NCBI GenBank assembly: GCA_963674745.2 | Contig: CAXXDV010000003.1 | Span: 192,001-256,000, forward strand | Reading direction: 5' to 3' | Length of the DNA stretch: 64,000 bases | Source of the DNA: Desulfosudaceae bacterium | GTDB taxonomy: Bacteria; Desulfobacterota; Desulfobacteria; Desulfobacterales; Desulfosudaceae | Position numbers and translations under genes: made by a program | The notes under the pieces: model-generated | Databases searched by the model: none | What the model was told of the DNA's origin: nothing | Seen by the model: only the letters and a program-made list of their open reading frames with translations | Shown here: piece by piece, positions 1-64,000 of the stretch | How positions within the stretch are numbered: the first letter of the stretch is position 1 | Layout of the letters: every line of letters begins with the position of its first letter

Positions 1-1589
1 ATCCGGTTTTCGGGAATACCAATCCCTGTATCTGATATTGTAAATTTCAGTGTGGCCTGGGTGTCGGTCTCATGTCCCAATTCCACATGGATCGTAATGT
101 CTCCCTTTTGCGTAAACTTGATGGCATTTCCGGTCAGGTTGATCAGGACCTGCTTGAGTCGGTGAGGGTCACCTATCAGAAAGGTCGGTGTGTTCGGATC
201 AATGATATTATACATATCCAGGTGTTTCTGGTAAGCTTTTATGGCCAGTACGTCTCCGGCGGTTTCTATGGTTTTGATCAGGTCAAATTCAATTTTTTCA
301 ATGGCCAGTTTGCCGGCCTCTATTTTTGAGAAATCAAGAATATCTTCTATGATTAACAGCAGAGAATCAGCGCTTTGTCTTATAATCTCAGCAAACTCCC
401 GCTGCTCATCATCCATTTTCGAGTTCAGCAGCAGTTTGGCCATGCCGATGATCCCGTTCATGGGTGTTCGTATCTCATGGCTCATGTTGGCCAGAAAATT
501 GCTTTTTGCCCTGGCTGCAAGTTCGGCTTCTTCTTTTGCTTTTCTTAATTCTTCCTCATAATGCTTCTGCTCGGAAATATCTCTGGAAAAATAGACCAGG
601 CGTAACGGTTTATCCGTTTTCTCCCTGATGATATTGCCCGTCATCATGGCCGGAAATGTCGAGCCGTCCTTTCGTTTATGCCCGACTTCTCCGGAATACC
701 CACCCCTTGATACGGCTCTATCATTAAACGGAATGAACTCATCGTTAAATTGTCTGTCCGTGTGGAAAAGTGAAATGTGACAGTCTTCGAGTTCGCTGGG
801 CTTATAACCGTGCATGGCTGCCCAGGCATTGTTGGCAAATTTGATGGCGCCATAGGCGTTGGCCACGACAATACCGTCCATTGACTGTTCCATTGCTTTT
901 TCCAGCATAAACGTCTGATCCAGCGGTCGGATGATAGAACGATTGATGATCAGGGAAGTGAAAAAAACCGAAACGGTTAAAACAATGATGAAAACGATTA
1001 GATTGCTGTATCGATGACGGATGCTGACGCCCCTGATGGATGCCAGTTCAGCATTGAGTTCATTAGAGAAAGAGTCGGCGAATATAACCAGTTCTTTCCG
1101 CAATTCACTATTCTGTCGGGAGAGTTGATGCGCTTTTTGATTGAATTGATCCGGCCGTATCACGTTGCCGGTATTGTCAAACATATGTGTCATTAACTGG
1201 GGGTAAAACTTCTGGGCGGATTCCGTGTAAGCCTTCCAGTGATTGAGAATAGCGACGGCTTCTTCGAGTTTCCGGGGCTCGATGTCCTGCAGGCCGGCTA
1301 CCCTTCTGATGGCCAGGGCCACCTTTTCGGCCATATCACTGGCGGATTCAAAGTAGGATTTTTCACCGATCAGCACGGCTTCTTTGTATTGTTTAACCTG
1401 TTCTTCAAAAGCCGAAAGCGCGGCCTGACTGTATTTGGCTGCGGGATAAATATATCCGGAAACCCTGTCCAGGCGTTGCTCTGTCTGCCGGCCGAGATAG
1501 AACCCGATGGAGATGGAAATGGAATAACCGATTACCAGTATGCTCAGGCTGAGCCAAATTTTTGTAGAAACACTTAACGGCTGGCGCAT
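1..1589 (-). CDS. Membrane-bound PAS sensor histidine kinase (BarA/hybrid-like); 5' part only, runs off the window start
   Basis: Not in the ORF track (no stop inside the window). Manual translation from ATG 1589: MRQPLSVSTKIWLSLSILVIGY (TM1), periplasmic region, TM2 (LIVFIIVLTVSVFFTSLII), PAS/PAC (DGIVVANAYGAIKFANNAW...HKRKDGSTFP...RDIS), H-box AKSNFLANMSHEIRTPMNGIIG, N-box RLKQVLINLTGNAIKFT, G1 DTGIGIP. Confidence 0.9.
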   Translation of the reverse strand, partial: MRQPLSVSTKIWLSLSILVIGYSISISIGFYLGRQTEQRLDRVSGYIYPAAKYSQAALSAFEEQVKQYKEAVLIGEKSYFESASDMAEKVALAIRRVAGLQDIEPRKLEEAVAILNHWKAYTESAQKFYPQLMTHMFDNTGNVIRPDQFNQKAHQLSRQNSELRKELVIFADSFSNELNAELASIRGVSIRHRYSNLIVFIIVLTVSVFFTSLIINRSIIRPLDQTFMLEKAMEQSMDGIVVANAYGAIKFANNAWAAMHGYKPSELEDCHISLFHTDRQFNDEFIPFNDRAVSRGGYSGEVGHKRKDGSTFPAMMTGNIIREKTDKPLRLVYFSRDISEQKHYEEELRKAKEEAELAARAKSNFLANMSHEIRTPMNGIIGMAKLLLNSKMDDEQREFAEIIRQSADSLLLIIEDILDFSKIEAGKLAIEKIEFDLIKTIETAGDVLAIKAYQKHLDMYNIIDPNTPTFLIGDPHRLKQVLINLTGNAIKFTQKGDITIHVELGHETDTQATLKFTISDTGIGIPENR

Positions 1590-1878
1590 ATCTGTGTCTC
1601 GAGAACTTTTTTATAAATCATTTAACCGGCCCCAAAAGGGTTAAGGCGTGAAAAGAACGGTTTTGTGAAGTCCTAATAGTTTAATTCCGGGCTGTCGCAA
1701 TAAGCACGAATTGTTTAGTTTTTATAAAGAAAATAATAGCATGAATAATGACAATTATTCAAATATTTTATGCGGCAAGGCAGGCCCCGGAATGATTCGG
1801 GGTATAATTTTTAAATATATTTCAATCAGGACCGCTTAATTGGAAAAGCGGACATATCCCAAAAACAGTAAATAACAC

Positions 1879-1907
1879 TTGACTTTTCCTCTTTGCTCAT
1901 GTACCAA
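1879..1907 (+). promoter_or_regulatory. Candidate sigma70 promoter of the aro leader/operon
   Basis: TTGACT-N17-TACCAA about 50 nt upstream of the leader ATG; the -10 match is weak. Confidence 0.35.
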
Positions 1908-1957
1908 ACCATAAAATACGATCAAGGGTATATATTTTATATTAAATTGAAAGTGTC

Positions 1958-2044
1958 ATGAGCGTGCGTAACCGTATAGACAGATTCTATTTTTTTTATT
2001 TTTGGTATTATTATTTTAATACCGGTCTGTCTGTGGTGCGTTGA
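1958..2044 (+). CDS. Attenuator leader peptide MSVRNRIDRFYFFYFWYYYFNTGLSVVR (28 aa)
   Basis: ATG 1958 to TGA 2042-2044; 11 consecutive aromatic codons (5 Phe, 5 Tyr, 1 Trp) at 1985-2017; lies directly upstream of a terminator and the aromatic biosynthesis operon. Confidence 0.9.
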   Translation: MSVRNRIDRFYFFYFWYYYFNTGLSVVR

Positions 2045-2087
2045 ACTGAATTAAATAAAGAAAACAAAAAAAGCCGCGGGCGGATCG
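2023..2087 (+). promoter_or_regulatory. Antiterminator helix of the aro attenuator
   Basis: CGGTCTGTCTGTGGT (2023-2037) pairs uninterrupted over 15 bp (6 G-U pairs) with GCCGCGGGCGGATCG (2073-2087), which includes the 5' arm of the terminator. Confidence 0.8.
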
Positions 2088-2110
2088 AACAAGCCCGCGG
2101 CTTTTTTTTT
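2073..2110 (+). terminator. Intrinsic terminator (attenuator) upstream of aroA'
   Basis: GCCGCGGGC, 11-nt loop, GCCCGCGGC, then T9 (2102-2110); preceded by A7. Confidence 0.92.
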
Positions 2111-2156
2111 CGCGGGCGCCGGTCTTTTTGTCAGCGCGTGAACAGGAGGAAGGACC

Positions 2157-2960
2157 ATGACGATTTTGGGGAAAAAAATCAGGCTGGAGCGGTTGGTTAA
2201 CAGAAACACAGGCAGAACGGTGATCGTCCCTATGGATCACGGTGTATCGGTGGGCCCGATTGACGGGGTGACCGACATCCGGACCGCGGTGGGACTCGTG
2301 GCCGAGGGCGGTGCCAATGCCGTGGTGGAGCACAAGGGCCTGGTGCCCAAAGGACATCGCGGCGGCGGACGGGATATCGGTTTGATCATTCATCTGTCGG
2401 CTTCAACCAGCCTGTCTCCGACGCCGAACGCCAAGACCCTGGTCTGCACGGTTGAAGAGGCCGTCAAGCTGGGAGCGGATGGCGTGTCTATCCATGTCAA
2501 TATCGGCGATCGGGATGAAAAACAGATGCTGAAAGACTTCGGGAAAATCAGCGCTGATGCCCGGGAATGGGGAATGCCGCTGCTGGCCATGATTTATCCC
2601 CGGGGAGAGAAAATCAAAGACGAATATGATGTCCAGGTGATCAAACATGCCGCTCGCGTTGGAGATGAACTCGGGGCGGATATCGTCAAAGTCTCTTATA
2701 CCGGCGATGTGGATACCTTCCGACAGGTCGTGGCCGGATGTGCCATACCGGTGGTGATCGCAGGCGGACCGAAGATGGATTCGGACAAGGCCATTCTTGA
2801 AATGGTCAAAGGGGCCATTGACGCCGGTGGTGCGGGTGTGTCCATCGGCAGAAATGTTTTTCAACACGCCAATCCGTCCCGAATGGTGGCGGCTATCGCC
2901 GCAGTGGTGAATGAGGAGGCTGATGTCGATCAGGCGCTGAAAATGCTGAATCAATCTTAA
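2157..2960 (+). CDS. aroA': 2-amino-3,7-dideoxy-D-threo-hept-6-ulosonate synthase (archaeal-type, DhnA/class I aldolase family)
   Basis: [30 protein letters not shown] (Schiff-base Lys), AGGP and GRNVFQ motifs; RBS AGGAGG; adjacent to DHQ synthase II. Confidence 0.88.
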
Positions 2961-2981
2961 TTTTCGGAAAGGTGGAGGACC

Positions 2982-3974
2982 ATGCGAAAAATATGGGTCA
3001 AGGTTGATCCCTGGGATAAAAAGATGGTGACAACCGCGCTGGAAGGGGGTGCCGACGGGATACTGGTACCACCGGGGTGTTCAGAAAAGGTCAAGGAACT
3101 GGGAAGGGTTGAAACCATTGCCGAGGACGGAGACCTTAAACTTGGTGAAGAGGTGGTTTTTTTTGAGATCACATCGAGCGACGATGAAGAAGAAATTATC
3201 CGTCTCTGCCGGGATAAAAAAGTGATTCTGCAATGTCCGGACTGGACCATTATTCCCCTTGAGAACCTGATCGCCAGGCAGGTGGATGTCATTACACAGG
3301 TGACCAGTGCTGATGAAGCGCGGACCGCGGCCGGTATTCTGGAAAAAGGCGTTCGGCACCTGCTGGTGGACGCGCCTGATCCGGTGGAATTAAAGAACGC
3401 CATTTCGGCCATCAGGGAAAAAGGGGATCAGACCCCGCTGCAGGTGGCCGAGATAACCGAAATCAGGGCGGTCGGCATGGGTGACCGGGTATGCGTTGAT
3501 ACCTGTACCGCTATGACGGAAGGGCAGGGAATGCTGGTGGGTAACAGCAGCGGGGCGCTTTTTCTGGTTCATTCGGAAAGTATCACCAATCCTTACGTTT
3601 CACCCCGTCCGTTTCGGGTCAATGCCGGGCCGGTCCACGCTTATACCCGGGTGCCCGGCGGGAAAACCCGGTATCTGTCGGAACTGTCCGCCGGGGACCG
3701 GATTCTGATCACAGATTACCAGGGCAAGACGACCGAGGGAGTGGTCGGCCGTTTGAAAATCGAGAAACGCCCGTTGATGCTGGTCAAAGCCGTTGTGGAG
3801 GGCAAGCCGGTTTCCACCATTGTTCAGAACGCGGAAACGATCCGCCTGACAGCCCCGGACGGCAAACCGGTTTCGGTTGTAGCACTCAAACCCGGAGATA
3901 GCGTGCTGGTGTCCATTGAGGCGGGAGGACGGCATTTCGGTTATAAAATCGAAGAGACGATTACGGAAAAGTAG
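2982..3974 (+). CDS. aroB': 3-dehydroquinate synthase II (NAD-dependent, archaeal type)
   Basis: DWTIIPLENLIA, GDRVCVDTC, RPFRVNAGPVHAY, KIEKRPLMLV, QNAETIRL and GRHFG...I.E.I.EK motifs. Confidence 0.93.
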   Translation: MRKIWVKVDPWDKKMVTTALEGGADGILVPPGCSEKVKELGRVETIAEDGDLKLGEEVVFFEITSSDDEEEIIRLCRDKKVILQCPDWTIIPLENLIARQVDVITQVTSADEARTAAGILEKGVRHLLVDAPDPVELKNAISAIREKGDQTPLQVAEITEIRAVGMGDRVCVDTCTAMTEGQGMLVGNSSGALFLVHSESITNPYVSPRPFRVNAGPVHAYTRVPGGKTRYLSELSAGDRILITDYQGKTTEGVVGRLKIEKRPLMLVKAVVEGKPVSTIVQNAETIRLTAPDGKPVSVVALKPGDSVLVSIEAGGRHFGYKIEETITEK

Positions 3975-4016
3975 GCCCGGTAACGATGCCATGTCAATGC
4001 AGGATGGAAAATACTC

Positions 4017-5120
4017 ATGAACCGGAACAACACGGAAAAAACAGAAAAACGGATCGAAGATCTTCGCCGTGATATTGATGCTATTGATGTCAGAATCCTG
4101 GACCTTTTGAATGAAAGGATGGCACTTGCCCGGCAGATCGGTGAATGTAAGGCCGGAGCCGGACACGCCATTGTGGATAAAGCGCGCGAAGACAATCTGC
4201 TTAAAGCGTTATTGTCGCAGAATCCCGGCCCGCTGGATAATGAAAAACTGAAAAAAGTATTCAGTGAGATTATTGCTGCCGCCAGACAGGTCCAGGAGCC
4301 CCGTATCATATCTTACCTGGGCCCGGAGGCAACCTTTACCCATGTGGCCGCTCTGTCCTATTTCGGGAGATCCGACACATTGATCCCGCAACCCAGCATC
4401 AAGGACGTGTTTGACGAGGTGGAAAAAGGGGCCAGTCGTTACGGCGTGGTGCCGGTTGAGAATTCCATAGAGGGGGCCGTCAATCATACCCTGGACCTGT
4501 TCCAGGAGTCGGATCTGCAGATCTGTGCCGAAGCGTATCTGGTTATTTCCCATGACCTGCTGTCACTTTCGGGGGAGCTGGATAAAATCAGGACGGTTTA
4601 TTCCCACCCGCAGACGTTCGCGCAATGCCGGCGCTGGCTGAATAAACATCTGCCGGAGGTGAGCCTGGTGGAATGCAGCAGTAACGCTCAGGCCGCGAAG
4701 ATGGCCATGGCATCGGATGAAACAGGCGCCATTGCCGGCCGGGAAGCGGGCAGGATTTACGGGTTGCAGGTCGTCGCCTCCCGGATTCAGGATGTCGTCC
4801 GCAACACCACTCGTTTTCTGGTTATCGGAAACGACCGGGTGCCCCGGACCGGTAACGACAAGACATCGATTATGCTGGTCACGGCCCATGTCCCCGGCGC
4901 CCTGTTCCAGGCCCTGGGTCCGATTTCCGAGGGCGGCATCAACATGCTGAAGCTGGAATCACGGCCGGCCAAGTATGAAAACTGGAGTTATGTGTTTTTC
5001 GTGGATCTTCTCGGCCATGCCAAAGACGAACCGGTCACGCAGACATTGGCCCTGATGAAGGACAGGTGCCAGTTCCTTAAAGTGCTCGGATCTTATCCCG
5101 TTGCGACGATAAAGGGTTGA
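4017..5120 (+). CDS. pheA: Chorismate mutase / prephenate dehydratase (P-protein)
   Basis: N-terminal AroQ-type mutase (LRRDIDAIDVRILDLLNERM); PDT motifs LGPEATFT, VPVENSIEG, SHPQ, NTTRF; ACT domain ESRP...LGSYP. Confidence 0.95.
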   Translation: MNRNNTEKTEKRIEDLRRDIDAIDVRILDLLNERMALARQIGECKAGAGHAIVDKAREDNLLKALLSQNPGPLDNEKLKKVFSEIIAAARQVQEPRIISYLGPEATFTHVAALSYFGRSDTLIPQPSIKDVFDEVEKGASRYGVVPVENSIEGAVNHTLDLFQESDLQICAEAYLVISHDLLSLSGELDKIRTVYSHPQTFAQCRRWLNKHLPEVSLVECSSNAQAAKMAMASDETGAIAGREAGRIYGLQVVASRIQDVVRNTTRFLVIGNDRVPRTGNDKTSIMLVTAHVPGALFQALGPISEGGINMLKLESRPAKYENWSYVFFVDLLGHAKDEPVTQTLALMKDRCQFLKVLGSYPVATIKG

Positions 5121-5126
5121 CAGAGT

Positions 5127-5960
5127 ATGGATATTGATGCGGAAACAAGGGTTTATTGTGTCCTGGGGAATCCGGTGGCGCACAGCAAGGGACCGGTCAT
5201 GCATAATGCCGCTTTTGCCGCTACCGGTGTCAACGGTGTCTATGTCGCCTTTGCGGTGACGGATATTGCCGGCGCGGTTAAAGGGCTGCGCGCGCTGGAT
5301 GTGGGCGGCGCCAGTGTGACCATCCCCCACAAGGTCGATATCATGCCGCATCTTGACCTGGTGGATGAAGACGCCCTTCGTATCGGCGCTGTCAATACTG
5401 TTGTCAACCGGGACGGCCGGTTAATCGGGTATAATTCAGACTGGCGCGGCGCTGTCCGGGCGTTACAGGAGAAAACCCCGATCAGCGGGAAAAAGGTCAT
5501 GGTGGTCGGGGCCGGTGGCGCGGCCCGGGCGGTTGCCTACGGCATCATGAAGGAGAACGGCCGGCTGATCGTCGTCAACCGCACGGCAGAAAAAGCGAAA
5601 TCCCTGGCCAACGATTTCGAAGGGGAAGCGATGTCCCTGGTGGAAGCCGAATCATGCGACTGGGATATCCTGATCAATACAACGCCGATGGGGATGACGC
5701 CGGTAGATGATCTGTCTCCGGTGCCGGTCCACTGGCTTATACCGGGTCGGGTGGTCATGGATATCGTTTATAATCCTTTGATGACCCGGATGTTGAAAGA
5801 GGCCGCGGAACAGGGATGTGAAATCATCGACGGGGTTGCCATGTTTGTCTATCAGGGGGCTTATCAGTTCGAAGCCTGGACCGGTCGCCGGGCGCCGGTC
5901 GATAAGATGAGGCAGGCGGTACTGGCCGCTTTAAAAGAAAACAGGGAAGGTGAAATCTGA
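5127..5960 (+). CDS. aroE: Shikimate dehydrogenase
   Basis: GNPVAHSKGP, SVTIPHK, GAVNT, NSD, GAGGAARA, NRT, DIVYNP. Confidence 0.95.
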   Translation: MDIDAETRVYCVLGNPVAHSKGPVMHNAAFAATGVNGVYVAFAVTDIAGAVKGLRALDVGGASVTIPHKVDIMPHLDLVDEDALRIGAVNTVVNRDGRLIGYNSDWRGAVRALQEKTPISGKKVMVVGAGGAARAVAYGIMKENGRLIVVNRTAEKAKSLANDFEGEAMSLVEAESCDWDILINTTPMGMTPVDDLSPVPVHWLIPGRVVMDIVYNPLMTRMLKEAAEQGCEIIDGVAMFVYQGAYQFEAWTGRRAPVDKMRQAVLAALKENREGEI

Positions 5961-7222
5961 TGAAAGAAATCAAAACAGGAAAAATCAGAAGTTGTGCGGT
6001 GACCGTTCCGGGATCAAAAAGCTATACGCATCGATGCCTGATCGCCGCGGCGCTTTCCAACGGAATCTGCGAACTGGAGAATTGTCTGGACAGTGAAGAT
6101 ACCCGTTTGACCCGGGTATCGCTGGAAAAGATGGGGGTTGTCATTGAGGACCACAACGGGGCAACAGTCGTGCACGGTACCGGCGGCCGGTTGTCGCCTT
6201 GTGATGATCCGATATACCTGGGCAACTCCGGAACTTCCATGCGTCTTCTGACCGCAGTGGCGGCACTGGGGCAGGGCCCCTATGTGCTGACCGGTTCTGA
6301 AAGGATGACACAGCGGCCGATCGGTGACCTGCTTGACGGACTGAATCGTATCGGCGTTGATGCCCGCAGCCTGGAACACAACGGCTGTCCCCCGTTGTCT
6401 GTAGACGGGAAGAACATGGCCGGCGGGCACATTGATTTAAAATGCGGGCTCAGCAGTCAGTTTTTGTCCGCCTTGCTTCTTGTTGCGCCTTATATAAATG
6501 AAGGGCTGGATATCGCGGTTGTGGAAGGACCGGTTTCCAAGCCTTATATCGATTTAACGGTTACCATAATGGAAAAATACGGTGTGCGTCTGGAACGGGA
6601 CCGTTACGCCCGGTTCCGTGTTCCCGGTGGGCAATGCTATCAGAAAGGCCGATATGTCGTTGAGGCGGATGCCTCACAGGCCGGTTATTTCTGGGCCGCC
6701 GCCGCTGTAACCGGGGCAACCGTCAAGGTCCTGGGGATGTCTTCGGATTCACAACAGGGCGATATCCGCTTTCTTGAGGTGTTGGAGGCTATGGGCTGCC
6801 GGGTCGCGCATGAAGCCGACGGTATTTCCGTAACCGGCGGTAAACTGGTCTCGGTGGAGGTGGATATGTCGGACATGCCGGATATGGTCCCCACCCTGGC
6901 GGTTGTGGCGGCTTTTGCCAGAGGTTCCACGGTCATCAGGAACGTGGCACATTTAAAAGCCAAGGAAAGCGATCGTCTGGCCGTTGTGGCCAACGGGTTG
7001 AGCAAAATGGGTATTATCGCCATGAACGATAATGTCGGTTTGACGATTATCGGTGGCCGTCCATCCGGTGCCCGTATTGATCCTCACGATGATCACCGGA
7101 TCGCCATGAGCTTTGCCGTGGTCGGCCTGGTTACGCCGGGCGTCATTATTCTGGATGAAAATTGTGTGGAAAAATCGTTTCCCACATTCTGGCAGGTATT
7201 TGAAACCTTGTATGAATCCTGA
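5960..7222 (+). CDS. aroA: EPSP synthase
   Basis: PGSKSYTHR, GNSGTSMR, SSQFLSALL, KESDR, DHRIAM, KSFPTF. Confidence 0.96.
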   Translation: MKEIKTGKIRSCAVTVPGSKSYTHRCLIAAALSNGICELENCLDSEDTRLTRVSLEKMGVVIEDHNGATVVHGTGGRLSPCDDPIYLGNSGTSMRLLTAVAALGQGPYVLTGSERMTQRPIGDLLDGLNRIGVDARSLEHNGCPPLSVDGKNMAGGHIDLKCGLSSQFLSALLLVAPYINEGLDIAVVEGPVSKPYIDLTVTIMEKYGVRLERDRYARFRVPGGQCYQKGRYVVEADASQAGYFWAAAAVTGATVKVLGMSSDSQQGDIRFLEVLEAMGCRVAHEADGISVTGGKLVSVEVDMSDMPDMVPTLAVVAAFARGSTVIRNVAHLKAKESDRLAVVANGLSKMGIIAMNDNVGLTIIGGRPSGARIDPHDDHRIAMSFAVVGLVTPGVIILDENCVEKSFPTFWQVFETLYES

Positions 7223-7229
7223 AAAAACA

Positions 7230-7751
7230 ATGAACATATTTCTTATCGGCTACCGCTGTACCGGAAAAACAACCGTGGGCAGGCGCCTGGCGGTTTTGAC
7301 CGGAAGGCGTTTTGTGGACACGGATGATTGCTTTACCGACCGGCATGGCGTTACCATTACCGAATTTGTGGCCGATTACGGCTGGGAAGCGTTTCGTAAA
7401 CAGGAATCAGTTGTTTTAGACACGGTCTCCCGGGAGGACGGGAATGTCGTATCAACCGGCGGGGGGATTGTCCTGAAACCGGAAAACGTGTCGCTGATGA
7501 AAGATCGTGGCCTGGTGGTCTGGCTGATGGCGTCGAAGGAAACGATACTGGATCGGATGTCAGCCGATCCCGCTTCGGCGGATTTCCGTCCGGGGTTGAC
7601 CGACTATCCGTTGCAAGAGGAGATTGCCAGAACACTGGCTGAAAGAACGCCGCTTTATGAGAATGCCATGGACCTTTCGGTTGATACCGAAGGTATGGCG
7701 GTCGAAGATATCTGCCGCCGCGTCATTGGCGCGGCGGGCGGGAAAGGATGA
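7230..7751 (+). CDS. aroK: Shikimate kinase
   Basis: MNIFLIGYRCTGKTT Walker A, DTD, GWEAFR, STGGG, R..LY. Start is probably ATG 7230 (or 7212), not the track start at 7113. Confidence 0.92.
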   Translation: MNIFLIGYRCTGKTTVGRRLAVLTGRRFVDTDDCFTDRHGVTITEFVADYGWEAFRKQESVVLDTVSREDGNVVSTGGGIVLKPENVSLMKDRGLVVWLMASKETILDRMSADPASADFRPGLTDYPLQEEIARTLAERTPLYENAMDLSVDTEGMAVEDICRRVIGAAGGKG

Positions 7752-7754
7752 ATC

Positions 7755-8807
7755 ATGTCCGGAAACACATGGGGAAGGTTGTTTCGCGTAACGACCTGGG
7801 GCGAATCACACGGCCGGGGAACCGGCGTGGTCATTGATGGCTGCCCGCCGGGAATATCCCTGGATGAGGGCGTGGTCCAGGCGATGCTGGACCGCCGTAA
7901 ACCGGGACAATCCAGTGCCAGCACCAAACGCCGAGAGAAGGACCGGGCCGTTATTATGTCCGGGGTATTTGAAGGCGTGACGACCGGGACCCCGATCATG
8001 ATCATGGCCGAGAACAAGGACGCCGACTCATCGGCATACACTCCGTATGCCGGTCTGTTCCGCCCCGGACATGGTGATTATACTTATGCCGGCAAGTACG
8101 GGGTCCGGGACTGGCGTGGCGGCGGCCGGGCCTCGGCCAGGGAGACACTGGCCAGGGTGGCCGCCGGTGCCGTGGCCGGAGCACTTCTGGAAAAGGCGGG
8201 GATTCGGGTATATTCTTATACAGAAGAACTCGGTGGTATTGCAGCAAAAACAATCGATCTTGAAGAGACCGGTCGGAACATGTTCTGTTGTCCGGATGCT
8301 GAAGCCGCTCTTAAGATCGCCGTCCGCGTGGATGAGGTCAGGAAAAACGGTGATTCGCTGGGAGGCATCGTGGCGGTCCGGGCTACCGGTGTACCGGTTG
8401 GCCTGGGGGCGCCCGTGTTTGACAAGCTGGACGCCGACATCGCCAAGGCCCTGATGAGTATCGGTGCCGTCAAGGGAGTTGAGATCGGTGCGGGCTTCGC
8501 GGTAGCGGCAAGAACGGGTTCGGAAAATAATGATGAGATGACACCGGAAGGTTTTACGTCGAATAATGCCGGCGGTATCCTGGCCGGTATTTCCAACGGG
8601 GATGATATTGTCGTCAGGGCAGCGGTTAAGCCCATTCCCTCAATCGCCAGCGAGCAGAAGACCATTGACACGGATGGTAACCCCACTACCGTTTCCGTCA
8701 AGGGACGGCATGATATCTCGGCCATCCCGCGGATCAATGTCGTCTGTGAAGCCATGCTTTGCCTTGTTCTGGCAGATCATTTTTTAAGACAGAAAGCGAT
8801 TAAATGA
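7755..8807 (+). CDS. aroC: Chorismate synthase
   Basis: [44 protein letters not shown]. Confidence 0.97.
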
Positions 8808-9655
8808 ACGGTATCAAAATAGGCATCATCGGTGGTACCGGCGGGATGGGCCGCTGGTTTGAAAAATATTTTAGGGACAACGGTCATCAGGTGCTGGTCG
8901 CCGGCCGAAAGACGGATTTGACTTACCACGACCTGGTCGATAAGTGCCGGGTATTGGCTATCAGCACCCCTCTGGAGCCGGCTCTGGAAATTATCGGCAA
9001 AATAGGTCCGACCCTGCGTGAGGATCAGCTGCTGATTGATTTTTGCTCCCAGAAGGAACGCATTGTCGAGCGGATGGCGGATGCCACCCCGGCCGATGTT
9101 ATCGGTACACATCCCATGTTCGCACCCAACACCCCGTCTATCAGTGGGCTGAACGTCATTGTCTGCCCGGCACGGGACAGGAACGGCTGGCTACCCTGGC
9201 TGGAGTCCCTGTTTTCGGAAAAAGGCGCTGTTGTTACCCGCATGGATCCGGCTGAGCATGACCGGAAGATGGCCATGGCTCAGAGCCTGATGCATTTTCT
9301 GACCCTTTCCCTGGGGCGTATGCTTCAATGTTTCGATTTAAGTGCGGCAGAAGCGTTCCGCTTTGCCACCCCCATTTTCCGCATTAATATTGATCTCATC
9401 GGCCGTCTCCTGTCCCAGGATATCAATCTGTATGCCGAGCTGGTCAGTGACAATAAATATGCACCGGAAATTTTGCAATCATTGTCCCTTGCCATGGATG
9501 ATTGCCGAAAAGCGTTTTTTTCCGGGGAAAGACAGTCGGCGCTGGCGTTTATGGGATCAATCAGGGATTTTCTGGGGGATGATTTTTGTCAGCAGGCACT
9601 GGACGAGACCACCCGGTCGTTGAGTATCATGTATGAGCCGGTAGAAAAAGCGTAA
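8804..9655 (+). CDS. tyrA: Prephenate/arogenate dehydrogenase
   Basis: GGTGGMG Rossmann motif, D..S.K, HPMF, EHDRKMA..QSL.HF; last gene of the aro operon. Confidence 0.88.
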
Positions 9656-9723
9656 TGTCTATCAAAACTGCTGCCGGGTTGGCCTCCGGGCTACCCGGCA
9701 TCCTGGAAAGCTGAAACCTTCCC

Positions 9724-10473
9724 TTATTTCAATTGCCGTCTGTCGCGGCGGGAGGAAAAATCGGTCAGCGGCCGAAGCGGTGCTTTTTGATTTTTCTGTT
9801 TTTCTTCTTTTTCATCTTTCATTTGCATGGCGGACATGAGGACATTCATAAGCGGCTGCTTGATGACATTTTCCCGCTTACGGCAGATGCCCTCAACCTC
9901 AATGATGATCTTGTCCCAGGTCAGCAGTTCCTGGGCGGCTTTCATGCCGGTCAATCTTTCGGAGGCAGCGTTGATCAGTGCGCCTTCCCGAAAATACATG
10001 TTGCCGGTTTTTTCGCCGGATCTAACCTTGATGGTGGCGGTTTTTTTTTCCATTTCCATCAACTGCAGAAAGGAGGAAAGACTGATCCCCGAGATTTGTC
10101 CTTCGGCGCCCGCGTTTAACTGTTCGAAAACAGCATCGGTCAGAATGTCCATGTTAAGAGGCTTTTCAAAATATTTGAAGGCGCCCATTTCCATCACCTT
10201 GTCCTCGATTTCCTTGGTGCCGAAAGCGGTCATGATGAACACCGGTGTGCCGGGGTAATTTTTATTGATGTATTCCAGAAGCTGGATGCCGTCCATAATC
10301 GGCATTTCCAGGTCACTGATGATAAGGTCGATGGTGTTATCCGTCATCAGGTAGGCGGCTTCTTCGCCGTTTTGAGCGGTCAGAATTTCAAAGTCCTTGG
10401 CGTAAGGTTTCATTACCCTTGATAACAATCCGCGGGAAACCGCGTCGTCATCAACGATGAGAACTTTTTTCAC
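9724..10473 (-). CDS. Response regulator: receiver domain plus DUF4388-like C-terminal domain
   Basis: VLIVDDD...SDLEMP...MTAFG...EKP receiver; GISLSSFLQLMEMEKKT...G.MYFREG.LINA pattern. Confidence 0.85.
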   Translation of the reverse strand: MKKVLIVDDDAVSRGLLSRVMKPYAKDFEILTAQNGEEAAYLMTDNTIDLIISDLEMPIMDGIQLLEYINKNYPGTPVFIMTAFGTKEIEDKVMEMGAFKYFEKPLNMDILTDAVFEQLNAGAEGQISGISLSSFLQLMEMEKKTATIKVRSGEKTGNMYFREGALINAASERLTGMKAAQELLTWDKIIIEVEGICRKRENVIKQPLMNVLMSAMQMKDEKEEKQKNQKAPLRPLTDFSSRRDRRQLK

Positions 10474-10529
10474 CTGTTGAAATACCTTATTTTATGGGCG
10501 TGAACAGTTAATTCGGGTACGTTTTTCTA

Positions 10530-10558
10530 TATATAATGAATATCGGCGAAAGTGTCAA
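10530..10558 (-). promoter_or_regulatory. Candidate sigma70 promoter of the response regulator gene
   Basis: Minus strand TTGACA-N17-TATATA, about 55 nt upstream of the start. Confidence 0.55.
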
Positions 10559-10686
10559 GAGACAATCGTTAAGAATATAAGGAGTTATGTTGAATTTATG
10601 CGTCTGTATTGGAAAAAAAACTGTACAATGATTTATCAGGTATGATAGTTTTCTAAATATCCTAAATATAATATGAACAGGTAATT

Positions 10687-11442
10687 ATGAAACAAATCGT
10701 CAGTGTCGTGACACCATGGCTGGGTGCCGGTAAAACCGGGTTGGCGGTAAATATCGCCGCCTGTCTGGCGCTTTTTGAAAAAAAGACGCTTCTGGTGGAT
10801 GGTGACCCGTGCGGAGATGGCACCGCCTGTCTTCTGCCGGGGGATGATGGCCGTCCCGGACTTTACACTTTTCTGAAGGACGGTGATGCCGGTGCGGGTG
10901 TGGTGACCGATACGGCGCTTGATTTTTTGAAAGTTGTTCCCGCCGGTCCCAATCTGTTCCGGGCAGAACAGGAACTGTTCGCGTTTCCGGACAAGGAGGA
11001 GCTGGTAAAGCAGAGGATAAAAGCTTTGGCCGGAGAGTTTGATTATATTCTTATTGATTCCCCCTCTTCGCTCGGGCCATTGACGGTATGTCTGATGGCT
11101 GCTTCAGAAGCGGTGCTCATTCCGCTGCCCTGCAGGGCGGATGCGCCGGCCACGCTGGAAACCCTGTTGCCGGTCGTCGCCGGTGTCAAACGTCAACGGC
11201 GCCCGGATTTAACCATTGCGGGAATTGTCCTTACCCATTGTGATGGCTGGGAAGAGGCACGGACGATTTTTCCGGAAGACCTTTTGGCCGGCATTGAAAC
11301 GGTTGCATTGAAAAACGTTGTTCCAAAGACCGGGTCTTCTGCCGACGGCTTGCCCCATCAGCGGCCGGCAGTTCTGAAAGATGTCATGTCGGCCGCATCG
11401 GAAAGCTACCTGAGTCTGGCTGCAGAGCTTTTGGGGCACTGA
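10687..11442 (+). CDS. ParA/Soj-family ATPase with a deviant Walker A
   Basis: GAGKT..AVNIAACLA, LLVDGDP, FDYILIDSPSSLGPLT; the family KGG signature is replaced by WLG. Confidence 0.75.
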   Translation: MKQIVSVVTPWLGAGKTGLAVNIAACLALFEKKTLLVDGDPCGDGTACLLPGDDGRPGLYTFLKDGDAGAGVVTDTALDFLKVVPAGPNLFRAEQELFAFPDKEELVKQRIKALAGEFDYILIDSPSSLGPLTVCLMAASEAVLIPLPCRADAPATLETLLPVVAGVKRQRRPDLTIAGIVLTHCDGWEEARTIFPEDLLAGIETVALKNVVPKTGSSADGLPHQRPAVLKDVMSAASESYLSLAAELLGH

Positions 11443-11531
11443 AGCCGGTACGACACAGGGACCCACCCGGACAATTCAGCCGGTCGGTCCGGGATGTTCG
11501 TTGTGATCAAAAGAAAAGGGAGGAATAGCCG

Positions 11532-12134
11532 GTGAAGTTAACCAACGCTGATTTGATCAGGAATCGGGAAAAAGAGTTGCTGGTGACCATTTCCGGCGAT
11601 CTGGACCGGAAGGGTATTAAGCAACTGCTTGAAGCCAAGTACCAGCTTGAACTGGACGCTGAAAGCCTGGAATGCCGGGACGGGGATCTGGTCGTACACG
11701 ATAATCAGGTGGCTTACAAAGTTAAATTTCAGGCGATGGTCAGCCTGGCATTGTTGTTTGACCGTGAGGGTGAATGCCTTGAAACCGACCTTTTTACAGC
11801 GGTGACGGAATCGGCCGGGCAGAGGACTTCTGTATCCACCGGGAGAGAAACAGATAAAGCGGGTTCGGATAGTGGCTCATACAGCTATACCTCATCGGGG
11901 CAGGCCTCCGATGAAGATCTTTTTGCCGGTGATGATGTTTCACCGGGGCTGGATATGAACGCGGATGCCCCTGACAGCGGCGCTTATGCCGCGGTGACTG
12001 CTGAACCAGCGGGTGATGAGGCCGCTGCCAAAGAGACGGCGGAAGAAAAGTCCGTAGCAGGGGATGATGCCCCGCCGACGGCACGCATGGCCTCGTCGAT
12101 TGCAGAGATGATTTCTGAAATTAACAAAACATGA
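11532..12134 (+). CDS. Hypothetical protein with an acidic, probably disordered C-terminal half
   Basis: 200-aa ORF with RBS GGGAGG; no family recognised. Confidence 0.7.
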   Translation: MKLTNADLIRNREKELLVTISGDLDRKGIKQLLEAKYQLELDAESLECRDGDLVVHDNQVAYKVKFQAMVSLALLFDREGECLETDLFTAVTESAGQRTSVSTGRETDKAGSDSGSYSYTSSGQASDEDLFAGDDVSPGLDMNADAPDSGAYAAVTAEPAGDEAAAKETAEEKSVAGDDAPPTARMASSIAEMISEINKT

Positions 12135-12183
12135 CGGTTTGGTAAAAAGTCCAATTTGATTCTGAACTTTTTACAGGGCCGTT
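12133..12183 (+). repeat. Short degenerate copy of the GA(T/C)GG..GTAAAAAGT palindromic element
   Basis: GACGGTTTGGTAAAAAGTCC ... GAACTTTTTACAGGGCCGTT; ends resemble the elements at 60200 and 63596. Confidence 0.5.
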
Positions 12184-12247
12184 CAAAAATTTGTTTTTTT
12201 ACGGGGCATCAGAATCTGGTGCCCGTATAATTTAGGAGAAGCGCTTA

Positions 12248-13630
12248 ATGAGCCGTGAATTTGAGAAGTGTATTCTCTGTATCGGCGCCGGTTATGTCGG
12301 AGGCCCCACCATGGCGGTGATCGCCTCCAAGTGTCCGCACTATAAGATCATTGTGGTCGATATTGATGATGAGAAGATCGCTGCCTGGAATTCCGATCGT
12401 TTGCCGGTTTATGAACCGGGCCTGTTTGAAATTGTTTCCGCCACCCGGGACCGGAATCTTTTTTTTTCAACGGATGTGAGATCGGCTGTGGCCGAAGCGG
12501 AGATTATTTTTGTCAGTGTCAATACGCCAACCAAGGTCTCCGGCGTCGGTGCGGGCATGGCCGCTGATCTGCGGTTCTGGGAAAATATCGCCCGCGAGTT
12601 GCGACAATGGTCGGAAACACCCAAGATTGTAGTGGAAAAAAGCACGGTCCCGGTCAGAACCGCCGAAGCCATGGAACGGATTCTATCCGTCAACGACGGG
12701 CGGCAGCGGTTTGAGGTATTGTCCAACCCCGAATTCCTGGCCGAAGGAACGGCCATCAGAGACCTGGAAAATCCGGATCGGGTCCTGATCGGTTCCCGCG
12801 AGACCGAAAGCGGACGACGGGCCAGGGATGTGCTGGTCGAGGTTTATGCCAACTGGGTAAGCCGGGAACGTATCCTGACGTCCAATATCTGGAGCAGTGA
12901 ACTGGCCAAGCTGGCCTCAAACGCCTTTCTGGCCCAGCGGGTCTCCTCCATCAACACCATTGCCAATATCTGCGAAAACACCGGTGCCGACGTAACCGAA
13001 GTGTCCCGGGCGGTGGGAATGGATGAGCGCATTGGCAGTCGTTTTCTGAAGGCCGGGCTGGGGTTCGGCGGGTCATGCTTCAAAAAAGACATTCTGAGCC
13101 TGGTATATCTGTGCCGGGAATTCGGCGCCGACAGTGAGGCCGACTACTGGGAAAGCGTGGTCTGTATCAACGAACGCCAGAAAGAGCGGTTTGTGCAGCG
13201 GATGGTCAGGGCCATGTTCGGCACCCTGGCGGAAAAAAAGATCGGGATTTTCGGGTTTGCCTTTAAACCGGACACGGGTGATATCCGGGAGGCGCCGGCC
13301 ATAGACGTGGTCAGGCGTCTGCTGGACGAAGGCGCCCGCCCGGTCATTACCGATCCACGGGCCCTGGATAATGCCAGAAAGACATTCGGTGAGTACCTTG
13401 ACCGGATATCCTATGATGAAGACCCTTACCGGGCCGCCGAAGGCTGTCACGCCATTGCCGTGATGACCGAGTGGGATATATATAAAAACCTGGATTATGA
13501 GAAGATCTACAGCGTAATGGAGAAGCCCGCCTTCTTTTTTGACGGTCGAAATGTGATTGACTATCGCAAGTTGTATGAAATCGGGTTTAACGTTTATACC
13601 GCCGGCAGACCGCCGCTGGTTCATTTTTGA
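12248..13630 (+). CDS. ugd: UDP-glucose 6-dehydrogenase
   Basis: [32 protein letters not shown], catalytic [21 protein letters not shown]. Confidence 0.95.
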
Positions 13631-14592
13631 TGGATATATTGATGAGCATGTACGATAAAAAAAGGGTGTTGGTAACCGGCGGTGCCGGCTTTATCGGATC
13701 CCATCTGTGTGAGTGCCTGTTGGCGGATGGTAAAGAGGTTATCTGCCTGGATAATTTTTTTACCGGCAGGAGGCGGAATATCGCTCACCTGCTGGACAAC
13801 CCGGATTTTGAATTGATCCGCCATGATCTGGTGAACCCGCTGCTGGTTGAAGTTGATCGAATCTACAACCTGGCCTGTCCGGCCTCGCCCGTGCACTACC
13901 AGTACAATCCGGTTAAAACCATCAAAACGAGTGTTATGGGCGCCATTCACATGCTGGGCCTGGCCAAACGGGTGCGGGCCCGGATACTGCAGGCCTCCAC
14001 CAGTGAAGTCTACGGTGACCCGGAAATTCATCCCCAAACTGAAGACTACCGGGGTTGTGTTAACCCCATTGGGTCGAGGGCCTGTTATGACGAGGGGAAG
14101 CGGTGCGCGGAAGCGCTTTTTTTTGATTATCATCGTCAGAACGGTGTTGATATCCGGGTTGTTCGCATTTTTAACACCTATGGACCGCGGATGCATCCGG
14201 ATGACGGCCGGGTGGTCAGTAACTTTATCATGGCCGCTTTAACCGGCCGGGACATCACTGTTTACGGGGATGGCTCTCAAACCCGGTCTTTCTGTTTTGT
14301 GGATGACCTGGTCGAGGGAATGATGCGTATGATGGCCCTTGATGACTTCACCGGCCCGGTCAACCTGGGGAATCCCTTGGAAATGACGGTCGCCTCCCTG
14401 GCTGAAACCATTATCGACATCACCGGATCTTCTTCATCGATTGTCCATAAACCCCTGCCCGCGGATGATCCGCAAAGACGGCGGCCGGACATCAGTCTGG
14501 CCCGGCAGAAACTGGACTGGCAGCCTAAGGTGGCGTTGCGGGAAGGGCTGGGAAAGACCATTGCTTACTTTGAAACCGTCTTGTCGTCATAA
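13627..14592 (+). CDS. uxs: UDP-glucuronate decarboxylase (UDP-xylose synthase)
   Basis: [68 protein letters not shown]. The true start may be one of the next ATGs. Confidence 0.92.
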
Positions 14593-14650
14593 TATTTATT
14601 AGGCCTTTATAAAATAAGGCTTTTCTCCAATTTAGCGGGCAGGACACACA

Positions 14651-14677
14651 GGGGTCAAGGGGTCGAGGGGTCAAGTG
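14651..14677 (+). repeat. 8-nt periodic repeat (GGGGTC[A/G]A)n upstream of gmd
   Basis: GGGGTCAA GGGGTCGA GGGGTCAA GTG; inverted counterpart at 15891-15920. Confidence 0.7.
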
Positions 14678-14714
14678 ATCGGGGATGAACTGAAAATAAT
14701 TTAAAGGGATTTTC

Positions 14715-15878
14715 ATGAGTCGAAGAAAAGCGCTGATAACGGGTATTACAGGCCAGGACGGTGCCTATCTGGCCGAGTTCCTTCTGGATAAAGGCTACGA
14801 AGTGCACGGTATCAAACGCCGGGCCTCTCTGCTGAATACCACCCGGGTCGATCACCTTTATCACGATCCGCATGAGAAAGATGTCTATTTTTTCATGCAC
14901 TATGGAGATCTGACCGATGCCACCAACCTGATCCGGATCATCCAGGATGTGCAACCGGACGAGATATACAATCTTGCCGCCCAAAGTCATGTCAAGGTGT
15001 CGTTCGAATCCCCCGAATATACGGCCGACGTTGATGCCCTGGGCACATTGCGGCTGTTGGAAGCGGCCCGGATCCTTGGTGTCGAAAAAGAGATCCGTTT
15101 TTACCAGGCCTCGACTTCGGAGCTTTATGGAAAAGTGCAGCAGACCCCTCAGAATGAGCAGACACCTTTTTATCCGCGCTCACCGTACGGCTGTGCCAAG
15201 CTATACGCTTACTGGTGTACGGTGAATTACCGGGAGGCCTACGGCATGTTCGCCTGCAACGGGATCCTGTTCAATCATGAATCTCCTATCCGGGGCGAAA
15301 CGTTTGTTACCCGGAAGATCACCCGGGCCGCCGCGCGCATCTCCGCCGGCATTCAGGACCGCCTTTATCTCGGCAATATGGACTCGCTTCGGGACTGGGG
15401 ACATGCCAGAGACTACGTTCGGGCGCAATGGCTGATGCTTCAGCAGGATAAGCCGGATGATTTCGTTGTCGCCACCGGTGAGCAGCGTTCGGTGAGGGAG
15501 TTTTGTGAAATCGCCTTTGCCCGTGCCGGGATCCGGCTGGCCTGGCGGGGGAGCGGTATTGATGAGCAGGGCGTTGTCGACGGCCTTCTGCCGGACGCGG
15601 CGCTGGTTGAAAAATATGATATCGCCGGTGCACTGAAACGGTTCTCTCCGGGAGACGTGGTCGTTTTAGTCGATCCGTCTTATTTCCGGCCGGCTGACGT
15701 GGTTTCACTTGTCGGGGATGCTTCAAAAGCCCGGCGGGAACTGGATTGGATACCCGAGATATCCTTTGAGGCCATGGTTAACGAAATGGTGGAATGGGAT
15801 TTCAGAGATACCTGCCGGGACGCGGTATGCCGGGATAACGGTTATCCCCTGACGGGCAGTTTTGAACAACATATGTGA
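14715..15878 (+). CDS. gmd: GDP-mannose 4,6-dehydratase
   Basis: [57 protein letters not shown]. Confidence 0.97.
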
Positions 15879-15890
15879 TGTAATTCCAGC

Positions 15891-15920
15891 CACCCCTTGA
15901 CCCCTCGAATCCTTGGCCCC
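15891..15920 (-). repeat. 8-nt periodic repeat, inverted relative to 14651-14677
   Basis: Reverse complement reads GGGGCCAA GGATTCGA GGGGTCAA GGGGTG. Confidence 0.65.
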
Positions 15921-16003
15921 TTCCAAGGCCTTTGATTGAACTGAATAAGGATACAATCCGTTTACTACAACTAATCGGGAGATGAACCATCACTACTAGG
16001 CGT

Positions 16004-16966
16004 ATGGATAAGAATGCGGTTATATACATTGCCGGACATCGCGGACTGGCCGGTTCGGCGATAACCAGAAAATTTCAGTCCCGGGGGTTCCGGAATCTGA
16101 TTACCCGGAGTCATAAGGAACTGGATCTCACCCGGCAGCCGGATACCGAGGCCTTTTTCAAAGACGTCCGTCCTGAATACGTTGTCATGGCCGCGGCCAG
16201 GGTGGGTGGTATCATGGCCAACCATACCTTTCCGGCGGAATTCATTTATGCCAATCTGGCCATCCAGACCAATATGATTCATGCGGCTTACAAGAGTGGT
16301 GTCAAACGGCTCATCTTTCTTGGCTCCTCGTGCATTTATCCGCGGGACTGCCCCCAGCCTATGAAAGAAGAACATTTGCTGACAGGCCCCCTTGAGGCGA
16401 CCAACGAACCGTATGCCGTGGCCAAAATTGCCGGCATTAAAATGTGTCAGGCCTATAACCGCCAGTATGGAACGCAATATATAGCGGTCATGCCGACCAA
16501 TCTCTACGGACCGAATGACAATTTCGATCTTGAGACCAGTCACGCCTTGCCTGCCCTGATCCGTAAATTTCATGAGGCCGTGGTATCCGGCAACCGTGAG
16601 GTCAAGGTGTGGGGGACCGGGAAACCCCGGCGTGAATTTCTGCACGCCGACGACCTGGCGGATGCCTGTTTTTTCCTGTTGAATTTGCCGGATCAACAAT
16701 ACGCGCCTCTGGTAGCCGCCGAAAGAACGCCCTTGATCAATATCGGCGCCGGCAAGGATATCACCATTCATGAGCTGGCGCTGCTGATCAAGCAGATTAC
16801 CGGGTTTGAAGGAGAAGTCGTCTTTGATCCGTCTAAACCCGATGGTACTTTTCAGAAACTCCTCGATCCTTCGAAGATGACGTCTCTGGGTTGGCAGGCT
16901 TCCATTTCTTTAAGAGACGGCATCACCGGTACTTATCAATGGTGTCTGGATAAAGCGGCCTTCTGA
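16004..16966 (+). CDS. fcl: GDP-L-fucose synthase
   Basis: AGHRGLAGSA, AARVGGI.AN, LGSSCIYP, NEPYAVAK, MPTNLYGPNDNF, WGTG.PRREF. Confidence 0.96.
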   Translation: MDKNAVIYIAGHRGLAGSAITRKFQSRGFRNLITRSHKELDLTRQPDTEAFFKDVRPEYVVMAAARVGGIMANHTFPAEFIYANLAIQTNMIHAAYKSGVKRLIFLGSSCIYPRDCPQPMKEEHLLTGPLEATNEPYAVAKIAGIKMCQAYNRQYGTQYIAVMPTNLYGPNDNFDLETSHALPALIRKFHEAVVSGNREVKVWGTGKPRREFLHADDLADACFFLLNLPDQQYAPLVAAERTPLINIGAGKDITIHELALLIKQITGFEGEVVFDPSKPDGTFQKLLDPSKMTSLGWQASISLRDGITGTYQWCLDKAAF

Positions 16967-17014
16967 CACCGGATTTTCGTATTTATTCCATAAATAGGTT
17001 GTTTTTTCTGTTTT

Positions 17015-17031
17015 CTGGCATATCTTATGCA
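17015..17031 (+). promoter_or_regulatory. Candidate sigma54 (-24/-12) promoter of the T2SS cluster
   Basis: CTGGCATATCTTATGCA: GG (17017-18), N10, GC (17029-30); in the AT-rich intergenic region upstream of gspE. Confidence 0.65.
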
Positions 17032-17198
17032 TTGATTTTATCCATTAAATGGGTTGTCATCTTATTTTTTATGACAAAAAAACGATAAATGTTATAACGA
17101 TGAGAAGTATCCGGCAGGTTTGATTTCCCGGGGGTGGTAAATCGGCCGATGATGCCTTCCGGATAGTGATGCCAGGCCAATGATCAAGATGTTGAATT

Positions 17199-18734
17199 AT
17201 GTTTCAAGAAGGTGAAATGACTACTCTATCTTATAAGGATTATCCGGAGAAACCGGTCGTTATCGACAGCCTTTCGGTTGTGTTCATGAAGCAGTCAAGA
17301 TTCGTTCCATTGAACCTGGATGGTGACTTAATGAAAATCGCCATGGCCGATCCCGAAGACTTTTACACCATAGACACCCTTAAGCTGGCCTGTAACCTGG
17401 CCGTCGAGGTATACCGGGGCAACGAGGAAGATATCCTGGCGGCCATCGAGCGGTTATATGGTTCCGGAAGTCAGTCCATGGAGACGATTATTGAAGAAGC
17501 GGATAAAGATACCGACGATGTTTCGTCCGAGGGCGTCATTGATGCCGATCATCTTAGGGATATCGCTTCAGAAGCGCCGATCATCAGGCTGGTGAACCGG
17601 CTTATTTTAAATGCCGTGGAAGAAGGCGCCAGTGATATCCATTTCGAGCCCTTTGAAAACGAGTTCAAGGTCAGATACCGTATTGACGGTGTCCTGCACA
17701 ACGCCGAATCGCCGCCCAATCGATTGAAGGATGCCATTATTTCCAGGGTCAAAATCATGGCCAAAATGGATATTGCTGAAAGACGCCTTCCCCGGGACGG
17801 CAGGATCAAGCTCAAAGTGCTTGACAGGGAGATTGATTTTCGTGTTTCCACATTGCCGACCGTGTTCGGCGAAAGCCTGGTCATGCGGGTACTGGATCGG
17901 GAGGCACTGATTCTTGATCTTGAAAAACTGGGCCTGCCCGACGCGCTTCTCCCGGATTATATTGATTTAATCAAAAAACCTTACGGCATGATCCTGGTCA
18001 CCGGTCCCACCGGAAGCGGTAAAACCACCACCCTGTACACCACCCTGGCCAAGATCAATGCCCCGGAAAACAAGATTATTACCCTAGAAGAGCCCGTGGA
18101 ATATCAGCTGCGGGGCATTAACCAGATCCAGGTCAACACGAAAATCGGCATGACCTTTGCCAGTGGTCTGCGTTCCATCGTTCGACAGGACCCGGATATC
18201 ATTCTGGTCGGTGAAATAAGGGACAGGGAAACCGCGGAAACCGCTATCCAATCCGCCCTTACGGGCCACCTGCTGTTCAGCACCCTGCATACGAATGACG
18301 CGGCCGGCGCCATTTCCCGGCTGCTGGATATCGGTGTGGAAAATTTTCTGCTGAGCTCGACGCTGCTGGGTATTCTGGCCCAGCGGCTGGTCCGGGTAAT
18401 CTGCCCCAATTGCAGGCAGCAGGTAGTGCCGGAAGAAAAGTTGGTAAAAGCCATGAACCTGAGTCCGCGAGAGGTCCGGGAGGTGGAATTTTTTGCCGGG
18501 CGGGGATGTGATGCCTGCAACCATACCGGATTTAAAGGGCGGATCGGCATTTTTGAATATATCCCGGTTGATGAAGATATCAGAAGAGAAATTACGGCCA
18601 AGTCCGGCACCGAGCGGGTGAAGGCGGTGGCCAAAGAAAAAGGGCTGCTGACATTGCGGCAGGACGGCTGGAACAAGGTCAAACAGGGCATCACCACCAT
18701 TTCCGAAGTGTTGCGGGTAACGCTGGAGCAATAA
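17199..18734 (+). CDS. gspE: Type II secretion ATPase
   Basis: ASDIHFEP, DIAERRLP.DGRI, GPTGSGKTTT, EEPVEY, RQDPDIILVGEIRD, TGHL..STLHTND, CPNC...CDAC zinc motif. Confidence 0.93.
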   Translation: MFQEGEMTTLSYKDYPEKPVVIDSLSVVFMKQSRFVPLNLDGDLMKIAMADPEDFYTIDTLKLACNLAVEVYRGNEEDILAAIERLYGSGSQSMETIIEEADKDTDDVSSEGVIDADHLRDIASEAPIIRLVNRLILNAVEEGASDIHFEPFENEFKVRYRIDGVLHNAESPPNRLKDAIISRVKIMAKMDIAERRLPRDGRIKLKVLDREIDFRVSTLPTVFGESLVMRVLDREALILDLEKLGLPDALLPDYIDLIKKPYGMILVTGPTGSGKTTTLYTTLAKINAPENKIITLEEPVEYQLRGINQIQVNTKIGMTFASGLRSIVRQDPDIILVGEIRDRETAETAIQSALTGHLLFSTLHTNDAAGAISRLLDIGVENFLLSSTLLGILAQRLVRVICPNCRQQVVPEEKLVKAMNLSPREVREVEFFAGRGCDACNHTGFKGRIGIFEYIPVDEDIRREITAKSGTERVKAVAKEKGLLTLRQDGWNKVKQGITTISEVLRVTLEQ

Positions 18735-19964
18735 ATGTCCATTTATTCATATAAAGCAACGGATTCTGACGGCAGACTGGTTACCGGGACCCTGGAAGCG
18801 GCTGAAGAAAAGGATGCCGTAGCCGTGCTCAGGGATATGCGGTATATCCCCATCAGGATCACTCCTGTCAAAAGGAGTCCCCTGGGTCTGGATGCCGGCC
18901 TGTCAACGGGTATGAAAGCGGTTTTCAACCGGGTTTCTTCCAGGGATGTAGTGGCTTTCACCCAGGACCTGTCCACGCTGCTTGAAGCCGGCGTGCCCCT
19001 TGACCGGTCACTGTCTATTCTGATCGATGTGGCGGGCCGGGAAAAGTTTAAAAACATTCTCAGGGATGTGTTGAAAAGTATTCAGGGCGGAAGTTATCTG
19101 TCCAACGCGCTGGAAAAATACCCGCGGGTGTTTTCTTCTTTTTATGTCAGCATGGTCAAGGCCGGAGAAGCCGGCGGCGTTCTGGATGAGGTGCTCAAGC
19201 GACTCGGCAGTTTCCTCGAGAGCTCCCAGGAGTTTAAGGATTATATCAAGTCGGCCATGATTTACCCGGTATTTCTGGTGCTGGTCGGCGGTTTATCCAT
19301 TATTATCCTGCTGACTTTCGTGATGCCCAGGTTTTCCGTCATTTTTGCCGATATGGGGCAAACCATACCGCTGTCCACCCGAATGCTGCTGGTGCTGGGA
19401 ACGGTATTGAAGTCATATTGGCCGTTCATCCTGGGCGGTCTGGTGGCCGTATGTTTTTTGATCACGCGTTATCTGAAAACACCGGCCGGCAGTTTATGGC
19501 TGGACCGTTTCAAACTCAAATCGGCGCTCGTCGGTGAACTGGTCGGGAAAATCGAGGTGGCCCGGTTCGCCAGGACGCTGGGAACGCTGGAGCAAAGCGG
19601 GGTGCCTATTCTTCAGGCCCTGAACCTGGTGACGGGTATTGTCGGTAACCAGTTGATTTCCAGGCGCCTGGAAAGTGTTTACAACCAGGTCAAGAAAGGT
19701 GAAAAGCTGTCCCGCTCGTTGAGCGAAATCGATGTATTCCCGCCGCTGGCCATCCAGATGATCATTGTCGGCGAGGAAACCGGCCGGATGGGTGAAATGC
19801 TTCTCCGCCTGGCGGAAAATTACGAAAAATCATCACGGAACGCCATCAGTCGGATGATCAGTTTTCTGGAACCGGCCATGATTCTGGGGATGGGGATAAT
19901 CGTAGGGTTTGTCGTTATTTCGATGATGACAGCCATGTTCAGTGTTTATGAAATGCCTTTTTAA
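18735..19964 (+). CDS. gspF: Type II secretion inner-membrane platform protein
   Basis: FT..LSTLL.AGVPL, GEAGG.L, SAMIYP, GEETG, LEP motifs; three hydrophobic segments. Confidence 0.93.
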   Translation: MSIYSYKATDSDGRLVTGTLEAAEEKDAVAVLRDMRYIPIRITPVKRSPLGLDAGLSTGMKAVFNRVSSRDVVAFTQDLSTLLEAGVPLDRSLSILIDVAGREKFKNILRDVLKSIQGGSYLSNALEKYPRVFSSFYVSMVKAGEAGGVLDEVLKRLGSFLESSQEFKDYIKSAMIYPVFLVLVGGLSIIILLTFVMPRFSVIFADMGQTIPLSTRMLLVLGTVLKSYWPFILGGLVAVCFLITRYLKTPAGSLWLDRFKLKSALVGELVGKIEVARFARTLGTLEQSGVPILQALNLVTGIVGNQLISRRLESVYNQVKKGEKLSRSLSEIDVFPPLAIQMIIVGEETGRMGEMLLRLAENYEKSSRNAISRMISFLEPAMILGMGIIVGFVVISMMTAMFSVYEMPF

Positions 19965-19977
19965 GAGGATGTGCTGT

Positions 19978-20400
19978 ATGAAAAGTTTTAAAAACAGTCA
20001 GGGGTTTTCCCTTATGGAGCTTTTGATTGCCATGGTTATTCTGGCCCTGTTGGCCAGCCTGGTCGGTCCCAAGTTGTTTAAGAACATCGGCAAGTCTGAA
20101 CGTAAAACAGCCAAGGCCCAGATATCGCTTTTTGAAACCGGGATCGGCCTCTACCGGCTGGATGTGGGAAAATTCCCGACCATGGAACAGGGGCTTCAGG
20201 CACTCAGGGAAAAGCCCAACGGGGTGGAAAACTGGGACGGCCCTTATCTTGAGAAAGAGTTGCCGCTGGACCCCTGGGGACACCCTTATGTCTATCAATA
20301 TCCCGGGCAACATGGTGATTATGATATTGTTTCGCTGGGCGCGGACGGCAGTCCCGGCGGAGAAGATGAGAATAAAGACATTGCCAGCTGGACGAACTAA
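19978..20400 (+). CDS. gspG: Major pseudopilin
   Basis: G|FSLMELL prepilin site; YRLDVG.FPT.EQGL.AL, W.GPYL, DPWG.PY.Y..PG, SLGADG; RBS AGAGGA before ATG 19978. Confidence 0.95.
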   Translation: MKSFKNSQGFSLMELLIAMVILALLASLVGPKLFKNIGKSERKTAKAQISLFETGIGLYRLDVGKFPTMEQGLQALREKPNGVENWDGPYLEKELPLDPWGHPYVYQYPGQHGDYDIVSLGADGSPGGEDENKDIASWTN

Positions 20401-20971
20401 TACCACCGGGGCCCGGTTTCCGGCGTTCCGGCGCAATTATGGCGGCTTTACGCTGCTGGAGCTGATCGTCGTTCTGGTGATCGTCAGCCTCATGTCGGCC
20501 CTGATTGCGCCCAGGCTGACCGGGCCGATGCGCAACCTGGATTTGAAAACGGCGGCCAAAAGAATTTCAGCTTCCCTCCGATACGCTCGCAGCCGGGCCG
20601 CCACGGAAAAGGCCATTTATGTGGCACTGTTTGACTTTGACAACAACCGGCTGATCGTCGGGGACACCCCCCTGGCCATGCGGGATTTTCTTATTAATGA
20701 TCAGGCGGCGATTAAACGGGTATTGACGACGCAACTGGACAGGCATCCGGAGCGGCTGAAACTTTACCAGCCACCCGAAGGTATTAAGCTGGAAAAGGGC
20801 ATTTCGCGGGAAAATACGGTGGGTTCCGGTTTTTTTCCGGTTTTTTTCTTTCCCACCGGTGCCAGCAGCGGTGGTGAAATAATGGTGGCCAATCAACGGG
20901 GACGGCAGTACAGCGTCACCATTGATTTTATCACCGGCATGGTCCGATTATCAGAGGTGATGACGTCATGA
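20366..20971 (+). CDS. gspH: Minor pseudopilin H
   Basis: G|FTLLELIVVL, LRYARSRA, FFPTG.SSGG, DFITG.V. Start uncertain (ATG 20366 or TTG 20381); the track start at 20027 overlaps gspG. Confidence 0.82.
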   Translation: MRIKTLPAGRTNTTGARFPAFRRNYGGFTLLELIVVLVIVSLMSALIAPRLTGPMRNLDLKTAAKRISASLRYARSRAATEKAIYVALFDFDNNRLIVGDTPLAMRDFLINDQAAIKRVLTTQLDRHPERLKLYQPPEGIKLEKGISRENTVGSGFFPVFFFPTGASSGGEIMVANQRGRQYSVTIDFITGMVRLSEVMTS

Positions 20972-21360
20972 ACAAAGGGTTTACCCTGATAGAGGTCCTG
21001 GTGGCCATGTCCATCCTGGCTATCTCACTGGTGGTGGTCTTGCAGGTTTTTTCCGGCGGTTTGAAAGCGGCCCGCCTGTCGGATGCGTATACACAGGGTG
21101 TTTTTTATGCCAGAGAGAAAATGGACGAAATTCTTCTGGCCGAAGACCTGACCGCCGGGGTTATCCGTGGCGAGTTTGAGGACGGTTTCAGATGGCGGGC
21201 GGAGGCGCTGGGGATGGATCTCCCGGATGCAGAGGGGGTGAGGTTACCCTTTCGCGCTTTTAATATAAAGGTGGATGTCAGCTGGACGGAAGGATCAAAG
21301 GAAAAACATTTCGCGGTCAGCACCATCAAGCTGGTGGGACCGGCTGAGGATACCATCTGA
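20968..21360 (+). CDS. gspI: Minor pseudopilin I
   Basis: G|FTLIEVLVAMSIL; size and position in the cluster. Confidence 0.85.
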   Translation: MNKGFTLIEVLVAMSILAISLVVVLQVFSGGLKAARLSDAYTQGVFYAREKMDEILLAEDLTAGVIRGEFEDGFRWRAEALGMDLPDAEGVRLPFRAFNIKVDVSWTEGSKEKHFAVSTIKLVGPAEDTI

Positions 21361-22004
21361 TGAGGTACCGCAACAGAAAATGGTTTCCTGACGGGTTATC
21401 CAAAGACGGCTTTACGTTGCTGGAATTGCTGATATCGATGACCATTATGGCCATGATCGTGGTGATCATATTCGGCGGCTTCAGGGTCGGTGTCCGGGCC
21501 TGGGAAAAAGGTGAAAGTTCGGTTGCCGGTCGTCAGCGACAACGCATTGTGCTTGATTTGATCAGGCATCAGCTGGCGTCAATCTGCGCTGCGGAAGTCC
21601 GGGATCCGGAGGGTGAGCCGGTCCGTTTTAAGGGTAACAGAACATCCATGGCCTTTGTGTCCCACCTGGCGCTTGTCCCCGGGCCCCAGGCAGGGCCGGC
21701 TTATGTTCAATATGCCGTTCAAAAGAACGCCGGGGACGAGACGGTGCGCCTGGCCTTTTACGAAAGGGCGGCGACGTCGCCGGAAATGGAGACGGATCCG
21801 GAAGGCGGGTTTTACGAACTGCTTTCCGGTGTCAAAAGTATTGCCTTTGAATACTTAAAAATACGGACGGATGAAACGGAATCACCATGGCAGGAGAGCT
21901 GGGATGCCGCTTTTGACAGGGGGCTTCCCCAGGCCATCCGGATAACGCTTCTGGAAAACGAGGATAAATCGCCGGTCTATGTGATCGCGGCGGCAGGTAT
22001 GTGA
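21360..22004 (+). CDS. gspJ: Minor pseudopilin J
   Basis: G|FTLLELLI; C-terminal W..SW....LP.AIRI pattern. Confidence 0.85.
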   Translation: MRYRNRKWFPDGLSKDGFTLLELLISMTIMAMIVVIIFGGFRVGVRAWEKGESSVAGRQRQRIVLDLIRHQLASICAAEVRDPEGEPVRFKGNRTSMAFVSHLALVPGPQAGPAYVQYAVQKNAGDETVRLAFYERAATSPEMETDPEGGFYELLSGVKSIAFEYLKIRTDETESPWQESWDAAFDRGLPQAIRITLLENEDKSPVYVIAAAGM

Positions 22005-22017
22005 AGGACGGTGTTGC

Positions 22018-23028
22018 TTGAAGGGGTTTTTGAAAGACGAGCGCGGTATTGCGCTTATTCTGGTACTCTGGGTAATGGTGCTTCTGACGGTCATTGCGGG
22101 TGAGTTCTCTCATACCATCGGCACGGAAGTCGAAATAACCCGTAATTTCAAGGAAGAAACCCAGGCCTATTATATTGCCAAAGCCGGGATGTTCTGGATG
22201 ATCGGGGAACTGGTCGCCAATACCTACCTGCCGCATCCCGGATTTTTCAAGGGTAATGAAGATACGGCAGATGATTTACGCTGGCGACTGACCTATGATA
22301 TGCCCGCGATCCCGTTCGGAGAAGGGCAGTTTCAAGTTAGAAAGGAAAACGAAAGCGGGAAGGTCAATTTGAATCTGGCCGGTCGAGGACTGCTGCGGAT
22401 GATGCTCAATGATTTTGAAATTGAAGACGCCGAAAAAGAAATTATCGTGGACTCCATAATGGACTGGCGTGATCAAAACGGCCTGACCCATACCAACGGT
22501 GCCGAGAATGAGTATTATCAGTCACTTCCGGAGCCCTATAGGTGTAAGAACGGTGATTTTACAACCATAGAAGAACTGCTTCTTGTCAGAGGGGTGACAC
22601 CCGGGATATTCTATGGTGGATTACGGGAAATGGTGTCTGTCTGTCAGGATGCGGACGATTCGATTAAGGCCGGCAGCAAGCGAAAGGCAATGGTCGATTT
22701 CAACCGGATAAACATCAATGCCGCTTCGGCACGAATGTTGCGTTCCCTTCCCGGTATGACCGAGGACAGCGTTGAAGCGGTCCTGGCGTTTCGTGACAAA
22801 CGGAATTTCCGGTCACGGTCCGAGCTGTATACGGCTGTCGGGCCGGAAACGTACAGGGCCATTTCGACATATATGACAATGAAGCCATCGCCTTATTATA
22901 CACTTCAATCAACAGGGCTGGCCAGGGAGAATCAGGCGCAGAAGGGTGTCCGTGCGGTGGTTAAGATTGATCGCAAACTTGAAAAAGGTTATGAGATTAT
23001 CCAGTGGGTCGATGGTCTTGAATACTGA
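22018..23028 (+). CDS. gspK: Minor pseudopilin K
   Basis: G|IALILVLW without E5; ESGKVNLN, DSIMDWRD, EELLLVRGVT, ININAA...L.SLPG. Confidence 0.9.
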   Translation: MKGFLKDERGIALILVLWVMVLLTVIAGEFSHTIGTEVEITRNFKEETQAYYIAKAGMFWMIGELVANTYLPHPGFFKGNEDTADDLRWRLTYDMPAIPFGEGQFQVRKENESGKVNLNLAGRGLLRMMLNDFEIEDAEKEIIVDSIMDWRDQNGLTHTNGAENEYYQSLPEPYRCKNGDFTTIEELLLVRGVTPGIFYGGLREMVSVCQDADDSIKAGSKRKAMVDFNRININAASARMLRSLPGMTEDSVEAVLAFRDKRNFRSRSELYTAVGPETYRAISTYMTMKPSPYYTLQSTGLARENQAQKGVRAVVKIDRKLEKGYEIIQWVDGLEY

Positions 23029-23115
23029 TTCTGACAATGATATCAGTATATTTAAAAATCGCTTTTACAGCCAAAAGGGCTTTTATGCGGGTGGACGTCG
23101 CAGGGAGGGCGGGCT

Positions 23116-24486
23116 TTGAATTTTCAGGCTAGTGTCGGCATTAATATTGAAAAGCACCGGGTTTCGCTGGTTTACCTGAAAAGATCGCTTAAGGGGGTCT
23201 CTCTGGCGGGACAGGCCATCCATGGCCTTGAAAAGCCGGAAGGTGAAAGCCGGGCAGCTGAAGTCGCCGAGCGCGTTAACGAATTTTTAAACAACCACCA
23301 GATTCCCTCGGCGGATATCTTTATCGGCATTCCCCGGGGCCTGGCCATCCTTCGCTATCTTGAACTGCCGCTGGCCGTCAAAGAAAACCTCAAAGGAACA
23401 TTGACTTATGAGATGGAGAAATATGTTCCATTGGCCGTGAGTGATATCTATTTTGACTTTCAGATACTTGAAGAGGACAAGGCAGCGGGAAACATGACGG
23501 TCCTGCTGATCGCTGTCCGCAAAGCGGTGATTGACCCCTATCTTCAAACCGGCAACCGGCCGGGTACAGGCATATCGGGGATAGAGATCAGTTCAACCGC
23601 TCTGGTGAACGCCTTTTCGCGCAAACCAGGGGCTCCGGAATCAGACGTCTATGCCTTTGTGTTGAACCGGGATGATCACTATGAGCTGGGTGTTGTCGAA
23701 AAGAACCGGTTGAGCTACTCCAGGCACGTCCCCAAAAGTCAAAAAGGCGATGACCCGCGGTTTCTTGTGAGTGAAGAACTGGACCTGCTCAGAAAAAAGG
23801 TCGGGTCTGAACCGGACAAGCTTGAAATTGTCATTTCCAGCACCGACGACAGTGTAATGGAACCGGTCAGCCAACGGGAAGACCTCGATGCCGGCGCCGT
23901 GGACCTTTCCGGAACGGGACTTTCGTCGGACCTTCTGGCGTCCGCCTACGGTCTGGCTTTAAAAGGTCTTCACGGCATGCCGATGGATATCAATCTGCTT
24001 CCCGTTGATTTGAGAAAAAAGGTCAGCCAGGCGCCTTATTATACTTTGTTTGCCCTGGTCGGCCTGCTTATCATTGCCATCCTGGCCTGGGGCGCCAGCA
24101 ACGTCATTCAACAGCAACGCACCGTCGCCGGACTCGAAAGGGAATTAAAACAGCTCAGGACTGAAGCGGCGGCCGTGAACCGCATCAGGGACCGCATGAA
24201 TGAAGTGGAGCGCCGGATAGAAGAGGTGAATGTGTTTCGAAAGCAGCATGTTCCGGCCCTGAATCTGCTGCGGGAATTGAGCGGTGAGATTCCTGATACT
24301 GCCTGGTTCAACCGTTTTTATATGACGGAGGATAAAGGGGATATTGAAGGTTATACCGATTCCGCTTCGGCATTGATCCCCCTGCTGGCATCTTCGCCCT
24401 TGCTCAAAGATGTGGCCTTTCTGTCGCCCATCACCAAGGATGGCGATGGTAAGGAGAAATTCCGGATCGGTTTTAATTTAAGATGA
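23116..24486 (+). CDS. gspL: GspL-like protein (PilM-like cytoplasmic part, TM segment, PilN-like periplasmic part)
   Basis: R.LELP...ENL...L.YE.EKY.P...DIYFD, AYGLAL, INLLP, TM segment, coiled coil, ELS..IPD.AW. Confidence 0.78.
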   Translation: MNFQASVGINIEKHRVSLVYLKRSLKGVSLAGQAIHGLEKPEGESRAAEVAERVNEFLNNHQIPSADIFIGIPRGLAILRYLELPLAVKENLKGTLTYEMEKYVPLAVSDIYFDFQILEEDKAAGNMTVLLIAVRKAVIDPYLQTGNRPGTGISGIEISSTALVNAFSRKPGAPESDVYAFVLNRDDHYELGVVEKNRLSYSRHVPKSQKGDDPRFLVSEELDLLRKKVGSEPDKLEIVISSTDDSVMEPVSQREDLDAGAVDLSGTGLSSDLLASAYGLALKGLHGMPMDINLLPVDLRKKVSQAPYYTLFALVGLLIIAILAWGASNVIQQQRTVAGLERELKQLRTEAAAVNRIRDRMNEVERRIEEVNVFRKQHVPALNLLRELSGEIPDTAWFNRFYMTEDKGDIEGYTDSASALIPLLASSPLLKDVAFLSPITKDGDGKEKFRIGFNLR

Positions 24487-24511
24487 TATACTGGATGAAC
24501 GGTTTGTTGAT

Positions 24512-25123
24512 ATGAAAAAACCTGTCATGGAAACATTAAAACGTCAGTGGCTGGAACTGGCCGCCAACCGGAGAACAAGAGCCATGTTAATCGGGTGCGC
24601 GATATTGTTTTTGTTCGTAATCGTTTTCCGGGTTTACCCTGTTTACGAGGGGATGGCGGGTGGTGAAACGGGCCGGACCGTGCTTGAAAAAAGTCTTGTC
24701 AAGTACCGGCAGGTGGTTGCTGGAAAAGCCGCGCTGGAAGCCGGGCTGACCATGCTTGAAAAATCCCTTCAACAGGCTGAAACAGGCCTGTTAGGCGGCG
24801 AAACCGCCGCGCTGGCGGCCGTTGACGTACAGAACACCCTTAACGAGATCGCCTATGCCAGCGGTGTGGAAATACAGCGCATGCAGGTGCTCAAACCGGA
24901 CACAAACAAGCAGGCATCGCCGCTTTATATCAACGTGCCGGTTCAATTCAGTGTCGTCGTCACCATCCGGCAACTGAAAGATATATTGTATAAAATCGAG
25001 ACCCATCCTCAGTTCTTTTTAACGTTGCAATGGATCAGGATCAACACCGCCGGGACCAGAGAGCCCAAACAGATCCGGTGCGATATGGCCGTTGCGGGTA
25101 TTATGAAAAATGTTAGCGAGTAA
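24512..25123 (+). CDS. gspM: GspM-like protein
   Basis: N-terminal TM segment, coiled coil, ferredoxin-like C-terminal pattern; follows gspL. Confidence 0.7.
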   Translation: MKKPVMETLKRQWLELAANRRTRAMLIGCAILFLFVIVFRVYPVYEGMAGGETGRTVLEKSLVKYRQVVAGKAALEAGLTMLEKSLQQAETGLLGGETAALAAVDVQNTLNEIAYASGVEIQRMQVLKPDTNKQASPLYINVPVQFSVVVTIRQLKDILYKIETHPQFFLTLQWIRINTAGTREPKQIRCDMAVAGIMKNVSE

Positions 25124-25128
25124 TCTAT

Positions 25129-25884
25129 ATGCTATTTGTTCCTTCCAGAATCTGGCTGATTAATATTGTCCTGACGGCATTGGTTGTGTTTTTCGGCATC
25201 CTGAGCGTTGACGTCTGGACCGGTAAACCCCCCGCGGTCCATGACCGTTCGGACGTTACGGATGCAAAAGCGCACCCGCCGGTCAAAAAAGTGACCAGCC
25301 GGATAACACCGCCGCCGGCAAATTATGACATCGTGGCGGAAAAAAATCTTTTTTCTCCGGACCGGATGGCTTCGACAACCGGGGCGTCGGATCAACCTCA
25401 GCCTCAGATTTCAGGGCATAAGATTTTTCTTTACGGCGTGGTTGAGATGGCCGGTCAAAAGCAGGCGCTGGTCAATCATCCCCTGACCGGGGAGGTGCCG
25501 GGCACGCGCGGGCAGACAGAAGATCAGTGGGTGAAAGAAGGCGATCTCATCGGTAACCTGAAGGTCGCTCAAATCGGCCAAGAAAAGATCGTTCTGGTCG
25601 AAGACGGGCAACGGTATGAAATCTTTCTCCATGATGAGAACAAGCCGGCACGCCGTCAGAACCCCGGCGCCCGGCCGCCGGCCGCCCCCACCGTCGTAGT
25701 GACCGGGGCGGAACCCAAAGCCCCGGCCCCTGCTGCTGTCAGCAGTGCGGCGCAGCCCCCGTCCCGACCGGCGCCGGCGCCTGAACCCGATGCGGCTAAA
25801 GAGGAGAAAAAGAAGCAGGTGACAGAGGATGGATATGAAATCGTGGAAACACCTTTTGGACCATTTAAAAGAAGGATAAAATAA
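25129..25884 (+). CDS. GspC-like protein without PDZ domain; Pro/Ala-rich linker and TPFG tail
   Basis: N-terminal TM segment, NLFSP.R, LYGVV...ALV...WVKEGD.IG..KV.QI...IVL pattern; directly before the secretin. Confidence 0.6.
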   Translation: MLFVPSRIWLINIVLTALVVFFGILSVDVWTGKPPAVHDRSDVTDAKAHPPVKKVTSRITPPPANYDIVAEKNLFSPDRMASTTGASDQPQPQISGHKIFLYGVVEMAGQKQALVNHPLTGEVPGTRGQTEDQWVKEGDLIGNLKVAQIGQEKIVLVEDGQRYEIFLHDENKPARRQNPGARPPAAPTVVVTGAEPKAPAPAAVSSAAQPPSRPAPAPEPDAAKEEKKKQVTEDGYEIVETPFGPFKRRIK

Positions 25885-25889
25885 AGTTT

Positions 25890-28193
25890 ATGAAACCCAT
25901 CACAGCTATTTTGTTCAGCATGTTTCTGTTTGCTTTTTTGTTTGCGGGTTGCGCGGGATCGCAGGTCCGCAATAAAGAGACGCCTGTTGCCGATGACCAG
26001 GTCAGGTATGAGGTCGTCACAACGCCCTTTGGTGACATTAAAAGAGAGGTCCGGCAGACCGATGCAGACACGGCTGAAGCCGTAGCGGAAAGATCCGGAC
26101 TTGAACCGGAAGAAGGCTTCGAGATCATATCCACGCCCTTTGGCTATATCAAACGAAAGAAGCTGCCGGACTCGCCCGACGCCTCGGCTGTCGCTGAAGC
26201 GGCATTGCCTCAAGAAGCCCTTTCGCAACCCGGAATTGAGTCCAAATCCGTCTTGGCCGCCGAACCGGTCAAAATACCGGAACCGGTAAAAACACCGCCG
26301 GCAGCAGAGGAAATATCCGCCTCTGAACCCGTCAAAAAAGAGGCTCCTGCCAAAACCGGTGACATCAGTTTTGATTTTGACGAGGCCGAGCTTGCTTCGG
26401 TCATCCGGGTCATGGCTGATTTTTTGGAAATAAACTACATTATTGACCCTGGCGTGGGCGGCAAGGTGACGATTCATACGGCCGGTCAACTGAACGCGGC
26501 CGACGTTTTCCCTGTTTTTTATCAGACCCTTGAGGTGAACGGGCTGACGGCCATCAAGGAGGGAAATGTTTACCGGATCACAACCCTCAAAGATGCATCC
26601 CGTCAACCACTTACCACCCGCCTTGCCGGGGACAGAAAAAAGATCCCGCCCGAAGAACGCATCGTTCTTCAGATCATACCCCTTAAATATATTTCTGCCG
26701 AAGAGGTGACCAAAGTCATCACGCCTTTTATTTCAGCCGACGGAACGATTATTTCAGAGGGAAATTCAAATGCGCTCCTGGTGGTTGATAAAGGTATCAA
26801 TATTCTCAAAATTCTCAAGCTGGTAGCGGCCTTTGACGTCAGTGTGTTTGAAAGGACAAACTACCGGTTTTACACGCTGGAAAATGCCAATGCCGAAGAT
26901 GTCTCAAAGACGCTGGGCGAAATATTACCGCAGTCCTCGGGTGGAAACGGCCAGGTGCGGTTTATCCCCATTAAATGGTTGAACGCGGTGCTGATCGTCA
27001 GTTCAAGTGATGATGTGTTTGACCGGGCCGACAGCCTGATCGACCAACTGGATGTTCCCGGCGAAGGTTCCCAGCCCCAGATTTACGTATATTCGGTCAA
27101 AAACGGGATGGCGTCCGATCTCGGTGATACATTGCGCGCTATTTTCGGCGCGACCGGGCAAAATATTCAAGCCGATCAACGGGAAAACGTAGCGACCAAC
27201 CCGTTTGCCAGAGATGTCGCGAACAGCAAAAAAGAAACCGGTGAAGCGGAACCAAATACCGCGACGGTTTCGACCGCCAGGCCGGCCGCGACGCCCTCAG
27301 ACCCTTCGGCCACCTTGCGGGGAGACATCCGGATCACCGACGATCAGATTCGAAACGCCCTGATTATTGAAGCGCTTCCCGGCGATTACAAGGTCGTTGA
27401 GCGGCTTCTTGAACGCCTGGATATTCTGCCCCGGCAGGTGCTGATCGATGTGACCATCGCCGAGGTCTCCCTTGGCGAGGGAACGGAACTGGGTATCGAG
27501 TGGACATTCAAGAAAGATGATTGGAGCGAGGAGGGCTCTTTGTCGGCCTTGATCGGTGGTACCGGGCTTCAATACGTCCTGGGGCTGTCGGAAAAATGGC
27601 AGGCTGCGCTGCATGCCCTGGCCGATGACAGCAAGCTGAATATCATTTCTACACCCAGTGTGCTGGCATCGGACAATAAACAGGCGAAGATCGATGTGAC
27701 CACGGAAGTGCCCATTCCCAGCACCAGCTACACTTATGTGAACGAGGGTGACAACCTGCTCGAGACCAGTGTCGAGTACAGGGATACCGGGGTGATCCTG
27801 GAAGTGACGCCGCATATCAACGAGTACGGACTGGTCACCATGGATATCAGCCAGGAGGTGAGCAACGTCGGGGCTCTGGTAAAAGTGGCCGGAGAGGACT
27901 ATTACTCTTTTGACCGGAAAAAGATTTTGACTTCGCTGACGGTTAAGCACAACCAGTCGATTGTCATCGGCGGGCTGATCAGCAATGAACGGAAAAACGC
28001 TTCCTCCGGCGTGCCCTGGCTGACCAAGGTCCCGCTTATCCGCTGGTTTACGGGAACGGAGAAAAACGAGGCGTCCAGATCGGAACTGATTGTCATGATT
28101 ACCCCCCACGTTATTACCAGCCTTGAGGATGTGGATACCATCAGCCGGGAGTTTGCGAACAAAATTTCGGATTTTCAAAGGGCGTTTGAATAA
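25890..28193 (+). CDS. gspD: Type II secretion secretin, lipoprotein type
   Basis: Lipobox FAG|C; N0 (FDFDEAEL..VI...NYIIDP.V.GKVTI); N-domain repeats; secretin core QVLIDV.IAEV, DTGVILEVTPHIN, IVIGGLI, GVPWL..VP, ELIVMITP. Confidence 0.95.
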   Translation: MKPITAILFSMFLFAFLFAGCAGSQVRNKETPVADDQVRYEVVTTPFGDIKREVRQTDADTAEAVAERSGLEPEEGFEIISTPFGYIKRKKLPDSPDASAVAEAALPQEALSQPGIESKSVLAAEPVKIPEPVKTPPAAEEISASEPVKKEAPAKTGDISFDFDEAELASVIRVMADFLEINYIIDPGVGGKVTIHTAGQLNAADVFPVFYQTLEVNGLTAIKEGNVYRITTLKDASRQPLTTRLAGDRKKIPPEERIVLQIIPLKYISAEEVTKVITPFISADGTIISEGNSNALLVVDKGINILKILKLVAAFDVSVFERTNYRFYTLENANAEDVSKTLGEILPQSSGGNGQVRFIPIKWLNAVLIVSSSDDVFDRADSLIDQLDVPGEGSQPQIYVYSVKNGMASDLGDTLRAIFGATGQNIQADQRENVATNPFARDVANSKKETGEAEPNTATVSTARPAATPSDPSATLRGDIRITDDQIRNALIIEALPGDYKVVERLLERLDILPRQVLIDVTIAEVSLGEGTELGIEWTFKKDDWSEEGSLSALIGGTGLQYVLGLSEKWQAALHALADDSKLNIISTPSVLASDNKQAKIDVTTEVPIPSTSYTYVNEGDNLLETSVEYRDTGVILEVTPHINEYGLVTMDISQEVSNVGALVKVAGEDYYSFDRKKILTSLTVKHNQSIVIGGLISNERKNASSGVPWLTKVPLIRWFTGTEKNEASRSELIVMITPHVITSLEDVDTISREFANKISDFQRAFE

Positions 28194-28255
28194 CGGTAAA
28201 ATGGGTTTGTTCACAGGTGAGAAAAACCCCGGCCTGGAGAGAGGCACGTGTTAAT

Positions 28256-28657
28256 GTTTGAGTGTTTAAGTGGTTAGGTGATTAAGTGGTTATGGGGTTG
28301 TGGGGTTAGATTCGGAGGGCTGAGAATTAGAGGCTTTAACGGTTTTGTGATTATGTGGTTATGTGATTAAGTGTTTAAGTGATTATGACCCGGGGGATTG
28401 AGAGACAGAATCTTTGAAGTATAAAGGTTGAAATATAAATGCTAAAGACGTTAGATGTTAAATGTTTAAGTGAATATAGGCTTGTGCGTTTAAATGGTGG
28501 TGTGAAGAAAGGCTGAAGCTTTACTGAAACCTCGAGCACTTAACCACCTAAACACTTAAACACATAAACTTTTAAGTGACACTGTTACTTATCGGTTTGA
28601 TACCGGGTTTTGCCCGGTTTGGACGCTAATCATTTAACCACATAACCACTTAATCAC
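28256..28657. repeat. Intergenic region with 8-nt periodic (GTGdTTAd)n tracts forming long-range inverted repeats
   Basis: 28256-28288 vs 28537-28569 (29/33 complementary); 28347-28373 vs 28631-28657 (24/27). Confidence 0.75.
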
Positions 28658-28697
28658 GTTTTATGCGAGGTTAACGACTATTTTTCGTACATCCTTT

Positions 28698-29639
28698 ATG
28701 CCACGACTGCTCTGGGGGCGGCTGCTTCTGGTTGCCCTCTGCCTTTCTTCGGCTTGGGTTACCGGCGTACCCGGCGCGGATGCCCGCAAGCCCGGGGTAG
28801 CCGTGTTTGTCTCCCGGGATATCATGCCGTATATCGCTGCCGCGGAGGGCATGAGCACGGTTCTTGCGGAAAATGCCGTTGCGTCAGTCGAAGTCTTTTC
28901 TCTTGAAAAAATTAAAGGCAAAAGCCGGGACCGGCTCATGGAAAGGATCGAGGAAGATGAATTCGCCCTTTTTATCGCCATTGGCCCTGAAGCAGTAGAA
29001 CTGATTTCGGAAAAAGCCGCGCCGGAAAATAGGAACTGGTTGTATTCCATGATTTTAAACCCGCCGGAGGTGTCTGAGGCGGCGGCAACCGCCTGCGGGG
29101 TGTCTCTGAATATTCCGGCCTGGAAACAGCTGGAGATGGTTTCCCTCGGCCTTCCCACCGCCAAACGGCTGGGGCTTCTTTATGATCCCCGCTACAACGC
29201 GTCGTTTTTCGCCGATGCTACGGCCCAGGCCGGTTTATGCAAACTGGACATCGTTCCCTTGCCCATATCGTCCAAAAAAGACATTCCGGCGGTTTTAAAA
29301 CAGAACTGGGACAATATCGACGCTTTATGGCTGATTCCCGATCAGACGGTCATCTCGGAAAGTATCGTGCAGTATATCATCAAAGAATCGCTTTTCCGGG
29401 ATACACCCGTCATCGGTTATAACCGTTTTTTTTATGAAAGTGGCGCGGCACTGGCGTTTGTGTTTGATTATACGGACATCGGCCGGCAGACCGGGCGGAT
29501 GGCGGCCGACGTGCTCAAGGGGAAACCATGCGAGAAGGCCATGCCTGTTTTCCGGGTCTGGCAGAACCGGCGGGTGATCAATAAACTGGGGTTGAGTATT
29601 AGTGAAAACCAAACATCACCCATAGAGGCCGGGCCATGA
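28698..29639 (+). CDS. Periplasmic ABC-substrate-binding-like protein, probably a sensor accessory
   Basis: Signal peptide; AIGP.A, P..KRLGLLY.P, DALWLIPD.TV, V.SGA-like motif, IG.Q.G.MA; overlaps the kinase start; no permease or ATPase nearby. Confidence 0.78.
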   Translation: MPRLLWGRLLLVALCLSSAWVTGVPGADARKPGVAVFVSRDIMPYIAAAEGMSTVLAENAVASVEVFSLEKIKGKSRDRLMERIEEDEFALFIAIGPEAVELISEKAAPENRNWLYSMILNPPEVSEAAATACGVSLNIPAWKQLEMVSLGLPTAKRLGLLYDPRYNASFFADATAQAGLCKLDIVPLPISSKKDIPAVLKQNWDNIDALWLIPDQTVISESIVQYIIKESLFRDTPVIGYNRFFYESGAALAFVFDYTDIGRQTGRMAADVLKGKPCEKAMPVFRVWQNRRVINKLGLSISENQTSPIEAGP

Positions 29640-31024
29640 AAAATCCGGGCATACATGTCAGGGTTCTGCTGGCCACGATGGTAATGATCAGTGTGTCGGT
29701 TTTTACGCTGAGCTATATAGGGGTCAGCCTGACCCATCAGTTCGCCCAGAGACGATTTGTCGAGCATATATCGTTTCTGGCAAAGTATGTTGCGCTGAAT
29801 GCCGAACTGGGCATATTATTGGACGATAAAGGTATGCTTCAGCGGCTGGCCGTTAACCTTCTATCTGAAAGGGACGTGGTTGGCGTGGTGATATTGGACA
29901 GTTATAACCGGGAACTCATCCGTGCGCCGGAAGGTTTTCCCCATGACTACCCCCTGATGGAAACGCCGGTTTACCTGACGGAAACACGTGAAGAGAGCAA
30001 AGCCTTCGGTTATGATGGCAGCGCGGCGGATCGCCTGATCGGAAAGGTCCAGATACGATACAGCACCAAAGGAATAAACCAGCTCTGGGAAACGATGATG
30101 GTTTATTTTATCAGTATCGCGGTCGGGCTGACCCTGATTTCAGCCCTGGTTTTCTACTTTATTTCCCGTTCCCTGGTGGCGCCGGTTAAAGCCCTGGCGC
30201 GTGCGGCCGGCCGGGTGGCCAGCGGCAATTTCAATTCCCGGGCCGAGCCGGGAAACCTGCCGGAGACAAGGGAGCTGGCGGTGGCTTTTAATGTCATGCT
30301 GGATTCACTGGAAAGACACCGGCGGTCTCTTGAAAAAGCCAAAGAGCAGTCGCGACGGCATAAGACGCTGGCCGAGATGGGTGAATTTTCATTGATGATC
30401 GCCCACGAGTTTAAAAACCCGCTGGGCATTATCAAAAGCTCTGTTGACGTGTTGAAAAAGGATTTTGCCATTCCCTCGGGCAACACCCTGGTGTTCTATA
30501 TCGAGGATGAGGTGATGCGGTTAAACCGCCTGATCGGTGAGTTCCTGATGTTTGCCCGTCCGGTGGCGCCGTCTTTTCAACAAACGGATTTAAATGCCCT
30601 GTTAACCGAAATCGTGACCCGGTTTGATCTGCAGAAAACAGGCACACCGCCTCAAATCAAAGCGCGGATACCGTCTGATGCCTGTCCGGCGCAGGCGGAC
30701 CCCGACCTGTTGATCCGGGCCATCAGTAATATCATCAAGAACGCCTTTGATATCAACGGGGATGATTGTGTGGTGTGGGTTACGGCCAGTCGGCAGGCCG
30801 ATACCTGGGTGGCGGAAATCGCTGATAACGGGGAAGGCATTGCCATAGAACATATGGCCAAAGTGTTCAATCCTTTTTTTACCACCCGCAGCAAGGGGGC
30901 CGGCCTGGGGCTTGCATATACCTCCCGGGCGGTCGAGGCTCATGGCGGTGTGATCAAGGCCGGCAACCGGCCTGAAGGCGGCGCCCTGTTCCGGGTGAAG
31001 ATACCATTGTCGAAGCAACAGTGA
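29636..31024 (+). CDS. HAMP-domain sensor histidine kinase
   Basis: Two TM segments, HAMP (PVKALARAA.RVASG...ELA.AFN.M), H-box IAHEFKNPL, NII.NA, DNGEGI, FNPFFTT, G.GLGL. Confidence 0.93.
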   Translation: MKNPGIHVRVLLATMVMISVSVFTLSYIGVSLTHQFAQRRFVEHISFLAKYVALNAELGILLDDKGMLQRLAVNLLSERDVVGVVILDSYNRELIRAPEGFPHDYPLMETPVYLTETREESKAFGYDGSAADRLIGKVQIRYSTKGINQLWETMMVYFISIAVGLTLISALVFYFISRSLVAPVKALARAAGRVASGNFNSRAEPGNLPETRELAVAFNVMLDSLERHRRSLEKAKEQSRRHKTLAEMGEFSLMIAHEFKNPLGIIKSSVDVLKKDFAIPSGNTLVFYIEDEVMRLNRLIGEFLMFARPVAPSFQQTDLNALLTEIVTRFDLQKTGTPPQIKARIPSDACPAQADPDLLIRAISNIIKNAFDINGDDCVVWVTASRQADTWVAEIADNGEGIAIEHMAKVFNPFFTTRSKGAGLGLAYTSRAVEAHGGVIKAGNRPEGGALFRVKIPLSKQQ

Positions 31025-31035
31025 GGTAAATATAT

Positions 31036-32388
31036 ATGGCCCGTATACTGGTGGTAGATGATGAAGAAAAAATGCGCCACCTGCTGTCTATCATGCTTGG
31101 TCGGCAGGGGTATCATGTCGAGGAGGCGGGAGACGGCCAACAGGCGCTGGAGATGATCAAGGCCACGCCGTTTGATATGGTTATAACCGACATCAAGATG
31201 CCGCGCATGGACGGGGTAACGCTTTTGAAGAAGATTATGACGATGGATATTCCGCCGCCGGTGGTGTTTATAACGGCTTATGCCACGGTGGATTCGGCTG
31301 TCGACGCCATGCGCCAGGGCGCGGTTGACTATATCAACAAGCCCTTTGAAGAGGAACGGATACTGCTGACGGTGGAAAAAACCCTCGGCCTGTCCCGAAT
31401 TATGGCTGAAAACAGAAGCCTCAAAAAGGAAATCCTGCAGGCGGGCAGTGACGAAATCGTCTATGCTTCCAAGGAAATGGCCAGGGTTATGGATAATGCC
31501 ACCATGGTCGCCGAAGCAGATGCCGCCGTAATGATCGGCGGTGAATCCGGAACGGGAAAAGAGTTGCTGGCCCGTTATATCCATAATACCAGCCCGCGAT
31601 GCAAGGAACGGTTCGTACTGTTGAACTGCGCGGCCATTAACCCCAACCTGGTGGAGTCGGAACTGTTCGGTCATGAAAAAGGCTCATTTACCGGGGCGGT
31701 ACAGAAAAATCTGGGAAAATTTGAGTATGCCCATAAAGGGACCCTGTTTCTGGACGAGATCGGTGAACTGTCCCTTGAGGCCCAGGCCAGGCTTTTACGC
31801 GCCCTGCAGGAAAAAAAGATCCAGCGGGTGGGCGGCAACGAAGAGATCGCCGTTGATATCCGTTTTGTCTGCGCGACCAATCAAAGCCTGGAGGAAAAAG
31901 TGAAAAAGGGGACATTCCGCGAGGACCTGTTTTTCCGTATCAACGTTTTTCCCCTGGTGCTTCCCCCGCTTCGTGAGCGCAAGGACGACGCTATTCTTCT
32001 GGCCCGCCATTTTCTCCGCCGGCTGGAAGGCGATGTGCCCAAAACCGAGTTTTCCAGCGGCGCACTGCGGCTGCTCAAGGAATACACCTGGCCGGGGAAT
32101 GTCCGGGAGCTTTCCAACGCCATCGAGCGAGCCGTCATCCTGTCGCGGGGGACAAACAAGATTACGGCTGAAACGCTCTCGTTTCTGGACGCCAACCGCT
32201 CCCAGCCGGCCGCTAAAATCGGTTTTCGACTTCCGCCGGAAGGAATATCTCTGGAAGAACTGGAGATGGATATGGTAAAACAAGCCCTTGAAACATGTCA
32301 GAACAACCAGACCGCGGCAGCGAAATTCCTGGGGCTGACCAGGGCCAAGTTCAGGGTTTTGATGAATCAGATGAAAAAGGATGAATAA
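31036..32388 (+). CDS. Sigma54-dependent (NtrC-family) response regulator
   Basis: Receiver; GESGTGKE, ESELFGHEKGSFTGA, LFLDEIGE, FREDL.FR, WPGNVREL; Fis-type HTH. Confidence 0.95.
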   Translation: MARILVVDDEEKMRHLLSIMLGRQGYHVEEAGDGQQALEMIKATPFDMVITDIKMPRMDGVTLLKKIMTMDIPPPVVFITAYATVDSAVDAMRQGAVDYINKPFEEERILLTVEKTLGLSRIMAENRSLKKEILQAGSDEIVYASKEMARVMDNATMVAEADAAVMIGGESGTGKELLARYIHNTSPRCKERFVLLNCAAINPNLVESELFGHEKGSFTGAVQKNLGKFEYAHKGTLFLDEIGELSLEAQARLLRALQEKKIQRVGGNEEIAVDIRFVCATNQSLEEKVKKGTFREDLFFRINVFPLVLPPLRERKDDAILLARHFLRRLEGDVPKTEFSSGALRLLKEYTWPGNVRELSNAIERAVILSRGTNKITAETLSFLDANRSQPAAKIGFRLPPEGISLEELEMDMVKQALETCQNNQTAAAKFLGLTRAKFRVLMNQMKKDE

Positions 32389-32440
32389 TCCCGGGCTCAA
32401 ACCGGACAATATTTTTATAAAAGGTGCTTGTCATAAGGTA

Positions 32441-34498
32441 ATGAACGGTCGATTTCTCAACATATCCTTGATGGTTTTAGTTCTCCTGATGTTCCTGCTT
32501 ATGCCGGGGATATTGCCGGCTGAAGAAGCCGAGCCGTGTGACGGACAGAATGATACCCTGCTGATGTTTGTCGGAGAAGATCTGGAAGTCCTGTCCATTG
32601 CCTCCCGGCGCCGGCAGAGTGCCTGGCAGGCACCGGCCGTGGCCCATGTGATTACCCGGGAAGACATCCAGGAGCAGGGGATCCAGACCCTGAGCCATGC
32701 TTTGGAAATGGCGCCTGGTTTTTATATGGCCCAGAAAGAGTGGGGCAAACAGCCTTATTTGAGAGGTATCCCCGATTCGGTCCTGTTTCTTTATGACACG
32801 GTGCCCATTGGCTCGGATATCAGCAAATCCATCCATCCACTTGACAATGAACTGTCCATTGCCCCGGTCAAGCGCATTGAAATCCTGCGCGGTCCCGGGT
32901 CGGTGCTCTGGGGGGCGGACGCCTTTGCCGGTATCGTGAACCTGGTGCCCATGACCGGTAAGGATGTGGACGGGGCGCAGGCCGGGATCATCGGCGGCAG
33001 CCCCAATGGCCAGCGGGCCTTTTATGTCAATGCCGGCCATGACGCAGGTGCCTGGGACGCCTTTTTGTCGATCAGCGGCCGTGAAGGAGAAGAAGGCGAT
33101 GGCGATTACAATCTCGTCCGTTTCTGGAAAGATGATATCACCGCCTACCCCCCTGACGAACGGTATGGTGATCAGCGGCCGGGAGATTCGCACTACCTTG
33201 AACTGTCGGGGAATTTTTCTTATGACGACTGGTTCACGCTTTCAGGCCTGTTTCACGATTATACCCGGAAATTTACCCTGTCGCGGCCGGAAGCGGATAT
33301 CTCTTGGCGCGAGAGCCGGGGGGTACCCTTCGGTTTTATCAAAATGGAGGCGAAAAAGGACCTGGGGTGCGCTTCCGCCCTCCGTTTTACCGGTTCCTAC
33401 AGCCTGTTGAAGCCCGAATACGAGATCATTGACCGGGTCATGAAGCAGAAGGAAAAAACCGTTTACGGTGAAATTATTTATGACCGGTCTTTTATGGCCG
33501 GCCGGGGCCTTTTCACCGGCGGGTTTTCTTACCGGGACAAGCAGGTGGAGGATGCCCCCATCTGGGACGGTTATCTGCCGGATTACCTGGGCGGGGAAAA
33601 TGTCAACCTGGTACCGGGGCTGACGGTGAATGATTATAGTGACGGGTTGTGGTCGGTTTTCGGGCAATACAATCAGAAAGTCGGTAATTTCGATCTCTGG
33701 GCGGGCTTGCGGAACGATGCCCATGACGAATACGGTGATTATCTGAGTTACAATCTCGGTGCTGTCTGGTCTCCTGAATCTCAATGGATGGTTAAGCTGC
33801 TTTACGGGGTGGCCTATCGCACGCCCTTTGCCCGTCAGCTTCTGGAAGAACAACGTCCCGACACCGAGGAAATCAAGACCGTCAATTTTCAGGTGGCCTG
33901 GCGGCCGTCCCGGCAGGTGGGGCTGAGTGTGTGCGGTTTTGTCAGCCGTATCGAGAACCATATTATCGAAGATCCCTATGCCGGTCTTTCCATGCCCAAC
34001 GAACAGGATATCCAGGGGGTGGAAATCGAAGGTCATTTTTCACCGGTCAGCAGCCTTGATTTCGCGGCCAACCTGACCCTGCTGGACAATGACGGCCCGG
34101 ATGAGGTCTATAACTGGAACGACTATTCCTTTGTCCGACCCGATGGAACCGTGGAGAAGCATTACACCGAACTCAAATACCCTTATGACAGCGGGCCGGA
34201 AAGGCTTTTTAATCTCAGCGGGACATGGCGGCCGGTCGAACGGGTGTCCGCCTTTTTGCGTCTGGGTTATTTCGGTCCTCGAGACCTGATATTCCCCCGC
34301 AGCGCGGAAATATGTTCCGTTCCCGGCGTCTGGCTGCTGGATACCAGTGCCACGGTCCGGGATATCGGTTTTCCCGGCCTGGACCTGGAAATTACCGTTC
34401 GCAATCTCCTGGACGAGTCGTACCAGACCCCCGGGACTTACAGCCTCATACAGGGAGATCCCATCACGCTGTGGGTGGAGTTGAGAAAGGGGTTTTAG
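32441..34498 (+). CDS. TonB-dependent outer-membrane receptor
   Basis: Signal peptide from ATG 32441 (the track ATG 32381 is also possible); plug ASR..Q....APA...VIT.EDI, KRIEILRGPGSVLWGADAFAGIVN; C-terminal V.NLLD..Y...W.EL...F. Confidence 0.9.
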   Translation: MNGRFLNISLMVLVLLMFLLMPGILPAEEAEPCDGQNDTLLMFVGEDLEVLSIASRRRQSAWQAPAVAHVITREDIQEQGIQTLSHALEMAPGFYMAQKEWGKQPYLRGIPDSVLFLYDTVPIGSDISKSIHPLDNELSIAPVKRIEILRGPGSVLWGADAFAGIVNLVPMTGKDVDGAQAGIIGGSPNGQRAFYVNAGHDAGAWDAFLSISGREGEEGDGDYNLVRFWKDDITAYPPDERYGDQRPGDSHYLELSGNFSYDDWFTLSGLFHDYTRKFTLSRPEADISWRESRGVPFGFIKMEAKKDLGCASALRFTGSYSLLKPEYEIIDRVMKQKEKTVYGEIIYDRSFMAGRGLFTGGFSYRDKQVEDAPIWDGYLPDYLGGENVNLVPGLTVNDYSDGLWSVFGQYNQKVGNFDLWAGLRNDAHDEYGDYLSYNLGAVWSPESQWMVKLLYGVAYRTPFARQLLEEQRPDTEEIKTVNFQVAWRPSRQVGLSVCGFVSRIENHIIEDPYAGLSMPNEQDIQGVEIEGHFSPVSSLDFAANLTLLDNDGPDEVYNWNDYSFVRPDGTVEKHYTELKYPYDSGPERLFNLSGTWRPVERVSAFLRLGYFGPRDLIFPRSAEICSVPGVWLLDTSATVRDIGFPGLDLEITVRNLLDESYQTPGTYSLIQGDPITLWVELRKGF

Positions 34499-34555
34499 GT
34501 TCCAGGTTCAGGGTTCAAGGTTCAAGGTTCGGGGTTCGGGGTTCGGGGTTCGGGG
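34498..34555 (+). repeat. 7-nt tandem repeat (GGTTCRR)n
   Basis: GGTTCCA GGTTCAG GGTTCAA GGTTCAA GGTTCGG GGTTCGG GGTTCGG GGTTCGG. Confidence 0.85.
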
Positions 34556-34579
34556 TGTTGCGGGCCGTTCACCAGGGGT

Positions 34580-34886
34580 GTAGGGGCAGGCCCCCGTGCC
34601 TGCCCAAGGGCAACCACAGGGGGTTGCCCCTACGGGTCGTGGTGGCCGATTATGAACAATGTAGGGGCAGGCCCCCGTGCCTGCCCGGCAAAAGGGCACC
34701 CACAGGGGGGTGCCCCTACGGGTTGTGGTGGCCGATTATGAACAATGTAGGGGCAGGCCCCCGTGCCTGCCCAAGGGCAACCACAGGGGGTTGCCCCTAC
34801 GGGTCGTGGTGGCCGATTATGAACAATGTAGGGGCAGGCCCCCGTGCCTGCCCGGCAAAAGGGCACCCACAGGGGGGTGCCCCTAC
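34580..34886 (+). repeat. Array of four GTAG-type REP doublets (BIME/REPIN-like), ABAB
   Basis: Units 34580-34633, 34661-34719, 34747-34800 and 34828-34886, each GTAGGGGCAGGCCCCCGTGCCTGCCC, a short spacer, then GGGCA(A/C)CCACAGGGGG(T/G)TGCCCCTAC; near-identical 27-nt linkers. Confidence 0.9.
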
Positions 34887-34983
34887 AATAAAAGGGCATG
34901 GGTTCAAGGTGACATGCCCGAAGGTTGAAATGCTTAGGCCAGGTGTTAGGGTTTAAGGACTTATGTGGCTTCCAGGTGGGGGT

Positions 34984-35019
34984 TGGCTAAATATGACCAG
35001 TATTGGTTAAATTTAGCCA
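34984..35019. promoter_or_regulatory. Tandem dyad sites; candidate enhancer for a sigma54 activator
   Basis: TGGCTAAATATGACCA (34984-34999) and TGGTTAAATTTAGCCA (35004-35019), 20-bp period, about 280 bp upstream of a -24/-12-like site. Confidence 0.5.
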
Positions 35020-35295
35020 ATTTTTTTGTGCAAAAGCTGCCTTTTTGCTTCCGGAACCTTTACGTTCAAGGGCCGGCGTTATTTTTTTTGATAAGTAGAT
35101 CCGGTTTGGTCAAAAGAGCGCCTGCTGCCGGATTGAGGTCCTATCTGCCGGGCGGTAAACCGCACCTGTTGGTCGTCATCTCCACCAGATAAAACGGTAA
35201 TTGATATTAATACCGCTACATATTGTGGTTGTTGGAAAAGCCGTTTGTTTTTAAAGCGGGTTCACGGGGTTGTTTGAAGCCTGATGACAAAAACG

Positions 35296-35312
35296 CCGGC
35301 ACGGTCTTTGTA
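35296..35312 (+). promoter_or_regulatory. Candidate sigma54 promoter of the CAP-protein gene (variant -12)
   Basis: CCGGCACGGTCTTTGTA: good -24 GGCACG and correct spacing, but GT instead of GC at -12. Confidence 0.45.
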
Positions 35313-35394
35313 TAACCATAAAGAAATTTTTTGTTAAATAAAGATGCGCGTGAAAGGGACTTGCGCACGGATATTGCATCCAAACTGAGTCACT

Positions 35395-36645
35395 ATGGTC
35401 AGCATTAGAAAAACATACATTTTAATCGGGTTTGTCGTCATTTTGTTTGTCGGGGCAATCGGTGTTGCCTTTGCAGATGAAAATGACGTCCTGACGCCGG
35501 AGGAAGCCCTGCTGGCCCTGATTAATGAGGCGCGTGGCAATCCGCTGGAAACGGCTGCTGCCATGGGCATGGACCCGGAGCAGATTCTGGCCGACTTTCC
35601 CGAACTTGAAAATATCCTGACCGATGGGATGCAACCCCTGGCCTTTAACGAAAACCTCGATGAAGCCGCTTATGCCCATACCGGGGACATGTTTGCCAGG
35701 GGCTATTACTCAAGCCTTTCACCGGACGGGCAGGATTATGAGGAACGTATTAATGATGCCGGGTATCCGGCCGTATTGTCCGGAGAGTCCCTCGGCCTGA
35801 TCCTTTTTGCCAATTTTATCAACCCGGAAGAGGCCGCCCGTCTGATCTTTGAATACATGTTTGCCGATGAACTGGATGCTTCGCGAACGGAAAAAAGAAA
35901 TATCCTGGATCCCTGCTTAAGAGAAGTGGGCATCAGCATCCAGGCCGGTACATTATCCCTGGGAAACGGCCGCTGGAATGTTTACCTGGCCACCTGTGAT
36001 TTCGGCTCGCTGATGTCCTGTGCCGAAGGTGAACTTTTCAACCTGATCAATCAGGCCCGGGTGAATCCGCTGGAAATGCTGGCAGCCTATGAAATGGATG
36101 CCGAAGAACTGCTTGACGAATATCCGCACCTGGAGACCTTTTTTTCAGAAGGGGTTGCACCGCTTTGTTTTAATTTAAGCCTGGCGGAAGCGGCCCGGAT
36201 TCATGCGGCCGATATGCTGGAAAACGGTTTTTTTTCCAGTGAGTCTCTGGACGGTCGAACGGTTGAGGATCGTCTCCTCGAGGCTGAATACTCAGAAGAA
36301 GACTTTAGCGCAGATGAGTTGCTCTGGCGCTCCTGCCTTGGCAAGGACGACGATTTGTTAAACGAGCTGGCCGAAAGCAACTATGATCAGATCCGGGTAT
36401 TGATGGGCCGGGTTTTTGAGGGCATGCTGGATGCCGCTTTGAAAACGAACGTGGATGAGGCGAACAACAGCCTGCTGTTTGGCGAGACCTTTGAGGAAAT
36501 GGGTATCGGAATGGCGGCCGGTGTTTGTACGGAATTTGAAAGTATCTGCGGTGACCGCATATTGCTGCTGACCATGGATTTTGGGGCACGTCCGGAAATG
36601 GAAAGTGAACCGGACACGGCCCTGGATACCGAGGATTTGCCGTAA
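35395..36645 (+). CDS. Secreted acidic protein with two CAP (SCP) domains
   Basis: Signal peptide (AFA|D); two repeats of L..LIN.AR.NP...L.FN..L.EAA..H..DM...G..S..S.DG...E.R...A.Y, each ending E.GI. Confidence 0.8.
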   Translation: MVSIRKTYILIGFVVILFVGAIGVAFADENDVLTPEEALLALINEARGNPLETAAAMGMDPEQILADFPELENILTDGMQPLAFNENLDEAAYAHTGDMFARGYYSSLSPDGQDYEERINDAGYPAVLSGESLGLILFANFINPEEAARLIFEYMFADELDASRTEKRNILDPCLREVGISIQAGTLSLGNGRWNVYLATCDFGSLMSCAEGELFNLINQARVNPLEMLAAYEMDAEELLDEYPHLETFFSEGVAPLCFNLSLAEAARIHAADMLENGFFSSESLDGRTVEDRLLEAEYSEEDFSADELLWRSCLGKDDDLLNELAESNYDQIRVLMGRVFEGMLDAALKTNVDEANNSLLFGETFEEMGIGMAAGVCTEFESICGDRILLLTMDFGARPEMESEPDTALDTEDLP

Positions 36646-36716
36646 AGGCTTAATATTACTGAATACAAACGGGGTCTTGATCCGTTATGGGTAAAAAAAG
36701 CTGTTAAATTAAAAGC

Positions 36717-36745
36717 TTGACAACAGGCGGGTCTTTAGCTATAGA
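36717..36745 (+). promoter_or_regulatory. Strong sigma70-type promoter of the Cys-rich surface protein gene
   Basis: TTGACA-N17-TATAGA with AT-rich sequence upstream; implies a 5' UTR of about 150 nt. Confidence 0.7.
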
Positions 36746-36902
36746 CAGAAAAACAATATCAATCAAGACGATAGAAAGGAGGGGGATAAAAAAATAAAAT
36801 CAAGTTGTTGATGTTGTAAAGTGTATGTAAAGTATGAAGTTGTTGAAAAGTTGTGAAGTTGTAAAATTGATTGTTGTTAAACGAACTGCAAAGGAGAAAA
36901 CA

Positions 36903-38069
36903 ATGAAAAAGATTTTGGTTTTGATGACCGTCGTGGCGACCGCTCTGGTTCTTTCCACCGGCGCTTTTGCCGACCCGTGCTCAAACTGCAAGTGCCAGCT
37001 CAGAAACATTCCCTGTCCTTCAGACACCCAGTTGGGTCCGGCGTCCTGTAATTGGTTTGATTTTGACATCAATGCTACCCAGGCCAATCAGGCTCTCAAC
37101 GTGACTGACGGCTACTGCAACACGGTTGCCGGCGTTGCCAGCACCCTGAATTGCCGTGCCATCCTGCACGTCTGCGACTGTCTGCCGGATCCGACGGTTT
37201 TTATCGCCGGTCTGGATGTTGGTATTCGTATGACCATCCTGGTCGACGGCCAGGCCGGTGACAACGGTGCTTACTGGTCCGACACTGCCGTTGCTCCAGG
37301 AGGGAATGTGTTTGCCGGTATCGGTGCCGGCATCCTGTGGGATAGCGCGTTGACCCAGGCCAATGCCTGTGCCATCCCTTCCCATGGCGCCGGTGTTCCC
37401 GTAGCTCCCGCCGTTTCTTCCGACACATTCGGTCCGGAAACCTACTACCTGTCCGACGGTGTTACCGTAGCTGACCCGCTGGGCTCCACTGCCTGTTCCG
37501 TTCCGGCCGCCAACCGTGCCACCGTTCTGGAAGCCAGCAACATTGGTCCCGGTACGCTGGTCGGTGGTGAAGGCGAATGGTGGTGGATCGATATTCCGCC
37601 GATCCGCGCCGATCCGTCTTTGCTGGCTGCCGGCTCCACCATCCAGGTTCAGATTTGTCTGCTGGATGACGCCGGTACCTCCATCTGCGGCGGCTGCACC
37701 ATCTGCGAATGCGTCATCGACGTAGCCCAGATGTGCTGTGCTTCTGCTGCTCCGACCACAGGTTTGGTCTTCCCGTATTTCGCTTCCAACGCGTCTTACT
37801 GGAGAGGCGTGGCCATCATCAACCCCAGCACCTCTACCGGTACCATTACCATGACCCTGCATGACGTTGCCGGCAACACTGCCACCGCTTCCGGTACAGC
37901 TCCGGCCGGCGGCATGTTCGTCGACTCTCTGGATAACCTGACATGGACCGGCGCTGCCGACACCAACGGCCGCTGCTGGGTATCTGCTACCTGCAACTTC
38001 GGCGCTGCCGAAGGCGCTGCCATGATGGGTTCCGGATCTACAATCAACATGGGTTACATTGTTGACTAA
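36903..38069 (+). CDS. Cys-rich secreted protein, putative S-layer or major surface protein (388 aa)
   Basis: RBS AAGGAG and ATG 36903 (track start 36834 is probably too early); signal peptide AFA|D; 20 Cys, one Lys and Ala/Gly/Thr-rich mature chain; biased codons (GGT, GCT, TCC, TTC, AAC); own promoter and terminator. The CDS is solid; the S-layer role is inferred. Confidence 0.6.
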   Translation: MKKILVLMTVVATALVLSTGAFADPCSNCKCQLRNIPCPSDTQLGPASCNWFDFDINATQANQALNVTDGYCNTVAGVASTLNCRAILHVCDCLPDPTVFIAGLDVGIRMTILVDGQAGDNGAYWSDTAVAPGGNVFAGIGAGILWDSALTQANACAIPSHGAGVPVAPAVSSDTFGPETYYLSDGVTVADPLGSTACSVPAANRATVLEASNIGPGTLVGGEGEWWWIDIPPIRADPSLLAAGSTIQVQICLLDDAGTSICGGCTICECVIDVAQMCCASAAPTTGLVFPYFASNASYWRGVAIINPSTSTGTITMTLHDVAGNTATASGTAPAGGMFVDSLDNLTWTGAADTNGRCWVSATCNFGAAEGAAMMGSGSTINMGYIVD

Positions 38070-38126
38070 TTGTAGGTACGACCTGTTGTGTTCTGCTTGA
38101 CGGCAGATACGCAGATCTGAAAATCG

Positions 38127-38160
38127 GTGGGGGGTTTGTTTAACAGACCCCCCACTTTTT
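38127..38160 (+). terminator. Intrinsic terminator after the Cys-rich protein gene
   Basis: GTGGGGGGTTTGTT / AACAGACCCCCCAC followed by TTTTT. Confidence 0.88.
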
Positions 38161-38210
38161 CATTTTACCAGTAAAATCCCACCCACTGATACTTCCGACC
38201 AGGTGACACA

Positions 38211-38882
38211 ATGATAAACAAAAACAAGGTTTTTACATTTCTTTCAATCCTCATGGCCTTTATCGGATTGCTGGCAGGGGCGATTGAGTGTCCGGCCGCA
38301 TTTTACCGGCCGGACGGGACCATTCAGATTTTATCGGAATATTCCGGTATCGATGCCCCAAACCCTTCTGGCACCCGGCACTGGACAGTCATACCGGTTA
38401 CAACCACGGACGGAAAGGTAACTATGGGTTTTTATCTGAAGGACGCTTCCCCGCAGCAGGCGATATGTCAACTGACGTTTGCCGCAACCGGATCAGACCG
38501 CATTCAATGGCAGGGGATTGAAAATATCAGCCCCAAAATATCTGATGACGGCTTCTTACTCGTCCCGGGTTTCCCTGCGCCCTGCGATGTGTTGCCGGTG
38601 GGTGATATCTCCGAACAAGGCCTTTACCAGGATAGAAATGAAGCAGGCGGCAGCGTGTTTGTTAAATCTTACCAGGTAACCACCAGACCCGTTACGCCGG
38701 CTGAAGCGGTGGACAGCGGCTGGATTAATGACACCATGCCGGATGTGGGTGCTCTGGTGATGGTCACGGCCACGGACAAAAGAGGCGAAACGGTTGTCCG
38801 GCAGTTATGGCCGGTCAATGGTGCCTGGTGGATTTATGAAGAGACGCCCATCAGGCGTTCCTGGCGGATAGAAAATAAATGA
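38211..38882 (+). CDS. Hypothetical exported protein
   Basis: Hydrophobic N-terminus; Trp-rich C-terminus RQLWP..GAWWIYEETP.RRSW; stop overlaps the next start. Confidence 0.7.
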   Translation: MINKNKVFTFLSILMAFIGLLAGAIECPAAFYRPDGTIQILSEYSGIDAPNPSGTRHWTVIPVTTTDGKVTMGFYLKDASPQQAICQLTFAATGSDRIQWQGIENISPKISDDGFLLVPGFPAPCDVLPVGDISEQGLYQDRNEAGGSVFVKSYQVTTRPVTPAEAVDSGWINDTMPDVGALVMVTATDKRGETVVRQLWPVNGAWWIYEETPIRRSWRIENK

Positions 38883-41386
38883 TGAGTTTATTAAAGATGA
38901 AAAAAATCAAGTTGCGCTGTCCGGTGTTTTCGGCCGCCCCTTTTAAAATCGTACCGGGGGCCACATTTTTATTTCTGGTTTTGTTTTTTGCGGTCACCGG
39001 TGCTCAGGCATACCAGGCCGCCGCCATTCCCTGGTCGGGATACTGGTGGCCGGTAACTCGCGGCGGACTGGCTACCGGCAGCGATTACCGGGGGCACCCG
39101 GCACCCCTGGAAAAATACCATCTTTACACGGACGGTGTCACCACCGGTTATGCCCTGACCCAGTACCTGGATATCGCCTATGATCCCTACGCCTCGGCCT
39201 GGTATGGATTCTGCCTGCACTGGGCCCGGGCGGCCTGTTTTGAGCCCGGCGATATTCTGCCCTCTTCGAACGATAATATTATTTTCCGGGTAGGGGATAA
39301 AAAAGGGCTCCTGACCCTGGCCCACCACAAAGACATTGTCGAGACGGACAACGGTTCCTATCCCGAATCCTTTCATTACTGGCTTTTGCATTATATCAAG
39401 GACCAGAAAAAAGCCTTTACCGCCGATCTTTTTGCCGGTACTGAGGTCTGGTCCTACCCGATTTACAAATACGAGATGCAGATCACCGGCGGGGGCGCCA
39501 CCCAGTCGGTGTATGTAAAAATCTATTATGCCGATGATTTTGTCTTCCCTGACTTTATGGGAACACAGGAACGGTCCACTTTCTACACCTACGATCTGTT
39601 TCTGGACGGAAGCGGGGCCATCACCGGCGGTCAGTGGACCGGCAACAGCATTACCGACCATCCGGAAAACATGAGTATCCCGCTGGGGGTGGGTGAGGGC
39701 TTTCCCGGACTGGATTATCAACAGGTCGTTAAACTGGCCACATCGAAAGATGATTTTCTGGAAGACGGCAGCCGGCCGGTTGAAATCGGCCCGGGAACCT
39801 ACAATCTGATCCTGCTTGATGAAGATGCTTACCGGTTTCCAGTTCAAGTCGACGATGTCATTTCCCTGCGGATAGACAAGCAGTCCGGAAGCGCGCAGGA
39901 TATCAGTGCGGTGATGATGGATGGCAATGGTGCCGAGGTTTTTCGTAACGATATTACCGAGGACAATCCCGTCGATCAATTGTTTACCGCAACAACACCG
40001 CCCTACACCGTTTATCTTACCCAGGCCGAAGCCTACACCACGGACCCGAACATTTACACCCTGGCCCTGGATCTTCAAAAGCCGTTCAGCCAGGAAATTC
40101 CCTACATTCCCAAATCAGGTGGCTGGTCCGGGTTTGCGCTGACCAATCCGACCGACACCACGGTAAAAAATGTGATTCTGGTCAGCAGCGATGCCGACGG
40201 CGTGCCGATCCAGACACTGGAGGGGCCGCTTTCGTTGGCGCCGGGAGAGAAAAAACGATTTTTCTTCAGCGATTATGATGTGCCCATGCATGAACTGATT
40301 GATACCGAGCGGCTGACCCTGATGGCGGATGGATCTGTGGTGCTGCTTAATCTGGTCGGAGAAGGAGATGATTTTTTGGCCACTTTTGTACAGGGAAAGG
40401 CCCGGGGGAATCGGTTGGTCCTTCCGGATACCGCCCCTGCCATGATGCCGGGTGTGCGCATGTTCGGAGGGGTTAAAAATGAACGTTTCCAGGAAACCGC
40501 GGTAAAGATCAGCCTTTATACGGCGGCAGGTGCGCTGGCCGACGAAGTGATCCAGAATGTGGCGCCTCGCGGGTACCTGACCATTAAACCGGGTTCTGAT
40601 CCGTTTTATAGTATGCCGTCATCCGGTTGGATGGAAATTCAGGCGGGCGCTGAGGCCAGCCTGAACGGGTTTCAATACCTGTCCAACGCTTCGGGCGTGG
40701 AAACCCTTTTTGCCCTTCCGGTAAATTCGGCAACAAAAATTGTGCCCCACATCGCGAAAAAAGGGTACTGGGTAACGTCGGTTACCCTGATCAACCCGAA
40801 TAACACAGACAATGCTGTTAACCTGCACCTGGCTTTGGCCGGTGGAGACACAAGCGGCGATTACGATATTGTGCTGGCCCCTTATGAAAAACGGGTGTTG
40901 GAGATTCAGGATCTGTTCGGAAAATCAACGGGTGATCCGCTTTATCATTCGATTCTGGAAATTACCGGTGAACAACCGTTGGCCGGTTATTATGCTTACA
41001 ACCGGCCGGATATCGGCGATTATGCCGCCTTCCCCCTGCTGGATGAGAGCGATTTTGCCGAAGTGCTGGACATGCCGCATTACGCGGGAAACAACGGCGG
41101 CTTCTGGTGGACCGGTGTCGTGGTCTGTAACCCCTCTACCATTTCTCAAACGGTACGCGTGGAACCGTATAATGCTGAAGGCGAGCTGATACAGGGGGCG
41201 GTCAAAACGCTCGATCTCAACGCCGGTGCCTATGACGTCATGGACGTGCAGTTGTATTTTGGTGGAACCGCGCCTGAGATATCTTTTATCAAACTTCGCG
41301 CCACCGGGGGGGCAGGCAGTATCGGCGGTTTTTATCTGTATGGCAACCGCAGAAACAGAAATATTCTCAGCGGCGCCAATATGTGA
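38879..41386 (+). CDS. Secreted protein: GP42/transglutaminase-elicitor-like domain, PPC-like linker, four beta-rich repeats
   Basis: Signal peptide AQA|Y; ordered motifs PWSGYWWP, PLEKY, WYGFCLHWARAA..EP, F..GDKKGLL, P..FH, D...EVWSYP...Y, YTY.L.LD..G.ITGG.W...HP match the recalled GP42-type transglutaminase pattern; C-terminal P[YH]...W.[ST]....NP repeats. Confidence 0.7.
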   Translation: MMSLLKMKKIKLRCPVFSAAPFKIVPGATFLFLVLFFAVTGAQAYQAAAIPWSGYWWPVTRGGLATGSDYRGHPAPLEKYHLYTDGVTTGYALTQYLDIAYDPYASAWYGFCLHWARAACFEPGDILPSSNDNIIFRVGDKKGLLTLAHHKDIVETDNGSYPESFHYWLLHYIKDQKKAFTADLFAGTEVWSYPIYKYEMQITGGGATQSVYVKIYYADDFVFPDFMGTQERSTFYTYDLFLDGSGAITGGQWTGNSITDHPENMSIPLGVGEGFPGLDYQQVVKLATSKDDFLEDGSRPVEIGPGTYNLILLDEDAYRFPVQVDDVISLRIDKQSGSAQDISAVMMDGNGAEVFRNDITEDNPVDQLFTATTPPYTVYLTQAEAYTTDPNIYTLALDLQKPFSQEIPYIPKSGGWSGFALTNPTDTTVKNVILVSSDADGVPIQTLEGPLSLAPGEKKRFFFSDYDVPMHELIDTERLTLMADGSVVLLNLVGEGDDFLATFVQGKARGNRLVLPDTAPAMMPGVRMFGGVKNERFQETAVKISLYTAAGALADEVIQNVAPRGYLTIKPGSDPFYSMPSSGWMEIQAGAEASLNGFQYLSNASGVETLFALPVNSATKIVPHIAKKGYWVTSVTLINPNNTDNAVNLHLALAGGDTSGDYDIVLAPYEKRVLEIQDLFGKSTGDPLYHSILEITGEQPLAGYYAYNRPDIGDYAAFPLLDESDFAEVLDMPHYAGNNGGFWWTGVVVCNPSTISQTVRVEPYNAEGELIQGAVKTLDLNAGAYDVMDVQLYFGGTAPEISFIKLRATGGAGSIGGFYLYGNRRNRNILSGANM

Positions 41387-41392
41387 TAAGAC

Positions 41393-41824
41393 CTATTCGT
41401 CGATAAGGGTGGCTTCCGGATGAATATTCACATACCAGGCGCCTTTTTCCTTGACCCATTGCTGGTTATGGGGCGCGCGTTTTAATTCATATCCCATAAA
41501 CATAATGTCGATCCTGACCCTTACTTTGGCTTTATCACCTTCGGGAAGCACGTTTATTTCATCTACCTCAAAGCCGGTGTAAATCGCCTTGCGGGTCTGG
41601 TGGATAAATTGGTCCCGTTGAACCTTTTCCCGGGATGAGGCGTTTAAAAATGAATAGGCGGTATTCCATTGCTGGTCTACCTGGGCCTGCATGTAGCCTT
41701 TGACACGGTCTTCGAGGGAGGCTTTCTTGTCGGCGCTTCTGGACGATAATGCGGCGCATCCGGTTATCAGGAACAGCATCAGGCAGACAGAAAGGGCCGA
41801 CAGTGTTATTCTGGTTTTTTTCAC
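41393..41824 (-). CDS. Small lipoprotein, possibly NTF2-like fold
   Basis: Lipobox ITG|C; L..RV..Y......W..AY.FL and C-terminal WVKE.G.WY pattern; RBS GAGGAG. Confidence 0.75.
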   Translation of the reverse strand: MKKTRITLSALSVCLMLFLITGCAALSSRSADKKASLEDRVKGYMQAQVDQQWNTAYSFLNASSREKVQRDQFIHQTRKAIYTGFEVDEINVLPEGDKAKVRVRIDIMFMGYELKRAPHNQQWVKEKGAWYVNIHPEATLIDE

Positions 41825-41836
41825 GGTACTTCTCCT

Positions 41837-42949
41837 CTATTGATTGTGTTGTTTCTGGTATTGCTCCATAAATTCTTCCGGACTCATCTGCAGGCCATTT
41901 ATCAGTTCCTGTTGTGCTTTTGCTTCTTTTCTCTCAAGCACTTTCTTGTGCTTCTCAACCAGAACGGCCATCTCCTGATCGTCGGCAAATGAGCGATCAA
42001 GGGTAATGGGTTTGCTTTTGCTGATCAGCATTTTTCCGTTACTGTCAAGCATGACCGTCAGCCTGCCCAGGGCCATGCCTTTGGGGCCGGAATAGAGTAA
42101 AACAGGGCCCTCTGAAGGTGTTTCATTTATATCCGTGTCATGGTTGGCATCACTCGAACCGCATCCAGGTGAATGCATTTTGCCGGATTCGGCACTTTTC
42201 GCAAGGAATTCTCTGCAACCGGCGGTAATGGACACGTCGATACCTTTGACCGACTTGAAAAGGCTCAGCATTTCGGAAGTGCTGAGTTGAGACAACAAAA
42301 TGACCAGGTCAGCCTGCTTTTTGACTTCCGGCACCAGTTTGTTCAGGGCTTCTGCGGGCGGAGTTGCCTGCAGTTGTTTTTTCTGCTCTTGTGTCAGGAA
42401 ATCGGGCAGTTTGTCCGGATCAACAATGCCAAGAACGGCCATTTTAATGCCGCCGACGTCTTTGATGATGTATTTACGAGCCCAGGAAGGGCTGCTGCCG
42501 TTGTATTTCAGGTTGGAGGCAATAAAGGGAAAGGATATGGCAGACTGGTTTTTTTCGAGGATTTCAGGTCCGAACTGTAGTTCCAGAACACCAAAATTCA
42601 AAGCATCGTACTTCATTGATGTCATGGCCTTTAACATGAATTCGGATGTGTCTTGACGAAGATCCAGTTCTTTACTCTTCTCACTGAAGGCTTCTCCACA
42701 ATCCAGCAGCAGCACCGGAAGGCCTTCGTCCCGAATGGCCGCGATTGCCTGGGCACGGCGGGCAAGACCGCCCGCGAAATTGTTCCCTCAGGTATGAATC
42801 GGGTCAAGGTTTCCCCTGGCCGCTCCGGTGAAAAGAATGGTGGCGCGTTTTTCTTCTCCGGCAAAAGCGGGTGGCAGGGAAAGAACGCTGCACAGAATGA
42901 ATATGGACAATGAAAGAATGATCGGTTTCATATAAATCTTTTGAAACAT
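41837..42949 (-). CDS. UshA-like selenoprotein, 370 aa, Sec54, exported, degenerate metallophosphoesterase fold
   Basis: RBS AAAGGAG and ATG 42949; signal peptide (AFA|G); ILFTGAARGNLDPIHT, in-frame TGA (42790-42788), then GNNFAGGLARR...LLLDCGEAF continuing in frame into track ORF 41837..42715; SECIS-like hairpin 12 nt after the UGA. Confidence 0.85.
42758..42775 (-). other. Bacterial SECIS-like hairpin
   Basis: Minus strand UGA-GGGAACAAUUUC-GCGGGC GGUCUU GCCCGC; perfect 6-bp GC stem with an apical GGUCU like the E. coli fdhF SECIS loop. Confidence 0.8.
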
Positions 42950-43160
42950 GTTTGGTCTCCTTTAAAGCGTAATTTATGTTCTGTGTTTATACCACATCAG
43001 TTGATCGTCCGCAATTTTTTTGATGGGTGATACACTGCTGCATACCTGAAAAAGAACGGTGTAAAACGAACCTGATCAGGCACCTGGTCATGGATTCCTG
43101 TGTAACCGCAAATGAGGCTCCGGCCCAGCATCCGGAGATAAGCCGTGGTTAAATTGAACT

Positions 43161-43189
43161 TTTTTATATCCTGAGAAGGCATCTGTCAA
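43161..43189 (-). promoter_or_regulatory. Candidate sigma70 promoter of the selenoprotein-lipoprotein operon
   Basis: Minus strand TTGACA-N17-TAAAAA, about 210 nt upstream of the ATG. Confidence 0.4.
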
Positions 43190-43234
43190 GTCTTTTCATA
43201 TATAATTCGTAGGGAATAGCTATTAATGACTACT

Positions 43235-43290
43235 GTGGTTAAGTGATTATGTGTTTAAGTGGTTATGTAGGGGCACGGCGTGCCGTGCCC
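43235..43290 (+). repeat. 8-nt periodic tract followed by a single GTAG-type REP of a second family
   Basis: GTGGTTAA GTGATTAT GTGTTTAA GTGGTTAT, then GTAGGGGCACGGCGTGCCGTGCCC (43267-43290). Confidence 0.75.
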
Positions 43291-43491
43291 GATTGTGATC
43301 AGGTTTTAAAGTTTTAGCGTTTTAGGGTGACTCGGGTTTGGGGTGATGCCTTCTCCGTCCGGCCCTGATTTACCTTGACTTCCGGATGATCGAATGATTA
43401 AATTGCAGGTTTAAAGAATGGACAATAATGTCGAGCGGTTGGCAACGGTCTTGTCGCAACCGCATATCCGGTTACCACGGACAGTAACGCA

Positions 43492-44283
43492 ATGAAAACA
43501 CCGGTTGATTCAAATCAAAGGGATTGGCGTTATCTGACGGATCTGATCCTTCAGAAAGCCAGGGCCGGGCTGCGGGCTGAAGCTTCCCGGGGCTACCTGG
43601 GGGTGTTGTGGTGGGTGATCGAACCGGTCATGTATATGACGGTGTTTTATGTTGCTTTTGCCCACCTGTTGAAACGGGGGGATGAGAATTTTGTCATATT
43701 TCTGCTGACCGGCCTGATCGTATGGAAATGGTTCCACGCCACCATTAATACCGGCTCTAAGAGCCTTATGGCCAGCGCGGGGCTGATGAACCAGATCTAT
43801 GTGCCCAAGATTATTTTTCCATTGACCAATGTCGCTGTAAACACCTTTAAATTTTTTCTTATTCTGCTTATTCTGCTGGTCGTTCTTCAGTTTACGCCCG
43901 CCCGGGTGACATGGGCCTGGTTGTTGCTGCCGGTGCTGGTCTTCACGCAACTGTTGCTGATTGCCGCCCTGAGCAGTTTGCTGGCGGCTGTTATGCCTTT
44001 TTTCCCGGATTTAAAAGTCATTATCGACAATGTCCTGATGATGCTCCTCTTTCTTTCCGGCATTTTTTTTGATATCGCCAAACTGCCCGAAAAGATACAG
44101 GGGTATTTGTTGCTTAATCCCATGGCGGCGCTTATTGCCATGTACCGAAAAATGCTGCTCAAGGGAATGCCGCCGGACTGGGGACAGGTTTTATGGATAC
44201 TGGTGCTTTCCACGATCATTATGATGCTGGCGGTATGGGTTTTACGTCGGTATGACCGGATTTATCCCAAAATTATTTTTTAA
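43492..44283 (+). CDS. wzm: ABC-2 polysaccharide export permease
   Basis: LG.LWWVIEP, multiple TM segments, F.SGIFF, LNPMA..I..YR. Confidence 0.92.
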   Translation: MKTPVDSNQRDWRYLTDLILQKARAGLRAEASRGYLGVLWWVIEPVMYMTVFYVAFAHLLKRGDENFVIFLLTGLIVWKWFHATINTGSKSLMASAGLMNQIYVPKIIFPLTNVAVNTFKFFLILLILLVVLQFTPARVTWAWLLLPVLVFTQLLLIAALSSLLAAVMPFFPDLKVIIDNVLMMLLFLSGIFFDIAKLPEKIQGYLLLNPMAALIAMYRKMLLKGMPPDWGQVLWILVLSTIIMMLAVWVLRRYDRIYPKIIF

Positions 44284-44291
44284 GTGAAAGA

Positions 44292-45029
44292 TTGATGACT
44301 TCACATATGTCGCCAGAACCGACGATTGTCGACGATACCGTACTGTTGAGACTGGAGAATGTCGGGCTGTATTACAGCCGGCGCCAGGGGTTTTTGAAAC
44401 GGTCGCTTTTCTGGGCGCTTAAGGATGTCTCTTTTGATCTGTGTGCCGGCGAAACCCTGGGGGTAATCGGAAAGAACGGGGTCGGCAAGAGCACGTTGCT
44501 GCGGGTACTGGCCGGTATCATCGCCCCGGACACCGGAAAGGTGGTGATCCATCGTCCGGGATTGAGAATTTCACTCATTTCCCTGGGGGCCGGTTTTGTG
44601 CCGTTTTTAAGCGGTCGTGAGAATGCCATTTTAAATGGTATGATGCTGGGTGCCACCAGGAAAGAAATTCTTTCACGCATGGACGATATCCTGGATTTTT
44701 CAGAGTTGGGCGATTTTTTTGATGAGCCGGTCAACACGTATTCCACCGGTATGCGCGCCCGCCTGGGATTTTCAGTTGCCCTTCACCTTGACCCGGACGT
44801 GATCCTTTTGGACGAGGTGCTGGGGGTGGGCGATGAGTCTTTCCGGAAAAAATCAACCGAAGCCATGAAACAGCGGATCAAATCCGATAAGACGGTCGTG
44901 ATGGTGTCCCACCACGTACCGATTTTAAGGGAACTTTGCGACCGTATTGTCTGGATCGAGGCCGGTAAAACCAGGGCCCAGGGTGCCGCAACGGAGGTTC
45001 TGGATGCCTATCTTGAAAATATTGGATAA
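44292..45029 (+). CDS. wzt: Polysaccharide export ATPase without a C-terminal binding module
   Basis: FWALKDVSF, GKNGVGKST, LSGREN, YSTGMRARLGFS, LDEVLGVGD; ends at 245 aa. Confidence 0.93.
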   Translation: MMTSHMSPEPTIVDDTVLLRLENVGLYYSRRQGFLKRSLFWALKDVSFDLCAGETLGVIGKNGVGKSTLLRVLAGIIAPDTGKVVIHRPGLRISLISLGAGFVPFLSGRENAILNGMMLGATRKEILSRMDDILDFSELGDFFDEPVNTYSTGMRARLGFSVALHLDPDVILLDEVLGVGDESFRKKSTEAMKQRIKSDKTVVMVSHHVPILRELCDRIVWIEAGKTRAQGAATEVLDAYLENIG

Positions 45030-45159
45030 CCAGGGCGAATGTCGTGTGTCAGAACCTGTCGCCGTCGGCGCGGGTGGGGGGCGCCCGAAGGGGAATAATA
45101 CGCATAAATAATGATATATTGAACGGTAACGTGAAGAAAATGAAAGGCCCTGCGAAAAG

Positions 45160-47331
45160 ATGTTGAACAAGGCGGATAATGAATCGAATAATACGCCGGC
45201 GGCGGAATTGACCCGCATGGAACAAAATTCATTGAAACGAAAATTTATCAATGCGGTCAAACTCCGGCTTGCCCCGTATCCCCGTGTTTTTGCATGGGTA
45301 TTACGAGCCTATATTTTTGTCATAGAGACATCAAGGCGATTTGGTCGCAATATAGGGTATCTGGACCTGTCGTCAGCTGTTTCGGGTCATACCAGGCAGC
45401 ATCTCACGGGCAATAAAGGCCTGGTCCAGGTCACCGCCACGGAAGATGGCAATATGGTGATGCCCCTGCCGGCCTATGAAGCCCAATACGAAGAGCGGCA
45501 GACGTTCGGCATGCAGACGGATATCAAGCTCATTGCCTATTACCTGCCCCAGTTTCACGCCATACCTGAAAATGACGAATGGTGGGGCGAAGGCTTCACC
45601 GAATGGCACAACACGCGTAAAGCCAAACCCGCCTTTGCCGGACACTATCAGCCGCGGGAACCCCATGATGATATCGGCTATTACGACTTGAGTGATGTCG
45701 AAAGCATCAGAAAACAGGTCGATCTGGCCAAAAGTTACGGCATATATGGTTTCTGTTTTTACCATTACTGGTTTCACGGCACGCGGCTGCTGGGAAAACC
45801 GGTCGATCTGCTGTTGAACAATCCCGATCTGGACATGCCCTTCTGCCTCTGCTGGGCCAATGAAACATGGAGCCGGAAATGGGATGGAAAAGACGAGCAG
45901 ATTCTGATCAAGCAGACCTTTTCCGCCGAAGATGACCTGGAATTTATCGAATTTCTGGCCCCTTATTTCCGTGATCACCGGTACATCCGGGTCAACGGAA
46001 GGGCTGTGCTGCTTGTCTATCGCGCCAGTAAGCTGCCCAATCCTTTGAAAACCACCAATCGCTGGCGCAAATGGTGCTGGGACAACGGGCTTGGAAAAAT
46101 CCATCTGGTGGCGGTCTGTCATGGAGAGGTGTTTCCCCATATCCCCCTGGAAAAGATCGGGTTTGACGCTTATGCCGCCTTTCCCCCGCACAGTTTCCCC
46201 TGTCAGCATCTGTCCGAAGAGCATGAACTGTTCGACGGTGGTTACCGTTTTGACTATGCTTCAGGTGTGGATTATTTCTGCCCGGAAAATAACGGGACCC
46301 GGATTTATGAAGGCTGTATGCTCGGCTGGGATAACACGGCCCGGATGGGGACGCGCGGTGTGACCATGTTTCAGAATTTTTCGGTTAAAACATATTATAC
46401 CTGGCTTCGTCGCATCATTGAGTATACGCGAAACAGATTCCCTGAAGACGAACGCCTGGTGTTTATCAATGCCTGGAACGAATGGGCCGAAGGCACCTAC
46501 CTGGAACCGGACAAACGCTACGGTTATGTTTATCTGAATACAACGGCCAAGGCACTGTATGATTATCCGCTGAGTGACCCGGATGAATCCGGTGAAAATC
46601 ATGATCATGATTCTGCGGAAAAGTATACACAGGAATACAAGTGGTTGAAATACATGATCGAAAACACCGATGATCATTCGTTTTCCATTATAAACCGGTT
46701 TATTGACAACGACGCGGATGTACTGGAATTCGGTTCCGCGGCCGGCTATTTCACCCGCTACTTGACCGAGGAACGCAATGCTGCGGTGGATATTGTGGAA
46801 ATAGACAGCGATTGCGCCGCCAAGGCGGCTGTATACGCTCGTGATTCCTACATCGGGGACATAGAGCAGTATGGATGGAAAGACGCTTTTTCGGAAAAGC
46901 GTTATGACTATATTCTCTTTTCCGATGTACTTGAACATCTGCGGGATCCCTGGCGGACGCTGAAGGAATCCGTGGGCATGCTCAAGCCCGGTGGCCGGAT
47001 CATTTTATCCGTGCCCAACATTGCCCATACGCAGATCCTGTCCAGCTTATATAACAATGATTTTTCCTATTCCGACGTCGGTATTATGGACAGGACCCAC
47101 CTTCGTTTTTTTACCGAAGCCACCCTTCGGGAATTGATTGATGAGGCCGGCCTGAACGCCGGTGAGGTGGTTCCGGTAGAGGCCCCGGTGTTGCCGAAAA
47201 ACTGCGGCACACGCTGGAATAAAATATATGTGCCGGCCAGGCTGTGGGAAGCACTCGCCTCCAAAGAACACGCCAATGCCATTCAATTTGTGGCATGTTG
47301 CCAGAAGGAAGATCACGATGGTGACAAATAA
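45160..47331 (+). CDS. WbsX/GH99-like domain fused to a class I SAM methyltransferase
   Basis: IAYYLPQFH...ENDEWWG.GFTEW, GYYDL, FC.YHYWF, CWANE.W, GWDNT.R, INAWNEWAEG.YLEPD; then VLEFGS..G, DVLEHL.DP, LKPGG.I..SVPN, D.THLRFFT. Confidence 0.88.
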   Translation: MLNKADNESNNTPAAELTRMEQNSLKRKFINAVKLRLAPYPRVFAWVLRAYIFVIETSRRFGRNIGYLDLSSAVSGHTRQHLTGNKGLVQVTATEDGNMVMPLPAYEAQYEERQTFGMQTDIKLIAYYLPQFHAIPENDEWWGEGFTEWHNTRKAKPAFAGHYQPREPHDDIGYYDLSDVESIRKQVDLAKSYGIYGFCFYHYWFHGTRLLGKPVDLLLNNPDLDMPFCLCWANETWSRKWDGKDEQILIKQTFSAEDDLEFIEFLAPYFRDHRYIRVNGRAVLLVYRASKLPNPLKTTNRWRKWCWDNGLGKIHLVAVCHGEVFPHIPLEKIGFDAYAAFPPHSFPCQHLSEEHELFDGGYRFDYASGVDYFCPENNGTRIYEGCMLGWDNTARMGTRGVTMFQNFSVKTYYTWLRRIIEYTRNRFPEDERLVFINAWNEWAEGTYLEPDKRYGYVYLNTTAKALYDYPLSDPDESGENHDHDSAEKYTQEYKWLKYMIENTDDHSFSIINRFIDNDADVLEFGSAAGYFTRYLTEERNAAVDIVEIDSDCAAKAAVYARDSYIGDIEQYGWKDAFSEKRYDYILFSDVLEHLRDPWRTLKESVGMLKPGGRIILSVPNIAHTQILSSLYNNDFSYSDVGIMDRTHLRFFTEATLRELIDEAGLNAGEVVPVEAPVLPKNCGTRWNKIYVPARLWEALASKEHANAIQFVACCQKEDHDGDK

Positions 47332-48115
47332 AGCAAAAGTGACGCGCGAACTGCACTGGGAAAATGACAATATCTTTAAAATAGATGACGTGACTTTTGT
47401 TGTGGAAGCGGGAGACGGGTTATACAATGCAATCTCCGAAGAACAGACATTTGTTATCGGCAAGTCCCGCCGTCAGCTGGAAACGATCCAGGGATTGGAC
47501 TTTCGTAACCCGGTTAAACGGGTTTTTGACCTGGGTATTTACAAGGGCGGCAGTGTCATGTTTTATCACAAACTGTTTTCCCCGGAAAAGATTGTCGCCG
47601 TTGATATTGACAACAAGCCGGTTGAACCCCTGGATGCTTATATCAGCGCCAACGGGCTCGACCGTACAATCCGTACCTATTATGGCGTGGACCAGTCAGA
47701 CCCGGACGCGATGGGGGAAATCCTGCGGAAAGAGACGGAAGGACAGTTTTTCGACCTGGTGGTGGACGATGCTTCCCATTTGCTCAAAGAGACCCGGGCG
47801 TCTTTTAATATGCTCTTGCCCCATGTCGCGCCCGGTGGATACTATATCATTGAAGACTGGGGCTGGGCGCATTGGGAAGGCGAACACTGGCAGGGGAAAG
47901 GTGGCCCCTGGCCGAATGAGCCGCCTTTGTCCAACCTGGTTTTTGAGTTGACCATGCTGCTGGCTTCACGCCCGTTCGTCGTCGAGTCCATTTTTCTGTT
48001 GCCGGCTTATGCCGTAATAAAACGGGGAACGGAAGCACTTGACCGCAAGTCGGGGCAATTCGATATTTCAAACAGCTGTCTGAATCGCGGCAAACAGGTG
48101 CAGTTCCTCGATTGA
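47318..48115 (+). CDS. Class I SAM-dependent methyltransferase (CmcI/Methyltransf_24-like)
   Basis: DLGIYKGGS, VDQSD, FDLVVDDASH, PGGYYIIEDW; probable start ATG 47318 after GAAGGA. Confidence 0.8.
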   Translation: MVTNKAKVTRELHWENDNIFKIDDVTFVVEAGDGLYNAISEEQTFVIGKSRRQLETIQGLDFRNPVKRVFDLGIYKGGSVMFYHKLFSPEKIVAVDIDNKPVEPLDAYISANGLDRTIRTYYGVDQSDPDAMGEILRKETEGQFFDLVVDDASHLLKETRASFNMLLPHVAPGGYYIIEDWGWAHWEGEHWQGKGGPWPNEPPLSNLVFELTMLLASRPFVVESIFLLPAYAVIKRGTEALDRKSGQFDISNSCLNRGKQVQFLD

Positions 48116-48132
48116 CCGTTCCTGAAAATGTT

Positions 48133-48162
48133 GTAGGGGCAGGCCCCCGTGCCTGCCCGGCA
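48133..48162 (+). repeat. Left half of a B-type REP doublet
   Basis: GTAGGGGCAGGCCCCCGTGCCTGCCCGGCA, identical to 34661-34690. Confidence 0.9.
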
Positions 48163-48254
48163 GAAGGAGTCAGGGGCTGGGGGTCAAATCAGCTCGTGAA
48201 ATATCCGGGTTAAAGCAGAGCAACCGTTTTGGCGAAAGCGCCGGGCGGGCAAGG

Positions 48255-48962
48255 ATGAACATGAAACCGGCTTTATTTCTTCATATTCAAAAGACGGCCG
48301 GCACATCTGTGGTGAAGATGTGCCGTGAATATTATGGAGAAACGCTTGTTTCGCATATCGATTACCGCGGGCGTAAACCCGAATCCTTTGAGGAAACGGG
48401 TTTTGTTTCCGGTCATTTCGGATATGGTTTTGCCCGACCGCTGATGGGCTCCCGATACAGCTTTACCTTTCTCCGTGATCCCGTGGAGCGCGTTTTATCG
48501 TTCTATTATTTCTGTTGCCGGTCCGATCCGGATGCCTATGAAATTTACCGGCTGACACAGGAAAATACAATAAATGATTTTCTGGACATGGGCCTGGATA
48601 ATCCCCGGGTCAAAACCCATATCTGGAACCATCAGACCTGGCAACTGGCCTGTGGATGGGGGAATCCTTCCCAAAAAAGCATATTGGATTACGACGGGGA
48701 GGCGATGCTGGGCGAAGCCAGAACACATCTGGCTGAATTCGATTATGTCGGTTTTACAGAATCGTTTGATCAGGATATTCATGTCATATTAAACAGTTTA
48801 GGCATCAGCCGATCCGCAAAGGCTTTAAAGACCAATGCGGGCGGTCCCAGACCCCGGAAAACCGATTTGTCCTCGTCCATCCGGGAACGGTTGGCCCGGC
48901 TGACGGAGCTGGATCAGACGCTGTACGATTCTGCTCTGGCCGGACGTTTAAAACGCGTCTGA
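48255..48962 (+). CDS. Sulfotransferase family 2 protein
   Basis: 5'-PAPS motif FLHIQKTAGTS, SGHF, 3'-PAPS motif TFLRDPVERVLS.Y, VG.TE, D..LY. Confidence 0.85.
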   Translation: MNMKPALFLHIQKTAGTSVVKMCREYYGETLVSHIDYRGRKPESFEETGFVSGHFGYGFARPLMGSRYSFTFLRDPVERVLSFYYFCCRSDPDAYEIYRLTQENTINDFLDMGLDNPRVKTHIWNHQTWQLACGWGNPSQKSILDYDGEAMLGEARTHLAEFDYVGFTESFDQDIHVILNSLGISRSAKALKTNAGGPRPRKTDLSSSIRERLARLTELDQTLYDSALAGRLKRV

Positions 48963-49048
48963 ACAGAATCCGGAACACCGCCGCCCCCGGCCTGGCGGAT
49001 TGGTATTGATGCCTTCCGGCTCAGCCGGTTGAGTTAAGGTGGAAATCG

Positions 49049-51028
49049 TTGTTTATGAGCGAACGAAAAGATCAGACCGTATACCTTCATCTGGGAACGT
49101 ATAAAACCGCCACTACTTTTCTGCAGCGCGTTTTGTGGAAGTCATACGATAATCCCGGCGGCGATATTTATTATCCCCGGGCCGGCATTTACGGAAACGC
49201 CCATCATTACCTGACAACAGAAAGTTTTCCGGGTTGGACCAACGGCGTGACGCCGGAAGAATACGAGCAGGCCTGGAAGCATTTGCTGGCGGATATCAGC
49301 GGGAGTAAGGCCGCATCTATTGTTATCAGCTCTGAGATGTTCTGCTCGCTCTCTTTGGCCCGGATACGTTATATAAGGGAGACGTTGCGCGACTACCCGG
49401 TGCGGGCGATTGTCTATTTAAGGCGCCAGGACCAATATATCTCTTCGATGGCGGCGCAAATGGTCAAAGGGTGTAACGGCAAACCTGAATACTACACGGA
49501 CTTGAACCGCGCCGTAAAATTCGTCCGGTCCGAAAAACAGTTTGATTATGAAATCATTTGTGACAAATGGGCATCAGTAATCGGGAAAGACAATCTGGTG
49601 GTGCGTCCTTTTGAGCGGAAGCAATTGCATAAAGAAGATATCCTGGCCGACTTTTTCCATTATCTGCTGGGCATGACTGTCCCTCAAAGCGCCGTTCTCC
49701 CGGAGCGAAACATAAATCCCCGGCTTTGTCGTGATGCCCTTGAATTCAAACAACTGGTTAATCGTCTGCCGACCGACAGGGATACCAAAATCGCCACCCT
49801 GCCCGGTCTTCTGGAATATTCACGGAAAATAGATTCCGGAACACAGAACATTTATCAGGAGCATGTGTTGCTGCCGCTGCCTGAGCGCCGGAAAATCCTT
49901 CACCAATGCGCGGACGGCAATGCTAATATTGCCCGCACCTATCTCGGACGGGAAGACGGTGTGTTGTTTATGGAACCGCTGAACGAACCGGTCGTTGAGT
50001 GGAAGCCATATCCCGGGTTAAATGTCGACACGATTGAGGCCATGGTCGGCTATCTGGGTGAGACCAATCCCGGTGTGGTAGAGCTTCTGGCGCGGGCGGC
50101 ATTGTCAGCTGACAAGAATGATGCCCAATTGCTGCCTCTGGTTAAAGTGTTAAAAAGATACGTGAATAAAAACAGGTCGATCGCTTCATTGATGCCGACA
50201 TCTTTGTTGCGTTCCCGCCCCATTCGTGTGCTGGGGCGATTTCTGGCCAAAACAAAGAAGGCTCCGGCGGTGGCGGCGCCTAAACACCAGCCGGAACAGG
50301 AAATCGCAAAACAGTTTGTCCCGGCCTTATTCCTGCATATCCGAAAGACAGGCGGTACCTCGATTGTCATGCAGGCCATGGACCACTATGGCTATGAGAA
50401 TGTGTGTGGTCATGGTGACTACATGGGCAAGCCGCCGCCGCATTTTAAAAATTTACCTTTTGTTTCCGGGCATTTCGGGTTTGATTACGCCAGGGAGTTG
50501 ATGCCCGGTCGGTTTTCGTTTACGTTTTTAAGGGATCCGGTCGAAAGGATTCTTTCCCTGTATTCTTTCTGCCGGGTTCAGGACCCGGAGGAATTCCCCA
50601 TCTACCGGGCGGCTTCGGATCATGACCTGGACGGATTTCTGCGGGCGGCTGAAGATGACGGCCTGGTCCGGGCTTATATCTGGAACAGCCAGGTCTGGTG
50701 CCTGGCCGCCGGACCCGGTTACGTTGAGACGCTGGAAACAGTGGCACAACCCGACGAAATGTTCAATCAGGCCCTTGAAAACATCAAACAGTTGTCGTTT
50801 GTCGGGATGATTGAGACCTTTGACGCGGACGCCGGATATATTATGCGGGCCTTGAACATGAACGCCGGCGAAAAAGTCAGAAAAGACAATGTCACCCGGG
50901 ACAGGATTTCGGTTGAAGGCCTTCCGGAAAAGACGTTGCAGCTGTTAGCGGACCTGACCGAATGGGACCGGAAACTTTACGACACCGTCCGGCGCAAAAG
51001 AGACCGGTTAGCATACCAGGCGGATTGA
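49049..51028 (+). CDS. Two-domain sulfotransferase-like protein
   Basis: N-domain LHLGTYKTATTFLQ...ISSE.F...YLRRQD; C-domain FLHIRKTGGTS...SGHF...FLRDPVERILS. Start TTG 49049 or ATG 49055. Confidence 0.82.
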   Translation: MFMSERKDQTVYLHLGTYKTATTFLQRVLWKSYDNPGGDIYYPRAGIYGNAHHYLTTESFPGWTNGVTPEEYEQAWKHLLADISGSKAASIVISSEMFCSLSLARIRYIRETLRDYPVRAIVYLRRQDQYISSMAAQMVKGCNGKPEYYTDLNRAVKFVRSEKQFDYEIICDKWASVIGKDNLVVRPFERKQLHKEDILADFFHYLLGMTVPQSAVLPERNINPRLCRDALEFKQLVNRLPTDRDTKIATLPGLLEYSRKIDSGTQNIYQEHVLLPLPERRKILHQCADGNANIARTYLGREDGVLFMEPLNEPVVEWKPYPGLNVDTIEAMVGYLGETNPGVVELLARAALSADKNDAQLLPLVKVLKRYVNKNRSIASLMPTSLLRSRPIRVLGRFLAKTKKAPAVAAPKHQPEQEIAKQFVPALFLHIRKTGGTSIVMQAMDHYGYENVCGHGDYMGKPPPHFKNLPFVSGHFGFDYARELMPGRFSFTFLRDPVERILSLYSFCRVQDPEEFPIYRAASDHDLDGFLRAAEDDGLVRAYIWNSQVWCLAAGPGYVETLETVAQPDEMFNQALENIKQLSFVGMIETFDADAGYIMRALNMNAGEKVRKDNVTRDRISVEGLPEKTLQLLADLTEWDRKLYDTVRRKRDRLAYQAD

Positions 51029-51087
51029 CCAAAGCGCCGATAATCCGGATATCTTTCCCGGGTGAGTCACCTTGAACCCGAGTCCCT

Positions 51088-51118
51088 GGCAAAAGGGCAC
51101 CCACAGGGGGGTGCCCCT
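51088..51118 (+). repeat. Right half of a B-type REP doublet
   Basis: GGCAAAAGGGCACCCACAGGGGGGTGCCCCT, identical to 34687-34717. Confidence 0.88.
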
Positions 51119-51281
51119 CATTAATTACGTCCTGCGCCTTGCACGAGCGCCCAAATCAACATGTGAAATATGCGGGCTAAGGGGTTTTGCTTATTGCAAG
51201 TCCGGACATAAAACAATATAATGCGTTGAAATAATATAATATAGGTCGGCAATAAGATTAAAACGCCTGGCCAGGAGGTGG

Positions 51282-52478
51282 TTGATGACAGACCTGTCTG
51301 AAAACAGCGGTTCTCCCCGCTATGTTTACAACAGCCAGAAAACATATCTGGATTTACTTGTAAAGTCCGTTTTGGGGCTGATTTATGAAGACCCGCCTTA
51401 TCCGCGTTTCGGGGATGAAGTGTTTAATCTGGATACCCGGCTAAAAGGCCTGGATTGGCCGACAAAGGCCCTTACCATGGTCGGCCTTAAACGGTTGATG
51501 AATGCCCGGCAACTGGCTGAAAATGTAATTTGGGAAAACGTGCCCGGCGATTTCCTCGAAGCCGGTGTCTGGCGGGGCGGCGTCGGTATCATGCTGCGGG
51601 GGGTTTTGTCGGCCTACGGTGTATCTGATCGTTGTTTATGGCTGGCCGACTCTTTTGAGGGGTTGCCACCGCCGGACAAAGACGCTTATCCGTCAGACAG
51701 TGCCTCCGAGTTTCACACCTGCCCGGAACTGGCGGTGAATATCGATCAGGTTAAAGGGAATTTTCGAAAATACGATCTGCTTGATGACCAGGTTGTATTT
51801 CTCAAAGGGTGGTTCAAGGACACCCTGCCTCAGGCGCCAATAGACAAGATCGCCCTGTTGCGCCTGGACGGGGACTTGTATGAATCAACCATGCAGGGCC
51901 TGGTTTCGTTATATGATAAAGTCAGTGACAACGGATATATCATTATTGACGATTATCATTGCGTGCCCCAGTGCGCCCAGGCGGTTGAGGACTTCTGCGC
52001 CAAAAGAAACATTTCCCCGGTCTTAAACGAAATCGACGGTGTCGGTGTCTATTGGCGCAAGCAATCCGCTTCGTCCGGATTGGCAGCGGATGCGTCCGGC
52101 GGCGATACAGGGGCGGCGGCAGACAGCGACGTGATGCAGCAGGACACGCATTATGTCAGAATCAATCAGGTCTTGAATAAGCGTTATGTCCAACTGGCTG
52201 AAAGGGATGCCATGATCGCCGAAAGAGATGCCCGACTGGCCGAAAAAGACGCCCTGATCGTGGAAAAGGACGTGGCGCAGGCGGAGTTGATCGCGGACCG
52301 TGACGAGCAGTTGGCCGAGCGTGATGCCCGGTTTGCGGAACAAAAAGCATTGCTGGCCGAACGTGACGTCAGCATACAGAATCTGGAGCATACCATTGAG
52401 TTGATGGAATACTCCAGGTCATGGCGTATTACCGCGCCATTGCGATATATCACAGGCCTGCTTTCCGGAAGAAAGTAA
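51282..52478 (+). CDS. TylF/MycF-family sugar O-methyltransferase with a coiled-coil tail
   Basis: TMVG..RL, VPGDF.E.GVWRGG, DSFEGLP, GWFKDTLP, LRLDGDLYEST, IDDY; heptads xAE(R/K)Dx; terminal S.SWRITAPLR. Confidence 0.9.
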   Translation: MMTDLSENSGSPRYVYNSQKTYLDLLVKSVLGLIYEDPPYPRFGDEVFNLDTRLKGLDWPTKALTMVGLKRLMNARQLAENVIWENVPGDFLEAGVWRGGVGIMLRGVLSAYGVSDRCLWLADSFEGLPPPDKDAYPSDSASEFHTCPELAVNIDQVKGNFRKYDLLDDQVVFLKGWFKDTLPQAPIDKIALLRLDGDLYESTMQGLVSLYDKVSDNGYIIIDDYHCVPQCAQAVEDFCAKRNISPVLNEIDGVGVYWRKQSASSGLAADASGGDTGAAADSDVMQQDTHYVRINQVLNKRYVQLAERDAMIAERDARLAEKDALIVEKDVAQAELIADRDEQLAERDARFAEQKALLAERDVSIQNLEHTIELMEYSRSWRITAPLRYITGLLSGRK

Positions 52479-52483
52479 TAAAT

Positions 52484-53428
52484 TTGTGTGTCAGTGTCAT
52501 CATCGTCAATTATAACAGCGGCCGGCTGCTGGCACGATGCCTGAAGTGTCTTGCGCGGCAGACAGTGACGCCGCAACAGGTGATGGTTGTCGATAATGCC
52601 AGTACCGATGGCTCCTGTGATCTGATTGAAACGCTCGACGGGATGACGCTTGTCCGGGCGGAGACAAACCTGGGGTTTGCCGCGGGAAACAATCTGGCAC
52701 TGGCCCGGTGTAGCACCCCGTTTGTCGCGCTTTTAAATCCCGATGCCTTTCCCGAACCCGACTGGCTGGAATCACTCCTGGACGCGGCGGAGAAATATCC
52801 GCAATACGCCATGTTCGGCAGCCGCCTGGTGTCGGCGGAAAACCCCCGCCTGCTGGATGGTGACGGGGATTATTACCATGTCAGCGGTATTGTCTGGCGG
52901 GAAGGCCATATGCGGCCGGTTAAAGCGCCGTCAGCGCCTCGGGAGGTCTTTTCCCCGTGCGCGGCAGCGGCCTTGTATCGGACCGAAGCCGTTAGGGAAG
53001 CCGGCGGTTTTGACCCGGATTTTTTCTGCTACCTGGAAGACATTGACCTGGGTTTTCGTCTGCGCTTGAAGGGGTATCGTTGCCTGCAGGTGCCGCAGTC
53101 CGTGGTTTACCATATGGGGTCGGCCGTTACCGGGGGGAAACGGGGTGATTTTGCGGTATATTACGGTCATCGAAACCTGGTCTGGGTATATTTCAAAAAT
53201 ATGCCGTCGTATCTGTTCTGGCTGTTTTTACCGCTGCATGTTTTCATGAACCTGATCAGCCTCGGCCTTGCTTTTAAAAGAGGCCAGAGCAGGGTCATGG
53301 CGCGGGCCAAGTTCGACGCCGTTACCGGTATTCCCCGGGCCTGGCGGAAAAGAACCGGGATACAGGGAGACCGCAGGGTTTCCGCCATTAACCTTTTTAA
53401 AGTTATGGATAAACGCATTCTCCGCTGA
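52484..53428 (+). CDS. GT2 glycosyltransferase (rhamnosyltransferase-like)
   Basis: SVIIVNYN, VVDNASTDGS, NLGFAAGNN, LLNPDA, GGFD.DFF.Y.ED.DL..R. Start uncertain (TTG 52484). Confidence 0.88.
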   Translation: MCVSVIIVNYNSGRLLARCLKCLARQTVTPQQVMVVDNASTDGSCDLIETLDGMTLVRAETNLGFAAGNNLALARCSTPFVALLNPDAFPEPDWLESLLDAAEKYPQYAMFGSRLVSAENPRLLDGDGDYYHVSGIVWREGHMRPVKAPSAPREVFSPCAAAALYRTEAVREAGGFDPDFFCYLEDIDLGFRLRLKGYRCLQVPQSVVYHMGSAVTGGKRGDFAVYYGHRNLVWVYFKNMPSYLFWLFLPLHVFMNLISLGLAFKRGQSRVMARAKFDAVTGIPRAWRKRTGIQGDRRVSAINLFKVMDKRILR

Positions 53429-53484
53429 CATGGGGTGTACGGAATCCGTGAACGGACATAAAATCCGGGAAAAGAACTGAAAAT

Positions 53485-54387
53485 ATGTCTCTGGTATCCA
53501 TTATTATCGTCAATTTTAATGCCGGGCAGGGGCTGGTCTCCTGCGTGTCTTCCATCATTGATGCGACCGATGGGGGCGAGATTATCGTGGTCGATAACAA
53601 TTCCGCGGATACCAGTATGGATGATCTTGTGGCCGCTTACGGCAGCGAAAAAAGACTGAAAATCATTCGCAACAATGCCAACCTGGGATTTTCAAAGGCC
53701 TGTAATATGGGCACCAGGGCGGCTTCCGGTGACTTTTTGCTGTACCTGAACCCGGACTGTCTTATCGAAAAACAGACAATTCCTGAACTGAAGGCTGTTT
53801 TTGAGCAACACCCGGATGCCGGCATGGCCGGCGGCCGGCTGCTGAATCCGGATGGATCGGAACAGGCCGGCAGCCGGCGGGATATCCCCACCCCCTGGCG
53901 GTCGTTCGTTCACCTGTCCGGTCTTGTATATTTTAGCAAGTTATTTCCCGGGGTGTTTTCGGGTTTTTTACGCCACCGTGAGTCCGTGCCGGAGGCCGAG
54001 ATTGAAGTCGAGGCGGTTTCCGGTGCCTGCATGATGGTGCCGCGAAAGATTATTGACGATGTCGGCGGATTTGATGAAGCCTATTTTCTGCACGTGGAAG
54101 ACCTTGACTGGTGCCTGAGGATACGGCAGAAAGAATGGAAAATATTTTTTGCACCCCGGGCCCGGGTGACGCATGCCAAGGGCGTGTGCAGCGCGCGGCG
54201 ACCGGTATTTGTTGAGTGGCACAAACACCTGGGGTTGACCCGGTTCTTCTGGAAGTTTTTCAGGCACCAGGGGTTTGGCCTGGTGTTGCCGGTGGCCGTG
54301 GCCGGCATCTGGAGTCATTTTCTGCTGGTAGCGGTGTTCCGGTTTGTGAAAAGAGGGTTGCCTATCGATGGCCCCTCGACTCCTTGA
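53485..54387 (+). CDS. GT2 glycosyltransferase (WbbL-like)
   Basis: SIIIVNFN, VDNNS.D, NLGFSKACN, LNPDC, SGACM, FDE.YFLH.EDLDWC.R. Confidence 0.88.
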   Translation: MSLVSIIIVNFNAGQGLVSCVSSIIDATDGGEIIVVDNNSADTSMDDLVAAYGSEKRLKIIRNNANLGFSKACNMGTRAASGDFLLYLNPDCLIEKQTIPELKAVFEQHPDAGMAGGRLLNPDGSEQAGSRRDIPTPWRSFVHLSGLVYFSKLFPGVFSGFLRHRESVPEAEIEVEAVSGACMMVPRKIIDDVGGFDEAYFLHVEDLDWCLRIRQKEWKIFFAPRARVTHAKGVCSARRPVFVEWHKHLGLTRFFWKFFRHQGFGLVLPVAVAGIWSHFLLVAVFRFVKRGLPIDGPSTP

Positions 54388-54460
54388 ACCCTGGAACCCT
54401 GCGCGTCAATTGAATTTGGAAAGAACCTTAAAAAGAAAACATTAGACAGGTTAGAAAGAT

Positions 54461-55339
54461 ATGTCCGAAACAATCCTGGTGGCCGGAGGGACGGGTTTTA
54501 CCGGCAGTCACACGGTGCCGTTGCTGGCCCGCCGGGGTTACAAACTGCGTTGCCTGGTTCGACCGGACAGTGACACCCGGCACCTGGAAAGCATCGGGGT
54601 GGAACTGGTGCATGGCGATCTTGACGCCCCGGAAAGCCTGAGCCGGGCCTTTTCCAACGTTTCCGCTCTAATCAGTATGGTCGGCCTTCATACCGGGCAT
54701 GCCGTCCCGCTGGTGGATTTGGCGGTCGCAGGAAACATTAAAAGAGCCCTGTTTGTCAGCAGCACATCTGTTTTTACCCGGCCCGAAACAAAGACCAAAA
54801 TCAATCTGGTAAAAGCGGAAAAGCATATCCTTGCCAGCGGGCTGGACCATACAATTATCCGGCCGACCATGGTTTACGGCACCGATCAGGACGGCAATAT
54901 CAGCCGTTTGATCCAATATCTGGCCCGATGGCCGGTGCTGTTTATCCCCGGCCCCGGGACCTGTCTGGTGCAGCCGATCTTTGTGAAAGACGTGGCCGGG
55001 GCTATTGCCGATGCATTTCAGGCGTCCGTAGCTATCGGCAGAAGCTACAATATATCCGGTCGGGCGCCGTTGACTTTCAATGCCCTGGTGGATACGGTGT
55101 TATCCGTGCTGAAACGAAAAGTCGTCAAAGCCCATCTGCCGGTTTCACCGCTGGTCCGTGCCTGCAAATGGGGCGAATCCAGAGGGTTTCCGTTTTTTGT
55201 GCGGGCGGACCAGATTGAACGGCTGAACGAAGACAAGGCCTTTGCATATGATGAAGCGGCCAGGGATTTCCAGTTTTCGCCGGTTCCCTTTGAAACCGGT
55301 GTAAGACGCCAGATTGAATCCATGGACTTGGGGCTGTAA
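54461..55339 (+). CDS. NAD(P)-dependent epimerase / atypical SDR oxidoreductase
   Basis: GGTGFTG, LVR, GDL, K..AE, TIIRPTMVYG, QPIFV.DVA. Confidence 0.82.
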   Translation: MSETILVAGGTGFTGSHTVPLLARRGYKLRCLVRPDSDTRHLESIGVELVHGDLDAPESLSRAFSNVSALISMVGLHTGHAVPLVDLAVAGNIKRALFVSSTSVFTRPETKTKINLVKAEKHILASGLDHTIIRPTMVYGTDQDGNISRLIQYLARWPVLFIPGPGTCLVQPIFVKDVAGAIADAFQASVAIGRSYNISGRAPLTFNALVDTVLSVLKRKVVKAHLPVSPLVRACKWGESRGFPFFVRADQIERLNEDKAFAYDEAARDFQFSPVPFETGVRRQIESMDLGL

Positions 55340-55510
55340 AAGCCTTTTTGGTTCGCAACTTGATGATTTCGGGCGGCTGCAAAACCCCTGGCTAAATTTC
55401 TCGAACTCGGGCTGACGCCCTCGAACAGCGAGAAATTTTTTACGCCAGGGCTTTTTCATCCTTTATCCCCGAAACCATCAAATGTTGCTCACCAAAAAGG
55501 ACTTTTACAG
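55334..55510. mobile_element. MITE-like palindromic element, 177 bp
   Basis: Terminal inverted repeats CTGTAAAAG-CCTTTTTGGT / ACCAAAAAGG-A-CTTTTACAG, with nested internal complementarity (GCAAC/GTTGC, TTGATG/CATCAA, CCCTGGC/GCCAGGG, AATTTCTCG/CGAGAAATT); non-coding. Confidence 0.7.
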
Positions 55511-55634
55511 GGTGGGCGTACCTTTTGTGGAAGATAATGCGTTTATTTTGTGGCATTTTGTTGATTATCTTTCCAAACAAAGTTATCTAAATCAAAAGCA
55601 TGTCTCTTAGAACAAAAATGAGAGTAATATCCTC

Positions 55635-56618
55635 GTGATGGTCAACAACTTGTCAATATATGGCCTGGCGTTGGCGGCAGGTGGCGCCGGTGCTCTGGCC
55701 GTGGCGATTTTCGGGAAGAAGTGGGCCCTGCTGGATAAACCAAACGAACGCAGTTCCCATCAGCGGGCGGTTCCCAGGGGTGGTGGCATCGGGATTCTGG
55801 CCGCTTTTATCGTTTGTTCGTTGTTACTGTCCGTTCCTCCTGGTTTTTGGGTTCCGGCCGCTATCCTGGCGCTGGTCAGCTTCATTGGCGACCGGTTTGA
55901 GGTCAGTGTATCCATACGGCTGCTGGCCCAGTTTTTCATGGCTTTGTGCTTTCTTTATTTTGCCGGCGGGATCCATGTTAAAAGCTTCCCATGGGTGGTT
56001 TTACCGGTTTTTTATCTGTTGTTTATCGTGGGGACGGCCAATTTTTACAATTTCATGGACGGTATCAACGGTATTGCCGGTATCACGGGAATGGTCGCTT
56101 TTGGCCTGATGGGCGCATACGGCGTCTTAAACGGCAAGGACGCCGCCATGATTACCTTATGCCTTTGCCTGGTCTGGGCCTGTGTCGGCTTTCTGCCCTT
56201 TAACCTGCCGCGGGCCCGTGTGTTTCTGGGGGATGTCGGCAGTATTCTGATGGGATTTGTTTTTGCCTGCCTGGTGGTCAGGTGGGCCGCCTCGTTTTCC
56301 GAAATTCTTGTACTTTCCGGCTTCCTGTTCCTTTTTTATGCCGACGAGCTGGTCACGCTGGTCGAGCGGCTTTGCGACGGTGAATCTCCGACCCGGGCCC
56401 ATCGCCGGCATTTGTACCAGGTCCTGGCCAACGAAGGGGGGCTGGCACACTGGCGGGTAAGCACGGGATACGGGCTGGCACAGTTACTGATCGGGCTGGT
56501 TGTATGGAAGGTCGGTGATAGTGGCAGGCTTCCGCTTCTGGGGGTACTGATTCTGTTTCTGATTGTTTTTATTGTGGTCAATAACAAAATCAAAGATCGC
56601 TATTTACCGCGAGGGTGA
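55635..56618 (+). CDS. MraY/WecA-family (WbpL-like) undecaprenyl-phosphate sugar-1-phosphate transferase
   Basis: D.PNERSSH...PRGGG, N.YNFMDGINGIA, GFL.FN.P.A.VFLGDVGS, AHR.H.YQ. Confidence 0.9.
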   Translation: MMVNNLSIYGLALAAGGAGALAVAIFGKKWALLDKPNERSSHQRAVPRGGGIGILAAFIVCSLLLSVPPGFWVPAAILALVSFIGDRFEVSVSIRLLAQFFMALCFLYFAGGIHVKSFPWVVLPVFYLLFIVGTANFYNFMDGINGIAGITGMVAFGLMGAYGVLNGKDAAMITLCLCLVWACVGFLPFNLPRARVFLGDVGSILMGFVFACLVVRWAASFSEILVLSGFLFLFYADELVTLVERLCDGESPTRAHRRHLYQVLANEGGLAHWRVSTGYGLAQLLIGLVVWKVGDSGRLPLLGVLILFLIVFIVVNNKIKDRYLPRG

Positions 56619-56621
56619 TTT

Positions 56622-57419
56622 ATGGGGATAATACTTTCCAAGTTTGTTCCGGTTTTTCTGTTCCCGCTGGGCCTGAGCATTGTGCTGCTGGTTATCTGCC
56701 TGTTCGGTTTATGGGGGCTGAACTACAGACAAAGAAAAAAGAAAGTCGCTTTTCTGCTGGTTGTCTGCCTGGTCATACTGTGGACAGCCGGTTGCCCGCT
56801 GGTTGCGGACCGTCTGATGGCGTCTCTGGAAGGCCGCTATGTCTCAAAAGCGGTTTCGGCTTATCCCGGGGCGGGCACGATTGTCGTTTTAAGCGGCGGT
56901 GTGGCCGGACAGCAGACCGGTAGGCGGGCGGTCATTCCCGGGCGGGCCTTTGACCGGTTATATCTGGGTTATCAGCTTTATCAGGCCCAAAAGGCACCGC
57001 AGGTGATACTGTCCGGCGGCGGTGTTCTGTGGAAACGCAAATCCGGGGCCTTGTCCGAGTCCGAAAGAATGTTCGCCCTGGCCCGGCAACTGGGTGTGCC
57101 GCAAAAACATCTGGTCATCGAAAGCCACAGCCGGAATACCCGGGAAAATGCCTGGTTTTCAAAGGAAATCCTCCGGGACAGAGGCTGGGACAACAACGTC
57201 CTGCTGGTTACGTCGGCCTTTCACATGCCCCGGGCGCGGGCCTGTTTCGAAAAACTGGGCATGACGGTCATCCCCTGTCCCGCCGACTTTAAAGGGGATC
57301 CTTTTCACCTGCCGACCGGCCTTGACTACCTGCCCGATGCTGCGGCCCTGGAAAAGACGACCATTGTTTTGAAAGAGTATATCGGGTGGGTGTACTACCG
57401 GCTTCGCGGCTGGCTCTGA
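56622..57419 (+). CDS. YdcF/ElyC (DUF218) family membrane protein
   Basis: IVVLSGG, ILSGG, E..SRNTRENA, LVTSAFHMPRA, KEY.G..YY. Confidence 0.88.
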   Translation: MGIILSKFVPVFLFPLGLSIVLLVICLFGLWGLNYRQRKKKVAFLLVVCLVILWTAGCPLVADRLMASLEGRYVSKAVSAYPGAGTIVVLSGGVAGQQTGRRAVIPGRAFDRLYLGYQLYQAQKAPQVILSGGGVLWKRKSGALSESERMFALARQLGVPQKHLVIESHSRNTRENAWFSKEILRDRGWDNNVLLVTSAFHMPRARACFEKLGMTVIPCPADFKGDPFHLPTGLDYLPDAAALEKTTIVLKEYIGWVYYRLRGWL

Positions 57420-57433
57420 TTATCTGCTTTTCT

Positions 57434-58666
57434 TTAATCGGCGGTGTGCCGTTTTTTTGAACGTCCGGGTCGGGCCAGGTTCCGGTCGATTTCCCTTAAC
57501 GGCAAGGGGCTTTTCAAGAACTTCTCTCCGATTTCATAGATCACCACATCCGGTTGGTATGTCTCGACAAGGTCCATTATCGGGTACCTGCTCAGTTCCG
57601 AATGACGGATGTGAATGACTTCCTTGATGATGCAGTGCAGATAAGGCGCGATAAAATTACTGAAAGAATCCCTGACCAGCAGCAACCGGCTGTCGGTGTC
57701 AAGGGCCGTGTTGATGATTCGTTGCGGTGCCATCCCCTGGCGCACGCGTATCTTTCTGGTGATCCGGACATCCTCGGGCGCTTTTTGTCCCAGGTGCCTT
57801 TCCAACGTCTGTTTGCGGGGCACGGAATTAAACCACGGCTGGTTGTCTTTTAGATAACAGGTTTGCGGATATTCCAGCCAGCCGTACAGGGTATTGTCTC
57901 CGGGCGTCTCATGGTAAGAGATGGCGTCAGTTAAAACAGCGCCCGGTATTTTCAATAATGTTTGCAAATGGGCGGCTGTTTCCTGGAAGGCGTAAAAACC
58001 ACCGACACTGTTCCAGTGTGTTCCGCCGGGAAAATACAATGCCTCCGGACCGGACTTTTTTTGCAGCAGTCGTGCGGTCGGATCGATAACAGTAACCTGT
58101 CGCCGCATGAGTCCTTCACGTATAAGGTCGCGTCGGGATGGCGCGTCAATCCCCCGCTGGGCCCAGTCCGGCAGCTTTTCAGGGTAAATCGTGTGCTTGT
58201 CCGGCGCTACCAGCAGCATAAAGGGAATGCCTTTGTCTGCCAGCGCGTCGCGCAGGGTCACGAAAAACCTGATCGCTTTTGGAATATCCCCACGACTTTC
58301 CCAGTCCAGTCTGCGGTGCTGGGTAAGTGCATCGCAGGACTGATCGCCTAAAAACAGCCAGCCGTCTTTGCCGATGGTTACCCGGTCGGGCTTGGCGGAA
58401 ACGCCCAGATCGGCATACAGCCGGGTCATCGCCTTGATCAGTTCAAAGCGAAAAATGACCCTGTCATTGAACCATTCCTCCAGGGCTTCTGATTCTTTGT
58501 CAAAACGGATGGAAAAAGTCGGTGCGGGTGCCGGTTTTCGGCGTTCGATGCGGGAGAAACGTTTCGTATCCGGCGCCTTGAACATGCCCAGCATGGGAAA
58601 CACCAGCACGATCAGGAGCCCCAAAATGCAGCATATATCAAATATGGAAGAATGGTTTTTGGGCAT
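57434..58666 (-). CDS. AlgJ/AlgX-like periplasmic O-acyltransferase component
   Basis: N-terminal TM segment, E.R..AP.P, WFNDR..FR, GKDGWLF, APDK..IYPE.LP, THWN..G, RDSF, PDVVI.E..E. Confidence 0.82.
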   Translation of the reverse strand: MPKNHSSIFDICCILGLLIVLVFPMLGMFKAPDTKRFSRIERRKPAPAPTFSIRFDKESEALEEWFNDRVIFRFELIKAMTRLYADLGVSAKPDRVTIGKDGWLFLGDQSCDALTQHRRLDWESRGDIPKAIRFFVTLRDALADKGIPFMLLVAPDKHTIYPEKLPDWAQRGIDAPSRRDLIREGLMRRQVTVIDPTARLLQKKSGPEALYFPGGTHWNSVGGFYAFQETAAHLQTLLKIPGAVLTDAISYHETPGDNTLYGWLEYPQTCYLKDNQPWFNSVPRKQTLERHLGQKAPEDVRITRKIRVRQGMAPQRIINTALDTDSRLLLVRDSFSNFIAPYLHCIIKEVIHIRHSELSRYPIMDLVETYQPDVVIYEIGEKFLKSPLPLREIDRNLARPGRSKKRHTAD

Positions 58667-58668
58667 GG

Positions 58669-60165
58669 CTAAAACCGGAAATAAATAAATGGATTATAGG
58701 CCCCGTTATATAGATGTATCATGGAAAGAAACATGACAAGGCCGCCCCATACCAGAAGTGATGCCTGTAACAAGGTATAACACGGGTTGAAGCCGCCCTG
58801 CCGAGGCTGCCATTGCTGTTTCAAACGGGTAAAGGCGACAACCGGCAGGCCGGTGGCAGCCACCACGCCCACGATCATGGAAAGCAATACCGGAGCAGAG
58901 GCGAATTCCGAAAAAGAGCGGGCATAAGCGTAAGAACCCGGGTCGCCCAGAAGGGCTCTGGTATAAAGCCAGGCCTGGCTCATATCTTCGGACCGGAAAA
59001 CGATCCAGCCGGTCATTACGACCAGCAACGCGTATCCATGCCGGAAGACGTGAGGTGTCCGCTGGAGAACGCGTTCAAATCCGGCCCGTTCAATAACCAG
59101 GAACAGACCGTGCCAGCCCCCCCAGAGCACAAAGTTCCAACTGGCGCCATGCCACAATCCGCATAGCAGAAAGACAATCCAAAGGTTCAGGTAAGTACGC
59201 CGTTGGCCGGCTCGATTGCCGCCCAGGGGGATGTATAGATAATCCCGCAGCCAGGTGGAAAGGGAAATGTGCCAGCGCTGCCAGAATTCACGGATTGACT
59301 TTGAAATATAAGGATAGTTGAAGTTCTCAGGAAAATGAAAACCCAGCATCAGCCCAATCCCGATGGCCATATCGGAATAGGCGGAAAAATCAAAATAGAT
59401 CTGCAGGGTGTATGCCGCGATGCCCCACCAGGCAACGGCCGTTGAAAGCTGATTCGGGGGCATGTTGAATATGGCGTCAGCCGCCTGGGCGATGATGTTG
59501 GCGAGGAGGACTTTTTTGGCCAGGCCGACAACAAAGCGTCTGGCACCGGCTGCGAATTGTGACCGCTCATTGCTTCGTTTGACAAGTTCGGCGGAAATTT
59601 GATTGTAGCGGACGATGGGGCCTGCCACCAGCTGGGGGAACATGGAAATATAACAGGCCAGCTGGTCAAAGCGCCTGGTGGCCACGGCAGTGCCGCGGTA
59701 CACGTCAATGATGTAGCTGAGCGCCTGAAAGGTATAAAAACTGATCCCCAGCGGCAGGCTGATTTCCGCCACATCGCGCAGCCGTGTCGCGTCGATGCCC
59801 AGCCATTGTGCTATGGCGGCAACGTTGTTCAAGGCAAAGTTGGCGTATTTGAAATAACCCAGAAAACCGAGGCATAAAACCACGGTGACAGCCAGAACCC
59901 ATTTGCGGCCGGCAGATTTTCCATTGCCTTCACCGCTCTGCGTTTCTGCCTCACCGTTGCTCAATAGAATACCGGCAATCCACACCACAGCGATCAGGGC
60001 CACCATTCCGATTACCAGTTGCGGTTCACCCCAGGCGTAAAATATGAGGCTGAAGACCAGTAAAACCCCGTTGCGCAATCGTACAAACCGGGCAGGCACC
60101 AGAAAATATGCGGCCAGCATTAACGGTAAAAAAAAATGCAGGAATATAAGCGAACTGAAAACCAT
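58669..60165 (-). CDS. MBOAT O-acyltransferase (AlgI-like)
   Basis: MVFSS..FL..FLP, LPLGISFYTFQ, FPQLVAGPIVRY, QIYFDFS.YSDMAIG, ENFNYPY, FW.RWHISLS.W.RDYLYIPLGG, GLWHGA, YNPFIYFRF. Confidence 0.93.
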   Translation of the reverse strand: MVFSSLIFLHFFLPLMLAAYFLVPARFVRLRNGVLLVFSLIFYAWGEPQLVIGMVALIAVVWIAGILLSNGEAETQSGEGNGKSAGRKWVLAVTVVLCLGFLGYFKYANFALNNVAAIAQWLGIDATRLRDVAEISLPLGISFYTFQALSYIIDVYRGTAVATRRFDQLACYISMFPQLVAGPIVRYNQISAELVKRSNERSQFAAGARRFVVGLAKKVLLANIIAQAADAIFNMPPNQLSTAVAWWGIAAYTLQIYFDFSAYSDMAIGIGLMLGFHFPENFNYPYISKSIREFWQRWHISLSTWLRDYLYIPLGGNRAGQRRTYLNLWIVFLLCGLWHGASWNFVLWGGWHGLFLVIERAGFERVLQRTPHVFRHGYALLVVMTGWIVFRSEDMSQAWLYTRALLGDPGSYAYARSFSEFASAPVLLSMIVGVVAATGLPVVAFTRLKQQWQPRQGGFNPCYTLLQASLLVWGGLVMFLSMIHLYNGAYNPFIYFRF

Positions 60166-60199
60166 TGTCGTTAAGAAACTGTTTATTAATAAAAAGGTT

Positions 60200-60350
60200 G
60201 ATGTAGTCGTAAAAAGTCATCATTTGGATGGCAAAGTAAAAAGTTCAAGATCAAGGCGCGCAAATCCTGAGGAATGCAGCGTACATAGAAGTACGTGAAA
60301 TTCCGAAGGATGAAGCGCAACGCAGATATTGAACTTTTTACGACGCCATC
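60200..60350. mobile_element. MITE-like palindromic element with a doubled left end and an apparent 6-bp target duplication
   Basis: Left ends GATGTAGTCGTAAAAAGT (60200) and GATGGCAAAGTAAAAAGT (60227); right end ACTTTTTACGACGCCATC (60350); AAGGTT at 60194-60199 and 60351-60356; near-identical inverted copy at 63596-63732. Confidence 0.8.
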
Positions 60351-60442
60351 AAGGTTAACGATCTGTTTTTGTTGCATAGTCAATAACAGCGGTCCCATTT
60401 CTTGTCAATGCTTTTTCTCCACCCCGGGTTCTGACGAAAATA

Positions 60443-60471
60443 TTGACACCCGCGGACGCCCTTGTTATGGA
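60443..60471 (+). promoter_or_regulatory. Candidate sigma70 promoter
   Basis: TTGACA-N17-TATGGA with a TGn extension; implies the gene starts downstream of the track's TTG 60462. Confidence 0.45.
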
Positions 60472-60479
60472 TAATGGCC

Positions 60480-61250
60480 ATGAGTCAGAAGGAATCGATT
60501 AATAATCTTAAAGAAAAATTTAAAAGCCTTGGTAAAAAATCCAGGTCTTTTGTAAACAGATACACTATGGCAAATAACGACAAAATACTGTTTGTGCATA
60601 TCCCTAAAACGGCCGGGATATCAATCTATAATGCCCTGGCCGAAGCCGTCGGAGGACATGACCGGGCGATACGTTTCCCAAGGAATTCAGAAGAAGAAAG
60701 AGAAAAGTACCTCTCCATGACCAGGACAGAGGTACGGTCATATAACCTTTTATCCGGGCATTTCCCGCTCCCCTTTTTCTTAAGACAGCCAATTTCCGAT
60801 TACAAAGCGGTCACGGTGTTCAGAAACCCGGTGGACCGTGAACTTTCAGCTTATTTTTACATTAAAACGGATCCGGATCATCCTTTAAATACGGAGTGGT
60901 TCAGGTCTTTAAATTTGTATCAATATATCGAGCATCGTCAAGAAAAAGGCAATGCCAACCCGCAGTGCCTGTTCATGTGCGGCGAAAGGTCATTTGAAAA
61001 GGCAAGAAAAGCCGTTGATGAACAGCTTTTCCTGACGGCACCGCTTGATTATGTTAAAGACTTTCTGGAGGTGCTTGCAAAGCGGCTGGAGATTCCCATT
61101 AATCCCCCTGAGAGAGCCAATAAAACCTCTTTCCGCCTGACAGTTGACGAAATCCACCCGGACATTAAAGCCGGGTTTGAATCGTTGACCCGGGAGGACC
61201 AAAAGCTTTACGAATATGTTAAGGAGAAGTTTGAAAAAGAATTTCTTTAA
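60480..61250 (+). CDS. Sulfotransferase family 2 protein
   Basis: FVHIPKTAG.S, LSGHF, T.FRNPVDRELS.Y.Y, D..LYE. Start uncertain (ATG 60480 or 60567). Confidence 0.85.
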   Translation: MSQKESINNLKEKFKSLGKKSRSFVNRYTMANNDKILFVHIPKTAGISIYNALAEAVGGHDRAIRFPRNSEEEREKYLSMTRTEVRSYNLLSGHFPLPFFLRQPISDYKAVTVFRNPVDRELSAYFYIKTDPDHPLNTEWFRSLNLYQYIEHRQEKGNANPQCLFMCGERSFEKARKAVDEQLFLTAPLDYVKDFLEVLAKRLEIPINPPERANKTSFRLTVDEIHPDIKAGFESLTREDQKLYEYVKEKFEKEFL

Positions 61251-61330
61251 AAAAATGGTAAAGTGCTATAATTTGTTCAGAATTGGCATTTGGGGGAATT
61301 CCTGGCCGGGCAGAATAAGAAAGAGGGGTT

Positions 61331-62398
61331 ATGGGACAATTGAATGACAAACGGGTACTGGTGACCGGCTGTTGCGGTACGGTCGGCGGAGAACTGGTCC
61401 GCCAACTGCTGTCGGACTATGCCGTTAAAGAACTGGTGGGGCTGGACAACAATGAAAGTGAACTGTTTTTTACCCAGCAGCGCTACAATGATTATTCGGC
61501 GCATTTTTTTCTGGCTGATGTCCGGGACCAGCAACGTTTGATACGGCTGTTTTCAGGGGTGGATATCGTTTTTCATGCGGCTGCTTTCAAACACGTTATC
61601 CTGTGCGAGGTGTCGCCGTTCGAAGCCGTTCAGACCAATATCAACGGTGTACAGAATGTTATCCTGGCCGCTACTGAAAACCGGGTCAAAACAGTTGTGT
61701 TTACCAGCTCGGACAAGGCCGTCAACCCGACCAATGTCATGGGGACCTCCAAGCTGATGGGCGAACGGTTGATGACGGCCGCCAACAGTAACCTGCGCGG
61801 TGGTTTATCGGCGTTTATTTCCACCCGTTTTGGAAACGTTCTCGGGTCCCGGGGATCGGTAATTCCCATTTTCAGGGATCAGATCCGCAAGGGCGGGCCG
61901 GTTACCATTACTGACGAGGAGATGACACGGTTTATCATGAGTATCCGACAGGCAGTGCAGCTGGTCATTGATTCCGTGGCCCTTGCCAGGGGTGGCGAAG
62001 TCTTTGTCACCAAGATGCCGGTTATCCGCATCCTGGATCTGGCCCATGTCATGATCGCAGAACTGGCGGGAAATTATGGCCATTCGCCGGAAGATATAAA
62101 GATCGAAATCATCGGTAGCAAGCCCGGTGAGAAACAATACGAAGAACTGATGACCGGTGAGGAGGTTCGCCGTTGTGTTGAACTGGAGCGGTATTTCGTG
62201 GTCAAGCCGGCCTTTACCTCACTTTACCGGGACCTGACCTATTCCTATCCCGATGTGATCAACGGCGTGGTTGACCGGCCTTATCATTCGGCCAATGAGC
62301 CCGCCCTGGACCGTGAGCAGCTGCGCCGTTTCCTGATCGATAACGAACTGCTGGAGGGTGAGGAAGAAGATACGTTCCGGCCGGACAGGCGCTATTAG
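61331..62398 (+). CDS. UDP-sugar 4,6-dehydratase-like protein (CapD/PseB superfamily, soluble)
   Basis: TGCCGTVG.EL, FHAAA.KHV..CE..P.EAV.TN..G, SSDKAVNPTNVMG.SK, RFGNVLGSRGSV.P.F, MTRF, PGEK.YEEL. Confidence 0.85.
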   Translation: MGQLNDKRVLVTGCCGTVGGELVRQLLSDYAVKELVGLDNNESELFFTQQRYNDYSAHFFLADVRDQQRLIRLFSGVDIVFHAAAFKHVILCEVSPFEAVQTNINGVQNVILAATENRVKTVVFTSSDKAVNPTNVMGTSKLMGERLMTAANSNLRGGLSAFISTRFGNVLGSRGSVIPIFRDQIRKGGPVTITDEEMTRFIMSIRQAVQLVIDSVALARGGEVFVTKMPVIRILDLAHVMIAELAGNYGHSPEDIKIEIIGSKPGEKQYEELMTGEEVRRCVELERYFVVKPAFTSLYRDLTYSYPDVINGVVDRPYHSANEPALDREQLRRFLIDNELLEGEEEDTFRPDRRY

Positions 62399-62403
62399 GG
62401 GTT

Positions 62404-63597
62404 GTGGTTATGTCGAACATTCTGATTCTCGGTGGTGACGGTTATCTGGGCTGGCCGACGGCCATGTATTTTTCCGCCCGCGGCCATGACGTCACGGTGG
62501 TCGATAATTATTTTCGTCGAAATGCCTGTACGGAACTGGATGTGGGCATGCTTTACCCCATCCCGACACTTGTTGCCCGGGCCAAAATCTGGCATGAAAA
62601 AACCGGTAGAGAGATCCGGGTGGTCATCGGCGACCTGACGGACCCCGAGATCATGCGGGGCCTGTTTGACGGCCGGGTGACCTATGTCTGGCCCCCGGAA
62701 AAGGCTTTTGCGGGCATCCCGGAAACGGTTTTTCATTATGCCGAACAACCTTCGGCGCCTTATTCGCTGATCAATTACAAGTATGCCAATATCACGATTA
62801 CGAATAATCTTCTGGTGACCAACAACCTGGTGTTCGCACTCAAGGATTTTGCGCCGTCGACCCATGTGGTCCATATCGGCACCATGGGTGAATACGGCAC
62901 GCCTGATATTGATATTGAAGAAGGATGGCTCGACATCACCCACAAGGGCCGGACGGATCGGTTTCTGTTTCCCCGACAGGCAAGTTCTCTGTATCACACC
63001 ACCAAAATTATGGATACAGACCTGATGTGGTTCGGGGTGCGCATGTGGAACCTGCGGATAACCGACCTGATGCAGGGTCCGGTCTACGGTTTTAAGACCG
63101 AAGAAACCGGCGATGATGAGCGGTTGTACACGCTTTTTAATTATGATGAGATTTTCGGCACCATCATCAACCGGTTTGTCCTTCAGGCGGTTGTCGGGTA
63201 TCCGCTGACGGTTTATGGAAAAGGGGGGCAGACACGCGGTTATCTGAATATTAACGATACCCTGCAATGTGTTTACAAGGCCTTTGAAACACCGGCCAAA
63301 GCAGGTGAACTGCGGATTTTTAATCAGATCATGGAAACCTTTTCGGTCAATGAACTGGCGGAAAAGGTGCGAGCCGTGGGTAGTGCCCGGGGACATGAGG
63401 TGACGGTCGACCATATTGAAAACCCCCGCAAAGAAGCCGAGGAACATTATTACAATCCGGTTTACCAGGGCCTGATTGATATCGGTGTCGAACCCCATTA
63501 TCTGACCGATGAGGTACTGGCATCTTTTTTTGAGGCGGTTGAAAAGTTTCGGGATAATGTGCGTCGGGATGTGATTTTCAGGGGCGTCAAGTGGTGA
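62404..63597 (+). CDS. sqdB: UDP-sulfoquinovose synthase (SqdB/SQD1/Agl3 family)
   Basis: GGDGYLGWPT, VDN..RR, H.AEQPSAPYS, GTMGEYGTP..DIEEGW, S.YH.TK..D, TDL.QGPVYG, F.YD.IFGT..NRF, PLTVYGKGGQTRGYLNI.D, NPR.E.E.HYY. Confidence 0.9.
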   Translation: MVMSNILILGGDGYLGWPTAMYFSARGHDVTVVDNYFRRNACTELDVGMLYPIPTLVARAKIWHEKTGREIRVVIGDLTDPEIMRGLFDGRVTYVWPPEKAFAGIPETVFHYAEQPSAPYSLINYKYANITITNNLLVTNNLVFALKDFAPSTHVVHIGTMGEYGTPDIDIEEGWLDITHKGRTDRFLFPRQASSLYHTTKIMDTDLMWFGVRMWNLRITDLMQGPVYGFKTEETGDDERLYTLFNYDEIFGTIINRFVLQAVVGYPLTVYGKGGQTRGYLNINDTLQCVYKAFETPAKAGELRIFNQIMETFSVNELAEKVRAVGSARGHEVTVDHIENPRKEAEEHYYNPVYQGLIDIGVEPHYLTDEVLASFFEAVEKFRDNVRRDVIFRGVKW

Positions 63598-63732
63598 TGG
63601 CTTCGTAAAAAGCCCAAGATCGGCGTTGCGCTGCATCCTTCGGAACTTCATGTACTTCTATGTACGCTGCATTCCTCAGGATTTGCGCGCCCCAATTTTA
63701 TATCTGGGGCTTGAACTTTTTACTTTGCCATC
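63596..63732. mobile_element. MITE-like palindromic element, inverted copy of 60227-60350
   Basis: GATGGCTTCGTAAAAAG ... ACTTTTTACTTTGCCATC; the reverse complement aligns to 60227-60350 except for an added CCCCAATTTTATATCTGGGG hairpin and a few substitutions. Confidence 0.8.
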
Positions 63733-63925
63733 AGGATTTTGTACGAGGGAGTTAATAGGTGATTATGCTTGACAGTCTGGTGTAGTTTCGTTTAGATCAG
63801 AATGCGAATAAAATTGGGGGCGAACAATAATCATATTGTTTTACCGGGGCTGATCAGCAGGCCCGGCGCCTGGAAAAGGCATGACGCTTTTTCCGGTATT
63901 TCAACACATTACATGGAGGTAAGAA

Positions 63926-64000
63926 ATGATGACAAAGAAATTCGCAGGTTTATTGTGTCTGGTGGTTCTCGCTCTGGTCGCTTTGTCCGGCCCTACGCTG
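63926..64000 (+). CDS. 5' end of an exported protein (signal peptide only)
   Basis: RBS GGAGGT; MMTKKFAGLLCLVVLALVALSGPTL runs off the window. Confidence 0.6.
   Translation, partial: MMTKKFAGLLCLVVLALVALSGPTL

Follow-up and report, generated by a model that had tools for sequence, protein, structure and literature searches.

The closest systems known to the leader described here are the pheL-pheA attenuator of E. coli and the aroR-aroF attenuator of C. glutamicum. In the pheL-pheA leader, a short ORF carrying a run of Phe codons is followed by helices that form either an antiterminator or a terminator, and by a U-run, as set out in the accessible part of PMC3082878; the leader lies upstream of the gene for chorismate mutase/prephenate dehydratase. 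The aroR leader (Neshat et al. 2014, as covered by the accessible part of the review PMC11802643) has a mixed Phe-Tyr-Phe codon set and controls the shikimate entry step by ribosome stalling; it is reported to respond to Phe and, despite the Tyr codon, not to Tyr.

We analysed a stretch of 64,000 nucleotides from a Desulfosudaceae bacterium (the window), in which a leader precedes the aromatic biosynthesis operon. All the pheL-pheA features named above are shared by this aro leader. Compared with pheL-pheA, the aro leader mixes F, Y, and W codons, its regulatory codons are placed not inside segment 1 but in the loop that separates it from segment 2, and the operon that it precedes encodes the complete common pathway, entered through archaeal-type enzymes, and tyrA as well. 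The likeness to aroR is functional only, being a comparison with the description in the accessible part of PMC11802643: aroR has 3 aromatic codons against 11 in the aro leader, and it belongs to a DAHP synthase operon, whereas the aro leader precedes the genes for ADH synthase and DHQ synthase II together with pheA and tyrA.

Sensing of several amino acids by one leader is established, as the thr leader serves Thr and Ile and the ilv (ilvGMEDA) leader serves Ile, Leu, and Val. The his leader folds as a chain of more than four segments. These enterobacterial thr, ilv, and his chains end in one terminator, whereas most relatives of the aro leader carry two.

In our literature search, the element was undescribed beyond one sentence of Gurvich et al. 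(PMC3082878), according to which Desulfobacterium autotrophicum ‘potentially’ uses a pheL gene. For this gene the accessible part of the paper offers neither a structure nor a distribution, and it neither reads the codons as mixed F/Y/W nor makes a connection to aroA'/aroB'. The D. autotrophicum ‘pheL’ probably belongs to the same element family as the aro leader. A guess made in the preliminary description of this DNA, that predictions may already exist, was right in a small way. Further predictions may exist (Price et al. 2011; Vitreschak et al. 2004, FEMS Microbiol Lett; Neshat et al. 2014, J Biotechnol; RegPrecise). Rodionov et al. 2004 (PMC545781) described no aromatic attenuator in delta-proteobacteria, and Kuehl et al. 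2014 (PMC4045070) did not mention the element. The search found no described regulator for the ADH synthase/DHQ synthase II route. Among Rfam families, Phe_leader (RF01859) was the best match at 1980-2110 with 34.6 bits (E 8e-4); as this is below the gathering score of 55, the aro leader is no Phe_leader member by the Rfam criterion. No family reached its gathering score in the Rfam search of 1500-2400.

From its anatomy, geometry, and comparative evidence, the aro leader is very probably a classical ribosome-mediated (leader-peptide) transcription attenuator of the aroA'-to-tyrA operon. The locus combines a co-oriented short ORF, a codon cluster matched to the pathway, an intrinsic terminator, mutually exclusive helices, and a fitting ribosome geometry. 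The same core reading, with protector, antiterminator, and terminator, had been proposed from the letters of the window, and these three lines of evidence strongly support it.

Leader ORF, promoter, and operon

The leader ORF ends 112 nt before aroA' on the same strand, and its translation bears out the earlier report of an unannotated 28-residue ORF containing FYFFYFWYYYF (Table 1). The run is singular in the genome. Six-frame translation of the 5.5-Mb sequence gave one stop-free window with 11 of 11 aromatic residues, which is the leader run itself, and two windows with at least 10 of 11; the one besides the leader run is a simple repeat of poly-F. A collection of 15 billion proteins contained none of the 10 leader peptides looked up in it, that of the window among them, which agrees with the ORF being unannotated.

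Table 1. Positions of the aro leader elements, the downstream genes, and the trpE leader of the same genome
Feature	Position	Strand	Remarks
Predicted −35 box TTGACT of leader promoter	1879-1884	+	read from sequence
Predicted weak −10 box TACCAA	1902-1907	+	17 nt past −35 box; inferred
Weak Shine-Dalgarno-like GAAAG	1949-1953	+	4 nt ahead of leader AUG
Leader ORF	1958-2044	+	28 codons and UGA; translation MSVRNRIDRFYFFYFWYYYFNTGLSVVR
Segment 1, 5' strand of protector helix 1:2	1976-1985	+	MFE fold
Aromatic regulatory run FYFFYFWYYYF	1985-2017	+	11 successive codons: 5 F, 5 Y, 1 W
Inner hairpin UGGUAUUA...UAAUACCG in 1:2 loop	2003-2024	+	contains the Trp codon; MFE fold
Segment 2, shared strand	2023-2037	+	pairs with segment 1 or 3; encodes conserved peptide tail TGLxVV
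Segment 3	2073-2087	+	5' arm of terminator T1 at 2073-2081; whole segment pairs with segment 2 in antiterminator
Segment 4, 3' arm of terminator T1	2093-2101	+	MFE fold
Nine-U run	2102-2110	+	predicted release site of attenuated transcript; read from sequence
Segment 5 CGCGGGC	2111-2117	+	repeat of T1 5' arm; can pair with segment 4
Shine-Dalgarno AGGAGG of aroA'	2144-2149	+	read from sequence
aroA', 2-amino-3,7-dideoxy-D-threo-hept-6-ulosonate (ADH) synthase	2157-2960	+	Pfam DeoC 238 bits; NCBIfam TIGR01949 383.3 bits (cut-off 299.45)
aroB', 3-dehydroquinate synthase II	2982-3974	+	Pfam PF01959 423.6 bits; NCBIfam NF002627 507.4 bits (cut-off 392)
pheA, chorismate mutase/prephenate dehydratase with ACT domain	4017-5120	+	Pfam, NCBIfam
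aroE, aroA (EPSP synthase), aroK, aroC, tyrA (prephenate dehydrogenase)	5127-9655	+	tightly packed; Pfam
Five ORFs aroE to tyrA	5127-5960, 5960-7222, 7113-7751, 7755-8807, 8804-9655	+	
trpE Trp-rich leader, same genome	G000:C1:1320423-1320515 (L112:592-684)		leader MNIQQTKESSKRFNGNWWWQSWRLGSADGV

The operon contains eight genes in the order aroA'-aroB'-pheA-aroE-aroA-aroK-aroC-tyrA, and the ORF after tyrA (9724-10473) lies on the opposite strand. The Pfam and NCBIfam matches support the earlier assignment of archaeal-type shikimate entry genes together with pheA and tyrA downstream of the leader.

A generic promoter scan did not flag the TTGACT at 1879-1884. Of 91 leaders, 90 had TTGAC[AT] in the 130 nt that precede the leader start, compared with 106 of 1820 mononucleotide shuffles. 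In family f1, the −35 box lies 17 nt ahead of a TAnnnn box by eye, and relatives show TAGTTA, TAATTC, TAAGCA, and similar sequences at the −10 spacing, also by eye. Only 9 of 91 leaders matched the strict pattern TTGACN-N16-18-TAnnnT; the conserved part of the predicted promoter is the −35 box alone. Shine-Dalgarno-like motifs at −16 to −4 were seen in only 62 of 91 leaders.

Alternative helices and ribosome position

The MFE fold of 1940-2125 had an energy of −61.6 kcal/mol (z −4.76), and none of 200 shuffles folded as well. In this fold 1976-1985 paired with 2025-2034 (protector 1:2), the inner hairpin formed between 2003-2010 and 2017-2024, and the terminator stem formed between 2073-2081 and 2093-2101 and was lengthened by A/U pairs. 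The intrinsic terminator as a whole spans 2066-2110, with a 9-bp G+C-rich stem, the A/U extension, and U9. The antiterminator 2:3 (2023-2037 with 2073-2087) has 15 bp, of which 6 are G-U by hand count, and a duplex energy of −25.8 kcal/mol; the protector 1:2 gave −20.4 kcal/mol. Dinucleotide shuffles reached these values in 3 of 1000 cases for 2:3 and in 13 of 1000 for 1:2. For the helix 4:5, 162 of 1000 dinucleotide shuffles were as good, and 4:5 is therefore insignificant in the window taken alone. Formation of 2:3 excludes the terminator, and formation of 1:2 excludes 2:3. The protector, the 15-bp antiterminator, and the terminator with its T9 were thus all found, by folding and duplex energies, where they had been placed earlier.

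Folding with a 30-nt ribosome mask was carried out on the transcript 1945-2092, in which segment 4 is still unmade. With the A-site at codons 10-19, 13-17 bp of 2:3 formed and covered the T1 5' arm over its full 9 nt. At codon 20, 10 bp of 2:3 remained, and from codon 21 onward, including the stop codon, 2:3 was lost completely (0 bp). The masked fold flips exactly where the aromatic run ends. Such footprint-constrained folding was a check suggested in the preliminary description, and the gain and loss of 2:3 along the codons agrees with its reading. In 91 leaders, the median distance was 5 nt from the run end to segment 2 and −1 nt from the segment 2 end to the stop codon.

In the full transcript the terminator fold was more stable (−54.0 kcal/mol) than the fold with 2:3 forced (−39.9 kcal/mol). 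Known attenuators likewise have a terminator fold more stable than the read-through fold. In the partial transcript without a ribosome, folding favoured 2:3 over 1:2 at equilibrium, so termination without translation would hinge on folding order.

We propose the following course of events, in which the start of transcription, translation of the leader, stalling, and the effect of each amino acid are inferred. Transcription would begin some 45 nt before the leader AUG, from the conserved TTGACT promoter, and a ribosome would translate the 28-codon leader. When Phe-tRNA or Tyr-tRNA (probably Trp-tRNA too) is scarce, the ribosome would stall within 1985-2017, leaving the protector 1:2 open and segment 2 exposed. 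Segment 2 would then pair with segment 3 once this is made, and the whole terminator 5' arm would be sequestered, giving read-through into the operon. With charged aromatic tRNAs, the ribosome would reach the UGA at 2042-2044 and cover segment 2, segment 3 would pair with segment 4, and transcription would stop in U9. If translation is absent, 1:2 would form first and the terminator would form as well.

Conservation among relatives and the trpE leader

An aromatic-run leader ORF upstream of the aroA' orthologue was found at 92 of 97 unique loci from Desulfobacterales, Syntrophobacterales, and Desulfobaccales, pooled from loci with at least 300 nt of upstream sequence, and was absent from the other 5. 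A conserved aromatic run upstream of aroA' in relatives, which had been named as a check, is therefore present. In the first set of relatives, the leader was seen at 26 of 27 loci, and the 27th has only 71 nt upstream. Genome contigs showed it at 70 of 80 loci, and 4 of the 10 misses are truncated loci. Among 20 sampled loci from other families of the phylum, 10 had the leader, 1 was ambiguous, 1 was truncated, and 8 were without it. None of three aroA' paralogue loci carried the leader.

Aromatic residues made up 90% of the run codons in 91 leaders (784 of 873), with 427 Y, 290 F, and 67 W. Position 1 was T in 799 of 873 run codons. C occurred 124 times at position 3, compared with 21 and 19 times at positions 1 and 2, and UAU/UAC and UUU/UUC interchange across the runs.

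The helices were scored on 77 Desulfobacterales-type sequences. RNAalifold on a first MAFFT alignment of 26 sequences recovered only the terminator, and the named helices were therefore tested on a second alignment. In the terminated state (1:2 with 3:4), 87.1% of cells were paired, compared with 33-41% when the strands were slid. Compensatory changes occurred in 13 of 19 pairs, and for four of the five measures used, 0 of 500 shuffles did as well as the real alignment. Helix 1:2 was 82.6% paired with compensatory changes in 6 of 10 pairs, and helix 3:4 was 92.1% paired with changes in 7 of 9 pairs. The read-through state (2:3 with 4:5) was 84.0% paired, compared with 40-51% slid. Automatic hairpin parsing downstream of the leader was unreliable, because 4:5 often outscored T1 or T2, and was used qualitatively only. 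The inner hairpin was kept across relatives, as judged by eye in alignments A1 and A2.

In 79 of 91 leaders, no more than 10 of 200 shuffles matched the 2:3 duplex. For the Desulfobacterales type, pairing of 2:3 came to 78.8%, where shuffles averaged 77.1%, and its count of compensatory pairs was not above chance (115 of 500 shuffles reached it). One internal position of 2:3 (column pair 90/147) was unpaired in 50 of 77 Desulfobacterales-type leaders. Inside this type, 2:3 is mostly conserved and not covarying. The Syntrophobacterales-type leaders have segments 2 and 3 quite unlike the Desulfobacterales ones. Their own 2:3 duplex had a median of −28.5 kcal/mol, compared with −14.2 and −16.4 kcal/mol with Desulfobacterales partners, which is covariation at the level of groups. 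With the region definition used, 0 of 4 ‘YYPWP’-type leaders had a significant 2:3 duplex. Of the covarying helices sought in relatives, 1:2, 3:4, and group-level 2:3 were borne out, and 2:3 inside the Desulfobacterales type was not.

The second terminator differs between families. In most relatives segment 5 is its 5' arm, and the segments form a chain of 1:2, 3:4, and 5:6 against 2:3 and 4:5 with two terminators. This second terminator has decayed in the family to which the window belongs. A translational role of segment 5 in this family was considered and rejected, as the accessibility from the Shine-Dalgarno sequence to the AUG with segment 5 free or held by segment 4 showed no consistent effect (means 0.51 and 0.57 in 11 leaders; 0.35 and 0.26 in the window).

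A Trp-rich leader upstream of trpE in the same genome resembles the aro leader in its leader ORF, a segment 2 of the GGUCUGCC type, and the terminator RCCGYGGGC...CCGCGGYU9, followed by a hairpin with GGCC arms. The terminator motif and an amino-acid-run ORF occur together only at the aro and trpE leader loci in this genome. Unlike the aro leader, the trpE leader carries W codons (NWWWQSW), its segment 1 overlaps the regulatory codons, and its second hairpin is intact with its U-run. It had no Rfam match at E 0.01 or better. By these sequence features the trpE leader is a paralogue of the aro leader.

Inputs of the leader, alternative explanations, and significance

The preliminary description called the attenuator trivalent. 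As judged from codon content, sensing of Phe and Tyr is well supported. Trp as a third input is plausible and unproven. Of 91 leaders, 69 have W somewhere in the peptide; 62 have it in the run, from which it is thus missing in 29; it accounts for just the 67 codons counted above. The single UGG (2003-2005) belongs to the conserved inner hairpin 2003-2010/2017-2024, and its conservation may therefore be partly structural. The same attenuator could have fewer inputs, sensing Phe and/or Tyr only, with the UGG kept mainly for pairing with CCG in the hairpin and Trp left to the trp leader. We regard this as a real possibility, although we lean against it. The rarity of W and the hairpin position of UGG speak for it, as does one locus (L010) with AGG, in which the partner strand has changed so that pairing stays (by eye). 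trpE also has a WWW..W leader of its own, and the Phe-only response of the Phe-Tyr-Phe leader aroR, as reported in the accessible part of PMC11802643, is a precedent for an aromatic codon without effect. Against it, segment 2 is free and 17 bp of 2:3 form when the A site is on UGG, so a stall at UGG should be effective; chorismate, the product of the operon, is required for Trp synthesis too; and the 69 leaders with W include Syntrophobacterales-type ones in which W lies outside the hairpin context.

A more far-reaching version of the attenuator reading was also considered, and we hold it to be rather doubtful. The leader would be a true three-input sensor of Phe, Tyr, and Trp, and would belong to an ancient family found throughout the Thermodesulfobacteriota. 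Ancestrally, one ribosome decision would have been passed down the helix chain to two successive terminators, with 2:3 freeing segment 4 and 4:5 disarming the second terminator. Within one genome, the aro leader and the trp leader would be diverged copies of this module, and the window's family would have lost the second terminator and retained segment 5 under selection for another function.

Two further explanations dispense with the ribosome or with regulation. A protein, tRNA, or small ligand might bind the U/A-rich triplet repeat or the helices, in the manner of TRAP, a T-box, or a riboswitch, with the ORF being incidental. A U-rich run of 3-nt periodicity could in principle serve as a binding array, leader translation is predicted here, and a frame-openness test with the RNA motif as anchor failed to discriminate, as two frames were mostly open (stop-free in 73, 75, and 26 of 77 by frame). 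However, a start codon is present in 91 of 91 leaders (77 ATG, 10 GTG, and 4 TTG), though the ORF definition itself demands one, and the stop codon is located right at segment 2. The codons also follow the pathway, with F and Y for the pheA-tyrA operon and W for trpE. A search of the genome, which is 99.96% complete, gave no TRAP gene (PF02081), whereas the B. subtilis control was detected, and the 30 Rfam matches up to E 10 included no T-box or riboswitch family. TRAP-, T-box-, and riboswitch-type control was rejected, and we consider a binding factor of any kind very improbable.

Still less credible is an independent gene for a hydrophobic aromatic micropeptide with its own terminator, an operon promoter further downstream, and no regulatory link, even though a strong terminator does lie directly 3' of the short ORF. 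This explanation was rejected on the invariant linkage of the ORF to aroA', always immediately upstream and on the same strand, on the alternative helices, which overlap the 3' end of the ORF and covary, and on the peptide, which varies in length and sequence except in the aromatic run and the RNA-constrained tail. In addition, no TTGAC box was seen between 2110 and 2156 by inspection of the sequence, and the leaders looked for in the protein collection did not occur there as called proteins.

The ribosome-mediated attenuator leaves the view of how attenuation works unchanged. Genome annotation would improve, as aro leaders go uncalled as genes, and about 100 covarying leader sequences are material for an RNA-family model. 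The aro/trp leader pair and the gain or loss of the second terminator across families form a natural series for attenuator evolution. For the organisms themselves, the aro leader shows how sulfate-reducing and syntrophic Thermodesulfobacteriota may regulate the archaeal-type entry into aromatic amino-acid synthesis.

Operon, leader ORF and predicted promoter

Judging from its sequence and from modelled folds, the region upstream of aroA' very probably carries a real, conserved, classical leader-peptide attenuator.

Features of the leader region and the downstream operon
Feature	Position	Strand	Details
Predicted −35 box (TTGACT)	1879–1884	+	from sequence; TACCAA 17 nt further on
Leader ORF	1958–2044	+	ATG start, 28 codons, MSVRNRIDRFYFFYFWYYYFNTGLSVVR
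Helix 1:2 (protector)	1976–1985 with 2025–2034		minimum-energy fold of 1940–2125
Inner hairpin	2003–2010 with 2017–2024		minimum-energy fold of 1940–2125
Helix 2:3 (antiterminator), 15 bp	2023–2037 with 2073–2087		alternative helix; six G-U pairs by hand count
Terminator stem T1 (3:4)	2073–2081 with 2093–2101		minimum-energy fold of 1940–2125; A-U pairs extend the stem
U-run, nine U	2102–2110		directly after T1 stem
ORF 1, ADH synthase (aroA')	2157–2960	+	TIGR01949, 383 bits (cut-off 299)
ORF 2, 3-dehydroquinate synthase II		+	NF002627, 507 bits (cut-off 392)
ORF 3, chorismate mutase/prephenate dehydratase with ACT domain		+	Pfam, NCBIfam
ORF 4, shikimate dehydrogenase		+	Pfam, NCBIfam
ORF 5, EPSP synthase		+	Pfam, NCBIfam
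ORF 6, shikimate kinase		+	Pfam, NCBIfam
ORF 7, chorismate synthase		+	Pfam, NCBIfam
ORF 8, prephenate dehydrogenase		+	Pfam, NCBIfam

Leader codons 10–20 (1985–2017) were all aromatic (five Phe, five Tyr, and one Trp). Across all six frames of the 5.5-Mb genome there was no other stop-free 11-codon window with 11/11 aromatic residues, and just one further window with at least 10/11, a poly-F simple repeat. The runs of 91 homologous leaders (873 codons, 90% aromatic) contained 427 Tyr, 290 Phe, and 67 Trp codons. T occupied codon position 1 in 799/873, and C stood mostly at position 3, as UAC/UUC (124, vs 21 at position 1 and 19 at position 2). Start codons were ATG in 77 leaders, GTG in 10, and TTG in 4, and 62/91 had an SD-like motif. 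When frame openness was tested with the RNA motif as anchor, two of three frames were mostly open, and hence no single frame stood out. None of ten leader peptides looked up was present in a 15-billion-protein collection, so such leaders go uncalled by annotation pipelines.

Eight tightly packed same-strand ORFs follow the leader, and the next ORF (9724–10473) lies on the opposite strand. Their Pfam and NCBIfam families bear out the preliminary description of an archaeal-type shikimate operon that also carries pheA and tyrA. No 3-dehydroquinate dehydratase family was matched among the eight ORFs (2157–9655); this step is therefore presumably encoded elsewhere. Two more ADH synthase paralogues, 57% and 55% identical, were observed in this genome (G000) at C1:82936–83718 (+) and C1:1185425–1186201 (−). 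Some 14 kb ahead of the window, at G000:C3:177587–178342 (−), a second chorismate-binding enzyme lies within a 761-aa open frame, which may encode a fused anthranilate or aminodeoxychorismate synthase.

The TTGACT and TACCAA boxes form the putative leader promoter. They were not listed by a generic promoter scan. In 90/91 homologous leaders, vs 106/1820 shuffles, TTGAC[AT] was found within the 130 nt that precede the leader start, and by eye the spacing from the TTGAC box to the TAnnnn box was constant at 17 nt in the window's family. A terminator-like hairpin (GCCCCGGAAUGAUUCGGGGU, 1784–1803, +) with a U-rich tail probably closes the preceding transcription unit; 75 nt separate it from the predicted −35 box.

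Alternative helices and ribosome position

The minimum-energy fold of 1940–2125 reached −61.6 kcal/mol (z −4.76; 0/200 shuffles as good). Duplex energies of 1:2, 2:3, 3:4, and the alternative pairing 4:5 were −20.4, −25.8, −29.3, and −17.2 kcal/mol, respectively. Dinucleotide shuffles equalled 1:2 in 13/1000 and 2:3 in 3/1000 cases, and the three helices claimed in the preliminary description are present and above chance; 4:5, equalled in 162/1000, had no significance from the window sequence by itself.

The ribosome was mimicked by holding 30 nt single-stranded on transcript 1945–2092, which includes segment 3 and stops just short of segment 4. With the A site at codons 10–19, 2:3 formed with 13–17 bp and covered all nine bases of the T1 5' arm. 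At codon 20, 10 bp of 2:3 were left, and from codon 21 through the stop codon there were none, so that the switch point falls where the aromatic run ends. In the 91 leaders, a median of 5 nt separated the run from segment 2, whose own end lay near the stop codon (median −1 nt). When the full transcript was folded, the terminator state was stabler (−54.0 vs −39.9 kcal/mol when 2:3 was forced), which makes the choice between folds a kinetic one, like that of known attenuators. A weak point is that the partial transcript without a ribosome favoured 2:3 over 1:2 at equilibrium, so termination without translation would depend on 1:2 forming first.

Across 77 Desulfobacterales-type leaders aligned with MAFFT, the terminated state (1:2 and 3:4) had 87.1% of cells paired (33–41% when slid) and compensatory changes at 13/19 pairs, and 0/500 shuffles reached the observed value on four of five measures. 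The read-through state (2:3 and 4:5) had 84.0% of cells paired (40–51% when slid). Helix 2:3 alone, at 78.8%, was near the shuffle mean of 77.1%, and is therefore mostly conserved, not covarying, among these leaders; its compensatory pair count was not above shuffles (115/500 reached it), and one internal position was mismatched in 50/77 sequences. The fit between groups is better evidence for 2:3 than these within-group counts. Syntrophobacterales-type leaders pair GCGCCUCGACUUUUAAAAG against CUUUUAAAAGCCGUGGCGC as segments 2 and 3, with a mutual median of −28.5 kcal/mol and just −14.2 and −16.4 kcal/mol with Desulfobacterales partners. Sequence by sequence, at most 10/200 shuffles were as good for 2:3 in 79/91 leaders; the 'YYPWP'-type leaders (4/4) failed this test under the region definition used.

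Outside the window's family, 47/65 Desulfobacterales-type leaders had, after T1, another hairpin followed by a U-run (T2, helix 5:6). Its 5' arm (segment 5, GGCCGUGG) is able to pair with segment 4, the T1 3' arm. This 4:5 helix was 90.6% paired over the 77 sequences, with compensatory changes at 4/11 pairs (one pair being AU in 36, GC in 20, and GU in 11), and its stability often equalled that of T1 or T2. At four loci of other genomes (L023, L025, L026, and L094) the first hairpin had no U-run, and the second alone resembled a terminator. The simplest reading for relatives with T2 is that one ribosome decision governs two terminators through a helix chain: with charged tRNAs 1:2, 3:4, and 5:6 would form, and a stalled ribosome would lead to 2:3 and 4:5. 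Within the window's own family, 12/12 leaders had a single U-run hairpin. Segment 5 (2111–2117) is retained there and by eye co-varies with segment 4 in L007, L009, L010, and L011; a check for gating of aroA' translation by segment 5 gave no consistent effect. By eye, the window (2111–2156) and the same region of L002–L012 keep a GUUU(A/G)CG or GUUGCA motif between the terminator and the SD of aroA'; this motif resembles a decayed form of the 3' arm and U-run of other families' second terminator.

Distribution among relatives and the trp leader

We scanned upstream of aroA' for ORFs of 8–60 codons with at least five aromatic residues in 10. Such an ORF preceded 26/27 aroA' orthologues (68–100% identity) from 40 related genomes, the 27th locus having just 71 nt upstream, and 0/3 paralogue loci (L028–L030, other genomes). 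Named public contigs of Desulfobacterales, Desulfosudaceae, Desulfobacteraceae, and some Syntrophobacterales and Desulfobaccales gave 70/80, four of the ten misses being incomplete loci. The pooled, de-duplicated loci with at least 300 nt upstream gave 92/97, including L084 with an atypical 70-codon ORF. A further 20 matches from other families of the phylum, each represented by one locus, gave 10 clear leaders, 1 ambiguous, 1 cut, and 8 none. By these counts, the element is old and widespread in Thermodesulfobacteriota.

The five leaderless pooled loci were L043, L048, L068, L073, and L106. At L073 (MAG contig DZCT01000345.1, 400–700), a repeat insertion parts the element from the gene: about four tandem copies of a unit of about 24 nt lie between a second-terminator remnant and aroA', and the attenuator is displaced upstream. 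L106:400–700 (MAG contig JAZDGK010000009.1) has a TTGACA box and two tandem GGCCGUGG-type terminator-like hairpins before the aroA' orthologue; no aromatic leader ORF was found upstream of it, and the sensor is either lost or of another kind.

The window's genome also has a Trp-rich leader, MNIQQTKESSKRFNGNWWWQSWRLGSADGV, directly upstream of trpE (ATG at G000:C1:1320645) and outside the window (L112:592–816, equal to G000:C1:1320423–1320647). It is followed by a AACCGUGGGC...GUCCGCGGU9 terminator (T1 with U9) and then by a second hairpin and U-run. Rfam gave no match to the trpE leader at E ≤ 0.01. Pairwise alignment matched the aro and trp leaders across the terminator; GGUCUG(U/C)C lies near the leader-ORF 3' end in both, its copies out of register in that alignment. 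When the whole genome was scanned for the motif, no loci but these two had this terminator type together with an amino-acid-run ORF, and the trpE leader is apparently paralogous to the aro leader. Codon content follows the controlled pathway, since a Phe/Tyr/Trp leader fronts the aro operon and a Trp leader fronts trpE. The trpE leader is the strongest single argument that the aromatic run is read as codons.

Amino acids sensed and known systems

This match of codons to pathway speaks against a TRAP-like, T-box or riboswitch mechanism, which is unlikely also because no TRAP gene was found in the 99.96% complete genome (the B. subtilis control was positive) and T-box and riboswitch families are absent from the Rfam matches. 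That the ORF is an independent micropeptide gene is similarly improbable, given its constant position, its variable peptide sequence, and the covarying helices that overlap it.

The attenuator may sense fewer amino acids than its codons imply. For the three inputs originally proposed, run composition supports predicted Phe and Tyr sensing well, and Trp sensing is plausible. Trp is the minority codon, is missing from 29/91 runs, and belongs to a conserved hairpin; against this, a stall at UGG was geometrically effective in masked folding, and Trp needs chorismate, the product of the operon. In C. glutamicum, aroR (Phe-Tyr-Phe) is reported to respond to Phe and not to Tyr, according to a review (PMC11802643). 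The aroR-aroF attenuator is the nearest functional precedent for the window element.

The element would work in the manner of E. coli pheL-pheA. Its top-scoring Rfam family is Phe_leader, to which it does not belong because its 34.6 bits are below the gathering score of 55. One sentence in Gurvich et al. (PMC3082878) states that Desulfobacterium autotrophicum 'potentially' uses pheL; among the full texts searched, no other description of the element was found. The attenuator is of a known kind, the classical leader-peptide type, of which it would be a further member.

Follow-up and report, generated by a model that had tools for sequence, protein, structure and literature searches.

The 64,000-nt window that we analysed (Desulfosudaceae bacterium, GCA_963674745.2, contig CAXXDV010000003.1, positions 192,001-256,000; genome G000) carries at 17199-42949 a gene block that, judged by its preservation in relatives, is a single conserved functional unit: an accessory type II secretion system (T2SS) with an adjacent cargo block of an uncharacterised cargo family. 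Pfam assignments give the order as a full T2SS, a binding protein/kinase/sigma-54 regulator set, a TonB-dependent receptor and four signal-peptide proteins (double CAP, 20-Cys, 223-aa and GP42-type transglutaminase-like), followed by a convergent lipoprotein/selenoprotein pair, the whole set lying within a glycan locus. These assignments confirmed the gene content listed in a preliminary description of this DNA, which had left out the receptor (32381-34498) and had missed the sigma-54 promoter ahead of the CAP gene. We put a probability of roughly 0.4 on the explanation that the accessory T2SS exports the subunit of a surface assembly, served by a processing enzyme, thiol handling and a sigma-54 switch.

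The secretion genes are:

17199..18734, + strand: GspE, the T2SS ATPase (PF00437, E 1e-140; TIGR02533, 650.5 bits against a cut-off of 630.25)
18735..19964, + strand: GspF, inner-membrane platform protein (PF00482, two stretches)
19942..20400, + strand: GspG, major pseudopilin (PF08334, E 9e-42)
20429..23028, + strand: minor pseudopilins GspH (about 20429-20971), GspI (20968-21360), GspJ (21360-22004) and GspK (22018-23028), from Pfam (PF12019, PF07963, PF11612, PF21687/PF03934)
23116..25884, + strand: assembly platform, with a PilM/PilN-type GspL (23116-24486; PF11104+PF05137), a subtype b GspM (24512-25123; PF10741) and a GspC-like protein (25129-25884; NF041515 GspC_delta, E 4.6e-5, under its cut-off)
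25890..28193, + strand: GspD, secretin (PF00263, PF03958, PF21305; TIGR02517, 433.2 bits against a cut-off of 351.35)

Both GspE and GspD score above the NCBIfam equivalog cut-offs. The T2SS had been proposed to be dedicated, and it is indeed additional to an ordinary one: a search of the G000 genome found another GspG gene (at C3:2168498) and, outside this cluster, another secretin of GspD size. Two or more GspG matches occurred in 26 of the 27 module-bearing genomes versus 62 of the 274 genomes without the module (hand tally). The accessory T2SS would export a small fixed set of Sec-dependent proteins encoded alongside it.

Across 301 genomes of the order, the 20-Cys family was matched in 29 and the transglutaminase-like gene, full-length or split between contigs, in about 27; the two occurred together in 25 (hand tally) and were adjacent wherever both positions were listed. 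Eighteen order-level loci offered 16 kb or more of flank upstream; in 15 of them the T2SS adjoined the cargo block in collinear order. About 20 genes keep this collinearity across nine or more GTDB families, even where protein identity falls to 25-45%. The arrangement is therefore not due to chance and, since the block is one conserved unit, the co-occurrence proposed in the preliminary description was borne out. In G012, the block from T2SS to receptor lies on a separate contig and is not adjacent to the cargo. Two genomes of family f10 (G146 and G093) keep the T2SS, Cys-rich and transglutaminase-like genes and have no sensor, receptor or CAP gene; G146 retains the lipoprotein and selenoprotein too, and the downstream flank of G093 fell outside the comparison. 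The module also occurs without an adjacent T2SS (G045, G089 and L010, the last with a shorter, 10-kb flank), and T2SS clusters resembling this one stand among other neighbours, with no module (G059 and G162), as they might if an ordinary T2SS had come by accident to lie near a glycan locus and exported proteins with which it has nothing to do. This possibility, already disfavoured, is highly improbable in view of the collinearity, the pairing of the 20-Cys and transglutaminase-like genes and the extra GspG of module-bearing genomes.

Downstream of the T2SS lie the following elements:

28698..29639, + strand: periplasmic ABC-type substrate-binding protein (PF04392)
29636..31024, + strand: HAMP histidine kinase (PF00672, PF00512, PF02518)
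31036..32388, + strand: sigma-54-dependent response regulator (PF00072+PF00158+PF02954)
32381..34498, + strand: TonB-dependent outer-membrane receptor (PF07715+PF00593)
35297..35312, + strand: degenerate sigma-54-like -24/-12 element, CGGCAC-N5-TTTGTA, lying some 83 nt before the CAP gene

The binding protein keeps its collinear place in 13 of the 15 loci with a linked T2SS, and binding protein, kinase, regulator and receptor together lie between T2SS and cargo in 13/15. No transporter genes occur near the binding protein, which is probably a ligand sensor for the kinase. The regulator scores under all NCBIfam equivalog cut-offs, including that of PrsR (411 vs 502.6). Orthologues of the receptor in relatives are collinear (44-76% identity), and the NCBIfam models closest to it, those of B12, siderophore and heme receptors, are all matched far below cut-off. 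With GG and GC fixed and at least 9 of 11 matches required, canonical sigma-54 sites occurred upstream of the CAP orthologue in 15/19 loci, upstream of the binding-protein gene in 0/14 and upstream of the transglutaminase-like gene in 0/12; the canonical site is absent upstream of the CAP gene in G000 and its congener G129. Together, the receptor and the sigma-54 promoter indicate inducible, signal-dependent expression. We suggest that the cargo block, CAP gene first, would be turned on from this promoter, with the binding-protein/kinase/regulator set as the switch and a solute admitted through the receptor as a possible cue.

The cargo block comprises:

35395..36645, + strand: secreted double CAP/SCP-domain protein (PF00188, two stretches)
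36903..38069, + strand: 20-Cys secreted protein, 388 aa, with a signal peptide and exactly 20 Cys
38126..38166, + strand: intrinsic terminator, a 14-pair stem and then a T run, directly after the 20-Cys gene
38211..38882, + strand: secreted 223-aa protein, whose stop codon overlaps the start codon of the transglutaminase-like gene (ATGA)
38879..41386, + strand: GP42-type transglutaminase-like protein, 835 aa (PF16683)

By composition, the mature double CAP protein has 43 kDa and a pI of 4.05. The 223-aa protein had no matches in Pfam or NCBIfam; its orthologues with more than 40% query coverage occur at 7/11 loci (G129, G111, G214, G134, G118, G135 and G164), and L010 has a 252-aa frame at this position.

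The main cargo would be the 37-kDa Cys-rich protein, which has its own terminator, a strong one in all three genomes examined (G000, G129 and G134). Its mature form (365 aa, 37.1 kDa, pI 4.05, one Lys) is acidic, Lys-poor and rich in Ala, Gly, Thr and Ser. A Cys-rich beta domain occupies the N-terminal part and a TM1070/ASRT-type beta-sandwich the C-terminal part (residues 281-388; TM1070 Z 12.5, ASRT Z 9.6, with carbohydrate-binding modules further down the list). Clustered cysteines are invariant in the family (CxC 91/93 and CxxCxxCxC 262-270), and CC at 278/279 is nearly so (at least 90%). The number of cysteines differs among homologues and is odd in some, so that disulfides need not hold every cysteine. 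Disulfide formation appears feasible given two VKOR-thioredoxin fusion genes; a search for DsbB found none. We propose that this protein may self-assemble as the structural building block of a protein assembly on the cell surface or in a matrix, S-layer-like in a broad sense, in which the N-terminal domain would be disulfide-capable and the C-terminal sandwich would anchor on surface glycan. The incomplete conservation of the Lys30 (70%) and Gln43 (85%) columns counts against the subunit reading.

By analogy, an S-layer is plausible. In the published accounts, the S-layer proteins VapA (PMC4483657), Slr4 (PMC7821379) and NpdA (PMC10765051) each lie beside their own T2SS, the NpdA genome having two gsp clusters; in Aeromonas, the sps T2SS genes and vapA are inserted between wzm and wzt (PMC4483657), and the parallel drawn in the preliminary description was accurate in this respect. 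These three precedents, together with the conserved terminator and the acidic, Lys-poor composition, support the S-layer reading, which is weakened by the failed Slr4 membership, the 20 cysteines, the inducible regulation and the receptor. Cysteines are scarce or absent in classical S-layer proteins, a mass of 37 kDa is low for such proteins, and a sigma-54 two-component switch with a TonB-dependent receptor fits inducible uptake better than a constitutive coat.

Membership of the Slr4 family fails HMM tests. PF19526 had no hits in G000 at E<=1, matched 1/20 members of the 20-Cys family (E 0.0047) and 0/20 sampled distant relatives, and hhalign against the sole Slr4-like protein found gave a probability of 3%. 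In language-model features, both halves of the 20-Cys protein fall nearest clusters with Slr4 (PF19526) in 12-45% of their members (scores 0.96 and 0.84); we treat this proximity as a lead only. The earlier wording that the system is "analogous but unrelated" is therefore not fully tenable, although the HMM tests do not confirm a relationship.

An alternative is scavenging, in which the Cys-rich protein would be a secreted 'metallophore' that captures a metal, a metal sulfide or a sulfane species in a sulfidic environment and delivers it to the TonB-dependent receptor, with the binding-protein/kinase/regulator set sensing what is imported and the selenoprotein handling bound chalcogen or thiols. 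The receptor and solute-sensor set between T2SS and cargo, the clustered cysteines, their variable and sometimes odd numbers, the inducible promoter and the closest receptor models all speak for it. We nevertheless regard it as unlikely: the core persists in G146 and G093 without sensor, receptor or CAP gene, which places uptake outside the core, and Pfam detected no inner-membrane transporter in the block. Moreover, Pfam and NCBIfam gave no match to a metal-binding family, the terminator and composition of the Cys-rich protein suit a structural protein, and a transglutaminase-like enzyme that bears the cargo's own domain four times has no obvious part in scavenging.

This enzyme, the 835-aa protein, combines a catalytic-type domain (~45-292), a PPC/collagen-binding-like domain (292-400; fold match Z 11-12) and four beta-sandwich repeats (400-835). 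The transglutaminase call was correct, with a GP42 match by profile (E 1.9e-17) and by fold (3tw5, Z 15.1; Foldseek E 2.6e-9). Within the family, Cys112 is invariant at the catalytic position and His166, also invariant, falls opposite a His of GP42. Only 1/12 orthologues retains the 'CH' motif of the GP42 active site (PMC10318531), so that transglutaminase chemistry is not assured, and a protease role is equally possible. The repeats and the C-terminus of the 20-Cys protein are homologous (hhalign probability 94.8%, E 5.2e-8). The domain match claimed earlier is thus real, but at least three other secreted G000 proteins bear the domain, which is therefore not a private targeting tag. In the surface-assembly explanation, the four copies would co-localise the enzyme with the Cys-rich subunit, which it may cross-link or process.

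A papain-superfamily fold with invariant Cys and His and the 'CH' motif lost could also belong to polymer degradation of a PUL/CUT-like kind. Here the 835-aa protein would be a secreted protease or amidase of papain fold, its PPC domain accompanied by repeats of carbohydrate-binding type; accessory binding would fall to the CAP and Cys-rich proteins, and products would enter via the receptor and be sensed by the binding protein and kinase, as in Vibrio ChiS/CBP. PPC/collagen-binding-like domains are typical of secreted peptidases, and the receptor, periplasmic sensor and inducible promoter are in place. This reading is quite unlikely, in that Pfam and NCBIfam revealed in the block neither a glycoside hydrolase nor a peptidase family nor an importer of the inner membrane, the G146 and G093 core persists without receptor and sensor, the best-marked gene, with its own terminator, encodes a non-enzymatic Cys-rich protein, and the frequent glycan-synthesis neighbours are biosynthetic, not catabolic.

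After the secreted block lies the convergent pair:

41393..41824, - strand: small lipoprotein with lipobox LITGC, called from the sequence, with orthologues in 10/11 loci
41837..42949, - strand: UshA-like periplasmic selenoprotein, a 370-aa frame read through one TGA

The selenoprotein is real, as had been claimed: the in-frame stop, a Sec codon (TGA at 42788-42790), is kept in 8/8 orthologues, and the metallophosphoesterase metal-binding motifs are replaced. With the lipoprotein as its conserved partner, it would handle the thiols of the surface-assembly subunit in the periplasm before export.

Two groups of glycan genes flank the unit:

12248..16966, + strand: sugar-nucleotide genes directly upstream of the T2SS (Pfam)
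43492..45029, + strand: Wzm/Wzt ABC-2 glycan exporter (PF01061, PF00005)

The first group (UDP-glucose dehydrogenase, two epimerase/dehydratases, GDP-mannose 4,6-dehydratase and an epimerase) is context outside the conserved module. Wzm/Wzt, alongside which Pfam places tailoring genes downstream, is a frequent, not constant, neighbour (within 20 kb of the module in 6/10 loci). Sulfotransferases occur near the module in 1/10 loci, that of a same-genus genome only; sulfation is not conserved with the module, which counts against the sulfated glycan proposed earlier as part of the system.

These sulfate-reducer-type bacteria encode a second, specialised protein-export machine with a regulator, a receptor and a fixed secreted set, and this set probably builds or modifies a cell-surface protein layer.

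Pfam and NCBIfam searches upheld the gene list of a preliminary description made from the sequence alone, and added one gene that it had missed, a TonB-dependent receptor. The resulting gene content is given below.

Gene content of the secretion and cargo region, with source of assignment
12248-16966: sugar-nucleotide genes, 5' of the T2SS (type II secretion system)
17199-28193: eleven gsp genes (Pfam/NCBIfam)
28698-32388: PF04392 binding protein, HAMP histidine kinase and sigma-54 response regulator (Pfam/NCBIfam)
32381-34498: TonB-dependent receptor (Pfam)
35395-41386: four proteins with Sec signal peptides
41393-42949: lipoprotein and UshA-like frame, convergent, the latter with one in-frame TGA
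3' of the convergent pair: wzm/wzt with methyl-, sulfo-, glycosyl- and acyl-transferases

The T2SS cluster had been placed inside a glycan locus and indeed lies there, because the sugar-nucleotide genes at 12248-16966 precede it; wzm/wzt follow the cargo genes. GspE and GspD exceeded their equivalog cut-offs (TIGR02533, 650.5 bits against 630.25; TIGR02517, 433.2 bits against 351.35), and Pfam assigned GspF (PF00482), GspG (PF08334), the minor pseudopilins H-K (PF12019, PF07963, PF11612 and PF21687/PF03934), a PilM/PilN-type candidate GspL and a candidate GspM matching PF10741. A GspC-like protein matched NF041515 at E = 4.6e-5, under the family cut-off, and the gsp cluster itself contains no prepilin peptidase gene (GspO). 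Outside the secretion region, the window carries an aromatic amino-acid operon (2157-9655) that opens with genes for an aldolase of the DeoC/LacD type and a 3-dehydroquinate synthase of type II (PF01959), the pair by which the 'archaeal' alternative route enters the shikimate pathway; genes for the rest of the shikimate, chorismate and prephenate enzymes come next.

We put a probability of roughly 85% on the view that this region is a conserved module of cargo genes and that an accessory T2SS serves it. In a sample of 301 genomes from the order, 29 match the family of the protein with 20 cysteines (the 20-Cys protein, 36903-38069) and 35 match the 835-aa transglutaminase-like protein (38879-41386), about 27 of the latter being full-length or split over contig ends by hand tally. 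The two genes occur together in 25/301 genomes and are adjacent wherever both positions are listed. Searching the flanks of the relatives' loci by tblastn with all window proteins recovered, in many genomes, the same collinear order: GspE-GspD, binding protein, kinase, regulator, receptor, CAP protein, Cys-rich protein, small protein, transglutaminase-like protein, and then lipoprotein and selenoprotein. In 15/18 loci whose upstream flank reached at least 16 kb, the T2SS adjoins the cargo block (genomes G129, G111, G146, G214, G134, G118, G063, G135, G164, G235, G299, G265, G075, G231 and G093), in agreement with the co-occurrence that the preliminary description had anticipated; this count omits four genomes whose contigs are too short (G201, G081, G098 and G076). 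The T2SS is not adjacent to the module in G045, G089 and G012, and in G012 the block from T2SS to receptor sits on a separate contig. That T2SS and cargo might form no functional unit at all is, in our judgement, highly improbable.

The sensor and receptor genes are present in 13 of the 15 T2SS-linked loci and absent from two genomes of one family (f10), G146 and G093. Where downstream flank was available, the lipoprotein gene was found in 10/11 loci and the selenoprotein gene in 8/11. A Syntrophales MAG (locus L010) has the cargo genes from CAP through Cys-rich, small and transglutaminase-like to selenoprotein and lipoprotein next to a glycan locus of Wzx type, with no T2SS within its 10-kb flank, and a phylum-wide sample yielded the transglutaminase-like gene in 14/401 genomes at E <= 1e-60, 12 of the 14 outside the order. 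In G045, two Cys-rich paralogues (L036/L037, G045:C53:116000-155999) flank a rearranged module without a T2SS within 20 kb.

A wzm/wzt pair lies within 20 kb of the module in 6/10 loci. Sulfotransferase homologues, in comparison, stand beside it in one of ten, in a genome of the same genus, so that the sulfated glycan once proposed as part of the system had to be dropped; judged from gene neighbourhoods, sulfation is not part of what is conserved. The window's glycan locus ends in a UDP-sulfoquinovose-synthase-like gene (62404-63597; NF041015, 402 bits against a cut-off of 575), beside three or four sulfotransferase-domain genes.

The organism's genome (5.55 Mb, three contigs) encodes two GspG genes and, at 2.16 Mb on contig C3, a second GspD-size secretin, besides one PilQ-size and one small secretin. 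As the second GspG and the second GspD-size secretin lie elsewhere in the genome, the T2SS of the window is an additional system, as had been supposed. GspG was found in 270/301 genomes of the order sample, and at least two GspG matches, which are matches and not copy numbers, occurred in 26/27 module-bearing genomes as compared with 62/274 others (hand tally). T2SS and module are not linked exclusively: clusters of a similar kind occur in G059 and G162, which lack the module, and for that reason GspG match length, considered as a marker of the module-type T2SS, was set aside as crude. At the G162 locus (L068, G162:C2:151700-168150), a related T2SS precedes genes for an SNF2 helicase, a protein with a LamG domain, a GDSL lipase and a wzm/wzt pair 70-75% identical to that of the window, with no module; the layout of T2SS plus glycan genes may here be the same with another set of cargo.

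The candidate major cargo, the 20-Cys protein (388 aa, 20 cysteines), matches no Pfam family. A word-indexed search retrieved 20 full-length relatives, across which seven cysteines are invariant and five nearly invariant, and a family HMM scanned against 1.84 billion representatives retrieved 1309 proteins at E <= 1e-3, of which 473 also passed E <= 1e-10 and 189 passed E <= 1e-30. Two architectures occur, of ~370-430 aa and ~570-650 aa, and all names recovered for family members were 'hypothetical protein'. In an AlphaFold2 model (mean pLDDT 75), residues 281-388 are predicted to form a beta-sandwich resembling TM1070 (1nc7; Z 12.5, rmsd 2.7, 103 residues) and the Anabaena sensory rhodopsin transducer (2ii7; Z 9.6), with carbohydrate-binding modules further down the list. 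Residues 29-278 gave weak matches to Gram-positive pilin-like folds (Z ~5.5), which we took as a common arrangement only. The mature protein (37.1 kDa) has a pI of 4.05 and one lysine, which fit the acidic, Lys-poor composition typical of S-layer proteins, whereas its 20 cysteines do not fit the few or none expected of them. A strong intrinsic terminator lies 3' of the gene and is kept in all three genomes examined (the window's own, its congener G129, and G134). Codon adaptation of the gene is 0.749 (84th percentile) and was rejected as a proxy for abundance, the ribosomal/EF-Tu reference set (median 0.713) barely separating from the genomic background (0.704). A sigma-70-like TTGACA-N17-TATAGA (~36719-36747), read by hand 5' of the gene, was likewise discarded; the scan did not list it and its -10 element lacks the final T.

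The CAP protein matches PF00188 in two stretches (55.9 bits against a cut-off of 21.1) and returned no match in a PDB sequence search. The gene for the 223-aa protein (38211-38882) overlaps the start of the 835-aa gene in an ATGA, and translational coupling of the two is therefore suggested by the sequence; the short matches of the 223-aa protein to designed beta-propeller proteins in the PDB sequence search were taken as spurious.

The 835-aa protein matches PF16683 over only 38 residues (46.2 bits, cut-off 25), and its profile aligns with GP42 of Phytophthora sojae (PDB 3tw5) in four stretches at E = 1.9e-17. In a predicted structure (pLDDT 73), residues 65-292 would adopt the GP42 fold (Z 15.1, 217 residues, 22% identity; Foldseek E = 2.6e-9). 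The transglutaminase-like call thus stands at the level of family membership, by profile and fold, with a putative activity. The PWxGxxWP motif, a cysteine at the catalytic position and the FH histidine all align with GP42: Cys112, invariant in 12/12 sequences, pairs with the crystallised GP42 chain at the S of 'GISHAW', and the invariant His166 pairs with a GP42 histidine. In GP42 the catalytic Cys is directly followed by His, forming a 'CH' motif, according to the accessible part of PMC10318531. We infer that the S of 'GISHAW' marks this catalytic position; the 'CH' motif is kept in 1/12 orthologues, and the window's protein reads C-L-H. Unlike GP42, the 835-aa protein adds a PPC/collagen-binding-like domain (residues 292-400; Z 11-12 in the model) followed by four beta-sandwich repeats.

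The enzyme had been proposed to be domain-matched to the 20-Cys protein. The two families do share a domain (hhalign probability 94.8%, E = 5.2e-8; pairwise BLASTP E = 0.004), the alignment running between the sandwich at the C-terminus of the Cys-rich protein and the enzyme's last repeat, but the match is not private to them, as the same beta-sandwich is found in secreted proteins of 653 aa (with PKD repeats), 770 aa and 509 aa encoded elsewhere in the genome. These carriers lie at L002:187-2148 (contig C3, ~724310-726271), L005:703-3015(-) and L004:1024-2553(-); one combines three K319L-like PKD domains with two copies 42-46% identical to the 20-Cys C-terminus, and one has a weak DUF5719 match. 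Going by these sequence matches, the TM1070/ASRT-type beta-sandwich seems to recur widely, as a module without a name, among the exported proteins of this group.

Downstream of the enzyme lies the frame 41837-42949(-), in which a TGA at 42788-42790 is read through. An in-frame stop at the same position in 8/8 orthologues, on a 5'-nucleotidase-like scaffold, substantiates the view that this gene encodes a selenoprotein. A 7-bp G+C-rich hairpin, a candidate SECIS element, begins 15 nt after the UGA and is statistically undistinctive (fold z-score 0.18). The protein aligns with 5'-nucleotidases at E = 2e-12; set against the motifs typical of that family, its first metal-binding motifs are presumably replaced. 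Two UshA-like selenoprotein models score under their cut-offs, namely NF041198 (126.1 against 275 bits) and NF049981 (61.2 against 140 bits), both of which appear in the selenoprotein table of a 2026 review (PMC13188914, as far as its text was available). The protein has in common with these families the 5'-nucleotidase-like scaffold and a single Sec near the N-terminus; the fixed partnership with a lipoprotein and a T2SS cargo block sets it apart from them as described in the available text of PMC13188914, where no such partnership is mentioned. A PDB sequence search with the lipoprotein gave nothing below E = 0.7. DsbB was not found in the genome, which does encode two VKOR-thioredoxin (DsbA-like) fusions (C1:1687353-1688591 and C3:2465126-2466229); from their sequences, these look like the organism's route to periplasmic disulfides, and oxidative folding in the periplasm would therefore be feasible.

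To locate sigma-54 promoters we scanned for TGGCAC-N5-TTGCW, with GG and GC fixed and scoring over 11 positions. Sites with at least 9/11 matches occur within ~100 nt 5' of the CAP orthologue in 15/19 loci (16/19 at a threshold of at least 8). Sites were found in 0/14 cases 5' of the binding-protein gene and 0/12 5' of the enzyme gene; for the receptor gene, none of 15 loci has an upstream site with at least nine matches and four have weaker 8-match sites. The recurrence of these sites ahead of the CAP gene makes it very likely that the adjacent regulator drives the cargo block, CAP gene first, in most genomes. A site with GG/GC fixed is absent upstream of CAP in the window's genome, G129 and G063; the window contains no canonical site at up to one mismatch, and its CAP upstream region holds only a degenerate CGGCAC-N5-TTTGTA.

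A sigma-54-like TGGCAT-N5-TATGCA is located at position 17016, ~183 nt 5' of gspE, with a similar site in G129, and sigma-54 may also govern the T2SS operon itself in the genus that these two genomes represent; results upstream of gspE were dropped for most loci owing to short flanks, and the G265 and G299 rows are off-locus index artefacts. The spacer between the receptor and CAP genes (34490-34886) contains three 21-nt tandem units and two 167-nt direct repeats of G+C-rich palindromes. With 187 copies of a 26-nt half-unit in the genome at up to three mismatches, the spacer repeat is a REP-like dispersed family, and an ORF at 34225-34956 was rejected as a spurious product of these repeats.

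Inducible control and a TonB-dependent receptor both speak against a structural or surface-assembly role for the module, as do the 20 cysteines of its candidate subunit. Scavenging of metal or sulfur is an unlikely alternative as we weigh it, and degradation of a polymer somewhat less likely again; what probability remains goes to functions beyond those considered. In favour of the structural role, to which we incline only tentatively, are the terminator of the 20-Cys gene and the composition of its product, the glycan neighbourhood with wzm/wzt within 20 kb in 6/10 loci, a co-localising enzyme of a cell-wall transglutaminase family, and three precedents in which an S-layer is linked to a T2SS.

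The first of these is the A-layer of Aeromonas salmonicida, in which the sps T2SS genes and vapA are inserted between wzm and wzt (PMC4483657, as far as its text was available). As there, an additional T2SS stands beside a presumed single major cargo, the whole within an ABC-2 (Wzm/Wzt) glycan locus. Unlike VapA, the presumed cargo of the window is Cys-rich, and it is unrelated by every search run. Relative to the A-layer genes, the window adds the sigma-54 two-component set with its binding protein and the TonB-dependent receptor, as well as the double CAP protein, the GP42-type transglutaminase-like protein and the selenoprotein/lipoprotein pair.

The second precedent, Slr4 of Pseudoalteromonas tunicata and marine Gammaproteobacteria, has a Sec signal peptide and is encoded directly 3' of its own T2SS operon (PMC7821379, in part). 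The 20-Cys protein similarly has a Sec signal peptide and a gene downstream of a dedicated T2SS operon; Slr4 is larger (~57-59 kDa as compared with 37.1 kDa), and the accessible text of the Slr4 paper mentions neither cysteine nor transglutaminase. Membership of the Slr4 family was tested in five ways and not confirmed; among these, PF19526 gave no match in the genome at E <= 1, matched one of 20 family members (E = 0.0047) and none of 20 sampled distant relatives, and hhalign against one Slr4-like protein of the order returned a probability of 3%, aligning only a short beta-sandwich motif. The sole remaining pointer to kinship, which we treat as a lead, comes from language-model features, for which the nearest clusters of both halves of the 20-Cys protein contain 12-45% Slr4 members (PF19526).

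NpdA of Paracidovorax, Delftia and other Beta- and Gammaproteobacteria completes the set, with ~12 gsp genes upstream of the S-layer gene and two gsp clusters in the genome, one of them tied to that gene (PMC10765051, in part). The organism studied here also has two T2SS clusters; NpdA is a 52-kDa protein to which no sequence relation of the 20-Cys protein was found, and a regulator, receptor, transglutaminase or selenoprotein is not named in its neighbourhood in the accessible text of PMC10765051. Because the Slr4 HMM tests fail, we file the 20-Cys system by layout only, as probably resembling the VapA, Slr4 and NpdA systems in arrangement and as a member of no known S-layer family.

The structural role can be drawn out into a specific mechanism. 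A dedicated T2SS would export a disulfide-rich 37-kDa subunit whose thiols a selenoprotein of the periplasm would mature; in the extracellular space, the same beta-sandwich would keep a GP42-type transglutaminase on the same glycan, and this enzyme would polymerise the subunit via the semi-conserved N-terminal Lys30 and Gln43; and a sigma-54 switch fed by the TonB-dependent receptor would turn on the whole system. Taken jointly, these steps would give a surface lattice or fibre, inducible and stabilised by covalent bonds, in anaerobic Gram-negatives of the Desulfobacterales/Syntrophales type, a conjunction that we consider improbable, more so than either scavenging or degradation. If true, it would be the first bacterial surface layer to be cross-linked by a transglutaminase and assisted by a selenoprotein.

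Searches of an open-access library turned up no account of these genes in combination. The layout belongs to a type already known; as far as these searches go, its cargo family, accessory set and regulatory wiring seem not to have been described. In our assessment, the surface proteins of sulfate-reducing and syntrophic Thermodesulfobacteriota are poorly known. The conserved block of ~20 genes and 25 kb offers testable parts, among them a dedicated export machine, a candidate structural subunit whose family is unannotated, a bacterial relative of GP42, the cell-wall transglutaminase of an oomycete, and a selenoprotein. Were the module structural, the pairing of an extra T2SS with an S-layer gene would reach beyond Gamma- and Betaproteobacteria into anaerobic Thermodesulfobacteriota, and the system would add covalent and redox maturation steps that S-layers are not known to have; were it a scavenging system, it would represent a new protein-based uptake route for sulfidic habitats. 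In either case, the module would provide the first conserved functional context for the UshA-like selenoprotein family.
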